Positions 1-64,000 of a DNA stretch of 64,000 nucleotides are shown one piece after another. Position 1 is the stretch's first letter, and each line of letters begins with the position of its first letter. The translations under genes were made by a program, and so were the position numbers. The DNA comes from Azolla caroliniana (lineage: Eukaryota > Plantae > Polypodiophyta), in contig JBHGNT010000012.1 of NCBI GenBank assembly GCA_043228905.1, forward strand, positions 6,386,001 to 6,450,000, read 5' to 3'. Under the pieces are notes generated by a model that did not search any database, had not been told where the DNA came from, and saw only the letters and a list, made by a program, of their open reading frames with translations.

Positions 1-1860
1 AACAAAGTTTGGTGGTTATAGATAAGGGGAAAAAAACTGTTGGATAGAGCTAGTAGTGATGTTATTGTTGACAAGGATTGGCATCAGGTTAAAGGCAAGT
101 TAAAGGGGAAATCAATGAATATGCAATGTAATAGTTTGCCCACTACTCGTGAGACTACTTGGAAAGGTAATTTAGGAACTAGGGAGGGTCCACGAAAAGT
201 TCCTTGACAAAGACAATTTAGAGATAAGGGATTACCCCTTCACCTTCAATTTGATTCATTGGGATGGGTTGTAAATTCATCAAGTTCTCGAGGTTTTCAT
301 CAAGCAGGAGGAGCTAAAAAAAAAGATTTCGATAGACGGCCCTAAGGATGTGGTGCATGAAAATTCCATATACAACATTGGAACATGCTTTGACTAGTTT
401 CATGACATCGGTTGCTCTGAAGGAGCAAGTGCACCCACAACATTGTTTTTTGAATGAAAGTGGTAACATGGAATGTGAGAGGGGCGTGTTCTCCTCATAA
501 GAAGTATATATTATGGCAAACTTTGTTCAATAAAGTATGTGGTGCATTATGTGCAGTTGAGCATAAGTGTCATGAGTTAGCAGGATCCACAGTTCATTTG
601 CGTGGATATTCATCATTCTATGCATGACACCTTAATAATCATTATTCAGGTGTGGTATTAATCGTGTGGGATAAATATTATTCTCAAGTGGTGCATAATG
701 ATCCTTATGGTCGGTGTTTAGTTCTAGAAATCACTTTTTTTGGCGAGGTTGTGTGGGTGGTTGGGATTTATGCCCCTAACCAAGCCACTCAACGTATTGC
801 ATTATGGGGCTCACTCCGTCAAACCCTATGTGTGGGTCATCCAGGATTACTTATGGGTGATTTTAACATGTGTGTTGATGCATCTCAATTTACATCTGGA
901 CATTCAATCATGGATGATCCTGAGCAAGTTGCTTGGGATTCATTAGCTATGGAGGTTCTGAAGTTGGATGTTTGGACATGGTTGCATGGGAATGATCCAA
1001 GTTTTACTTTCCAATCCGCTCAACATAGACAAACATGGAGTCAGTTAGATAGAATGTATGTGATGCACAATGATTCTTTTTTACCGACATCACTTCGTAT
1101 GACAATTTTACAAGATGTAGGAACTTCATATCGCTTTCCTATTTGTTTGGAGGTTTGTGGTCATGCAATTGACATGTATAAGTCTTTACTTGGAAAGTCT
1201 CATTACGTTTTAACTCTTCTCTTTTGCTTCTACCTCACTTTGATTCTTTCATGGAGCAAATTTTGGTAAATTTTTCACAAGAAGTGAATCTTAAAGGAGT
1301 TAAAGCATGGGAAATCACATTACGAAACATTAAGATCATTCATCGTATGTATGGAGTAACTAATGCTCAATGAAGAAGAGGTCTTCTTCGACAATTCTGA
1401 CAAGTTCTCTCCAGAGTGTAATGCATTATTGATACATGCACCATTAGATGAGGAGCTTTTAGATATCCAAAGTCAATTGCATGCTATTATTTCTCAGTTG
1501 CAATGCCAAAGTTATCGTTATGCGAAGATGCGACAATTGAGGGATGGACTCATAGATAATAAATGTCAATCTCATTTGTTTTTCCAAGTGTTACATCCTA
1601 CTTATACTCGATCTAATGTGGTACATGTGAAACAATGGGATGAATAGATAGTGGATCCTACTACAATAATTGACATATGTGTTCATTACTTTAAGGAGTT
1701 GATTGGCCCACAATTGTTAATGACAAATGAGGTGAGTAGGGCACGACATGAGTTTTATGATGTGGTTGGATGTATTGTGCATGAACTCATTAGTCATGAA
1801 TTGGATGCGGATTTCATTGAGGATGAGGTGGACAAAGTTTTAAGGCATCTTCCAAGTGGT

Positions 1861-2171
1861 TGTCATGATATGGCAAGACTCGAACCCATGACCTTAGGTT
1901 ACATAGGTCGAGCTCTTGACCATTATACCATCTATTGTAATACATAAGATATTATTTTCATTTAAGTTTCATTATAGAAAATTGATGTATATTCCAAATT
2001 TCTCTGGAACATTCTAGAAACTTCAAGAGTACTCCTGAGAATATTATAAAAGGAGGCACAAGGCATTATTTCGAACCAAATCGGTTTAACGCCAGTCTTA
2101 AGCCTCCTAGCTACTATTGTATACTCTCTTCACATAATATATATTTTTTATCATCATTCTCTCTCACCCTT

Positions 2172-2204
<33 letters not shown>

Positions 2205-2312
2205 CTCTCTCTCGCTCACTCTTTCGTTCTCTCGAGAGTTCTACACCTCTCTTAGTACTAATCCTCATCTTTTAGTACGGATTCCTTCTCTGTCTTAGTA
2301 CTGATCATGACA
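1861..2312 (+). mobile_element. Solo LTR (452 bp) inserted in LINE copy 1
   Basis: Termini TGTCATGAT...ATCATGACA, 5-bp TSD GTGGT (1856-1860 and 2313-2317). Excision restores LINE ORF2 LPSG|KSPGWDG. TATA-like TATAAAA near 2045 followed by a CT-rich tract suggests + orientation. Confidence 0.93.
1871..1935 (-). promoter_or_regulatory. tRNA-like Pol III A/B-box module inside solo LTR
   Basis: Minus strand reads TGGTATAATGG (A box, 1920-1930) ... AGGTCATGGGTTCGAGTC (variable loop plus B box, 1877-1886) at tRNA spacing. The cloverleaf is not closed. Confidence 0.65.
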
Positions 2313-5300
2313 GTGGTAAGAGCCCTGGTTGGGATGGCTTAACAAATGAAGTTTTTAAGCGATATTCAAACATTTTAAAGGGGCCCTTAACTTTGATGTT
2401 TCAACATTCTTGGGATTCTGGTCGTATGCCTCAACCTTGGAAGGTTGGTCTAATTAAATTAGTTCCAAAGGTGGCATCTTCGGAGTCATTTCATCAATGG
2501 AGACCTATTTCTTTGATATTTACAAATCTCTTGGCAAATAGATTACAAAAGTATTTGCCAAAGTTGATACATTCCGCCCAATATGGTTTTATTGCAGGTA
2601 GGAATATATTGCATAATGTGTTGAATGTTCAAATGGCCATGGATTATGCTCAAAACACTCATCAAGAATTGATTATGGTGCAATTAGATTTGGAGAAAGC
2701 TTATGATCATGTTAATAGTTGGTCCTTTGTTTCTAGGTTAATGCATACAATGGGCTTTGGACTTCGTATGTTTCGCCTCATATTTTTATTAGGACAAGAT
2801 GCGGTGTCTCGAGTAATGGTTAATGGCAGAGTTACATCAGATATTGCCCTCACAAGATCCGTTCATCAAGGATGCCCTATTAGTCCATTGTTGTTTGGTA
2901 TTGTTACTCATCCCTTGTTAGTGATGTTATCCAGGCTTGCAACAAATGGTGATATTGTGGGTCTACACCTTCCGCCTCGAGGGCAACTAATAGCACAGGC
3001 TTTGGTTTATGATTCTTTCATGTTTCTACAAGCCTCATGAGAGAATCTTGAGAAGGGGATGCTTGTATGGAACCAATTTGCATTGGCTTCTGGATTACAT
3101 ATTAATTGGAGGAAGTTTAGTCTCATATCATGTACTAAAAGGGATTTGGAATGTTTAGGATGACAAGGATTCGTGGTGAAGAAAGGCTCTATTTTTTGAC
3201 ACTTGGGGTATCCATTAGGAATAAATGTTACAAATAGTCAATTGATTGAATGGATGTCTAGTAAGTTGAGGGATAAGTTCATGTATTGGAAGTCACAATC
3301 TTGGTCATTTCATGTACGCTTGAAGGTTGTACAATGTATTATGGAACCCATGATATTATATTATTTTCCATTGTTTCCATGGACAAAGAAGGCTTTGCAT
3401 TCTATTTTGCAACCTCTTCGATATTTGTTGTGGAAGAAGAGGGATAAGACGGGAATCACTCGGGTTGCATGGAATCATCTAGCAACCCCTAAGTGCTTGG
3501 GGGGAGCTGGAATGTTGAACTTATCTAAGCATATGATGGCTCGTAGATTTTCATTATTACAAGATGTGTTCAAACTCACAACCATGGATATCTATTGTTC
3601 AATATTTCATTGAGAACAAGGGTTTAACACATGGGAGGACAACGATTAAGGCTTCATGGTGGCAATTATTGAATGGATGTATTTCACTTAGGATTCCGGC
3701 CTCTACATATGTTCAACACTTGGTTACCTCATGGCAAGAAGCACTCTTTTTATGTGTATGAAAACCATCATCTAGTAGAGAGCATTGTAATTCTTTGCAA
3801 AAAGAGTTGCTTCTGTCTTCTCGACTATTATGTTGGCTAGGAAAGGAGAGATTGCGCTCTCAATTTAATCGTTTGTTTTGTTTGGGGGTCAAAGAGGTGG
3901 GAGATATAGTTGAGGCTCCATCTCAAAGAATTTTGGAGTTTGTTGAAGCGCGACAATTATTACGCATTCCACCTGATTATGGGTTTATCTGGCAACAACT
4001 ACAAAATATTGCATTGATGCAAGGTCCCTTACCTCTACAAATGGGAGAACAACCGTGGTTTGATTGCTGTTTTAAGGGTCAAAAATCATTGTTACAAGTG
4101 ACTACTAATCTTTTGTATCATTGCTCTGTTGAGTCTCTTGGATGGTTATCATCCAAGGCTGAAGAAGAATGGAGATTACACAAATCTGATCATGGGTGGT
4201 GGTAGATCTTACAACGTAGTTGGCATTCTAAATTGCCACTTGTAGCAAAGGTCTTCATTTGGAGAGTTTTGATTGGAGGTTTGCCTTTGGGATTAGCTCT
4301 AAAGCGTTGTGGAATAGCAACGGGTAATTGTTTCTTTTGCATTGTTCAAATGGAAGATAGTACTCATCATTTGATACAATGTCCGATTGCTTGTCAGATT
4401 TGGAGTTACATTTCTCAGATTTGGCAAGTTTTATTACGGTGTTATTTGACATCTAGATAGTGGGTGTTTGCACAATTTACACAGGTTGACCCAAAATCAG
4501 AGATGAAGATCGTTTTTCTATTTCTGAGATATTGGGGTTTGCGTCATAATTGGAATATGTGCAATGCTTTTGTATTCGACGATATACATGGAGTGAAAGC
4601 ATATCTACGACAGTTGAAGGGAGTACTAATGTGGCAATTTTCTTTATTGGAGCAAGTGGAAATTCTTTCCTAGGTGGAGTGTTCGTCTTGCCTATTGGCA
4701 ATTCAACATGTTCCATACTCCATTGTCACACCGATTGTAAGTAGTGTTTTTTACACACATTTATTAATATAATTGTGTGTCTTATGGGGGGCATCTTCTC
4801 CTCATAAGAAATATATATTATGAAAAACTTTATTTGATAAAGAATGGGATGTTTTAAGTGCACTTGAACATAAGTGCCATGATTTAGGAGGATATGTGTT
4901 GCATTTGCGTGGATATTCTGCATATTATGCAGGACAGGTATCACATCATTACTCATGGGTTGTCAAGATTATTCGTGATTTGTTTTGTCAAGATATAGTC
5001 TATAATGATCCATATGGACGTTTTTTGGTGATGGAAGTCAAGTATTTTGAGGATTTGATATGGTTGGTAGGAAGCTATGCACCCAATAATGCTAATCAAC
5101 GCATTGAGTTATGGCCTTCAATGTATCCACGGTTATTAGTGGGCCGTGTTGGTTTGTTAATGGGTAATTTTAATATGTGTGTTGATGCTTCACAATCTAC
5201 TTCACGGTTCTCATTGATGGATTCTCCCGAGCAAGCAATTTGGGACAAATTGGCAGATTCAGAGGTTTTGAGGTTAGATGTATGGAAATGGTTGCATCAA

Positions 5301-7864
5301 GATGAGGTTGGGTTTACATTTCAGTCTATGCAATATAAGGAAACATGGAGTAGGTTAGATAGAATGTATGTTATGCATGATGAGTCCTTTTTGTTAGAGA
5401 TTCTTAATATGTCAATTATGCAAGAGGTTGTGACATCGGATCATTTTCCCATATGTTTTGAACTATTCAGTAAACATGGGGTAGATATGTACAAAACATT
5501 GCTTGATCGAGTTCCTTTGAGGTTTAATTCTTCTTTATTATTACATTCCTTATTTGATGCCTATATGCAACAAATGTTTGACATGTTTTCAGAACAAGTT
5601 ATTTCAAAAGGGTGGCATGCATGGGATACAACACTACAAAACATCAATAATATTCACCATTTGTATGGTGTGGCTAATGCTAAAAGACATAAGAAATTGA
5701 TTGATAAGTTTTCATATATTCTTACGCGATGCAATGTACTATTGATGACTGATCCGCATGATGAAGAGCTTTTGGATGTTCAAGTTCAAGTACATGACAT
5801 TATGAAGAATTTGTCTTGTCAAAGTTATCAACAGACAAGACTACGTCAATTAGAGGGATTTATAGATAATCAATCACAATCTCATATGCTTTTTCAAGGA
5901 TTAAGACCACCATATGCTCGTTCAAATGTGGTACAAATTAAGATAGGGGATGAAATTGTTGTAGACCCAATGAAGGTTATTGAGTTATGTATTACTCATT
6001 TTAAGAATTTGATTGGGCCAGAGTTGATTATTAATGAGGATGTGTTGAAAGCACGACAAGAGTTTTATAATGTAATTGGGAGTGTCATGAATACAAATAT
6101 TTGTCAAGAATTGGATGCTGATTTTGAGAAGCTGAGGTGGAAAAAGGTATTGTTACACCTTCCAAATGGTAAAAGCCCTAGTTGGGATGGTGTTACAAAT
6201 GAAGTTTTTAATAAGTATGTGGCATGCTTAAGAGTCCATTCACACAAATGTTTCAACAATGTTGGGATTCTGGTTTCATGCCTGAGAGTTGGAAGGTGGC
6301 CTTAATCAAATTGATACCAAAGGTACCATCTCTGGAGTCATTTCATCAATGGAGGCCTATTTCACTTATGGGAGGGTTATACAAAGTGTTTGCAAAGATA
6401 TTATCCAACAGGATTCAGAAGTTCTCTCAATATGGTTTTATTATAGGTAGAAATATATTGCATAATGTTTTGAATGTTCAAATGGCTACCGATTATGCTC
6501 GACATACACATCAAGAAATGGTTATGGTGCAATTAGATTTGGAAAAAGCATATAATCATATTAATTGGTCTTTCCTCTCAGGCGTGATGTATAATATGGG
6601 GTTTGGTCCTCGTATGTGTCGACTTATCTTTTTCTAGGGCAAAATGCGACCCTGCATGGGATGCTTAATGGTGGAGTTACTCCGGAAGTGTTTCTTACTA
6701 GATCTGTGCGGCAAGGATGAACTTCACTAAGCCCATTGTTATTTGCTATTGTTACACATCCTTTGTTAGTAATGTTGTCAAATCTTGCGGCTAATGGTGA
6801 TATTGTGGGTTTGCATCTTCCTTCTAGTGGACAATTGGTGGCACAAGCATTGGCTGATCATTCTTTTATGTTTTTACAAGCCTCAAAAGAAAATCTTGAA
6901 ATGAGTATGCAAGTTACAGATCAATTTGCTTTGGCTTCAGGGTTGTGTATAAATTGGAGGAAGTCTCGCCTTATTTCTTGTACGGAGAGTGATTTGGAAT
7001 GTTTGGGATGGCGAGGATCAGTGATTACACGAGGATCAATTTATCGACATTTGGGTTAATCCATTGGGTGTTTATGTTACAAATGTTCAATTGATTGATT
7101 GGATTGGTACTAAATTGAAGGACAATTTTATGTATTGGAAGTCTCAATTATGGCCCTTTCATGTATGACTCAAAGTGGTGCAATGTATCTTGATACTCAT
7201 GTTATTGCCTTTACTACCTTGGACTAAGAAAGCATTATAAAACATTTTACAACCTATTCGGTTCATGTTGTGGCAGAAGGGAGAAGATGGCGAAAAGGCA
7301 TTTGATGGCTTGTAGATTTGCATTATTATGAGATATATATCAACAAGATCAACCATGGATATCTATGATGCAATATTTTATTGAACATGAACGATTGGTG
7401 CACAGGAAAACAAAGATTCAAGCATCCTTGGTGGTCATTACTCAATGGAAGTATTCCTCTAAAGATTCGACATTCTGTATGTGGACAACATTTGCTAAGC
7501 TCGCGGCAAGATGCATTATGTCTTTTTGAATGAGGACCATCAAGTGATCGAGAATATTGTAATTCATTACAAAATGAATTTCTTGTTTCATCTCGAGTTT
7601 TGTTTTGGCATGGAAAAGAGAAGTTGAGATCTCAATTCAATTGTTTATTTCAATTGGGGATTGTACATTTGGAAGATGTGGTTGATAATGAATCTCAAAG
7701 GTTGTCAGATTTTGAAGATGCCAAGCGATGGTTATGTATTCCCCCAAATTATGGATTTATTTTGGAGAAATTACAAGATATACATACCATTGTTGCAAGG
7801 ATCTTTGCAATTAAAAACAAATTTTGCACCTTGGGTGGATTGACGGTTACAAGATGGTACACGC

Positions 7865-8624
7865 TGTCGTGAAGAATCCGTCACTACGTGCGGATCGTGA
7901 GGCGAACCGCTAGGGTTCTGGACTGGAAGGATTCGAAGTTTGTACTAGCTTTAGCGAGAAAGTATTTAAGGTAGATTGAAAGAGAGAGATTGAGATTGAG
8001 AGAGAGATTAAGATTGAACCCTTGACTTTAGATTTGAGGGACAAGATATATCATCAATTGGATAACTCGAATCTTTGATTAAAAGTTTCTTTTTTACTTA
8101 CATCACTTGCCCCCTTACACAAGCCCAACTATAGGCTTTTATAGGTCTCTCCATGCGAAAACCATGGGCTAAAACCACGAGCTAAAATCATGGACTAAAA
8201 CCACAGGCTAAAACCATGGTTTTGTGCCAACGGTTTTTATATGTTGGTTTCCTACAAAATATTGAATATGAAAAGAAAATACACAAATTCCAAAGCACTC
8301 AGTAGTGGCTTTAGTGGTATTAAGTTAATTTGTCTCCTATCTTGGAGGTGCAAGGTTCAAGCCTTGTTTCCAATGCCCCTATGTATGCACTTAAATGTTA
8401 CTAGGCTTTAGTCTCACTTTTTATATTTACAATTGAGCGCACATCACACGTGCACATGTTTAACTTTACATCTAGCTTTTCTTTTACGATTCTCATTCCA
8501 GTCCTATTTACAACATGCTAGCGTATGCGTGTGGCCTTCACCCCTTTCAAACGTGCACATTCCACCTTCTCGATGTCGTTCGTTGCACACAATTTTCACA
8601 CCATTGCCGAAAATCTTCACGACA
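7865..8624 (-). repeat. 3' LTR of the 7865-11753 element
   Basis: Direct repeat of 10995-11753, adjacent to the polypurine tract. Contains short AAAACCATGGGCT-type tandem repeats (8158-8220). Confidence 0.93.
8300..8372 (+). promoter_or_regulatory. tRNA-like Pol III A/B-box module in LTR U3 (second copy at ~11432-11500)
   Basis: TGGCTTTAGTGG (8306-8317) ... GGAGGTG CAAGG TTCAAGC CTTG with a paired T-arm (B box 8354-8363). Retained in both LTRs. Confidence 0.6.
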
Positions 8625-10241
8625 TCCACCCCCACCAAACCGCACGTCCTCGGGAACGTGCCAAGAAGAGAGAGTGTGAGATTTCAGCTACGGTGATTAG
8701 TACAATTCCTCCATTTCGAGCATGTCCATTCCATTCACTCAAACCATTGTCGCCACCCAATCCACCATATCATTCGCTCATGCTTTGCTTTACCATGAGC
8801 AGTTGTCATGGCCCCTTGTTCTCCTTCCGAGCATAACCGTTTAGGCTTTATGCATGTTCCACCTTCGTTTCGACCATCTCCTTGGTCAAGGCACTCCGTT
8901 ACTCGTCCACCTTCGTCATACAATCTCACGTTAGAGTTGATGATCTTCACGTTCGAGCCCTCCTTAGTTGAGATCTCATCCTCGGTAACACCCTTCAAAT
9001 TCGCTTGGCTCTTTTGGCCCTTGTCGTAGTGTGCCTACTTGGCCTCTTCCTTGTCTTCATCAACCTTGACTTATTTCCGGATCGGTCTCGTCCGATCGGC
9101 TTTCGGTTGGATTGGCTTTTGTTCGGATTTGTATTCGGTTGAATCGGACTCGGTTGATTGGTTTCGACTGAGTCGGCCCCCTTCCGGGTTGGGTTCGACC
9201 GATCGGTTTCGGTCCGTGTTGGCTTCCATTTCCTCGTGTTCACCGGCCTCAACCGGTTCAACCTCTGGTTGAGTCGGATTAGCTTCTTTCCGGATCGGTC
9301 TCATCTGATCAACTTCTGGCTGGAATGATTTCCATCCGGGTTGGGCTCGACCGATCGGATTTTGGCCGAATCCACTTCCACTTGGTTTGGCTTTTGTTTA
9401 GGCCGGAATTCCGGCCGGATCATCTTCCATCCGAACTCACTTTCGGCTCTACGTGCCTTGCTGCCACCTCCCATCTCTCCAGTCTCATGTTGGTTCTTGG
9501 ACACAACCGCCGAAGTCTCTAGAATTAGTGGGCAAGAATCCTTGGTATTACCGTCCTCCGTTGTTTCGCCCATAACCACCTTCTCGGCTATCTCTTCGCC
9601 GTATACATCGACTTTGACCTTTGTTTTCTCTCCGCCACCTTCCGTCTCTTCGGTCTCATGTTGCCTTTCAAACACAACCGTTGAAGTCTCTAGAATTAGT
9701 GGTGGGAAAGTCTCGACACGACCATTCTCCATTGACTCGTTCATAGCCACCTCTGACTTGATGTCTTCTTTCGTGGCTACCTCTCTCTATAGACTCATGG
9801 GCCTCGTACCCATTAACCCTCTTGCTCGAGCAAGCCTCGATTATGCTTCCCTCTTCGTCACATGTATTCGTTTCGACCTTCGGCTCCTCGCCGACACCTT
9901 CCGTCTCTTGGGTCTCATGTTGGTTCTTGGACGCAACTACCCAAGTCTCTAGAACAAGTGTGTAGAAAATCTGGCCATGGTCATTGTCGACGCTTGTTGT
10001 CTTGTTCATAGTCACCTCCTTGATGTCTTCTTTAGCAACTAGATCCTCAATTACGCTAGCCTCACACTCTTTATCTCCATTGACGCAAGCTTCAATTAGG
10101 CTTGCTCCTTCATCATCCGATGTTTCGAACACGACGCGTGTTCCGAAACATTCATCCTCCCTCGAAGTGGCCTTCTCCGTCCTCGAGTCATCATCAATCT
10201 TCTTTTCATGTTGGTTCCTTTGTTTAGGCAGCTCGACTTCT

Positions 10242-10832
10242 TTAAATGGTCTTTGTTTTTTCTACGTTTGACCTTACCAAGTCAATATCATCAAGCCATT
10301 GACGACACCTATCGATCTTGTTGCACGCTCTCTTCACCGCAACCCCGTCTATCACAAGCCCGTTCACTTGGGTATCATCTTCAAGGAGAGTCCCCAATTC
10401 TCGTCTATCCTTCATATACACAGCTTTCAAGAAGTACAAAGTCTTGTCCTCCTCAATCAGCACTTGGTTCGTGGCAGGCAGACGACTAGACATCTGGTCG
10501 AACTCGTCGTACACCCTCGAAGCGCTCATCTTCTTATTTTTCTTCTCTGTCCATTTCATCAAGACATGTCGAGTCATCCTCGACAAATCTTCCATCGCGA
10601 ACTCCGCTAATATTGCTCTTTCGAACTCTGACCACGTTTTCTTCCTTTCTTGAAGCTCGATGACCCATCTTTGGACGTTGTTGGCGGCAACTCGCTTGAA
10701 ACTCGAGATTTGATGTGCTTCAGACACGTCCCTTTGATTCGTCTCCCTTTTGTATACATCAAGGAACTTCGTAATGTTCCTTCCATCAAATTGACCCTCG
10801 AGCTCCACGATACGGTCGACGTCCTTCTCCAC
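10242..10832 (-). pseudogene. Retrotransposon gag-like ORF fragment
   Basis: Lies just downstream of the PBS. EGQFDGRNITKFLDVYKRE..W..FERAILAEF resembles a retrotransposon capsid. Continues through frameshifted low-complexity ORFs to ~8735. Confidence 0.75.
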
Positions 10833-10968
10833 GCTCGCATCATTGTCTCAAGATCTCATCATTTGTTCGACGATTAGAATCATCCTTTCGAATTCTCCCG
10901 CTTGATTGCTTGAGGATGTTATCTCCAAGTATCGGTCGATCCTCGACTTGATCCTTCCTACTGCCTCT

Positions 10969-10986
10969 TTCACGTCGGGTTCACCA
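10969..10986 (-). other. Primer-binding site complementary to the tRNA-Trp 3' end
   Basis: + strand TTCACGTCGGGTTCACCA equals the last 18 nt of plant cytosolic tRNA-Trp(CCA) as I recall it. It sits 8 nt inside the 5' LTR. Confidence 0.85.
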
Positions 10987-10994
10987 CATAATTA

Positions 10995-11753
10995 TGTCGT
11001 GAAGAGTTTGTCACTACGTGCGGATCGTGAGGCGGAACCGCCGGGGTTCTAGACCGGAAGGATTCGAAGTTTGTACTAGCTTTAGCGAGAAAGTATTTAA
11101 GGTAGATTGAAAGAGAGAGATTGAGATTGAGAGAGAGATTAAGATTGAACCCTTGACTTTAGATTTGAGGGACAAGATATATCATCAATTGGATAACTCG
11201 AATCTTTGATTAAAAGTTTCTTTTTTACTTACATCACTTGCCCCCTTACACAAGCCCAACTATAGGCTTTTATAGGTCTCTCCATGCAAAAACCATGGGC
11301 TAAAACCACGAGCTAAAACCATGGGCTAAAACCACAGGCTAACCATGGTTTTGTGCCCATGGTTTTTATATGTTGGCTTCCTACAAAATACTGAATATGA
11401 AAAGAAAATATATGTCAAATTCCAAATCACTCAGTAGTGGCTTTAGTGGTAAGTTAATTTGTCTCCTATCTTGGAGGTGCAAGGTTCAAGCCTTGATTCC
11501 AATGCGCCTATGTATGCACTTAATTGTTACTAGGCTTTAGTCTTATTTTTTATATTTACAATTAAGCGCACATCACACGTGCACATGTTTAACTTTACAT
11601 CTAGCTTTTCTTTTACGATTCTCATTTCAATCCTATTTACAACATGCTAGCATATGCATGTGGCCTTCACCCCTTTCAAACGTGCACATTGCACCTTCTC
11701 GATTTCGTTCATTGCACACAATTTTCACACCGTTGCCGAAAATCTTGACGACA
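10995..11753 (-). repeat. 5' LTR of the 7865-11753 element
   Basis: Direct repeat of 7865-8624, adjacent to the PBS. Confidence 0.93.
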
Positions 11754-12690
11754 ACGCTTGTTACACGTCACTACAAATATATTGTATCATCATATGATGA
11801 CATCATTATCTTGGCTATCTCCTAAAGCAGCGAAGTTGTGGAATGTATGTAAGTCAGATGCAAGGTGGTGGAAAATATTACAACGTAGTTGGCATTCCCA
11901 TCTACCATTTCGTGCAAAGGTATTCATATGGAGAGTCATGATTGGTGGGCTCCCATTAAGTTCGGCCTTAAAGAGACGAGACGAGGACTAGGGTCCGGCA
12001 CTTGTTTGTTTTGCATTGTTCCATTGGAGGATAATACACATAGGTTCATTAAATGTCCTATAGCGTGTACCATTTGGCAAGTTTTAACCTGTTGTTGTTT
12101 GAGACCTCAACAATGGGTTTTTTCTCAATATGTTCAAAATGGATCAAATGATGAGATATAGGTATTGTTCCAATTTTTACATTATTGGGTTCTACAACAT
12201 AATTGGAATATGCATAATGCTTTCATGTTTGATAATAGACATGGGGTGAAAGCCTATATAAAGAAGCTTAAAGGTATTCTCATGTGGAATTTTTGGATGT
12301 TAGAGCATGTGGGGATCATTTCCTCAAATGCATATTCAGGTTTTTTGATAGCATTACAGAACGTCCCTCTCCATACATAGGCATATTGCAAGATGAACTC
12401 ATCATCAATACAATTATGTCTTTGATTTATTTGATTTTTATGTTCGTGCTTTCTAATGTTTAGTAGTTAAGTAATTCCTAAGTTTTGAACTTTCAATTGT
12501 GTTGACATTTGATTTAATCAATATATAATATAGACCATAGTCTTTTTTTGAAATTCCAATCTTTATTTTTTTTCCAACTTATAAATCCAATCCAACTTTG
12601 AGATGATTTACAATACACGTTTGATTCAATCATTCTCGAATGCGAATGCACGTATGTTACGTATTGTTCATTCTATGATTGTAACTAGTT

Positions 12691-12693
<3 letters not shown>

Positions 12694-12735
<42 letters not shown>

Positions 12736-12955
12736 GGTGAAAAGGCCCAGACGAATGTAGCTCAGTTGGTAAGGTTGCCCAATGGAGAGCAGGTGGTCAT
12801 GGGTTCAACCCCTACATTCCACAGTGGCGTCTAGTGAAATAGAGATATATATAAAGTATATAATAGAGAGGTGAGAAAATTGGGTTTCGAACCCAAGACA
12901 CAATGCTTGTAATGTTATCGACTTACCACTAGGGTAAGCTACTTACAATAATAAT

Positions 12956-12988
<33 letters not shown>
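12694..12988. mobile_element. SINE-like unit with two convergent tRNA-derived heads between (CT)n and (GA)n tracts
   Basis: + strand TAGCTCAGTTGG...GGTCATGGGTTCAACCCC (12750-12822); - strand TACCCTAGTGGTAAG...TGGGTTCGAAACCCA (12880-12942). Flanked by (CT)n 12694-12731 and (GA)n 12958-12987. Confidence 0.55.
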
Positions 12989-12990
<2 letters not shown>

Positions 12991-13392
12991 CAATCGGCAA
13001 TAGTTTGGTTTGAGGTGGTTCAGTTCAAAGGTGTCAAATTCAAACCGTTTAAAAAAATTGAGACTTAAACTGAATGGAACCAAACCAAACCATGAAAACG
13101 TTTAGACCGAAATCATTTAAATCGAAACTATTCAAGAAAATTAATTAATAATCAATTGTCAACTCTAAACCGTTTAAGCCGTTTAAACAATCTAAACCAC
13201 AATTTCAAATCGTTTAAACTAAAAATCATTATGTCGATAAAAGTTCAAACCGAACCGTTTAAACAATTTTAACCATAGTTTCAAACCGTTTAAACAAAAA
13301 ATCATTAAGCAAATAATGGTTCAAACCGAACCGTTTACAAAAACTTGAACTCAAACCGAACAACGTAAACCATTAAATCATTGTTTAAACTG
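12988..13392. mobile_element. Non-autonomous DNA transposon fragment (hAT-like subterminal AAACCG repeats)
   Basis: Many AAACCG/AAACCGTTTAAA motifs. The start TAGCAATCGGCAATAGTTTGGTTT resembles 53107 TAGGAATTGGCAACGGTTCGGTTT. No second TIR found. Confidence 0.4.
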
Positions 13393-13753
13393 TAGGGAGG
13401 GAGGGGGGACATTTGTAACGCAATCAATACGTTTGTTTAGCGGAAATGTAAAGATCGTGTGTTCTCGTACTCTAGATTCAATTTCTTCCATAAGTTCCAA
13501 TGTATTGGCTATGCTATAATACCAATAATATCGAAGTATATTACGATTGAATTGGAAATCCGAAGTATATTATTATGATTTAAATATAAATAATGTTGTA
13601 CTAAAATGTCTCCACAATGAATTCAATCATTTATTTGATGATGCATTGGATCTTATGAAAGTTATAAACAACATATAAAAGTTAAAACAATATGTTAAGG
13701 ATTGTAACATGTTGATCAACAAAGTTAGAACAAAAGAGGATGTTATGCAAATT

Positions 13754-15768
13754 TTAGGTTGATGGTGCTTGGGCCAATTTCAACCATGTTTGCTCTGAGT
13801 CGATGAAGCTAGAGTTCACAAATTTTTGCATTTCTTTATCTTCTGCTTTCTTGACCCAATTTACACGTTTTGAACCATCACTCCCTTCTCCGATGCATCT
13901 ATAGAGAAATGCATTTTAATGAGATTCAACCACTTTATATCCTTAACTATTAATCACAATGTGGAATTGTCATGTTATTTTATTTTGAGAAAGGGAGAAA
14001 CATTACTTGTACTCATAGCACGAAGATGTCTTGTAGTTTTGACTTGTATTATCCCAATTAGCCCACCCTTCAGGTCGGATGCATGCATCCATTTGTGTGT
14101 AGGCATATATCACTCGTGCATATGGTCCCCAAGGACGACCCAAGTACATGTATGGAGTGTTCTTGCTAATGCCAGTAATATTGCACCTACGATAAACATG
14201 CAAATTTTACATCACAATACATCATTCCAAAGATCATCATTAGGTTGGGTTCAAAGGAAAACAACAATGCTCACAAAAGAAGAAGAGAATAAGCATGACA
14301 AAGTTATGTGATAATAAAATGACAATCTTGAAACTCTTGAGTCTTACTTATAGAACACAAAACCCGTTGTTTCAGATTCAGTCCCACGTTTGTGTGCAGT
14401 AACATAACCATTCGATTTGCAATGGATGTGACATTCGTCGAAATATGTGGTCGCATTTCCAAATATGAAGTCGACATCGCCTTCAATGTAACAATCTTTT
14501 ATATAATGCCTTCCATTATGAAAGTAAGTTGTATCCTGCACTCATCCAAAAGCTCCATGTGTCAACTCCAATCTTGTTATGCAAATAGCTACGTACAACA
14601 TTGAAGGATTTATTAAACCTCAATCCTTAGACCTACTAGCTAATTATTATCTCTTGAGGGTGTTTCAGATAACAACACATTGTTAAATGGTATAAAGTGT
14701 TCACAAGCAACAAAGGAAATACATGAGGCTGGGTATAGAGCAAAAGCTCATCCATACTTTGTTGACATACATCAAGCCTAAGGAAACGTGAGAAAAAACT
14801 ATACGGATCATTCTAAAAAGGTTTGAGTAAACGTTGTCAAAGTTATATTGCATAATTATCATTTGAAAGATCTTAGGGACTACATTGAAGAACAACAATA
14901 GCCACTCAACTTAGGGTTAGTGGTGTGAAAATAACGTTTTTCTAAAAGAAAATTCGAAAGTTCGCCAACAGTTTATTCCTTCCTATTGGTTGAGACAAAA
15001 TAATTAGGTGCATTCTAAATTCTAAAAAATACTTATTATTGATTCCAAATTTTTCTTAATGTACCTGCCACCCAAGAAAACGACATTTATAAAAAGCGCA
15101 ACGATCGGCGCTTACCCTAATCGCAACTGCTTGGCCAGACCCCTTTGAATGTAAAAAAACACAAATTATTAGCATTTAAAAACAAATATTTGTACATTAC
15201 TAATGTGATATGAAAATAGACACTAAAAAGGGACTTTACTTGTGGAGCTGAATTTTCGAAAGTGATGTGTTGGGCTATGAAGTCATGTCCTTCAACAATA
15301 AAAGTGCCAGAGCCAAAAGTGCCCTTTCCAATCACCTCAGATCCCTAGTGCATAGAAAAATCAAAGGGGAAACAAATGAAAATGAAAATGAAAATTCACA
15401 AAGAATGCATATGGCAGATGAGTATACACATACACACATGCATACAACACGTGCACACACATGGATCCATGCATGATGTTGCATAGCCATGTCAAGTGGG
15501 TAAAGTAATTGCAATTAGTACTCACAAGATGGTGTTGTATGGCAGTGGCAGTGTTTGACCAAGTGATCACAGTAGTCTCCGCTTTGTCACCAAGGAGGGT
15601 GATGAGATTCTTGGTTTTGGGCACATAAATAGGTTGCTTGTAAATACCAGGACCAACACGAATAATAACTCTTTGCTTGTTGTTGATTGGAATGGAATCG
15701 ATTGCATCTTGAATCTTCTTGAACTTAGTTGAGCCATCAAGGGCTACTTTAATGGTTGCTTGAGACAT
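13754..15768 (-). CDS. PME31: Pectin methylesterase, PME31-type (no signal peptide or PMEI pro-domain), ~312 aa, 6 exons
   Basis: Exons 15768-15526, 15344-15240, 15142-15065, 14535-14348, 14186-14007, 13898-13754; all GT-AG, frame continuous. Motifs IQDAID, PGIY, GSGQAVA, GWQDT, GDVDFIFG, LGRPW. Confidence 0.93.
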
Positions 15769-17466
15769 AATAAAATTAGTGTGTGATTGGTTATTTGTTG
15801 TAGTTTTAACAAGGATAAAAAAAGTCAAGGTACCTACAAAAGCAGAAAAAGATATTCAAAGATGAGGAAAAAATGACAATGACTTATGATGAAAAAAATG
15901 CAAGAGGAAGTCCTTGAAGAAAAAGATGAAGGTTATGTATATTATGGAGGAATTACAACACAACTATTTATAGCTATCCATGGCCTCTTTCTCACTCGCA
16001 CACATTCACATACTTTACACATTAATTCCTTTGTCATGGTATCCATATGATCTTCTCTCTATCCTTATCCAAACATGAACATGAGATGTTTGCCTTCCTT
16101 CTTTTCCTCCATGTCCTAAGAATGGGTTCACAAATTGTCCAAATTTATTATAACTTCTAGATAAACGTTTTCAAGGTTTTTTTTATCAAGCAATAATGAG
16201 CCTTTGAGCAACTTCAACACTAAACCAAACAAGTTTTACTCAAAAGTAACTTGAAACCCCTTTGTCTATTTTTCATGCCAAAAACTTTCAAATCTAGATA
16301 AACATTTTCGAGGTTTTTTTTATCACGATGAAGAGTCTTTGAGGGAATATTGGTACCTTGAGAAGAGGAAGCAAAGAGAATTCCATTATCCAAGATTGGG
16401 CTCACAAAAATGTCCACATCTTTGAGTGACCAAGAGAAAGTTCTCTTTGAAATATGATAACAATTCTAGAAAGAAAAAAATCCGCTCTTGGAGCATGAAG
16501 AATTGAATCTTATTCCTATCAAGAAAAGTTGTGAAGTATCCCTGAGTTGATCAACCCCCTCTTTAATGAATCGTGTAGTAAAATCTCATTTGCTTTCTAA
16601 TGATATGTGCCATTTTAGCAATTATTTGGTCTATTCATATGCTTTCTAACATGAATTCATGATCAACGTCTCAAGTTATCAAAGCTAAGGTTTTGAACTA
16701 ACAAAAATAATATTAGTACTTATTTGCTCCTCATTAAATAGAGGAAACAATTATTACAGTTTGCAAATGTTTAAAGGGTGGGCAATGGGCAGTACATTCA
16801 ACCTCTTAATATGATCAACAGAAAGTGTAATCCCTACAAGAAATGGTATACAACTAAACAATACATAAGATTGTCTTTCAAGCTATACTTTTAGTCCATT
16901 GCTATCTTCAAAACTGCATTAGTAATGTTACATGTGAATGGACACTTACTAGCTATCACCATTACCCATTGGGTTTTCCCCCATCAATATTGTGTATTTA
17001 TAATGAGAGTTACACCGTTATGATTGATTTATACATTTATGATGAGAGTTACAATACTATGATGTATTTATGAAACCGTTACAGCTATTTAAGAAAACCT
17101 TGAACCTATATTAAAAGTACATGTACCATACAAAAGTACTCAATTATAAGTTAGCCATACTTATCACACTTATTATAAACTTCTAGATAAGCTCCTTTCA
17201 ATCATTGTCTGTTCAATCACACAATAAGATGTGATAATAATCAGACAACTACAATCTATGCATTTAATCCTATAAAAATGTAAAATTTAGAGCAACCATC
17301 AAGGTTACAATCCACTGTCTACTAATCCATTCAGATTAGTTGTCCTAAAATAACAGCATCACCATTTTCATCAGGCTTAGAGGGGTTTATGCAAAGAATC
17401 AAAATATTCCTGTGTTTAGCACTAATCTTGTGTTTCTAGTTTTCGATATGGACAAGATTTATTATA

Positions 17467-17551
17467 CATCATGAGAGAATAGTCACCTTGATATTTCAAA
17501 TTACTGCATCATGAGAGAATAGTCACCTTGATATTTCAAATTACTGCATCA
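17467..17551. repeat. 40-bp tandem duplication in the CPN60A 3' UTR
   Basis: CATCATGAGAGAATAGTCACCTTGATATTTCAAATTACTG present twice. Confidence 0.9.
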
Positions 17552-17557
17552 TATATT

Positions 17558-20500
17558 TTAAATGTTCATTCCTGGTAAAGAAGGCACAGATGACTTAGCC
17601 TTTTTCTTAGATTTCTCAGCCACAATAGCCTGAGTAGTTAATACCATGCCAGCCACAGCTGCAGCATTTTGCAATGCACACCTTGTCACCTTTGCAGGGT
17701 CAATGACACCAGATTCAATCAAGTTCTCATATTTATCACACATGGCATTGTATCCTATCTCCCATTCGCTATCTAAAAGCTTCTCAACCACAACGGCACC
17801 TTCCATACCCGCATTCCTAGATATTAAGGAAGCTGGGGCTAGTAAAGCCTGTGTCAAATAGTATTAATACTAAGTTAAAATTCTGTAAAGTTTATTAATG
17901 ATTCATACTAATAGTTAAGGGAATTCTCAATATATCATTATTGTTATCACAAATTTAAAAAGCCATCCAAATTGTGAAAATTCTATTGCAAAAGGATTAA
18001 CTCTAATTACTCTAACAAAAGCACCAATTCCATACCCAAATTGACATTCTCGTATTTATCAATATTTGATTGCTCTAATTACCTACAAACCCTAACACAA
18101 GCATTAATCACCACGCTTGAATGCTGCTGACCACACTCATTCACGATCCAATAGCATTCTTAAGATATTTTGATGCTTTTAACATCAAATTGTCAAGGCT
18201 GCTAACTGACAAGTGATATTGTTACCCTCAAGGCAAAGTTCAGAGCAACATTTGTGAATTAACATTTAAAAAATCAAAGATCAACACATACCTTCTGCAC
18301 TATATCAGCACCTATTTTCTCCTCTGGGTCTTCTATAGTTTCCTTTATTGTTGGAACAATAGATGACAAATGAACAAAGGCAGTTCCACCACCTGGAACA
18401 ATACCTTCCTCAATTGCAGCAAAAGTGGCATTTTTTGCATCTTCTATTCTAAGTTTCCGATCTTCTAGCTCTGTTTCTGTGGCAGCCCCAACCTGTAGCA
18501 GTTTCTCTTTATTAGTAATCAGTTTTACAGGGAGAATTTATCAACCTCTGCTATAATTATGAGAATTTACCAAAATGGCCATCCAAATTTTGAGAATTCC
18601 CAAATAACAATTCCTTTTCACAGAGCTAACTAATATCAAATAAGAAGTGGGCAATAGATGGTTGTTATTTCTTCCAACAATTAATTGATAATCAAATTAG
18701 TGTTAAGTAATAACCCATGCGTGAAATAAAGTTAGTGATAGAAAACAAATTTGTAATTACCACGTTATCCATGAAGGAATAATTGTGAACGAATGGATTT
18801 TAATTTTAATGATTTGGTTATTAATTAGTCTTGGCAAAGTAATAATGATTTGATTGCCGCCAACTTAGACTAATTGGGTTTTACTTTGACTCTGAGAAAA
18901 AGGAATGGTAAATTGGTAATTTTCAAAATTTGGATGGCTTTTTGCTAAACTCTCATATAATGTAATGATGGTATACTATTTGAATTTCCCAAGATATTGT
19001 CAATAGTTAAAAGTAAAAACACCAAAATAGCTCCACCTTTGTAACATTACAAGAAACCCCTTTATCTTTTGACATTAATAAAATTCACTAGAATACCTTT
19101 GAAGTTTATTATTAATAAAGTACCAAAAATACCCATTTAACTCAACTTAGTATTAAATTGGGATATTCTTATAATTTGTAACAATTGACTACTTTTGATA
19201 TTTTTTCCTATATTTAACTAAAATAAACAAATATTAATAACATGACACAACATTCAGGAGTGCAAAGTTACATATTACCTTTATGACAGCCACACCACCA
19301 GAGAGCTTTGCAATCCGCTCTGATAATTTCTCATGATCATATACCGAATCTGTCTCTGCAAGTTCTTTCTTGATTTGAGCAACACGAGCTTGAATCTCAT
19401 CTTTCGTGGCTGCATCAGCAATGATTGTGGTAGAAGTATTTGTAATCTTGATCTTCCGAGCAATTCCCAACTGCTCCACAGATATATCTTCTGGTTTTAA
19501 ACCTAAATCCTTAGCCATAAATTCTGCACCTGTGCAGTAAATCCACCTTAATATACCAATCCATAAACCATCAATGTAGTCTGATTCACAATTAATAGGG
19601 TCTCCCCAAGGTATGCTATTGTGGAAAAGATAGTCATCAATGTCCTAAAGGGAAATGCCCTAATACTACCTACTTCTCCATATTTGTTATACAAGTTACG
19701 CTCATGCAAGATAAATTCACCAAAATGATGCTAGGAGAAATGGAAACCAACTTTGCTAAATATTTTGAGTAAGAAAACCATCTTTTAGACAATCTTACTA
19801 ACAAACATTGAAAAGAAGTTCAATTTGTTTTATACCAGTGACAATGGCAATATCTTGAAGAAGAGCTTTTCGTCTCTCTCCAAATCCAGGTGCTTTGATT
19901 GCTGCTACTTTCAAAACACCCCTCATCTTGTTTACCACCAGAGTTGCAAGTGCTTCACCAGTTACATCCTCAGCAACAATGAGGAGTGGAGAACTAAGTT
20001 GGGTGGATTTCTCCAAGGCAGGTAAAATATCTTTGATAGATGATATCTTCTGATCCGTGACAAGGATTCTTGCATTATCAAACTCCACTATCAGTTTTTC
20101 ATGGTTAGTGACAAATTGAGGAGAGATGTACCCTCTATCAATCTGCAAGCAAAATACAGATCAGCAACAACCCATGAAGCTCAAATGAACCAAATATTAC
20201 TATAGTAGACCATACCTCACCTCCATTCCCTCCTCAACTGTCACAGATGTTTCAAATGATGATGATGATTCAATTGAGAGAACGCCATCTGGCCCGACTT
20301 TCTCAATTGCATCAGCAATCATTGTGCCTATAGCATTGTCATTTCCAGCAGATATAGACGCCACAGCTACACATTAAACAGCATTCAGCACCTCAACTTT
20401 TCCTAAGACACAAAGATACAAATTTGCAAAGAGTTGCAAAGCTTATAATAATATGTCAAGAACCTTTGATGTCATCTCTGCCCTTCAAGGGGCGAGACTT

Positions 20501-23500
20501 TCTTCCTAACTCTTCAACGATAGCAGACACTGTCTTGTCTATTCCCTTCCTCACAGCTACAGGATTTGCACCAGACGTAATATTCAGAAGACCCAGTTTG
20601 ATTAGTTCTCGGGCAAGGACACAAGCAGTTGTAGTGCCATCTCCTGCTGAATCATTAGTCTTGCTAGCTACCTATGTATAGGCAGTATTAATCCAATCCG
20701 TGCACAGCTATATATAGTGTAACTTAATAGAAAATATTCTTTGTTTCTAAGCCACTCCTTATCATCTAGAGCATACAGTTATTCATAGCACTACCTCTCT
20801 GATGAGAGCAGCCCCAGCATTCTCCATCGGGTTTGGTAATTCAATAGCGCGCGCAATGGTCACCCCATCATTAACAACCTTAGGAGATCCAAACTCATCG
20901 AGGACCACATTACGTCCTGAAATTTTTGCATTGTACATAAAATATCTTGTTAAAATCCTAAAATTTAAGGTTTAGCAGACTACATCACAGAGAATGACAA
21001 TTCCTAGGAAACATGAGACACAAAGAAATAACCATCGAGCAAGTCACACAGAATTTGCATTGTTTGACATTTTTTAAATTTACATGGATGACAATCAAGA
21101 GCTCACAGTATCAAATAGAACCAGACAATTTGACAAAGCACACCATTATCAAACAGCAAGAAGAACAGAACACAAATGCAATTCCTAAAAACTTGTCCAC
21201 TTGAACAATATCCTTTAGCACAGGCTTCAAAAATCGAAGTGCAGAAGATCACAACAATAAGCATTAAACACATGCATTTCCTAGCAACTTTAAGTGACCA
21301 TGGAATATGATCAAGTAGCTCAGAGCCCAAAACAGATTCAGTGAATTTCAAAGAAGAAAAAACTTTAAAATAGTACTCATGTTCTCGAACCATTCCCTCC
21401 AAACTAGACCCCTCATTTTTGGCCTATTATGCATAAATACTTTGACCATGTATTCTGGATTTCTTTCATAAGTGACAAAATTGTACAGGCTTACCAATAG
21501 ATCAAACATTACGTTCATAGCTACACTTTGGTCTATCCAGAACTAGCAAAAGGCTACAGCAACCCCAATGTCTTTGGCCTCAAATTATGCATCTTCTTGC
21601 ACATGTCTGAGGCATCAATTCTAGTGTAGACCATGACTTTCAATTCAAACTTTAGGCCTTTCAACTGTTTTATGATGAATAATCATTCACTAGAAGGAAG
21701 AAAATCAATTCTGAGATGATCATGTTCATGATGCAGCTCATCAGCTGGCTGATCATATATTTTAGACAAATTTGCTCACTAGGAAATATAAAACAAGCTT
21801 TCAAAGTTTCATGATCCATTTGCAAAATAAAATCAGCACCCCAGAAGTATTGTTTTCCAGCTGGAAAGGTGTGACTTACAGCCAAAGCCTTGGTCCCATA
21901 AATCTAATAACCCTTAGGCTACCGAGTGTAGGTGGTCACTGGTCTATGCCATCCACTAATCTCCGTAAAATCATCATCCTCGGCATATAGCTCCTTCATT
22001 TAATCATCCCATTGTAGGTGCTTTCAGATGTATTTGCTTATTTGGGAAAATAATGCAAGATGTCATAATCCATTTGCAAAATAAAAGCAGCACCTACGAA
22101 GTATTTTCTTTTCATCTGGAAGAAGCATGAATTATAGCCAATTGCTCATTCTCATAAACCTGGCGAGCCTTACGCTACCAATCGTAAGCAGTGACTGGTC
22201 TATGATTGGTCAGAAAAACTTGTATCTGACCAATAACGCCAACAGTAGCTCAGTGTCTGAAAGCGCAGAACTTTATAACAACAATTTCTTATATCTAAAA
22301 GCAACAAGGTTATATATTAAAGAACGCAAAGAATGAATCATATGCAGTTCCTTAGAACGAACTACATCAACAAGAGTTTAACAAATGCAATTCTGTAAAA
22401 AATGTAGATGATCAACATCAAGAAATTTGCTGCAAGAAACATAAGCACACTAAAATTACAATATTGACATGGGTGACAAAAACCCAGAGACCTCGCCTAT
22501 AGCAATGTTCGCCTTAGCAATTATCACCCGCCAAATTACACTTTTCAAAGCTCACTCTAGCCATTTCTCTGCTGCTTTCTGGGCCGAAATTGATTGAAAT
22601 TGAAGGAAAGGGAAGAGCAAATCCGAGTGTTTTTTTTTTTTTGCAAAACAACAAATAGCTATAAATACAAGGAAAGAAATAAATCTCACGAACACACAGG
22701 AATGAAACGCTTGCTTTTTTTTGTTTGAGCGGTTTGACTCAGATAGATACATCCTCATGGAAGTAGACAGAAACCTAAGCACCTCTATATAAGTACAAGG
22801 AAAGAAATAAATCTCACGAACACACAGGAATGAAACGCTTGCTTTTTTTTGTTTGAGTGGTTTGACTCAGATAGATACATCCTCATGGAAGTAGACAGAA
22901 ACCTAAGCACCGCTATATAAACACAGTACGAATGGAAACATATGCAGTTCGATTGTGCAGTCTGCGACAATGGAGGACAACAAAAAACTCAACACAAATC
23001 AAGACAGCAAAAACTTTGTGACAATGATATCATATATCAAACAATGCAGATGAAAGCACGTGCAATTCCATGAAACTCTATGTGAGCAGGACAGCAATAA
23101 TAGAAAATTCACAAGAACAGAAAATTTCACACCTGTAGGGGTCTTGAAGGAATAAAAGGATAAGTTCTCACACCTCTAGGACCCAGAGTGACGCCAACTG
23201 CATCAGCGAGTTTGTCAATTCCTGCTTGTAAAGCAGACCTACAGACTTCATCAAATAATATTTCCTTTGCTTCTGCTCTAACAGTAAGACGGGAGATACT
23301 TCTAGCTGAGCCACCTTTGATTCCTACAGTAGTTCTGCTTCGTAGTGGTAGACCTCCAAGAAGAAGATCCATTCTCCTCTGCAAGAATTCAGTTCTCCCC
23401 TACAAAATGTGAACAGATGCAACCAGAAAAGAGAAGGCCAAATAATTAAAAAAACAGTTAATACTGGAGAAAACAAAGGTTCTCCGCAAGATCATTTAAC

Positions 23501-26425
23501 AATCATCTAGAGAAACAAGCCTTTCGTTTACAATTTTTCATTTTGGGAGAAGCAAGCCTTTCCTACAATATCGTTCAAGGCAATTATCAATCATTTGTGA
23601 GAAATTAACCATCTCTCTTTGACAATTTGGGAGTATCAAGCCTTTACTACATGATCTTTCACCACATACATAAAATGGTTACTGAAAAGACAATCTTTCC
23701 CATAATGTGAGAAACAAAACCTTCCCGAAAACAAGACCTTGTAACAGTTCCTTGAGAAGCAAATCCTTTCCTGAAAATATCTTTCAACACATCTTCAATA
23801 GTTTGTGAGCCATTCTACTGATGTCTTTTAAACCTTAGATACATCTCTCAACTGGTGTTTAATGCATCTTTCATCCCTTCTATCAAAGGTTTCTGAAAAA
23901 AATCCAATGAATATCATTGTGCTTCTATGTTAAAAGGAAAGAAGTTTGTAACCTGGATGCCAAAAGTAATCCAAGTGGGTGTACAAATGTCTTCTGTCCC
24001 CCTAATGAACAATTTGTGGAACAACAATCATGACATTCTACCATCACCTACTTCACTTAGTTCTACACTCACTTCTAAGAAGTTCGAAATCTTTGAGATC
24101 TATACAATCACATTATCAAATTAAATGCTCTTATTGTGTATCATAATTTGAAACATTATCCACATCCTTTGAGCTTAGCCACCCCTCAATCACATCGGAC
24201 GTTCTTGATTGTCCAATGACTATCAGTGATGCATGGTAGAGTCCAAATAGTGCTGAATGGCAAACTTCGATGGAGAACGAGTTTGCATCTCCCTTTGCCA
24301 ACAAAACATGGATTATATTATCACTTCTTATATACTACTCGTCTAGCTCATGCAAATGGGTATTGTTGCAAATTTGCACCTTGATGGTAGTACAATTGCG
24401 TGCTACGAACTTTGTATTGTGGATCATGATTTCCCTCTAGTGGAAGGACTTGAGTATTCTAAAACATTTTCTTTCGTTCTACATATGGAATCATTCCAAC
24501 TATTATGGATATAGCCACCATTCTTCACTTTAAGGTCCATCACTTGGATGCACATGCAACATTCCCGCAAAGTGACCTACAAAAAGAAAATTACATTCCA
24601 CAAACTCCCAGATTTCAGTCAAGTTCACAACTCAACTATGTTTGTAAATTGTTGGGTCCATTGATCCCTATATGGACTTGAACAATCTCCTCAATTATGG
24701 TTTCAAATTTTAACAATTTCATGCTTTCTCAAGGCTACTCTATATCCATATATTTACATTGGACATAACTAGAGATCTAATTTACTATTGGTAGTAACAT
24801 TATAAGTGGATGACATCCCTACAATGAATTCAACAACCTTCGACCTATCAATTTCATCCACATTGAGTCATTGTTACATGTGGTTAGCATACTAGATCAT
24901 TGAGAAGTATGTGATGCACTCCACGAGATTATCTTTATCATAGCACATGTGTATGTGAATGACATGTCAGCCATGGCAAAAAAGGTGGAGAACCTAGTTA
25001 CAATTGTCGCAGCATGAAAGGGTTTAAGATCCCAAAGACAATGGCATATTGTGGTTTGGTACATTAGCCACTATATGTCTTGGATACGTAAATGGTTTGG
25101 GAGTGACCGAATAGTCCCATTGGACGTGCTCACTACAATATTCAGGTGTTCCTCGAACTTGACATATGGGTTAAAAAAAGATTAAAGGAATAGAATGTTG
25201 GGATGTGGAAGGTCACATATAAGCTTTGACCCCTCTTTGAGTTGTGTACAAGATGAGGTCTTTCCAGAAGCAAATGTCAGGATTGTTGGTGGTGGTCAAA
25301 GTGGAGGCATTATAGGCAAGCAAAATCCACTAAGCTCATCACCTATAAGTTGTCGGGTGTTGTCGACGCGTTGGCAGTTCAGTAGGAAAACCGAACACTC
25401 TCTCGAGTGATCAATGCATGACTCAGTAAACCTGCCCTCCCTTACTTTCCTTTAACCTTACACACGATTCTCACATTCTTCACCTCTCTTAGTCCTCAGA
25501 AATGCGAATGCCAACCGGTTGGCTGGACAATGGGTTTCTCGAGCCTCCATGTCGCTTGATCAACAACAACCCAGGTTTCTCCAGCATTGGAAGCCTCACC
25601 TCCAAGTTTGGGTAAACTGTTTAGACTGTGTATCACTTTCAAACAAGGTATTCGTCAATGGGAGCAGCACCCATCCAATTTCATTAAGAGTTTGTTTTGC
25701 AATAACCATAACATATGAATTAGAGCCATTGAGAACAAAATTTGTTGTTTTTTTGGATCAATATTGGATCATTGGCTGAAAATCTTGTAGTATACTATTC
25801 ATATGAAGTTTCTGAGCTACAACAAGGCAGCGAAGCAGAGGGGTCGTCATCTTTTCAAAGAAGTCCAAATTAAGTGGTGTTGGTCTCATTGTTTTTCTCT
25901 TTAAATTTTCTATCTTTATAGCTTGTTTTCTTTAGCTTTTCTATAAAGTGTGGTGAGGACTAGTCCTTGAGACCTCTAGCCTTTGCAATTTCAAAACATC
26001 CTCCAACAGTGTGAGAGAAAGAAACTCTTGTCCACAATATTTGCGAAGACATATTTCTCGACCGTTAGTGAGAAACAATACTTCCCAACAATATTCTCCA
26101 ACTAATTCAAAAGAAAGCATGGATTATACATAGAGCGCAGGATTTAGGGGATAAAACAAAGAGAGCGACAAAAAAAGGGTTACAGAAAAGCCTTTCCACA
26201 GGATGCTCTCATCACATAGTCTTCAAGAATTAATGAAAAAGAAGCCTTCTCTTCGCAACATCTTTCAACAAATTCAAAGGGAAACCATACAGCATGCAAA
26301 AAAGCGAAGGAAGAGATGAGAGAACTTACAGGACGGAAGGAAGGAACCGGCGAAGAAGAAGAAGAACAAGAAGGGAGAGGAGCTGCTGTGAAGACGCCAT
26401 TATGCTGCAGAGCTTGGGCTGCCAT
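17558..26425 (-). CDS. CPN60A: Plastid chaperonin 60 alpha subunit (RuBisCO large subunit-binding protein alpha), ~615 aa, 9 exons
   Basis: Exons 26425-26330, 23399-23174, 20916-20795, 20671-20464, 20366-20221, 20142-19836, 19529-19279, 18492-18292, 17848-17558 (1848 nt, in frame, GT-AG). Ser-rich transit peptide; [28 protein letters not shown], alpha-type [19 protein letters not shown]. Confidence 0.96.
18560..18955. mobile_element. Mutator-like MITE in CPN60A intron 7
   Basis: ~70-bp imperfect TIRs (GAGAATTTACCAAAATGGCCATCCAAATTTTGA... / ...TCAAAATTTGGATGGCTTTTTGCTAAACTCTC) with an AT-rich, imperfect TATAAT-containing flanking duplication. Confidence 0.7.
22667..22920. repeat. 128-bp tandem duplication in CPN60A intron 2
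   Basis: Near-identical copies start at 22667 and 22795. Confidence 0.9.
24170..24830 (+). mobile_element. Highly decayed Ty1/copia RT fragment in CPN60A intron 1
   Basis: Remnants of [40 protein letters not shown] and a VDD-like segment. Confidence 0.65.
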
Positions 26426-26465
26426 GGCCGCAGAAAGGCGAATAGGAAAGCAAAACGCAAAAACC

Positions 26466-26490
26466 TTCGAACAGTCTCTAGAACCTTCTA
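26466..26490 (-). promoter_or_regulatory. Possible heat-shock element next to a TATA-like box upstream of CPN60A
   Basis: Minus strand GAAggTTCtaGAGacTGTtcGAA (alternating nGAAn pentamers, two imperfect) adjacent to TTTAAATA. It lies on the gene side of that box, which is atypical. Confidence 0.3.
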
Positions 26491-26703
26491 TTTAAACCTC
26501 CCCCCCCCGGTCCAAACGCGTCCACATGATGCTTTCACACCTGTCCGGACAAAAAGAAAAAGAAATTCGCTTTCCACACCCACCCTTATGTCCGTCCGGC
26601 CGATCGATGATTGGCGTCATGAGAAACCGACTCCTACTGGACGAACCGCGAAAACACATCAATCTGTTCGGCTCCATCATGTCATGTTCGGTTCCATCAA
26701 ATT

Positions 26704-26910
26704 GCGCCCCGACTGGGTGGGTAATTAGAGTTGCGATTCGAATCGCGCCCCCAACTAGGTGGGTAATTGGAGCTATGATTCGAATCCCGCCCCGACTGGG
26801 TGGGTAATTGGAGTCGTGATTCGAATCACGCCCCGATTGGGTGGGCAATTGGAGTTGTGATTCTAATCTTGCCCCGACTAGGTGCGTAACTAGAGTTGTG
26901 ATTCGAATCA
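26704..26910. repeat. ~41-bp minisatellite, 5 copies
   Basis: Unit GCCCCGACTGGGTGGGTAATTGGAGTTGTGATTCGAATC(nn); four of five units end in the palindrome GATTCGAATC. Confidence 0.9.
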
Positions 26911-27719
26911 TCGAGTTGAGGCCTTTTCATCCGCCTGTTAGAACACAAGCATGCATTGTCGCTAGGTGAAATGTGAGCGAGACCACCGGGGACCTGAACC
27001 AGAGAGTATGGGTTTGATGAAGAGTTGTCGAATATGTTATTCCTCTTAACTGTTGGTTGTACGTGGGTCTCGGCTTCTCTCAAAATGTTCAGTCGAGCCC
27101 CGTGCAAGTAGGTGTATACGTGTTTTACAAGTATAATTGAGTGTGTATGTGTATGTGTATGTGTGTGTATATATGTCTATATATCTCATGTATTGTATAT
27201 CATCTTTCTCCCTTTTGTTACCTCTTAACAACATTTGAACTGGTACACCAAAACCATTCCCATGACAACGTGTTCTCCTTCTCCTTTTATAGGTTTCAAG
27301 AGTGCCCTTACCAAAATAGTTAGGTTTCTTTTTTGTTTCACATACTTCGTTCGACATCATCTCTTATCCCTTTTGTTGCCTCTAATGACGTTCAAATTGT
27401 ACACCAAAACCATACCAATAGTTAGCTCTTAGTAATTAAACTATATTTTTGTTGGTTTAAAGTTATCCCTTATAAAGCCGTTTCAATTATGTCTTTGAAT
27501 ATAACCTTAGCCTATAATAAAACTCATTTTTTAGGTGCTTTTCTCTATTGTGCATGCCACATCTCGAGAAAGTTGTCCAATCAAGGACGCGAGATACTAG
27601 CGGGTAATGAGTTTGATCATTGATTGAGTTATGCTCGATGGATATTTTACTCCAACAACTTTTGTCAATCTGTGTGTTATCTATTATGGGATTCGTTGAT
27701 GTAGGTCACTGGAGATGGT

Positions 27720-27982
27720 TATCAATGAAATTGGACAACTAAGGTATCTACGGTAACACACAAGTATAATTGTTACTAGAAGGGTGATCTATTACAAACG
27801 ACTAAGGTATCTATGGTAACACACATGTATAATCATTACTAGAAAGGTGATTTATTACAAACTATATGTCGCAATATCGTTCATCAATGAAATTGGATGA
27901 CTAAGGTATCTACAGTAACACACATGTATAATCGTTACTAGAAGGGTGATCTATTACAAACTATATGTTGCAATATCGTTCA
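27720..27982. repeat. Tandem repeat, ~62-bp core x3
   Basis: ACTAAGGTATCTAnGGTAACACACA..GGTGATCTATTACAAAC at ~27738, 27801 and 27900. Confidence 0.85.
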
Positions 27983-28349
27983 CACTATACAACATTGATC
28001 GCACACAAAACCTCACTACCTTGTTTAAAATACTCATTACCTATACTCAATCAATGGAGGGGAGCTCGGGCCCAATGACATTATGACATGCTAACCTTTA
28101 ATGTGACTTAGGCACAGAAAACATTTTGTAGTACCACTTAAGGAGGTGAGCATGGAGCAGAGAATACATTGTAGGTTGCTATATGAATATAGTGTGTAAT
28201 GTTCTACAACATCTCAAAGTATAATCTATGATGTTCTACAACCGTGTCACGGCTTCAAAATGGCCTATTCTCATGACTTGAACATCTACGAAACAACTTG
28301 TTGACATAAAGTGCTACACGAACACAAAGAGCTAGTTCTGATGATCAAG

Positions 28350-29560
28350 GAGTGGACCTTCCCATTCCTTTTGGGAACTATAAAATGGATCTCAACCAAG
28401 TTGTTCTCCTACTAGTAAAATGAAGATAAATTAGAGAAGCTTTCCAATGTCCTCCTTTACATTAGTGACATAATCTACGTTCATCAAATGGCAAGTTACT
28501 ATAATGGCTTGACATTTACATTCAGTTGCACTTTGTTCATAGAAGTAGGGATCCAATGTTCATATCTGTTCATTTGACTAGGTGAAAATGATCTTATAAA
28601 CACCTACCAAGTTGATGACCTCTTATCAAAATAACATTGATTAAGCGCTTTTGTTATGTGCACTAGTTTGGGATATCTATCACTCCCAAAGTTAACTTCT
28701 TCCATCTAAAACTTTTTCATGCACCAGGAGAGCAACATTTCATACCCCAACACCTATCAATATCTTTCTAGCTTGGCAAGTAGCGATATCTTTAATCAAT
28801 GGGGGGGGTAAGTAATTGTTGTTGCTTTGATCAAAGCAACTAAATCCCATGACCATTGATAATTATTACCCAATTACCTAAAGAACATTCATCTCAAAAG
28901 GAGAGATTTGCATGGAGGTATGCCATCGAGTATAGTTGGATTTCAATGTCATCCAATTCATCGTAGCATGTTAATGCTCTCAATGTACAAGGGTATTGTA
29001 ACATCATTGCCTCATGGACCCCACATGAAGGACAATACCACATTGGTCTTTTGATGTTCAAACAATATGTGGTTTCGTGCAATTGTTCTTGATATGCATT
29101 GTCCACAACCACGAGGGACCCATATGAAGGGGATACACATCATCATAATCCAAGTGTTTACTATTGTTGAGATGTGAAATGGGTAGCCTCTTGAATTAAT
29201 TGTGAAGTTCTTGGTCAGTCCCATAAGTTGCATTTACCATATTTGGAGGCAAATGGGGAATATTATCCATGACTTAAAACATCACCACAACATATTTGCT
29301 CATTGATTATGTTAATATTCAATCTACCCTCTAAACCACATCAAGTACATTGAACTTGTTGATCTAGATGCACATGTTTTCTAGCATGTATAGACTTTAA
29401 GTATGTCTTCCAAGTGTATGGTGATGAAGTTCATGTTTGACTCCTTACCATTGTTGTCAATTGGTTAGAAGTGGCATTCATCATTGAAGTGGATGTGTTG
29501 CTAGATAGATATTCATGGTGGTGTGGAGAGCACTGACTTTGAAATATATGGAGCATAGTG
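28350..29560 (-). mobile_element. Decayed Ty3/gypsy pol fragment (protease end to RT start, Athila/Tat-like)
   Basis: Minus-strand remnants YPLHMGPSWLWTMHIK (protease LLGRPWL-like), LDPYFYE..MNVDYVTNVKEDIGKLL..TWL..FIVPKRNGK (RT N-terminus). Confidence 0.7.
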
Positions 29561-30195
29561 CTCATAAGGAAGTTTGATGGTGGTGTGGGGATGCAATTCT
29601 CATTGGACATATTGGCAATGATGTTAGTGTTTTGCTAAAAAAAAATTGTCAAGATCATAGCAAATAACAATATTGAATTGAAAATGACAATAAGAAAAGG
29701 GAAATAATAGAACAATATGAGAACAATATCATATCAAAGAACAATAGGGAAGAGGGAAATAATAAATGAATGTTAATGCACAATATACAAGAGTACACCA
29801 AAGATTGGCATTGAAACATAATGGCGTATCAATACCAATATCACTTGCTTATATAGTATTTTGGGACACGTGTATGCATGTGGCCTCACATTTATACGTG
29901 ATTGCTACTTGGTATTCATGCAAATATGTTATGTGGCAATCATGTGTTAGCTTGTCCGAGGTGGGCAATATCTCATAATATTAAACGTATAGTTTAAATT
30001 ATCTATGCCCACAACATTTGGTGATGAATGATGACTCTAGTATTACATATATACTTTTGGTATTTGTGTCACTTTCGTGTGCCTCACCGAAATGTATCTA
30101 TAAATTGGTGGGAGTTTTTACCTTCTCGTCGATGTTGTTGGCCTTGAGCTCGGACCCAAATATTCCCTCTTGGTGACAAACGGGGCGGGAACAAT

Positions 30196-30621
30196 TGTCA
30201 AACACTCCCGAGCTACTAACTAACTTAGCTTAGGATTAGAACTTAATCTCTCTCTTTTTTCTCTCTTGCTTTACTCTCTCTTTCTATCTCTTATAATGAT
30301 AGACAGGGCAAAACACAAAGAAAGTACTTTATCAATAACTTCTCTTCTTGATTATTCCTTAACCCTAATCTTTCTTAGCTCTAATAAGGATTAGGGACAT
30401 AGAGGTGGAGCTTAATACGCTAATAGGGAGAGAACTCTCAAGAATGACGAATAACCCTAAAAGTCACAACAAGTGTCTTTTATAGTTTTTTTACAAAGTT
30501 TCTCTCTTTTGCACTAGAGTGCCCATTGGGCCATATTGGTCCTTATTTGGTTTGTTCTATCCCCCTATTTTCCTATGGTTGGTTGAGCTTGATGTCCTTT
30601 GTTGGTGTCGCGATCTTCACA
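30196..30621. mobile_element. Probable solo LTR (426 bp)
   Basis: TGTCA...TCACA termini, imperfect 5-bp TSD ACAAT/ACTAT. TTTTATAG near 30480 suggests minus orientation. Confidence 0.5.
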
Positions 30622-30671
30622 ACTATTGTACCAAGTGTTATGAGCATATAACAAAACTACAAACTCATAAT

Positions 30672-30728
30672 AGAGATTTGAACCCATAACCTCTCCAAAA
30701 AGATGTGTAACCTCAACCATTAGTATAG
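30672..30728 (-). promoter_or_regulatory. tRNA-like Pol III A/B-box module at the start of the chromovirus LTR
   Basis: Minus strand TATACTAATGGTTGAG (A-box-like, 30717-30727) ... GAGGTTATGGGTTCAAATC (B box 30675-30684). Confidence 0.55.
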
Positions 30729-31817
30729 ATTTATATTTATGATTTCACACTTCATTATGATATATATGGAACCATTCCGGTCCAACACTAGTCTTCAACC
30801 TATTCTTGTAACCCTTGTTTTCATTGTCAATTTCCTCGTATTTCACTCTCATTTCTCTCTTATTTTCCTCTTCTCGGCTACAACCCTGACAATTTGAACT
30901 GGAATACTACCCTTCTTCATTGCCATCTTCATTCCTCTCTTGTTTTCATTTTAAACTTGTTCTTGGCTACAACCCTGACAATTTGAATTGGAATACTACC
31001 CTTCTTCATTGCCATCTTTTTTATCTTTTTATTTTTTGAAGAACCTCTCATCCTATCTTCTTGTAACCATGGAAATAGTAAGTAAACAAGAATAAATGCG
31101 CGTTGTAGTTTATCTTGAAGGCTTAACCACCAAGTTCATGGCCTTGGAGCAGGAGAATCAAACACTTCTCGAGGATTTACAACAAGTGAATGTTGAGAAA
31201 GCTCAACAACATGAGGAATTAACTCAAAGGGTTCACCAACTTGAAGTGGCATTAGTAAATTTGCGACAACAAGCATTGCAAGCACCAAATCCGCCAAAAG
31301 AACCCAATACATGTCTTCCATCGAAGTTTGATGGTACTTAGTCACAAGTTTGAGGATTTCTATACCAAGTATGTCTAGTAAATTACGAATGCATCTCACT
31401 TAATATCCAACCGATTCGGCACGAATAGGGTTGGTCAATACTTTATTGATTGGAACAATGCTAGCTTGGTTTGCGCCATTACTCAAGAAAAGGTGCCCCA
31501 TTTTGGATAATTTTGATGAGTTTATTAAAAGAGTTTCAAGCTTGTTTTACAGAATCTGCGGATAGTGGGGAAACTACTATCAATTAGATTTGAAGGTTAC
31601 GATAAGGAGATTGCCCAACCTCAGCCTATGTGGCAGATTTTAGCTTTCTTGCATGTGACATCCCTTGCGACGAAGAGGCATTGATGGATCAAGTTCGACA
31701 AGGACTTCATAATGATGTGACAACCATCTATTCGAGCGATGTTCTGAGCATCAACAATGGTCTTCACGTTGATCAGAGCAAACATATGACGACATTACCA
31801 TCCTTTGGAACTTTGTA

Positions 31818-32093
31818 GGTCCCTACCCCTAACTCAATAGGTGGTCCTACTCCATACACGTTGTTGAGGACCTTAAACAAAAATTGAAAAGCAAAGACGT
31901 TGAGCAAATCGTCTATGTCTATATTGTGGTGGCCTAGGACATATATTGATAAATTGGTCCCTACCCCTAACTCAATAGGTGGTCCTACTCCATACACGTC
32001 GTTGAGGACCTTTAACAAAAACTAAAAAGCAAAGACATTGAGCAAACTGTTTATGTCTATATTGTGGTGGCCCAGGACATATATTGATAAATT
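31818..32093. repeat. ~138-bp tandem duplication of the gag zinc-knuckle region
   Basis: GGTCCCTACCCCTAACTC...CATATATTGATAAATTG twice (31818 and 31955). Confidence 0.88.
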
Positions 32094-33029
32094 GCCCTCA
32101 TCGACCTAGACATTAAGTTAACCAAGTAAGTGCTAGTATTAAATCTGATCTTGATTCTCCTAATGCATCTAGCAATCCTAGTAGCCCTACACCTCCGCCA
32201 ACTAGATTAGGTGTTAAATGAGTAAATCTAGCCAAAATAGGAGCCATTAGGTTGGATAACCCAGAATTTATAGAGTTAGTCCATAGATGGTTCCATTTCA
32301 TTGAATCGATATAGTAGGGTTTTTGTGGCACAAGTTTTAACATAGTACCTCTAGATGTCATCGTCTCTTTGCCTTTGTTCTCTTAGATTCAAGAGCTAAC
32401 TCTTGTTTCATGAACTAAGACTTTGCCTTGACACATAATATCTCTTAACTTTCTCTAGGGGTGGTCTTGCACCCTTTCATTTGCTTTTAAAGTTAATTAA
32501 GACTATTAGACATATAGTCATAAATGCATAGCAAATGTAGGTGCCAACAAGTAAGGAAAGCTATGGGTTCTAACAATCCAAAATATTAAGCTCGTATGAT
32601 GTTATCAATATTAGGTGCCTCCTAGATGAACCATTACATCGAGAAAATTCCAAGTCGGAGAGAACTCACTCTAGTTGTGTGCATGTGTGTGGTGGGCTAT
32701 TGTGAGGGGAGTACAAGGAGCCAATCTCATGCTACGACAAGCATATGTAAGTCACATGCTATGACAACCATACGTAATAGTAGTTGTAGTATGGCAATGT
32801 GAGGACATGGAAGTGAAAACGGATGGGGGATCAAGTGTCGATGTATAATACGCACGAGGAGGAGGAGGAGAGTCGAGAATTCGTAGAAGCGAATCGAGAG
32901 GATCATTGGGGAGAGGACACCCTTTTCTGACACAAGCAAAGCCAAACAAAGGCGAGGCCTAGACCAGGATCATTAGAAGCAAATAGGGAGGATAATTGGG
33001 GGGCAAGGGCACCCTTTCTCACACAGGCG

Positions 33030-33385
33030 TACCTAGACAAGGCCATGCTAGACCAGACTAGACCAGACCACATCAAACTAGACCAGATTAGGCCATGCTA
33101 GACCAGACTAGACCAGACCACATCAAACTAGACCAGATTAGGCCATGCTAGACCAGACTAGACCATACCACATCAAACTAGACAAGATTAAGCCATGCTA
33201 GACTAGACTAGACCACATTCGGCCAAACCAGACCAGACCACATTAGGCCAAACCAGACCAGACCGGACCACATTAGGCCAAACCAGACCAAACCAGATTG
33301 GACCATGCCAGACCAGACCAGACCAGAACAGACCAGAACAGACCAGTCCAGAACAGAAGAGACCAGACTAGAGTAGACTAGGGTA
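33030..33385. repeat. Pentamer (GACCA/GACTA) satellite with a 50-bp higher-order repeat
   Basis: AGGCCATGCTAGACCAGACTAGACCAGACCACATCAAACTAGACCAGATT at 33040, 33090 and 33140, then degenerate pentamers. Followed by (CA)n(GA)n at 33445-33502. Confidence 0.9.
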
Positions 33386-33457
33386 GAGAGAGAAGAGTTA
33401 AATTTGTTCCCAGATATTGTGTGTGTGAAAGAGAGCATTTCTCCACACACACACACA

Positions 33458-33506
<49 letters not shown>

Positions 33507-33632
33507 ATAGATATATATCTCCCATCTCTTCTTTCATCTCTTCTTTCTCTCCTCTCCTTCTTCCCTCCCGTCTCTGTGTCTGTGTCTGTGTCTGTCTCTG
33601 TTCTCTTCTGTTCCAGAAGAAGACAGGATAGG

Positions 33633-36600
33633 ATGGCTCCCGAGGATGAAGCTCCCCCTCTCGACCCCTTCTTGATGGAGGCTGTCAATTCTCGCAACAG
33701 GATCACAGGTAATCATGAATGCTTCCCCTCCCTCTGAGCTCCCCTGATTTCCCCCCCCCCCCCCCCCCCCTTTTTTTTCTTCTTTAGGTCAAACCCTAGA
33801 GTCCATTTCACATACACAACAACTCTTAGATTCTTGGGTTATAGTCAGCAGCAGGTTAAAAGAATCGTCAGATTCTAGGGTTAAGAGAGACTTTAAACCA
33901 TCAAATTCTAAGGTTACAACGTAACTATCAGAATCTAGAATCTAGGGTTAAGAGAGTTATAACTGTCACACTCTAGGTTTCAGACATAACTTCGAGACTC
34001 CGGGATTCAGACATAACTTTCAGACTCTTGGGCTCAGATATAACTGTCAGAATCCAGGTTACAGGGTTAGGATGTGCAACTGTATCTGAATCTAGACATA
34101 AGAAACACTGGCAGTCTCCAGATTCTAGAGTTTAGGTATACCCTCAGATTCTAGGGTTGAAACACACTTTCATGTTGGGCATACTGTGAGATTCTAGTGT
34201 TAAGTAAGACATTACCGTGGGATTTGAGGGGTAATGAAATGCTGTCAGATAGAAGGGTTAAGAAATACTTTACTTGTGTATGGATGCAACTGCATTTACT
34301 CAGTTGATAGTCCGTCTTTATTCCATAACTTTTGTGCTCTATTCTTTATTCCTTCCTGTTATATTAGTGTGATTCTTGAACATGAAAGCCATCTCTGGTA
34401 ATGACGGTGTATAATAAACTTCACCATGTGCCCTTGAGAGGAAAAAAAACAGAAAATGGAAAGCAAAGAGCGAAAAATGAACTGTTTTCTGTTATTTATG
34501 TTTTCCTAGCATGAAATCATCTTTTTCTTTCCAACATTTTGAGATGTTTCGCTTTGCAATCACAATTGTACGATAATGATCTATTCATGAATCTTGAAAA
34601 GTCCAGGAGTCTAAAACAAACCAAAAGCTAAGAAACTTTCATTTCAATCAGTTTGGCTATGATTTATTAATAAGTGTTTTTGTATTCGAAGTTTTTTGCT
34701 CTAAAACATTTCATGGTTGCGAGGTATTTGTAATATCAATCACAAAACTTAAAGATGGTTTCCAAACAATGTCAAATTTAAAGTAAAGTAAACTTGGACA
34801 TTTTTTGAACAATATTTGACATCAATTATCTAAGTAACTAGGGGCAAATAAGGTGACTGGTTTTTTTTTACTCTCAGATTTGTTGTTTTGTGATATAACT
34901 CTGAGATAATTATCTCCTCATGTAACCACCATATACAAATGTAAACATGTTAGATTATGGGAAAAAAGCTAGGGAAATCATTAACAAGGCAAACCCGTGA
35001 AAAACCTGTGTTCCGGATCTTTGATGATGATAAACGAAGTGAATCATTTTGGATTGGTGCTTTCTTGAAGCATTTGACATAATTTTCTTTCTGACACAAG
35101 TATGAGATCATTGGGTTCTCATCTTGTACATCTTTGGTAACAAGAAAAGGATTTCTTGGGGATAGCGAAGCATATCATGTGTCCTTGATGTTGAGATACA
35201 GAAGAGTATTATTGTTATGATGTGAGATGTTAAGGGTCGGGCATAGTTATAGAATACTTAACATTCAATACATGTATAATATGTATGCTAAGCATTCTAC
35301 CTTTTTTCTTTATATACTTAGAATACGTATTTTACAGATAAAATACATAACATACCTTAAATATGTAGAATACGTTTAAAATACATGAAATACTTCTTAA
35401 AATTTTAAGGTTTTCTCAACAAAATAAAATTTTAATTTCTTTAACTTTTTGGAAGTATTAAATACTTATTAATTACGTAGAATTCATGACATATTTTTAA
35501 ATGACAGTTTAAAACATAGAATACATGTAGAATACTTCAGTGAAACGTATTCTTAACACAAAATAGGCATTTGTTAACAATTATGGGCTCAAGTTAGTGG
35601 GAATGCTTACAGGCAAAGCCATCACAAGGTGTGAGACATGCTAGTATTTTTTGCCTATGTCCACTAGTATAAGTGCACATGATGATGAGGTTCCGAGGGG
35701 GATTAATGATGGGTAAGGGTTTAAGGTCTAGGGCATGGAATAGACTTCTGTGAAGTGGGGGACATGCCTTACTCACACACTAGGTGAGAGTCTTTTTCAA
35801 AGTGGTGGACAACCGTCACCCATGCTCTAGGTGAGTCATCTATGGAGAGGCCTTAGCCACCTCTAGCTAGCCATTGGTTGGATGAAGTAACCGTCCTGTG
35901 TCCAATAGATTTTAAGAATTATGCTCTCTTCGCCCTGTGTTTCTTTTGGCTGCATGTTGCATCCTCAATATTTCCTGCTGTGTTGTTTCATGAAACTTTT
36001 TCATATAATTCTTTGCAAATTGTGTCATAAGTCCAAGAGATCTTTACCTTCTTAGATAACACCCTTTTTGTTAGTTTCAAAGAAGTATGCTCTCTTTGCT
36101 CTGTGTTTTCTTTTGGCTACCTATTGCATCCTCGATATTTCCTGATGTGTTGTTTTCTGAAGCTTTTTCATATAATTGTTTGCAAATTGTGTCATAATTC
36201 GAAGAGATTGTTACCTTCGTATATAACATCATTTGTGCTAATTTCAAAGAATTATGTTCTCTTCGCTTTGTGTTTCTTTTGGCTACCTGTTGCACCCTTG
36301 ATACTTTCGTGCCATGTTGATTCCTGAAGCTTTTTCATATAATTTCTTGCAAATTGTGTCATAAGTGCAACATATTATAACCTTCTTATATAACTCCCTT
36401 TGTGGCCAGTATTGCGGCTTGAACGAGAAATTGAAAGGTTTGTGAGGAACCCTAATCAACAGGATCTCTTGCTGAAGCCCATGACTTCTTCGTATGAGCG
36501 CTTGGCTGCCCATCGGGTAGCACAACACTATGGTCTTCAATCCATGGTTGTAAATTCTCTCCCACCAAGCACTTCAAGGATTCTCCTTGTGAAGACATCA

Positions 36601-37842
36601 TCAGAATGCAAGCTTCCTAGCGTCAGATTGATGGATATCCCATTGGAGAATGCATCCCCGGAGAAGTCTGGACTGGGAGAGAAGTTTGCTATCAAGAAGA
36701 GGGAAAGCAGTGCAACTGATGCCAATAGTCTTCGGAATTCTGGTGATCAAGGAAGGTCCCAAATGAAAAGCATGGAAGAAAGAGAAGAAGAATATGATAA
36801 AGCTAGAGCTAGGATCTTTAGCCCTAATAGAGACAGGTCAAATCTGATGGACGAGAGTAATAGAATATTGGATGCAATTTCTCCAAAGAGGGCAGAAGAG
36901 AATCTTGCAGAATATTCTTCAGATGCACGAGCCTTCAATGTAAGATCTGGGGAGGAGAGGAGCCCATTGATCAATTCGAGCAGGGTAGCAATATTCCGTG
37001 ATAGAGAGAAAGACATGAAGGATCCTGACTATGACCGCAACTACAAAAGGTACGTGGAATGCTTGAAAAGCAATCAAACAATGTAGCTATTTTTCTTTAC
37101 AGATGTTGATATGGTCATTACGCGTAATTGCACGTTTGATTAACCTGAAGTCTATGTCCATATAATATACGAAGACAAATGGTCATCCGCTAAGATAATT
37201 GCTTTCCTCTTACCTGATTGACTCTATTACATATATGATTGTGAGTCATAATTTCACCATTTATTAATGGAGTTTAAAGGAAGCCAAAGATAGGCCATTG
37301 GATATAATCTGGACATAGAGACGTAGGGACTCCATTTATTTACTTTAGAAACATGTATGATTGTAATAGATGTCGCCTCACAAACTCTTTTATGTGTAAA
37401 GGTATTCACAACCACTTTGGATGCAAACTGGCATTCCTGGAACGATGCAAACTATGCATACTATAGTAGGAAATCATAGCGAGGATTATATGCGAGTAAA
37501 TGGATCATGGGTACCTCATACACAATTCCAAGGTCCATGGATGGGACAAAACAACCAAAACATATTCCATGGGAGCTTTATCCAAAACCAGTTAGATGTG
37601 TATTTACAAAGGCCAAATTTTACTGGCAATCGTGCACAATATGGTCACATGAATGACGCCTTCCAGTATTCTTTCCAGGTTTGAAAACTCTATATGTTTT
37701 AACCGACTGTCTTTTGTGGTACCCTTTGTGTTTCAAAACTTTTTTATATTTAAGTATGAGATCTAAGCGTGCTTTTTTGTTGCTATTTATATAGCCTCCT
37801 GGCTTGCAGCAAATGCCAAGGATGAGTGCAATGGGGCGATAA
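33633..37842 (+). CDS. R3H and SUZ domain single-stranded nucleic acid/RNA-binding protein, ~346 aa, 4 coding exons
   Basis: Exons 33633-33708, 36410-37049, 37402-37678, 37795-37842 (1041 nt, GT-AG, in frame). LDPFLMEA..R.TVLRLE; R3H core SYERLAAHRVAQHYGL; SUZ SMEEREEEYDKARARIF; RVAIFRDREKD..DPDYDR. Confidence 0.92.
35242..35585. mobile_element. Probable hAT-type MITE in the R3H gene intron 1
   Basis: CATAGTTAT...ACAATTATG imperfect TIRs and internal GAATAC repeats. The 8-bp TSD match is only partial. Confidence 0.4.
35914..36400. repeat. ~165-bp tandem repeat x3 abutting the exon 2 acceptor
   Basis: AAGAATTATGCTCTCTT...TTTTTCATATAATT.TTTGCAAATTGTGTCATAA units at ~35914, 36080 and 36247. 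Confidence 0.85.
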
Positions 37843-40287
37843 CTATGTTCTTTTTTATCGAGTGAAACTTGCCAGTCTCGATGCAGGTGAGTTCTGCAAA
37901 GAGCACATTTCTGCTCTGTACCATTGTTAGAAGAAAACAAAGAGTTGGCAAGAGTGTTGCTTGACCCTCCCTACCATTTATTATTTAATGGCTGAAGTTT
38001 TGACATGGAACTGATTCTCGACTACTAACAATGTATGGGATTTTAAATTGAGTCGCTGAATTCTTTTGTTGGACACTCTTACATTTCCACCGTCTTTTTT
38101 AACCTTTAGAAATGCAGTTTCCTTATTTTTATGGGGCTATACCCTTTCAGAAAAGTTATAATGGCTCTATTACTAAGTATAACAGAACCAATCTAAACCT
38201 ATGATGCATTCATGTTAAAGTTAGCATGTTGAGTCCACAACAAGATTTAAAGTCGTAATTAGAAACACAAGGAGGAAATTAACCAAGACAGTTTTATTGA
38301 TAGGATGTGTATGCCCTAACGAGTACCCTCACACGCTTAAAGAGTATCCATATACCTTTGATGAGTTACTTATGAATGTGCTTTTAGTTGAGACTCAAGC
38401 TTTTCTCTTCCGTTTTATGTGGGGTTAGCAGCATGCTATACGTACCCTACCACTTTGGATGAGCATGGCAACTTAGTGTGTTGTACCTATTATATCACAT
38501 CAGATGAGTGTGGCAACTTACATGATGTATGAAGGCAATGCTTTCAGATTAGGCTTTAACATATGGAATGTCGTATATACGCGCACATGTAGAGATACAC
38601 ATTTTAATGCACGTAAATATACATGTGGACAATCCTGTTGGAGGATGTACAAAAAATGAGTGAATGATACAAAAGATCTTGTCGGTAAATTGTTCATGAC
38701 ATTCCTGACATGGTGAGAAATGTTGCTTTAACTAGATTTGAGGATTTAAAAACATTTTATTTGTGTGAAGGGTAACAAGAATATGTGTCTTATTAGGAGT
38801 TCATGCTAGCAAACTCTTCTGTTCTCATGTATTGCAATGGGGCATCATGATTCTGGATACACACATTCACATAACCATCATCAACACTCACTCACACTAT
38901 GTGATTAATAAGAAATGGGAAATGAACAGATGATTAAGTAATTGAACTTTAGCAATGGAATGGAGAGATACAAAGGGGAGAGTAGAACATGGTTTTCTTT
39001 TCTCTGATGACCAAGGTTGCGTTGTGGATTGTGATTAAGTGCTCTATATAATAACTAAAGAACCAACTCCCTCTCAAACCCCTTAATGAACGTTTTTATA
39101 GGAGGGAGAGGTTGCAATTGCTCATAAAACCACTTATTTTCTCACTCACATGGCCCTGAACCTTCCACTCAAATCACAGCTTGCTTTTAGTAATTGATAT
39201 GTATCTCAAAACTAAATCTCAAATTTCGAAAATGCTCTTTTTAATGTCACATTCTTTGACCATACTCAAATTACCTATTAGTTTTTGTGATTTACAATAT
39301 GTCCTATTTATTTTGAACTACATGTCCTTCCATTAGACAACCAACATGGTGCATTACTCACCTTAGGTGACACCAATAGGTTTTTGTGAGATACTATGAA
39401 TAAACAAGCTTATTAGCTTGGGGAATCGCTAATTATTTTGAGAACTATAGATTCTCATGATTACAACTTCATAAAAATTCTAAAACGCAAGCTTTTTAGG
39501 TTGCTTTTATGATTGAATCACTAACATTGAAAACTAGTTGTACATCATATCATCCAATGTCTTAATGATTCCAACCTTGATCAAATGAATAGTCTCAGTT
39601 GAAAATGTTGCACAAATACTTCCATTTATGATAAAGATGGAATTGGGTTGTTTGAGTTGCTTATCTCTAGTTTCTGATCTTTATAAAGCCAAAACATTAC
39701 CAACTCTAATTAGGAGGAAGACAATAAGGAAGGTAAATCTTAAAGTAAATTATAGTCCAAGTAAACAATGTAATTCTTAAGCTAAAATATAGTTGTGAAG
39801 GAAACAATATAATTCTTAAGGTAAACTATAAGTCAAAGTAAACCAGGCAATTCTTAAGGTAAAGTATGAGATAGAGCAATCAAATTAAACCATGAGTCAA
39901 AATGAGCAAGGTAACTCTTACATCACTTGGAAAATGAAATATGATCACTCTTTTTAGTCAAAGTAGCCATGGTAGTTTTTCAATGTAAACTATGAGTAAA
40001 AGTGAGGAAGGTACTTTGACATCTCTTGGAAACATCAAACATTTTCCCACCAACTTCTTGAACATGTTTGATGTTTCCATTACCCCTCATGCCCTAGTCA
40101 ATGGATAAGGAATTCTAGTTCCAACCAATAGTTCAATGCACAATTTGTCTCAATGTCAGCCATTCCTCAATTGATTGCAAACTCTTGCAATATTGATATG
40201 CCACATGAGGAACTAGACAATCAAGTGATGTTAGTACAATCTCCTAGCCACATACATACGCCACCTATGTTGATTCTTGACAATTGA

Positions 40288-40614
40288 ATGGATATGTATT
40301 CAATTGCTAGCAAGCTCACTCAAGTAGCAAGGTAGGCAAACACTAAGTATAAGAAAACCTATTGGAAAGTTAGGCTAGTAGTAGTATTAGTCCTTGAGGA
40401 TACTCGGGATCAATTCAAAAGTTGAAAAGTGGAACCAATTCTTGGAAACTCAATGGATATGCATTCAATTGCTAACAAGCTCACTCAAGTAGCAAGGTAG
40501 GCAAACACTAAGTATAAGAAAACCAATTGGAAAGTTAGGCTAGTAGTAGTATTATCCTTGAGGATACTTGGACCAGTTCAAAAGTCGAAAAGTGGAACCA
40601 ATTCTTGGAAACTC
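40288..40614. repeat. ~165-bp tandem duplication
   Basis: ATGGATATG..TTCAATTGCTA..CAATTCTTGGAAACTC twice. Confidence 0.9.
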
Positions 40615-40619
40615 TTAGC

Positions 40620-41101
40620 GTATATATAATGGGCTTATAATTATAGGATGCCCATGAGATGATGCCATCCGTATCCATTTAAGGATGTGAACATGGTGGA
40701 GGTGCCCATCTCAATAAATAGTTGGTGATCAAGATATGGTTTCCTTAATCATGTACACATAAGGAGAGGGAGACTGATGTATATAGAATCTCTTCGTAGA
40801 TTTCTACATTAAGAAATAAAAATACAAGATGGATAAATTTGAAGCTTATTATGCACCAAGACCAATTAACTTTGCTTAGAGATAAAGATTTACATGGAGG
40901 GTAAAGTAAATAAAGTCAATGTGTGGTTCATGTTTAAATGGCAATGTATCTCCATTGAAGGTAAATATTAACACTTTCCATTTCCATGGTTAATCATTAG
41001 TCTATCTAGTGAATGGGTCCAATCCTATAGATCACAAACAATCTACGGATGTTAAAAAGACATCCTTAGAAGTTGATTTCTGTTGCTAGTAGATACATTA
41101 A

Positions 41102-41184
<83 letters not shown>

Positions 41185-42350
41185 ATGAAAAGCCAAAAGG
41201 AATGTGTGGAAAACACTACAATGGTACCACAATTGAGTGGTGTCACCACTACAAGGTAAATGGACGTGCTAAATCGCCAATAGGCAAGACAATCCCTCCA
41301 TTGAGGAAAGAACTTAGACTTGGTCCAATAAACAAAGTTTCTACATCAATAATCCCTTCAACTTTTGTAGATATGCTTTAACTCCATGCCTACCATCAAA
41401 TACCAATGCATTGTGATCTTACTCCCAATTATGATGCAATCCCCAATATAGGATGGGACACAATTTCCATCCCTAATCTCTCTCTCTCTCTCTCTCTCTC
41501 AAGAAATACCTCTCAAAAATAAGAAAATGATCTCCATCTCTACCACCAATGTTTTATTTATGGAGCTAGAAACAGCTTGAAAATATCCAACAACGCTTTT
41601 TCATGTAGTTTCTTCAAGTCAAGCTACAAAAGCATATGTGCTCCTACTTTTTCATGTTCTTTTATGGGGTTGTTGAGGACAAATTCCTCTATGAATCGGG
41701 CTTTTATGCACAATTTTGTGTTATATAGCTTAGGAATGATTTGGGGACTCACGTTTCATATGGTATGCCACAATTGTTGAACCAATTTAGAAAACCATCA
41801 TCTTTGAACAAGGAAACTAGACTTACCAATACATATGCTAGAGACTATCTCGTTGTTCACCATTCACACCAATACTTCTATAGGACTTACACTCTTTTTC
41901 TGCGAGACGAAGTGTTGAATCATTGGTGAGGAGGCTAGTTGATTGCATATTTTTCCTCGAACAAGTTTAGGAGTCTGAGCATCACACTTTGATTGATATA
42001 TGCTACCTTCGATCACATTCAAGTTTGCTTTTTACACTGTCTCAATCTATTTTAGTGCTTAACGAACATTACTCTCACAATGACAACGTGCGCTCTCGAC
42101 TGCAACGAAGATGAATAAAATTCTTGAACATTGATAGCCACTACTCCATTCCACATGTACTATGCAAAAATATATCACTTTTGGTCCCGTAGGCCATCAT
42201 TGATCTCCAAGGATGATAAAAACTCTGTAAATGTGGTTGCCACTAGGCCCACACAGCATAATAACTCACAAAACCACGATATTAGGGCTTCGTTGAGTTC
42301 ATCATTGATATCCTTAATAGCTAAAACCATTGCATCATATTAGTGGACAA
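40620..42350 (-). mobile_element. Highly decayed LINE RT remnant containing (GT)n(CT)n(CA)n microsatellites
   Basis: Minus strand PQIIPKL...KARFIEE...HMLL*LDLKKLHEK resembles L1 RT (LDxxKAYDxV). Boundaries are approximate. Confidence 0.55.
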
Positions 42351-42827
42351 CACATGGTTCTTACTTAAATAAGGTGAATCAATGCTGATATGATGCAACA
42401 CATGTTCTTACTAAAATAAGGAGAATCAAAGCTTCGCATTACTTCTTCAGAATTAGTTAGAGAGACAAGCAAAGGTAAAAAATTTATAAAAGATTATCAT
42501 TAGAGAATAGAAATGAATATATCAAAATCATTATATGATTGAGGAGATAGAGAAAAGTCATGGATATTCATACAGGAATAAACAAGAAAAACAGAAAATC
42601 CTATCATTTGCAGAGGAAAACAATCACATCTAATGGCACTGGGACAAAGAACAGAATCGATAAGGTATCTAGCCCACTTGACTCATTTACATAATAAATA
42701 ATTAATCAACAATATCACGTTCACTTCTATACCAAAAATCACTTGAATTCCACAAACATTCACAACTATCTTTCTTGATAATGAGCTAATTACCTTGGAC
42801 TTTTCAGATGTTGAGATGTTAGATTGT

Positions 42828-45036
42828 TCATTGAAGACTTTTTAGCATGCATTCTATCTGATTAGTCACACACTCCAGTTTCTTTGTACTTATCTCAGCC
42901 GATGTTCGTGCAATGTAATCACAGTTCTCATAAGCACGATAATCACACATTCCTTTAATCTCTTCCCTCAATGTCACCTGAATGTCCTATGGAAGCAATC
43001 CGATATATTATTATTGCATACTAAATTCACATTGTTAAAAATTGTATGAAATGAACATGTAAACCTCCATAAGACCCAAATACTGAGAGAAGCAGAACTA
43101 ATTGATTATGTGAATAATAAAAACTGTGTTAATTAACAAAACCATAATGTGCATAACACACAATGTAATGCATTACCTCTCTATGAATTATGAATAACAT
43201 ATCAGACAGAGTAGTGGAATGTGTAAGTCAGTGATGAATGTATTTATAATGACAAATATGCAGACATAATTCTGTTTTATATAAGTAAAGGTAACTTGAT
43301 AGACTTAACCATGAACAAGATTGGCAATAAGAGAAATATCTACTTATGATATATACACTATGTCTTAAAGGTGCGTATATGATTGTGCATGTAAGCATAT
43401 TAGAAATGTAAAGGGTACATCATATGTCTTCAGCTCGGCCCCTATCAAGATGGATCATATATCTATAGAGAAGACCAAGATCCAAAACTATAGAGAAGAC
43501 CAAGATCCAAAACCAGTATTCAAGTTTTAACTCATTGATGTAAAAGCTATAAATATACAAAATCCGGGCATAAACGATGCATTATTTAGTATTTCTGGGA
43601 AACTTTCTTACCTACTGTCCTCCTTAGTAAACATTTATAAAACTATCCTTCTGAACCCTAATTCTAGATCAATGAAAATGCTGATGGAAATTCTATTAAG
43701 GACCAGTGCATGCTTGCATTACATCAAGTATTGTCATTTTATATTTTTCCATGATGTAAAGTTGAAAATAAAAACGTTTATTTATAATCCCTACCTCAAG
43801 TGCCTATGTAGATGATCAAATAAGCATGCATGTCTAATACTCCAATTGTATCATTTGCCAAATTCTGAGGATAGTACCAAGACAAATTAATGAAACCTAC
43901 AAACCAACAAGAGGGTGTATACTAACTATCATACAAAGTTGGCAACAACAAAATCAAAGAAAAGATGAGAATGATCCAGTTCTGTGAAGAAGGCCTGCCT
44001 CCTTTTGTCTGCAACCATTCAAGAGCTCATGGAGGCATCCACTGACTTCCTAGGGTCTCAATCAATTTATTCCATATGGTGGCTAAGGTATCTAATGTAG
44101 ATTGTATCTTACTGCCAAGTAGCTGGGAGCATAGGTTCTTACAAATATTCCATAATGCAATTCTTGAGATTGTAGTAAAGATAATATCTTGATGATGGTT
44201 CTCAGCCTTTCCACAAGGCAACAGTGAGCATAAATACAATGCATGGGAACACGTCTTTGAATGTTGAATGAACACCTATCATATGTCTCAACGAAAGGCC
44301 TGCTCACCATGAAAGAAAATATATATGCAGACCAGTGATTCTAGCACAAGGTCATTATATCTAGTCCATGTGGAATCATGCCCAGCTACAGCTGCCAAGT
44401 GTGCCTATTGCTATAACCCTCCGTGTATGGTCTGCTATTGAAAGTGACCATCATAAACTGACAATACACAAAACCATTGTTGTCCCTACCACAATAGTGA
44501 GGATTTTACAGCAAGGTAAATCTTCCAAGGTAAGATATAAAGGCAGCTCCTCTAAAGACATGGTGCTCACAAAACTCAATTGTGAATATTGTCAAACCAA
44601 TTTTCAGCCTACATAACTCTTGTGATGCTCATTTGGAGCACATCGAACCAGAAAAAAGGGAGACTGGCTGTTTGTTTAATATGCATACAGAAGAACAAAT
44701 GGGAATTGATTGGTTTGAAAAACAGCGGAAATGACGGTACCTTGACAGACTGCATGAACTCCTGGCACTGTGTGACTACAAGATCTGATCGTGGACCAGC
44801 TCCACTTGCCAGCTCATCCATCAGCCTTCCAGCCAGCTCCAACGCAAGCACGATCTTCTGAAATGACAGAGCATGGAAATAAGATAATAGAAGAAACAGA
44901 ATGAAATGAGAAAGAAGAAGAAGATGTGACATTCTTACTATGGCGAAAGCATAAGAAAACTTGCCTTCTCAGCATGGCACAGACGCTGCAGAGATGTGGA
45001 TTGAGATGCTGCTGTCGTATTGATTGTGCTTGACAT
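42828..45036 (-). CDS. MED11: Mediator of RNA polymerase II transcription subunit 11, 115 aa, 3 coding exons
   Basis: Exons 45036-44965, 44857-44741, 42986-42828: MSSTINTTAASQSTSLQRLCHAEK|KIVLALELAGRLMDELASGAGPRSDLVVTQCQEFMQSVK|DIQVTLREEIKGMCDYRAYENCDYIAR..., matching plant MED11. The first coding intron is GC-AG. Confidence 0.93.
43850..44600 (-). mobile_element. LINE 3' fragment in a MED11 intron
   Basis: TTISRIALWNICKNLCSQLL resembles the L1 ORF2 C-terminal LWxIWKxR motif. Confidence 0.5.
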
Positions 45037-45229
45037 GGATTCTGCAAACCTTACCCTGTCCAACTAACTATATATATACATATATTCTCTCTCTCTCTTT
45101 CTCTCTCGCTCTCTCTCTCTCTCTCTCAACAATTTCTCCAAACACAAGGAAAAGCACATGCCTGTGCTAAATTTTGGGGAAATCTAAATGGAAAGTGTGT
45201 TTGAGAGTTATAGTGACTTAACTATGGAC

Positions 45230-48200
45230 TTATCTATGCATTGTACGAATTAATATGAGCTATCAATTGCCAAAAAGATGATATGATATGGTTCTCCTTG
45301 ACATATGTCTCCCTTCTTTATTATTGAAGATATATGCATAGAGTTTACGAAATGTTTGGGATAAAAGCCCCAAACATTCTCCTATTTTAGTATATTTTGA
45401 CCCTTCAAGAGCTTTCTAGACATACTTCTACTACATCTTTGGCCCCAATTTGAGGGGTTATAGGCATTTATAGAAAAAGGGAGTAGTCTCTCGAAAGGCA
45501 AGCAATCTTCAATGTATAAAGGCTGAAATGGATGGGAAAGGAAGCACATGCATGGATAAGTGATATGTTTAATCATGCATTGCAACATGGTAGGCCTACA
45601 AATGAACTACAAATTGGATCAAACCTTTGCATAAAGGTGGAGATGTAAATAATGTAAACGAACCATCATGGTTGGTTCGCGAAAGGTAAAACTATTTGGA
45701 TGTACAATGGAGTCAAATGTACATGCATGGGCTGAAAACAATGGTACAAGAGCTAACAGAAAAGCTAGCTTTCAAAAACACAATAACATCATTAATCACC
45801 TTGTCACCCTTCAAGTATTAAAAGAAGAATGACACTTAAGAGGTGAGGGTTCATAATTTTGCTTCATGAACTTCAAGAAAACTTTTGATATAGTACTTAG
45901 TGAGCATCTTTGAAGGCGAATGGAAGAACTCAAGGTTCCAAGAGAATATATGCTTACCATTTCCCGAATAGATGAGAAGGTTATATGTTGTGTGCATATG
46001 GGCAATGAAATTAGGCCTAGTTTAACATCATTTTCATTATAGAACATGTTTTTTTATATAGAACAGTTTTGTTATTTTCTTAGAACTATTTACCTTAAAC
46101 TCTATTTTTATCTTATTTTTATTTTTACTTTCGATGAATGGGTAAATATCCCATTTTTTTGTAAACCATTTGTCTCATGGGCCAATTTTGGCCTTAGAAG
46201 ACGTTAATATATCTTTCTTTCTCTCTCTCCCCTACTGTGTGTTTTCCTAACTGTTTGTTCTCTGTTGTCCAGCTGAGCCTGTTGTGTTCGCACGTAACGC
46301 TTCCGCACACGTATCATTTTACATGGTATCAGAGTGCGAGGGTTAGAAGAATCCTCTACAGCCGACACGCAAACAAGCATAGAGACAAACTCTAGTCTTC
46401 TAGAGAAGAAAAGACAGAAACATGGAAAAAGGCATGGGAAGCTCACATCCAACAGAAAAACTCGATAGGAGCAACTACGCATCTTGGTCGTACAAGATGC
46501 ACTAGTACCTGCTTCGGCACAGGTACTAGAGTTACGTCGAAGGAGCAAATGATGCAACACTGGATGCGACACATAGGGACTTTCCGGCCTAGGAGGAAGC
46601 GGTAGGCAGAGTAATGTATTGTTTTGCGTCCAGTGCCCGTGATCAACTACTCAACTACATCCGGGATGCCAAGACGTCGAAAGGTGCATGTGCGAATTTC
46701 AAACGGATTTTCGTTGCCAGCACAACGGCCAAGAAGCTGCAACTTAGGTAGGATCTTAGCAATGTTCGACAGAAAGACTTGTCTGTGGCTGATTACACTA
46801 CCCAGATCAAGGAGATCTGCAACTCGCTCACCTCCATAAACGTGACCGTCGAGGAGGATGAAATGGTGTAGTTCTGCCTCAGAGGGCTGGCGTCTAGATT
46901 CGAATCATTCTGAATGGCAGTTTGCACGAGAGAGAACACGCCGTTGTTCTTCGAGCTACAATCGATGTTGCTCGTTGAGGATGCGTGGATGAGCACGCAC
47001 GCCGACATCAAGATGCTGTACACAGAGGTGGATAGGTCCCGTGGTCGTGGAGAACAAGGCGGGTCGGCACGCAATTGAGGCAGCCGACAAGAGTAGAACC
47101 AAAGGCATAATAGAAATGTCGACAGCAATTCTGGACCCTCCACAAGAAGGGGGAGTCAAGACGGCGCCAAAAACTGGCAAGGAAAGACCGCGACAGACTG
47201 TTGGTATTGTGGCCAGAAGGGCCACACAGAGAGCGAGTGCTAGAAGAAGCGTGCCGATTCGGACCGAGCTGGATCAATCCGGGGAGATGTAGATAGGCCA
47301 TCGGTGTCAAAGATCGCACTACGCCGAACGCTTAGGGCAAGCTGGAATAGACCCCACCTTTGAAATGAAGCACAAGGCCAATTCGATGGTGGCGAGCACC
47401 TTGAAGCCGAACGAGGTGTGGTATGTGGATTTCGGAGCATTGAACCATATGACGAACCACAAGGAGTGGTTCTTGATGTTGGAGAAGCCGGAACAGCCGA
47501 GAGTCGTCAAAATTGGCAACGACACCCCTCACCCCATCGAACATATCGGAGATGTCCCTCTGAGCCATGTCGGCCAGAGAGGAATAATGAGGAACGTCCT
47601 ACACGTCCCGACGATCACCAAGAACCTGGTGTCGATCGGACAGATCTTTGATCAAGGGATGTAGGTTCGATTCACTCATCTCGGGTGCTTCATCGAAGAA
47701 GAAGGCCGAATTATCACGCAAGGCCGCCGAGACGGGAGGATGTTCATCCTCGACACGAACAATGTCGGCACTACCATGTTCGCCAATGGGCAAAAGGTCG
47801 AGTCGAACATTGATCTATGGCACAAGTAGTTCGGCCACATCAACTTCCTGCGGCTTTGACCAAACCTAATTCTTCGGCCACACATCTTTGACCAAACCTA
47901 ATTCTTGCACGAATTTCCCTCATACTCACAATGTGCACTCTTGATTACAACATTTATTAGCAACGTTCTTGACTATCGAGACTTGCAACTCACTTTCACA
48001 TGTATTACATGAAAATGTAATATTTTTGGTCTCATAGGTCGTATTTAACCTTTGAAGACGATAATAAAATCTATCTATCTATCTCAAAATAGCAATAGAG
48101 TGATCCAAATTAACTTTATCAAGTTGGAAAACAAAATTACATAGATCATCCCCACGACATCTCTGGGAAGGAAAATGGTCCATTGTAAGACACAATTTTT

Positions 48201-48590
48201 ACACACATCAGAGGATGGATTCATCATTTGATCTGTGTATATGGACATACAACTATCCTATGCATTGCACATTGTGATAGGCCAATTACAAACTTCTTCG
48301 CATCAGTTAGAGATTGAGGTAGGCAGATATGGACGAGTATCTCTAGAAGAAAGATTTTGCCAATGTGTCATTAGGGAATGGAATCTGAAGAACACTATGG
48401 TTGTCATTATGCTGTTTTTTATGAAATAAGCGGGAGATACCATTGCCTCTTTAAGCACGGCTTCGACCCACTGCACAAGGTAATGGAATATGAGGACCAA
48501 CAGTGTTTGGGGCTTTTCTTGCTAGAATTCATGAGACATAGGGAGAAGTTGTTGATAGAAAACAATACAGCCACACAAGCTCATTAGCAA
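45230..48590 (+). mobile_element. Decayed non-LTR (RTE-like) retrotransposon pieces (45230-46010 and 47910-48590) split by a copia insertion
   Basis: FMNFKKTFDIV..L*RRMEELKVP (RT domain 3). C-terminal TSSHQLEIEVGRY..LEERFCQC..ESEEHY..C..FYEI. Confidence 0.7.
46160..47856 (+). mobile_element. Truncated Ty1/copia element: short 5' LTR, PBS, gag, protease, start of integrase
   Basis: LTR ends TTTTACA at 46323, followed by the tRNA-iMet PBS TGGTATCAGAG. SNYASWSYKM, CWYCGQKGHTESEC, WYVDFGALNHMT, HVPTITKNLVSIGQ, DLWHK*FGHIN. Multiple stops. The LTR start is approximate. Confidence 0.92.
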
Positions 48591-48638
48591 CTTATGATTT
48601 TCATGTTGTGGAGATCAGTTTAGGGTTCAGTTCTATAT

Positions 48639-48741
48639 AGAGAAAGAAAGAAAGATATATTAACGTCTTTTAAGAGGCCAAAATGGCCTATAAGACCAAA
48701 CAAGAGATTACATCTCAAGTGTTGTCTCGTCTTTGAGAACA
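48639..48741 (-). repeat. Short (~100 bp) copia-type LTR fragment
   Basis: Near-identical to 59993-60098; its reverse complement matches 46165-46225 of the copia LTR. Confidence 0.75.
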
Positions 48742-49900
48742 AATCAAAATGTTGGGGTTGAACCTTTTAAGTCTATGAGTTTCATGTGGTGGAGATCAAT
48801 TTAGGGCATGGTTTCGCTTTGTTAATATTTCAAGATCTAGAAGTCAATTGCACATGGAGTAAAAGAATGAAAAGAACCACATGATTTATACACTAAAATC
48901 ATAAAAGTGACCTAGGTATACTATTGTGTTTAATGTGCTTTAAATATCCCATGTGTTTTAAGGTTCCAATATTGAACCCACAATATAACCAACAATCAAG
49001 ACTTTCATACTGCAGCTTCCAATATACTAAGAGTATACAACATTTTTAATTTAAGAAGAACTTGATGCAAATATATCAAAGTGAAAATGTTAAGTGGAAA
49101 AAATAGAGACTAGTGGTTACATTTACTAGTTGGAAGTACTCAAAAGCTTTATCTAAAAGTATTTCAGAACTTTCTAAAATTTATTTGATGCCAATAAAAC
49201 CTTCTTGCTACGAATTTGTAAAATTATGGAAGAAACAAAATATATTTTGTCTAATTATACTTTCTCGAGTGCTATAGATTTAGGAAAGATGCAGGTGAGA
49301 CAATGTTTTAATAGATTTCATAAATTTAATAGGACATAACCCTTAATTGAAGTTGTAAGATTATAATACATTCTATTAAAATTAATGATCCAATAAGACA
49401 CAGTTCACAAAGGCAAGAAAACAGTTGAAGCACTGGTTGTTTAAGCAAGGTGATAGCTTTTAACGATGTTTCTGACATTCAACATTTTATCCACTTGAGC
49501 TATCTCTCTTAGGTTTAGTTTAGAAGGCAATGAATTAATGCTACATGCACTTGTTCACTTCTTGTGAATACAGCTTAAGACAATGTACCGCATCAAATAA
49601 TAGGCATTCCCGGCTACATTTCTTCCTCCCATCAAAGAAAGTAATTTATTTTAAAATGTGTATAGTTTACACACATTAACGTCATGTTACACAGAAAAAC
49701 TTAAGAGAGGAACAGAAAAACAAACCAGAGAGGGGAAATAGAAGGGAATGAAGCAAAACAAGTCGAAGAATTTTCATTCTGGGAGATACAAATATTTAGA
49801 GCCAGGAAGATACGAGGACCAAAATCATATAAACATATATACCCCAGACAGAAACTAACTTGGAAGAATAAAACGAAAACACAGGGTAGGAGATACTAAC

Positions 49901-50025
49901 CTTTTTCTTCCTCCAAGAGAGATGGTTGTGACTTCTGGAGCTGCTAGAACAGGAAAAATGGAGCGAGGCAAGGAATCAGGAGCAGAAGAAGGAGGAAGGA
50001 GCAGGTTTTCGCCATAGCCGATCAT
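49901..50025 (-). other. Probable first (5' UTR or alternative coding) exon of MED11
   Basis: CT-rich leader ending in donor AAAG|GTTAGT at 49901/49900, downstream of TAAATA and an AGGCCCA site-II-like motif (~50055-50061). No other gene is available to receive it. Confidence 0.55.
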
Positions 50026-50200
50026 CGCACAGTGTTTGGGTTATTTACGAAAATGGGCCTCCCCCCATATTTTCCATAAATTCCCAATATACCCCTCACT
50101 CAATCTTCCACACTTGTGTATATTAACTTAACTGTAAACGCACACAATTATATTAACTGTAGTATCAGTATGTAAAATCCACTTGTTACTCTCTCTCTCT

Positions 50201-52983
50201 CTCTCTCTTTGGTGAAAACACACAATTATATTAATAAATGTGTGTAAAAAACACTACTTACAATGGGTGTGACAATAGAATATGGTCACCCACTAGCTAC
50301 ACTACACTACACTACATGGGTAGTGGAACATGTTGAATTGCCAATAGGCAAGACGAACACTCCACTGAGGAAAGAATTTCCACTTGCTCCAATAAAGAAA
50401 ATTGCCACATTAGTACTCCCTTCAACTTTCGTAGATATGCTTTCACTTCATGTCTACCATCGAATACAAAAGCGTTGCGCATGTTCCAGTTATGACGCAA
50501 TCCCCAATATGTTAGAAATAGAAAAACGATCTCCATCTCTGATTTTGGGTCAACCTATAGGACCCTCCCTAGTTCCTGAATTACCTTGCCAAGTAGTCTC
50601 ACGAGTAGTGGGAAAACTATTACGTTACATATTCATTGATTTCCCCTTCGACTTGCCCTTAACCTGATGCCAATTTTTGTCAACAACATCACTACTAGCT
50701 CTATCCAACGGTTTTTTCCCCTTATCTATAGCCACTAAACTTTGTTTTTCCATATCCATAGATTGAGTTCCCTTATTCTTAGGGCCCAAACCTTGAAGCG
50801 AGACCTCTGTATAACCTGTTCTAGATGATGTTCCTTCATCCATGACAACCACAATATCTGACACACCAACAATTCTCCCAACTCCTTCCTTACCATTCCC
50901 TTCATTAGGAACCTCTATAGTTGAAGGACAATAACGATGGCATTCCACCATAAAGTGACCCCATTCACCACATCCAAAACAATGACATGCAAATGTCTCC
51001 CACTTCAATTTAAAACAATTTAAGTCTTTTCATACAAGGTGTGTTCATAAGCACCCATCCTGGCCTCTTACGGCTTGTATCCCATAACACACAAAATCTG
51101 CACTTATTTGTAGCATTTGCATGTGTAGATAACAAAACTTTACCCATTTGACTCATGAACTCTGGTAAAAGTGGCCATAAAAAAGCATGCTTACAATTCA
51201 CTGTTACCCAAATAGGGCATTCTTGTTTTAACAAAGCATGATAGCCATTGCATTACATGCACCAATCATTTATCAAAAAACATAGGAACTTTAGCCAACA
51301 ATGCACTTCGATGTTCCGGTGAACGAAATACTACATCATAAAACCCTCGTGGACCTGCGTATATAATTTCAACAGAATTTGGTGACACGATGTCGTGAAG
51401 TTGAGCGTGTGAATGGGGGTGTGCACGGATGCACACGAAACAGTTTTGATGTACCAATATGTGTAAATAGTATAGTGTTAGTTTAAGTGTTGATGAATAC
51501 TAGGTAGGAGTGATTTGATAGGTACTTTTGTGACCACACAAGTAGAGGAATAAAAGGGATTGATGGGAGGAAATCAAGGAGAGAATCGGGGGTTGAAATG
51601 TGGCTATCTTAACAGCCTGATGTAACAGTCTCTCCCTCCTCGAGCTATAAAAGGAGGAAGAGAAGATCGAGAGAGGGATCCATCATTTTGGAGGAGGAAG
51701 TGTTGTTGGACAGAGCTCTGCAGATTTCCGTCTTTCTATTCTTTGTTTCGGTTTTTGTCATCATGTTGTGAGGCCTCTGTTTCGCGTTGGTAGCCCGTGT
51801 GCTCTTGATCGGAGGCTTGTTAACGTCAATGTGCGTGACTGTGGAGAGTCTGAGGCTCTGTCACCGGTCGTGTCCTATTGTATTTTTGTTATTCCTAGCT
51901 AATAGATCATCTTGTTGCTATCTGGAAAACCTTGTGTCATTGGGTGTCATTCTCTATCTCTGCTACGCGCTTACCTTTGTTCCCTCCGCCAGAGTGCTTA
52001 GTTGGGGCCCCAGCCCGTGCGCTCATCTCCCGCTATCCGACTGTGGTTCCTAAACCATTTACACTTCTTGTTCTGAGCGCTCTTCATTCGACATCCGGAC
52101 TCTAGTCCGTAAACCGATCCGGATACCCCTAGACACCGATCCAGATAATCTCTCCTCCCTTACCGGCTCCTTGGTCCAAGACCCCGGTGGTTCCACCCAG
52201 TTTCTCACACACACAAGCAGAAAACCATAACAACGATTGTGTTCAACCATTGTTTAATCCAATTAATGTATGGGAGTTTCCCGATAAAAAATAATATAAC
52301 CGCACGGTCATAGAATACATAAAAAGATTGTAATATAGCCTTAGCATCAACTTCCACATCATGCACATCCTCATCAATGCATTCTTTCGCTTCATTTTCA
52401 TTTTCTTCCACAATATCAGACAACAAGGTATTGGCAAATCCCCATAAATGATCCCAATTACAATGATCCCTATCAACCTCATCTACATGTATTACTTTGG
52501 CATGTGTCAATTTTTTCTTATTGATTTCCTCAATACCCTTAAACCTCCTAGAGCTTCCAATGTCTTCCCTTTCACGATTACATTCAACCATCACATTACT
52601 CTTTTTTTTATCAATTGTTTCCATATGATGTCCCCACAATTTGTGAGGAATTCATCTTTATATCCATTATTCTTGATGTGATTTCGATCCGAGATAAAAA
52701 CAAATTTCCATGAACAAGAGAGACAACCGGAACTCGCCTGATCGAAGAGGTCAAAGATGATGAAGGCAATAGAAGACCCGCAATGTGTGTTGAGTATGTG
52801 GATGCCGACAACACAAGCTTCCTTATTTCTATCGTTGCTTCTCATACTTGCTATATGTCGTTACGAAGCTCTAATCGAGATCTTTCTAACTCTTATCTTT
52901 GTGCCCAATTCCGTTGCCGATAGAGAGCACAACAATAAAACAAATTCGCTTCTTCTTCTTCCCCTCTCCACTCTTGCTTTTTT
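50201..52983 (-). mobile_element. L1-type LINE copy 3: 5' end plus ORF1 joined to the last ~300 bp, nearly all ORF2 deleted; interrupted by a solo LTR
   Basis: 15-bp TSD TTACTCTCTCTCTCT (50186-50200 and 52984-52998). ORF1 pieces (VILFFIGKLP, GPRGFYDVVF, CPIWVTV, CFGCGEWGHFMVEC). 50560-50750 matches 1-190 and 50220-50556 matches 4482-4780. Confidence 0.9.
51391..52232 (+). mobile_element. Solo LTR (842 bp) in LINE copy 3
   Basis: TGTCGTGAAG...CATAACA, 4-bp TSD ACGA (51387-51390 and 52233-52236). Excision restores ORF1 WLNTIV|SPNSVE. CTATAAAAGG near 51645. Confidence 0.88.
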
Positions 52984-53892
52984 TTACTCTCTCTCTCTTC
53001 CATAAATAATGGCTTTCATAACCAAAGAAAAAACACTATCATGACTACTAGCTTAGAACAGAGTATGTATAAAACCCTTCAAGGGATCTAAATACTACTA
53101 CCACCTAGGAATTGGCAACGGTTCGGTTTAGGCTTAACCGGTTTGGGAGAAAACTACTATTAACATATTGAAATGTAGGTTAATTCCTTTTCAAGTATTT
53201 GTTAAATTGTTGAACTTTCCATTCACCCTTAATATTAACCTTTCCACCATGAATTGTACAACATAAACCAAACTCAACAACTCAATCCCGTTTACATATG
53301 GCTATCTTCTCTATTTTAATATCCCTATGAGCCATAATATTTCTAACCCAAAATATTGGCCATAAGCCATTGATATACAATAAACATAGTCATATGTAAT
53401 TTGTGGGGAATTACCCTTTATCAATTGGTCACGGTTAATGCCTGATAATATAAAGTGACCCTTAAGGTTTTGATGCTCGTATAGGAGGGCGAGAATTCTC
53501 TTGTAAAAAGGGTCTCTAGGTGCCACAACTTAGAGAATACAATGGTAAAAACTTAGATATTACTTTGCCCAATCTCACTTCTTTTGTAGTTACTACTAGC
53601 AAACTCAATTGATTTGAATCCAATATATTGTATTGGTTTGCTACACTTCCAAGTAAAAACATCTATATTGTACAAGTGCATTCTTTCAGAAAGAAAATAA
53701 GCTTTAAGGGCCCATTGCAGATCTAATTACGATAATCACTATGAAAACAAAGAAACTAGCACTTTGAGATGAAGTAGATTTTTTTAAAGTTGAATTCAAA
53801 ACCACATTGAAAATCCTCGCCAGAAAGAGGGATTATGACAAGATATTAACACTTGAAGAGGCAATAGACATTTTTAAGGTTGAATCCCAACC

Positions 53893-54472
53893 ACACTAAG
53901 AGTTGAAAACTATGATCACATCAATGTAGAATGATGAAAATCCTAGCCGAGAAGAATTAGGATCACGACAAGCACACACAACGTAAGCTATTGTTCTTGC
54001 ATTGGATACTGGGAGATGGAGTAACTTAGCACCATGGTTCTCCATTCTAACTCACTCCAATCAAATTGAGATTTACTCCAAATGTGTTACTATGTCATGA
54101 TTTCTCAATTTTCTAGATCTCTTCGACATTCCTCTAAAATAATTACATATATTTCCCTGCATTTGGATTGCATGCAGAATGGTCTACACTAAGAGTTGAA
54201 AACTGTCATCATGTCAATGTAGAATGATGAAAATCCTTGCCGAGAAGAATTGGGATCACAATAAGCGAACCAAGCATATGCTATTGTTCTTGCATTGGAT
54301 ACTAGGAGATGGAGTAACTTGGCGCCATGGTTTTCCTTTCTAACTCACTCCAATCAAATAGGGATTTACTGTTACTGTGTCATGATTTCTCAATTTTCAA
54401 GATCTCTTCAACATTCCTCTAAATTAATTATATACATTTCCCTGCATTTTGATTGCATGCAGAATGGTCTAC
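53893..54472. repeat. ~293-bp tandem duplication
   Basis: ACACTAAGAGTTGAAAACT...GCATGCAGAATGGTCTAC twice. Confidence 0.9.
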
Positions 54473-55501
54473 AGGAGGTTTTTACTATGTACAAAAGCAT
54501 GAAAATGCTATAAGAAAGTGCAGGAATAAAATTTGTATGCCTCAAATGTATTACTCTGTAGCTCTCCAAATTCAGTTGAAGACTGCCTCACCGGACAAGA
54601 GACTGTTTTAGGAAGCCAAAAACAGAAGAGTCATCCTTTAGTCTACAATATCCATGGGTTATAAGGAAAATTAATCTGCATCAGTTTTATACATTGAAGC
54701 ACCAGCTTTAAGGTTATGTGGTTAATTATATTCAGAACAAAATTTACAGACCATCAGAACTGAAGAGTATCAGCCATAACAGTGTGTATGCCTGTAAATA
54801 ACAAAGAAAACACATTTTTTATTGATACTATTAAACACACACACATATAAACCATCACAACTCACTAGCCCTGTATGGATCAATTGATTATGTGTCAATA
54901 ACCTCAATATTACATATAGTGACCAAACTGCAAAACTGTAACCTTCCAAATAACTGTCATTAGGTACCTATATCAATTACAACATGACAAAATTTCATTC
55001 TTTACATTTTACAAATTTCAGGTTCATAATTAATCTCCAAATGATCGACATTTCAGTTCATTGGAAAACCCTCTTTTAATACTTCGTAAACCCGGTATGT
55101 ATATTTCCGCTTATAGGAACACCCCATAGCCCAATAATGTATATCTCAGTCCAACTCCTTCGTGAACACCTCCTTAATTCAATAAGTATTCTATGCCTCA
55201 ACACATCACATTGGTCTGATCAAGTCGTTTATACTGTTGATATTGGCCCATTCATTGTGTTACTGTCTGAATGAAGACAGTTTTTATCTGGCACAATAAC
55301 CTACAATTTGATCAGAATGATGGGCAACCAAAGAACCTTTTGCTATCAACTTTGGTTGACTAATTCATTAGAATTGAACGCCAAGCTCAAGAAAGAACAC
55401 TAAGAACTTCATAACGAATATACAGTTTAATATGGTGAACTCATGAACTCGGCACATTAGGGATCTATATTAAGCTTGAGCAATGCACACAAATTTTGTG
55501 T

Positions 55502-58500
55502 TCATTGTGTTTTCAACTCCCTCTTCACTTCACACTTCTCATAGAAGAGAAGATATGCTTCACTGTTAAGAACGGCTTCCAATGTAGCTTTCCTAACACT
55601 TGAATCGGAAATATAATACCAAGATTCATTATCCACAGTATTCTCTAGGCGTGGACCTCTTACATATGCAATGTAATGACCACCCCTCATAGTGCCCCCA
55701 TGCTCAACTATACCAACCAGTCGATACATGAAATTGTTTGAATCAAGGCACCTGTAGAAACAGTTCCGGAATCTTATTAGGTGAGCAGTACAAAGATGTC
55801 ATTAAAATTTAGCACGTGATATATGTTGATAATTCCAAAAGAGTTTGCGAAAATCTGGGCTAGCCATTAATGACTTCTTTTTTTGCAATGCCAACTATTA
55901 TGTTTACCAAACTTATGAATCAAACTAATCGTGGTTGCAATGTGATGTACCCAAATAGGATGAGAGAAAACAAGTTAGCATGCATCAAATTGCCTACTTG
56001 GAATGTATTGACAACTACACAATTGATTGATGGAAGACCAAATATCCTTAGGAAAGTGAATTAACAAACATAACAAAAAAGAGCACAAAACCAAACTAAA
56101 AAACAAAGAAATGAACATGAATTACCTCCAGGAATCCCTGGTAGCAATGCCAAACTTTTCGCCTATTTTTGACAGTCAGACGGGGTTTGCAAGTCATTCG
56201 AAGCTATACGGTCATTTAGAGGATTTTAAGGTGATTCGTGAATAACAGTGGGAAAACCACAGAAAAGTGTCGTCATAAATCCCAACAAGATGCATACAAA
56301 AACCTAAATAATAGGGAATCACATGCAATTGTCAATGAGTAGAGTTTCCTTTTTGCTTCTAAACTAGACCCATGGCTCTCACAAAGCCAGAAATTATATG
56401 GATAGGGTCATGAGTTGACAAATGTGCACATGTATAGTTATATCACACCTCAAGTATTTATATACTTATGTACAATAATACAAGGACATGTGGGCCTATG
56501 GCTGGCCCATAATCAGTTCAGTAACCCAAGGCATGGAAATTTTCACATGTCTTAACGCTCAAGTTCCATGTTGAGAAACAATTTGAAACTGGTCATACAA
56601 TTTCATGACCGCCGAAATGGCATATATAGCCACACTGGGTGGGGAACTAAGGAAGACATAACACTTTTAAACTCTTAAAAAGTCCTTACAGGAAATATTA
56701 GACAGCACTCAGTGGTATCAATTCTGACATAAAATCCCCAAGTTTTCTTGGTCCATCAATGCAAGTAAATCTTTTTCAGTTGGGAAATTTTGGAAATGAT
56801 AGATATGCAATTTATGATTGACGCTTAACAGCTTGCTATGAGTTTTCCATTGGAACTCTTAGTTTGTTTCATTAGTGTAGATAAATGTACACCAGACTAA
56901 TACAAAATTAATAGACAATCTCTTGAAACCATGAGGAAGAATATAGTTTCCCTATGCTTAGAAACAGCCAGCCCCATGCATATAGCTTTGATTATCATAC
57001 AGAGGAATTTAGGCTGTAACAGCCCAAGCTATGCATTCATAAATGAGATCTAGTCCACATATGTTTCACCATGAGATAACTACTGGACCATATACATTGA
57101 TCAGTAGCTGCTTCTGACAAGCACGTTGTTCCTATCAATTCTGCCTGAGGGTAGAACACTTTGAGGATCTTTTTACCAGGGGAGCCAGCAGGATGGATGC
57201 TCCAACTGATCTGCTTACAAGTAAAAGCACAGCCAATAAAGGGGGTGAAGACTCGAAAATCAAAGGATAACCAGTTAAAGCAAATGGTACTGAACCATAA
57301 AGGAAAGGGCTACTTAGTGAGGGCACATGCATTCAGTCAACAAACTCGACTATGTGGAAAAAAATACCAGGATTAGTCGAAACGATTTTTGCACTAATCA
57401 ATAACAATTTTACGATCCTATGCCAGCAAAGAAAGGGAAGATTCAACCCTGTCAGGGGCATACCCTCTGTTGAAGATCTCCATGCAGAGTATCTCCCATG
57501 TTCAGCCTCTTTATATCAGCATCTAAACAGAGGAGAGACAAGACTTTCGTGCTCCAGCGAACCAGACTACCTGGTTGCGACCAGAGGAAGTCATGCACTC
57601 ACAGGGCTGCTGGGAATATGTCGATCAGTCTCTCCAATTTTGCATCATAACAGGAAGGAAGAATCACTGTGCACCAACAACATGAGCTACCTGGTTGCAA
57701 CAAGTATAGGTCAGGCAGCTGTCAACCTGCCAGGAGCATACTGGAGAAACAGAACCCACTGTGATCTGCAGTACTAAAGCCCATGTGATTGGACAAGGAT
57801 CTTCAATACAAAGTGAAAGCAGGAACCAGACCCTTTCATGAGATGGAAATAGAGGTCAGACCTATGCAATATATCAGACCACAAATGCAAGCTTAAAAGT
57901 CATCATTGGTGAGCGATTCTCATCACAATAAAATCCTGACAGACCAAAGGGCCCTATCCAGTCATGCAAATCTCAATGGGTAAGGAATGCCTACAAACCA
58001 GGATTCTAAGGCGAGACAGAGGCTTCAGAGGCACTACAGGAAGTCACCATCTGAGTGGCTGTGATGGTACAATTATGGCTTGCACACCCATATCTGTGAA
58101 CCAGGGGATGATCCAGATACTTGGGAAGAGCTAATCAGAAGATCTGCAAAGATATCCAAAAGAAACATGGATCTCCCAACCAGACTGGAAACGTTTATAG
58201 ATATATCCTTAAGAAGGAACGATTTCCCAGCCAATAGAAGCAGTAGGCTTATGTTTCATGATGCATCCAGAACCCCAAACCAAGTTGAGAGAAGAATTTA
58301 AGGGAAGCTAGAGGTAGTGAGGATTAATAAGAGTGGATAAGCTCAAGAAGAATGAATGAAATACCAGATTATTGTTTACAACAATCACAAGAATTTCACA
58401 TATTTCTAGAAAGCTTGAGTGTTAAGTTATTTGCATGAAAGGATTAATTCAAGAAATAAACCATAAAATTCCCACAGAGGAAGCTTTAAACTAGAAAAAA

Positions 58501-61500
58501 TGATGATAAGGACCACATTAAAGAGTTGCAGGATCTAATTTGATGTTGTGAATAGGTGCTGAGTGCAGAGACTGAGGAATCATTTCTCTCTGTAACACAG
58601 TGGAAGTAGACTTGTCGATGTATCAAGTGAACCTCGATAAGGCAAAATCCATTTCTCTGAAGTTTTGCACATGGTTCAACAAGCATTGGTTGGTGGCTTT
58701 ATCACTATGGCCGAAGCACTGCCCAGATCGAAGAGAAGGATAAAGGAACAGAGGAACGGAGTAACAACCTCCAGCAACAGAGACTCTGAATCCCAGGAGG
58801 CTAAATTCCAGCAGGAAAAGACTGGCAGAAGAACATGACCTACATGTGAGGAATGTGCATCTCCATAGCACAATCTCTCCTTAAGGAGGGACCCCGTGAT
58901 AGAACCCAATTCCTTGGGTGGGCCATAAACATCAGCTCCAACAACCAGAAACTTATTATTTCCAAGGCTTCACAACAAGAAACTCTCTGAACTCTTTGTC
59001 TTTGTTCGCATCCATGAGAAGTATCATAAAGTCGTTCCTCTCAAAAGATTGAAATGAGCACATAAGTTAACTATACTGACACCAGAAGCAGAGCAGGTAC
59101 TGGACAACTGAACACACGGGCAATATGCTAGGCAATTGTCTGACAATACAAGCAGAACCCTAACGTAGTCTGGTGGGAAACTTCTAACTCTCATTAGGAA
59201 GGGTGAGACCTAGAGGGGAGCAGCTCCACAATATAAACAAAAACCTCAGGTGATATCATGGTACAACTCTTTGCTCCCAAGAGGCAGAGTGGTACAAAGC
59301 AAATTTCAAGCAAAATCAGCCGAATGGAAAAAAAGAAGCTGCCCAAACAATGTGGTGCAGTACTAATGCCAATCATGACAGACCTGGAGCACATGTTTAT
59401 AATTTAGGGAAGTGTAAGCTGGTAAGCCACCCAGATGTGCCAAGAACTGTGAGTAGGAACACACAGAGCTGGAGGAACAAGTCCTAGGATCATGGATAGA
59501 CCATGATGTTTGCTTGACTGAACAAGAAAGAGCGAAAGCAAGGCAAAAGACATAAAAGATGCATGAGAATGGGTGCATGCACTCCAAAGGCAAAGCAATA
59601 TAGATGGATGAAAAAGTGGCAACACACGACCTATGATATTTCCTTGGCTGAACAATCAATTGTGAAAGATGGGCAAAGAATAGATAAGAAAGATCACACA
59701 AACTACTAAAAGAGACCCTATAGAAAGGTCATTAAGGAAGAGGAAAGAAGACGAATAATCAAGCAAAGTAGAAGGCATGTTTGTGTCAGACCAACCTTTC
59801 ACGGGGATAGATATATCAAAGGAATGATCACCCTTTCTAAAAAGGAGCACAGGAAACCTTAATGATAATAAGAATATGGTGTTGTGAAGCTTACTTTGTC
59901 AAATGTGAGCAAGTGAGATATATCTATATCTATCTATCTATCTATATATATTAGGTGCAGGTACCATCCCTCAGGGGAGCTCCACTATATGATGTAAGAG
60001 AAAGAAAGATATATTAACGTCTTTTAAGGGGCCAAAATGGCCTATAAGACCAAAAAAGAGATTACATCTTAAGTGTTATCTCGTCTTTGAGAACAACAAT
60101 GTGTAATCTCGCAAGACGGAGGAGTATATATTAGGATGAGCAGTATAATAAATCCATCTCTCTAATAAGCAACATTTTTTTCTAGCCAATATTTGAAGTA
60201 CAAGGACAGGTACGCCATGGGAGTCAAAACATTTCTTTATTTCTGTTAAAAATAACTGGTTTAAATTTAAGAGTTCCACAAATCTTTATAGCCAGGATTG
60301 TTGGGGAGAACACCCATCTGCAATATTTCAAACACTTGGAAGTATCCTATGTGAACAGAAAGATACAATTATTGATGATAAATTTGAAGGAGAACCCCTG
60401 AAATGCTCAAGTTTTTTTCTTTATTTTAACATTGTGTTACTTCCTCAAAAGCCTTGCTCAACCCCAAAGGGCAAGTATTGTACTCTTTGGCAGTTATTTG
60501 GTTAATTCATCCTCTTTCCTCGATGGCAAGGACGATTTATAGCGTTTTTCTCTCATCTAGGGATGACAAGGATATTTGGGGAAATAATGAAGATTAAGTG
60601 CATTTAAAAATAAATGATTCTAAATTGAAAACTTTATGGTTCTATGTTAGTTCTTTGATGCATAAGTGCCTTTAAATTATGAGTTTGTTAGTGCCACTAC
60701 AGACAATGACAAGAAATATCACATAATTTGTCACCTTCATCATGGAAAGATGACACAATTTATCATTTTAGATTGTTGGCAATCTCAAATACAAAGATGG
60801 AGAGTGCAATCTAACATACCTAGCATCAAGAAATGGCCGAAGATCTAGACACTCTGGGAAGGAAACATGACCATTAAGTTTGTTGAGTCGTCCTCGAATG
60901 TCCTGAGCAAATCTTTTCAAATGCACAGTCAAGATTGGTGGAGCCTTGCTTATTAACAGCCTTTTCGTCGCATCTCTCTTCAGTGGTTTCTCTGGTTCCT
61001 GCCGATTTCTGGTTTTGACCATTCCTCCTGTCTTTAATGGCAAGGATGTGCTTATAGATTCAAGTTCATTCTCATTATTCAGATCATTATTCCTTGAGGT
61101 AGAAGAATCAACTAGCACCAATGTGTGATGAAGCATAGTTTTGTCTTCCTTAAAACTTTGGCTACAATTTGAACTTTCTGGAACACATGAATCTCTCGTA
61201 TATGACCCATTGCTTTCATCATTATTTGGCATTGCGCTCCAATAATGTTCTAAAGACTTGGCATCTTTGTATGCCAGATTACCATGTTTCTTTTCTGAAA
61301 TGTCAAGGTTAGCCTTCCCATTACAACTCATTTCACTTGAAGATATGTCCCCATTTCCAAATTCCGGAACTTTCATGGATATGATCCCATTACGGCTACA
61401 ATCTTTCGCAACACAATTAGCCCCATTGCTATTTGCATTCAGATCCTTCAGCATTGTAAGTTCACTGGCATTCCCAGCATCTACATCTTCAGCTGAAAGA

Positions 61501-64000
61501 TTATTAGATAGAACCAATTGATTCATCCGTTGTGTGCATTTCTCACATTCCCAAGCATTCTCCCCACATAACAACTCAGTCTTAGTAAAATCCGCTAGAC
61601 AGCCCTCCAGAGACATGGGTGAAAAAGAATCCTCGAACTTAACTGAAGTTTTTGGTGTGACTATGGAATCATCCTCATCAAAAGTTGTGAGGTCTGTCTC
61701 CCAAGGCACATCATCAAGATTATTCTCGTCTATAATATCACATCCAGAAGTTTCTATATTTTGTTTGTTCATTGGAACACTCTCCTCTTCCTCAAAGAGT
61801 TGAAAAACTCCATCAAAATTGTCCCCTTCTTCCTCTAAGTCGATTCCTGACATCTTCAACGCATCCTCTGATAGAATAAGAGGCTCATAAGGCAGAAGAA
61901 GAACACCTGATGCTAACGGAAGCTGCTCATCTTCTTTCTCAAATGTATTTTCTATTATCTCTTTGTTCGAAGCTATTCCACATTTTTTGTCTGGTTTTTG
62001 TGATTCAACAACCAAACACTTCTGACTAACTTCAATATAATCGTGGGCATTTTGGCATCCCTGTAAAGAGCTTTCTGCAGATTGTATACCACTACCTACA
62101 AAATCCAACCATGCACAATCATCCACATTAGAGTTATCCACAAGAACACTTTCTGAAGATAGAAACCCTTTGCTTAATAAATCAGGTGGATTGGTAGAAA
62201 GGATTGGGATTTTCTTGTTCTCAACAAAGGGTATTTGACCTAGAGATTCCTTCTTCTGGATTTCTTTTGACTTTTTTGTATATTTTTGCATCAAACCCTT
62301 CTTAAGTTTTGGCCCTGGAGAAGTTGGAGTGGTAATACTTTTATTCTTTGAAGGCTGCCTCATGAGGATTTGCAAGGAAAGATCAATCATAGGTTCATAT
62401 ACGACTGATGAATGCCCACATTCCTGGCAACGAACAGTGCTACAAAGCTGTCCACCGAAGAAACTCTCCACAAATGTTGTAGTTTCTGTAATTGTACTTG
62501 AATTCTTTTCATCATTTTCCTTTTCCTTTTTAACATCATTAGGTCTTGAGAAATTAGTAACTTCATCACTTCGGGTTGCAATTGAAGCACCATTTTTAAC
62601 CCCATTTGAAGTTTCTTTCACTTTTGCATTGTGTTCTTCTGAATTCAAACCTTCCAGTAAGCATTTAAGGAGTTCATGACTATCCTGTTGCTGAAAACCC
62701 TTGAAGCGGGGTGCTTTTGTGCATATAGCACCAAAAAGAGACTTTGGATTACAAACACCATTATTTTCCCATGAATTGTTTCCACTCTTTTTGAGACCAC
62801 TTTCATTGCCTGAGGCATCTACACTGCTCTCTGAATTTGTTTCCAAATATAACTTTCTCAACGAGGATACAAGTGGTCCTTCAAAATCAAGCACTTGTTG
62901 AGTAAAATAGTCCCTAAGCATATCCAATGCCAAGATATTCTGCATAACTGAGTTGAAAAAACATGTGTTCCCCAAATTCATCATGCCTCTTATTAGCCTC
63001 CTCCTTGGCGAACCTACACATTTAATTATACTGGAAGAACAAGTTGATCTAAGTGAATCCGTAGAGTTTCCTTGTGCAATATACCCCGTATTAACCATTG
63101 ATGACGATGCTGGTATCCCCTTTTTTCCAGGGTCTTTTGACAATCCAGTTTCCTCTCTCAACTTTTCATGCACAATTTTCACTGCTTCTTGCAGAGAAGT
63201 GATGTGAGTTGAACTAGAAGATGCATCATAACATGATGATATCGATTCCTGAAAAGAATATTCCAAGGCCATATTGCACATAAAACACCAGCATACAAGA
63301 CTTTCATTTACTTGCAATGCGATAGGATGCTTTGAAAAGAAACAATGCTTCCATACATGTCCAGAAGGAGCTTTCTCCTTCTCATTTTCAGTAGCTTCTT
63401 GCATGAAAGAACATTTCTTCGTATCATTTATAACACATCCTTGCTCAAATAGACTTTTTTTCTCCTCACTCGAGACATGTTCTATCTCTATGTCCTCATC
63501 ATCATCACTCGAACCATTACTCTGATGAAGAGAAGATGAAAGATTTCCACACAAAATCCGCCCACATGCCAAACAAATCCATTTGTTTTCTTGATTTCCA
63601 GAGCTTTCCAATATCGTTTTCCTGCTTGATTTTCCTTTCTTCTTCTTATTCTTATTCTTCTTCCCTCCAATTCCTTTTCCATCTTTAACACAATCTTTGC
63701 AGTTAGAAAAACTAATGTTTGCCTTAGAAAGTTTGGAAGAGATCTCATTGAGATGGATTCCTCTCTCAAGGTGTCTGCAAACTTTCACAGCTGAAGAAGA
63801 AGCTTCTTTTCTGAGAAGAGATGATTTTTGAGAAGAAGAAACATCTTTTTCTTCTTTTCCATCAACTTCTCTAGCCGATGACGGTTCTATATAAACATCA
63901 GTCTTACATAAAACTGGGTCTTTCTTTGGATCAAGAGCAGAGGAGGAGGAAGAAGAAGGTGATGTGAGGTTTGCTGTTGTTGATGTTGATGATGGGGATG
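55502..64000 (-). CDS. UBP1/UBP2: Ubiquitin-specific protease with N-terminal zf-UBP (UBP1/UBP2, USP16/45-like); 5' end lies beyond the window
   Basis: Large exon >64000-60820 (frame open to the window edge) spliced in phase 2 to 55751-55502. zf-UBP (C.HL..WICLACG..CG..GHVWKH..WCFMC), Cys box GMMNLGNTCFFNSVMQ, QQDSHELL, HLKRF, His box EHGGTMRGGHYIAYVR, WYYISD. Confidence 0.95.
56500..59850 (-). mobile_element. Very old LINE remnant filling the UBP intron
   Basis: Minus-strand relics LIDIFPAA..HDFLW (~57630-57575), *QG*IFP (RQGCxLSP-like, ~57450) and an LLxAD-like segment (~57215), in RT order. Boundaries are uncertain. Confidence 0.45.
59993..60098 (-). repeat. Short solo LTR (106 bp), copia-type
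   Basis: TGTAAG...AACAACA termini; homologous to 48639-48741 and to the LTR at 46160-46323. No TSD seen. Confidence 0.65.

Follow-up and report, generated by a model that had tools for sequence, protein, structure and literature searches.

The window analysed, a 64,000-nucleotide stretch of Azolla caroliniana DNA (contig JBHGNT010000012.1, positions 6,386,001 to 6,450,000), holds LTRs of three retrotransposon families, and the LTR boundaries proposed by an earlier sequence-only reading were borne out together with their TSDs and a primer-binding site read as tRNA-Trp. Family 1 is present as a solo LTR on the forward strand (1861..2312) that sits in a LINE RT reading frame and is flanked by the TSD GTGGT (1856-1860 and 2313-2317). 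Family 2 is a non-autonomous element of 3.9 kb on the reverse strand, without pol (7865..11753; TSD ACGC at 7861-7864 and 11754-11757). It has a 3' LTR (7865..8624) and a 5' LTR (10995..11753) that are identical at 724 of 764 positions, a gag-like reading frame (10242..10847) with 67 relatives and no Pfam family above the cut-off, and a primer-binding site (10969..10986), all on that strand; we take the amino acid of its primer to be tryptophan. Family 3 has a 5' LTR on the forward strand (30636..30891), with neither pol nor a 3' LTR within the window, followed on the same strand by a self-primer site (30894..30905) and a gag broken by stops and frameshifts (31069..32137). A scan of the genome contigs for the end of this LTR gave 0 matches, and the window copy is the only one of family 3 that came to light.

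These elements had been taken for three unrelated families, but families 1 and 3 are related chromoviruses, the gag of element 3 being 45% identical to that of family 1 over 228 aa, and two lineages are present. As far as the available text of the sources goes, Tcn1 chromoviruses self-prime, produce a 5-bp TSD and carry a chromodomain (Neumann 2019, PMC6317226; Novikova 2010, PMC2864245). Families 1 and 3 share the self-priming, with 12/12 (locus L041) and 11/12 (window, against LTR positions 30774-30785) bases pairing with the LTR. Family 1 also shares the 5-bp TSD and the chromodomain, which lies upstream of the LTR in L014, L029, L041 and L062, with an integrase core in L029 and L041; its relatives thus have integrase-chromodomain upstream and gag downstream of the LTR. 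By these sequence features, both families are assigned to the self-priming Tcn1-type chromoviruses. Family 2 is likewise assigned as Phygy-like, since it shares with Phygy the 4-bp NCGN TSD, the flanks of other copies starting with the same pattern, and a tRNA-Trp primer-binding site, in agreement with the features given in the accessible part of Neumann 2019 (PMC6317226). In viral contigs, a pattern scan gave five unrelated loci; no match came from three protein scans or from one module pattern.

In the U3 of each of the four LTRs we found an A box and a B box at tRNA spacing, with AGGT before the T arm and in antisense to the element, as had been described. M1 (1877..1930, reverse strand; A box 1930-1920, B box 1885-1877) has no mismatch and a T8-to-T54 distance of 46 nt. 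In family 2, M2a (8306..8363, forward strand) reaches 50 nt via a 3-nt insertion and M2b (11438..11492, forward strand; A box 11438-11449, B box 11484-11492) has 47 nt. M3 (30675..30727, reverse strand), at 45 nt, has a perfect B box, an A box that departs from the pattern at two positions, and a run of T5 separating parts of the module between the boxes. Additionally, two candidate SINE heads lie outside the recognised LTRs and face each other: S1 (12758..12811, forward strand), a perfect A/B pair 3' of a (CT)n tract, and S2 (12884..12936, reverse strand), a pair with one mismatch. Perfect A and B boxes together occur four times in the window (M1, M2a, M2b and one non-LTR head), compared with a mean of 0.0 and a maximum of 0 in 60 block-wise dinucleotide shuffles, and a perfect pair arose in 1, 1 and 0 of 2000 shuffled LTRs. 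An A-box pattern that allows an extra base joined the set only after inspection of M2; without it M2a and M2b have one mismatch, a level that 22 and 16 of 2000 LTR shuffles also reach. M3 is weaker, its level being equalled by 18 of 2000 shuffles of its LTR, with 3.1 such matches expected per window. The modules are real, and M3 is a decayed one.

The description of these modules as tRNA-like holds for their boxes and spacing but not for their shape: ARAGORN found no tRNA gene at them, five Rfam searches gave no tRNA match at E up to 10, and the cloverleaf is not recognised by tRNA models. M1, M2a and M2b have the A box, B box and tRNA spacing of a type-2 Pol III promoter, of which M3 falls short by its two A-box mismatches. 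Plant promoters of this type also have a TATA-like tract upstream and CAA at -7 to -3 (PMC3082873). The DNA upstream of the modules is AT-rich, but so is all U3; the CAA of M1 is conserved (0.063) but sits at +1 to +3, and that of M2 is gone from most copies. A terminator-like T run follows M2 (T5 at 8418-8422 for M2a, T6 at 11546-11551 for M2b), is absent from the family-1 LTR and lies within the module in M3. The T6 run of M2b, a possible Pol III stop, is yet also the complement of a TATAAAA. That the modules lie 5' of a TATA-like box is well established in family 1 (LTR position 185 for TATA, 218 for the self-primer target) and presumed for family 2, whose LTR has three TATAAAA (200, 384 and 480) and the module at 262-316. 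A B-box-like word in R of family 1 turned out to be the target of self-priming and lacks a proper A box (one match with a mismatch, in L062).

In families 1 and 2 the module is inherited with the LTR family, and the data speak against copy-specific SINE insertion. All ten family-1 loci, chosen by PPT and LTR start alone, have the B-box region, and the A box has no mismatch in five and one mismatch in three of the eight loci that reach it. The eight-copy statistics exclude L010 and L033, which are interrupted before the A box, and L029 was omitted from the alignments because its LTR start equals that of L041. A further 57 of the 67 metagenome loci are not family 1 and were excluded from every family count; upstream frames were scanned for 80 of 96 candidates, drawn from 46 loci, and among the non-family-1 loci so covered chromovirus integrase was seen in L057 only. 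Three runs gave 47, 89 and 70 contigs in which the family-1 LTR start continues into the module next to flanks that differ, and in runs X1 and X3 no other bin of the stretch is covered as deeply as the B-box bin. Furthermore, the solo-LTR site is empty in 10 contigs and the PPT precedes other copies. In family 2, the B-box bin reaches depths of 28,472, 38,463 and 6,916, versus 916, 945 and 41 in the sequence that follows directly. Of the 15 joints shown, 8 depart from the LTR immediately behind the B box and re-enter it at differing U3 sites. In a diverged subfamily (13 and 21 contigs) the A box is another one, fully canonical and at a distance of 45. Both boxes are kept in three organisms and in subfamilies that differ in the length and sequence of the surrounding U3, and they form a conserved island within a U3 that turns over. 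A 6-7 bp repeat flanking M2 was rejected as an old TSD because most family copies differ there. In a poly(A)-selected RNA run (X23, about 12% read), 22 reads fell on the family-1 stretch and 0 on the family-2 module.

The main rival to a reading of the modules as TFIIIC sites is that they are passengers, common SINE heads that entered an ancestral Tcn1 LTR and a Phygy LTR one time each and were copied with U3, antisense copies being tolerated and sense ones removed, or the shared orientation being chance. We consider this rather unlikely. Two of the five window matches with at most one A-box mismatch do sit outside LTRs, M1 and M3 resemble S1 at positions 41-52 (8/12) as much as they resemble one another, M3 has decayed, and with only two lineages the chance of both being antisense is 1 in 4. 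In addition, the expectation that the boxes are better conserved than neighbouring U3 holds for the family-2 island but not for the family-1 B box, whose invariant positions show a pairwise difference of 0.155 versus 0.15-0.18 in neighbouring U3 (8 copies), with C61 to T common to three copies. On the other hand, the persistence of the family-2 boxes amid differing U3 is not what a passenger would predict, and families 1 and 3 retain pair and spacing while the remaining LTR can hardly be aligned (7 of 500 shuffles do as well). Family-1 A-box variants also mostly follow the consensus: the changes fall mostly at free or two-fold positions, position 12 takes all four bases, and 6 of 8 variants are consensus-allowed (p 0.03 for any change, 0.21 for transitions only). 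Against the TFIIIC-site reading, a high-depth family-1 subfamily has A-box G10 to A (13-21% of depth in X1 and X3). The module is absent from the SM-Tcn1 LTR (read by eye), from 221 bp of the LTR of chromovirus L057 and from the copia LTR of the window, and is therefore dispensable for Tcn1 elements.

The modules could also act through a product, if Pol III made short antisense U3 RNAs that regulate the element or its host, namely the family-1 hairpin and a family-2 unit of about 120 nt ending at the T run. In M1 the A-to-B spacer holds an inverted copy of the B-box arm, giving a rod-like 19-bp hairpin (1870..1923; family z -5.1 and -4.4) with three pairs in which both partners have changed (a number reached by 15 of 500 shuffles). 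The T5-6 run of family 2 lies 53-54 nt past the B box, with four joints starting just behind it. A precedent is simian foamy virus, whose U3 carries Pol III microRNA cassettes with demonstrated transcripts, hairpins and terminators (PMC3993851, available part); it shares A/B-box units in U3 with our elements, where they are known from sequence and hairpin and terminator occur in one family each. Such a role appears improbable, as no hairpin was found in M2, M3, S1 or S2 (z between -1.3 and +0.7) nor in three of eight family-1 copies, the hairpin folds on either strand and palindromes self-correct, the family-1 LTR has no terminator, and the family-2 T-run region is almost without coverage in run X4. 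Landing pads attracting elements that target Pol III genes, or another unlisted role, seem very remote. Targeting of tRNA genes by mobile elements is well known, but no fixed-distance upstream insertion was seen at any window module or in 10 family-1 loci, and landing pads would bring the carrier no benefit.

A role at the RNA level would have the module in the element RNA, complementary to the D and T arms of tRNA, pair with a packaged tRNA and so join the RNA ends for minus-strand transfer. It directly predicts both the antisense orientation and the U3 position. The best conserved family-1 stretch, 9 nt that directly precede the B box (0.028) and are not required by the TFIIIC consensus, also fits, because it reaches beyond the B box into the variable loop and T stem; conservation is to be expected anyway in the B box, which is 17-25 nt away from the LTR end. 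Precedents, in the parts of the sources available, are the bipartite primer-binding site of Ty3, with its 3' part in U3 (PMC5371799), and the tRNA-Lys3-like sequence in HIV-1 U3-R (Piekna-Przybylska 2010, as cited in PMC6468702). They share with the modules U3 sequence complementary to tRNA arms, but theirs matches the primer tRNA; the family-2 module matches its primer at 1/5 of the T stem and 3/18 of the 3' end, and families 1 and 3, two of the three, self-prime and need no tRNA. Together with the variability of position 12 and the locking of the family-1 B-box arm within the hairpin, this makes the RNA-level role slightly less probable still than a regulatory product.

The nearest known systems are Helenus/TRIMp3, Cassandra and Ajax. 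Helenus elements are non-coding TRIMs of 311-1263 bp with tRNA-derived A/B boxes in their LTRs and no functional tRNA, for which a SINE insertion into the LTR was proposed, with the boxes as the element's promoter; "not a few LTRs" in Repbase are said to hold tRNA-like sequence, in an analysis restricted to those below 1000 bp (Kojima 2024, PMC10886601, available part). As a plant member, Helenus-1_SMo of Selaginella, is included in that text, the suggestion that such boxes had not been described in plant LTRs does not stand: tRNA-like LTR boxes are already published, and what differs here is that they are antisense, in U3 beside TATA and in gag- or pol-coding elements. The Helenus-1_SMo boxes, read by eye, are in sense, whereas all three families here have them in antisense, and the elements exceed the Helenus format (about 1 kb or less, non-coding), family 2 being 3.9 kb with gag, family-1 relatives having gag and integrase, and element 3 having gag. 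The A/B module is unmentioned in the available parts of PMC6317226 and PMC2864245, and a search that was thin on subscription journals brought up no description of such modules in antisense within the U3 of Tcn1 or Phygy elements.

We favour, with a little less than even confidence, the reading that SINE-type heads were captured and kept as putative TFIIIC sites that point away from the Pol II promoter. SINE-type heads are the likely origin, and since the lineages differ in TSD, priming and module position, at least two captures are likely; the three-fold convergence first proposed reduces to these two lineages. TFIIIC binds A and B boxes, and in yeasts and animals tDNA and ETC TFIIIC sites are chromatin insulators at host loci (PMC11346459, available part); here A/B boxes with a putative chromatin role beyond tRNA would sit on mobile elements of a plant. 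As a candidate DNA binding site, the module would position TFIIIC so that it separates the element's Pol II TATA box from flanking DNA, with TFIIIB on the TATA side, and the resulting nucleosome-poor barrier could keep the LTR promoter usable within silent chromatin while any Pol III transcript would be directed away from the TATA box. A sense module would drive Pol III across TATA, R and U5, and an element of 4-6 kb could not be transcribed by Pol III; sense modules would thus survive only in short TRIMs such as Cassandra and Helenus, and antisense ones in long elements. Our literature searches found no plant evidence for TFIIIC barriers. It is a more doubtful proposal that two distant lineages of long coding elements domesticated a portable, outward-facing putative TFIIIC barrier shielding their own Pol II promoter, with orientation sorting by element length into sense promoters in TRIMs and antisense barriers in long elements.

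If the modules are passengers, they would be of use only in tracing LTR ancestry. If TFIIIC sites in U3 are what allows LTR elements to be transcribed while residing in, or targeting, heterochromatin, they would be a protein-free anti-silencing device and direct evidence for plant TFIIIC barriers. The finding extends the Cassandra/Helenus theme from tiny non-coding to coding elements and offers a simple testable rule, box orientation versus element length, for Repbase or another LTR library. Lastly, if this reading is true, potential Pol III/TFIIIC sites would exist in very many LTR copies and may affect neighbouring genes.

Three LTR families were analyzed, represented by a solo LTR that has a GTGGT TSD and sits within a LINE reverse-transcriptase frame (family 1; 1861-2312), a 3.9 kb minus-strand element with TSD ACGC and LTRs identical at 724/764 positions (family 2; 7865-11753) and a 5' LTR followed by a broken gag (family 3; 30636-30891). 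These coordinates, TSDs and LTR identity bear out the positions claimed in the sequence-only reading, and in each of the three LTRs an A box and a B box, together called the module (M1; M2a and M2b; M3), were found antisense to the element, as that reading had proposed. The solo LTR lies in the first of two tandem LINE copies (window 1-7200; repeat spacing about 3850-4310 bp).

We scanned for A-box and B-box consensuses at T8-to-T54 distances (A-box-to-B-box spacing in tRNA numbering) of 43-50 nt, using a pattern whose core words agree with the available text of PMC10886601. The window contained 4 perfect pairs, whereas 60 block-wise dinucleotide-shuffled versions averaged 0.0, an excess that upholds the modules as real; an extra-base A-box pattern was added after M2 had been seen, and without it M2a and M2b carry one mismatch. 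At one mismatch there were 5 pairs (0.57 in shuffles) and at two mismatches 10 (3.1). M3 matched only when two mismatches were allowed, and it carries a T5 run in the stretch separating the A box from the B box; among 2000 shuffled versions of its LTR, 18 scored equally well. Neither ARAGORN nor Rfam recognized a tRNA identity in the modules. The A/B module is not universal among LTRs, as it was missing from the window's copia LTR, from 221 bp of the chromovirus at metagenome locus L057 and, by eye, from the LTR of the known element SM-Tcn1. The copia 5' LTR (45991-46335; tRNA-Met-type PBS, pol remnant at 47293-47664) lacks a B-box core and served as a control.

The scan also placed two pairs, S1 and S2, outside any recognized LTR (12758-12936). 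These tRNA-type heads face each other between (CT)n and (GA)n tracts (12734-12958), each following (CT)n when read in its own sense, and S1 has a 6-bp repeat on its flanks and retains an 8-bp acceptor-like stem. Both are candidates for microsatellite-associated SINEs, and the LTR modules may have come from them. One short junction word follows a (CT)n tract at two places, next to S1 (12733-12744) and where a LINE-derived fragment ends (50200-50220), which suggests a LINE family with microsatellites as its insertion sites.

Family-level tests relied on public sequencing runs and a metagenome scan. In three runs, family-2 read depth, a proxy for the number of aligning copies and not for copy number, was 28,472, 38,463 and 6,916 at the B box. 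It fell to 916, 945 and 41 in the adjacent downstream bin and stood at 903, 1,986 and 884 on the upstream side of the A box. Eight of the 15 joints listed (of 23) leave the LTR immediately past the B box and re-enter it at varying positions, and one contig skips the B box. Furthermore, none of the 40 variants listed (of 57) fell in 11440-11454 or the B box, and a diverged subfamily has a different, canonical A box, spaced at distance 45. This pattern, boxes retained while U3 turned over, is the stronger sign of selection. In this family a run of five or six T (T5-6) lies 53-54 nt past the B box and could end a unit of about 120 nt; a Pol III small RNA made from the module, by analogy with foamy-virus U3 (available text of PMC3993851), is unlikely.

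The family-1 LTR was present in runs of five organisms. Among reads matched to window 1740-2130, 47, 89 and 70 contigs (three runs) begin at 1861 with unlike flanks, and 10 contigs carry the empty LINE site. No clean loss of the module was seen at any of the 9 joints listed, the A box is missing in two single contigs, and no variant among 40 listed of 60 lies at 1861-1892. The B-box bin was the deepest in two of three runs and the A-box bin among the shallowest of the LTR. Additionally, the metagenome scan, queried with the purine tract and LTR start and not with the module, returned 67 loci, of which 10, from few assemblies, were family 1. The B-box region is present in all 10, of which 6 match perfectly, 3 differ at one position and 1 at two; of the 8 that extend as far as the A box, 5 match it perfectly and 3 have one mismatch. 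Together with the depth and joint pattern of family 2, this supports the modules as family parts rather than single-copy features in the two families examined, 1 and 2. Six further loci (L015, L027, L048, L050, L053 and L070) form an unclassified, GC-rich repeat family that shares the purine tract and the TG start and lacks a B box near that start.

Conservation within family 1 was tested on 8 rows, in which low-coverage copies that decay after insertion blur the result. A-box positions 9, 11, 12 and 15 vary in ways that the consensus permits, position 12 taking all four bases, and 6 of 8 variants are allowed ones (p 0.03 under equal rates for all changes, 0.21 when only transitions are considered). 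Selection on the invariant B-box positions was not supported (difference 0.155 versus 0.15-0.18 in adjacent U3), and C61 to T in three copies, G10 to A in the A box of a common subfamily and the location of the most constant stretch in the 9 nt preceding the B box (0.028) also speak against selection. That the modules are simply passengers is the main rival reading, though somewhat unlikely. M1 folds into a 19-bp rod hairpin (z -5.1 and -4.4), not mentioned in the sequence-only reading, because the B-box arm recurs inverted in its spacer; 92% of cells are paired, and in 3 pairs both partners changed (equalled by 15 of 500 shuffles), both figures being scored on the same rows that yielded the structure. 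Both strands can form the hairpin, which is weak in 3 of 8 copies and absent from M2, M3, S1 and S2. A sense B-box-like word with a nearby inverse, at the self-priming target in R (2072-2097; 205-230 in the LTR of locus L041), forms a small hairpin at the transcript start.

In L041 (1-2983; coverage about 98), a family-1 LTR lies between an integrase-SH3-chromodomain pol end and a gag start, both frames open, which is a tandem or circle-type junction. Its self-primer pairs at 12/12 bases, at a distance of 33 nt behind the TATA box; a self-primer of this kind also occurs in element 3 (11/12), and the two gags are 45% identical over 228 aa. According to the available text of PMC6317226, Tcn1 is marked by self-priming, a 5-bp TSD and a chromodomain, and Phygy by a 4-bp NCGN TSD and tRNA-Trp priming, both lineages being described from moss or club-moss. 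Families 1 and 3 are therefore classed from sequence as Tcn1-type and family 2 as Phygy-like, two lineages where three unrelated families had been claimed. Since LTR1 and LTR3 align weakly (7 of 500 shuffles equally good) and at positions 41-52 M1 and M3 are each as like S1 as like each other (8/12), their modules may derive from common descent or from separate capture from one SINE family. A tRNA-pairing role, by analogy with Ty3 and HIV-1 U3, is weakened because families 1 and 3 self-prime and M2 differs from its primer, and we consider it quite improbable.

LTR-3 also shows a tandem duplication of its end, including the self-primer site (about 89 bp; 30849-31018), and the gag a 138-bp one (31818-32093); a 41-bp unit with a GATTCGAATC palindrome occurs in five to six copies at 26666-26910. 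The LTR-3 TATA-like word (30761-30767) precedes the putative +1 of the module by 27-33 nt when read on the antisense strand, and it stands just 13 nt ahead of the self-priming target; because of both distances it suits a Pol III upstream TATA no less than a Pol II TATA.

We tentatively favour a role at the DNA level, the module being a captured SINE-type head that may be retained as a putative TFIIIC site. TFIIIC sites are nucleosome-poor and can insulate (available text of PMC11346459). With the module facing outward, TFIIIC would separate the flank from the Pol II TATA box, and TFIIIB would sit toward the TATA side, so that Pol III would not be sent through the promoter. A landing pad or other role is very remote.

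The earlier statement that no such boxes are described in plant LTRs fails in general, because Helenus TRIMs carry tRNA-derived boxes in LTRs of fungi, animals and Selaginella (available text of PMC10886601). The present elements are distinct in being long, coding and provided with a TATA box, and their boxes are antisense whereas those of Helenus-1_SMo are sense. We found no paper on antisense A/B modules in U3 of Tcn1 or Phygy in the literature searched. The modules are thus real and family-wide in families 1 and 2 of the three, with a predicted function only; as far as the available Helenus text goes, tRNA-type boxes in LTRs were already known, and it is their antisense placement in long coding elements that differs.
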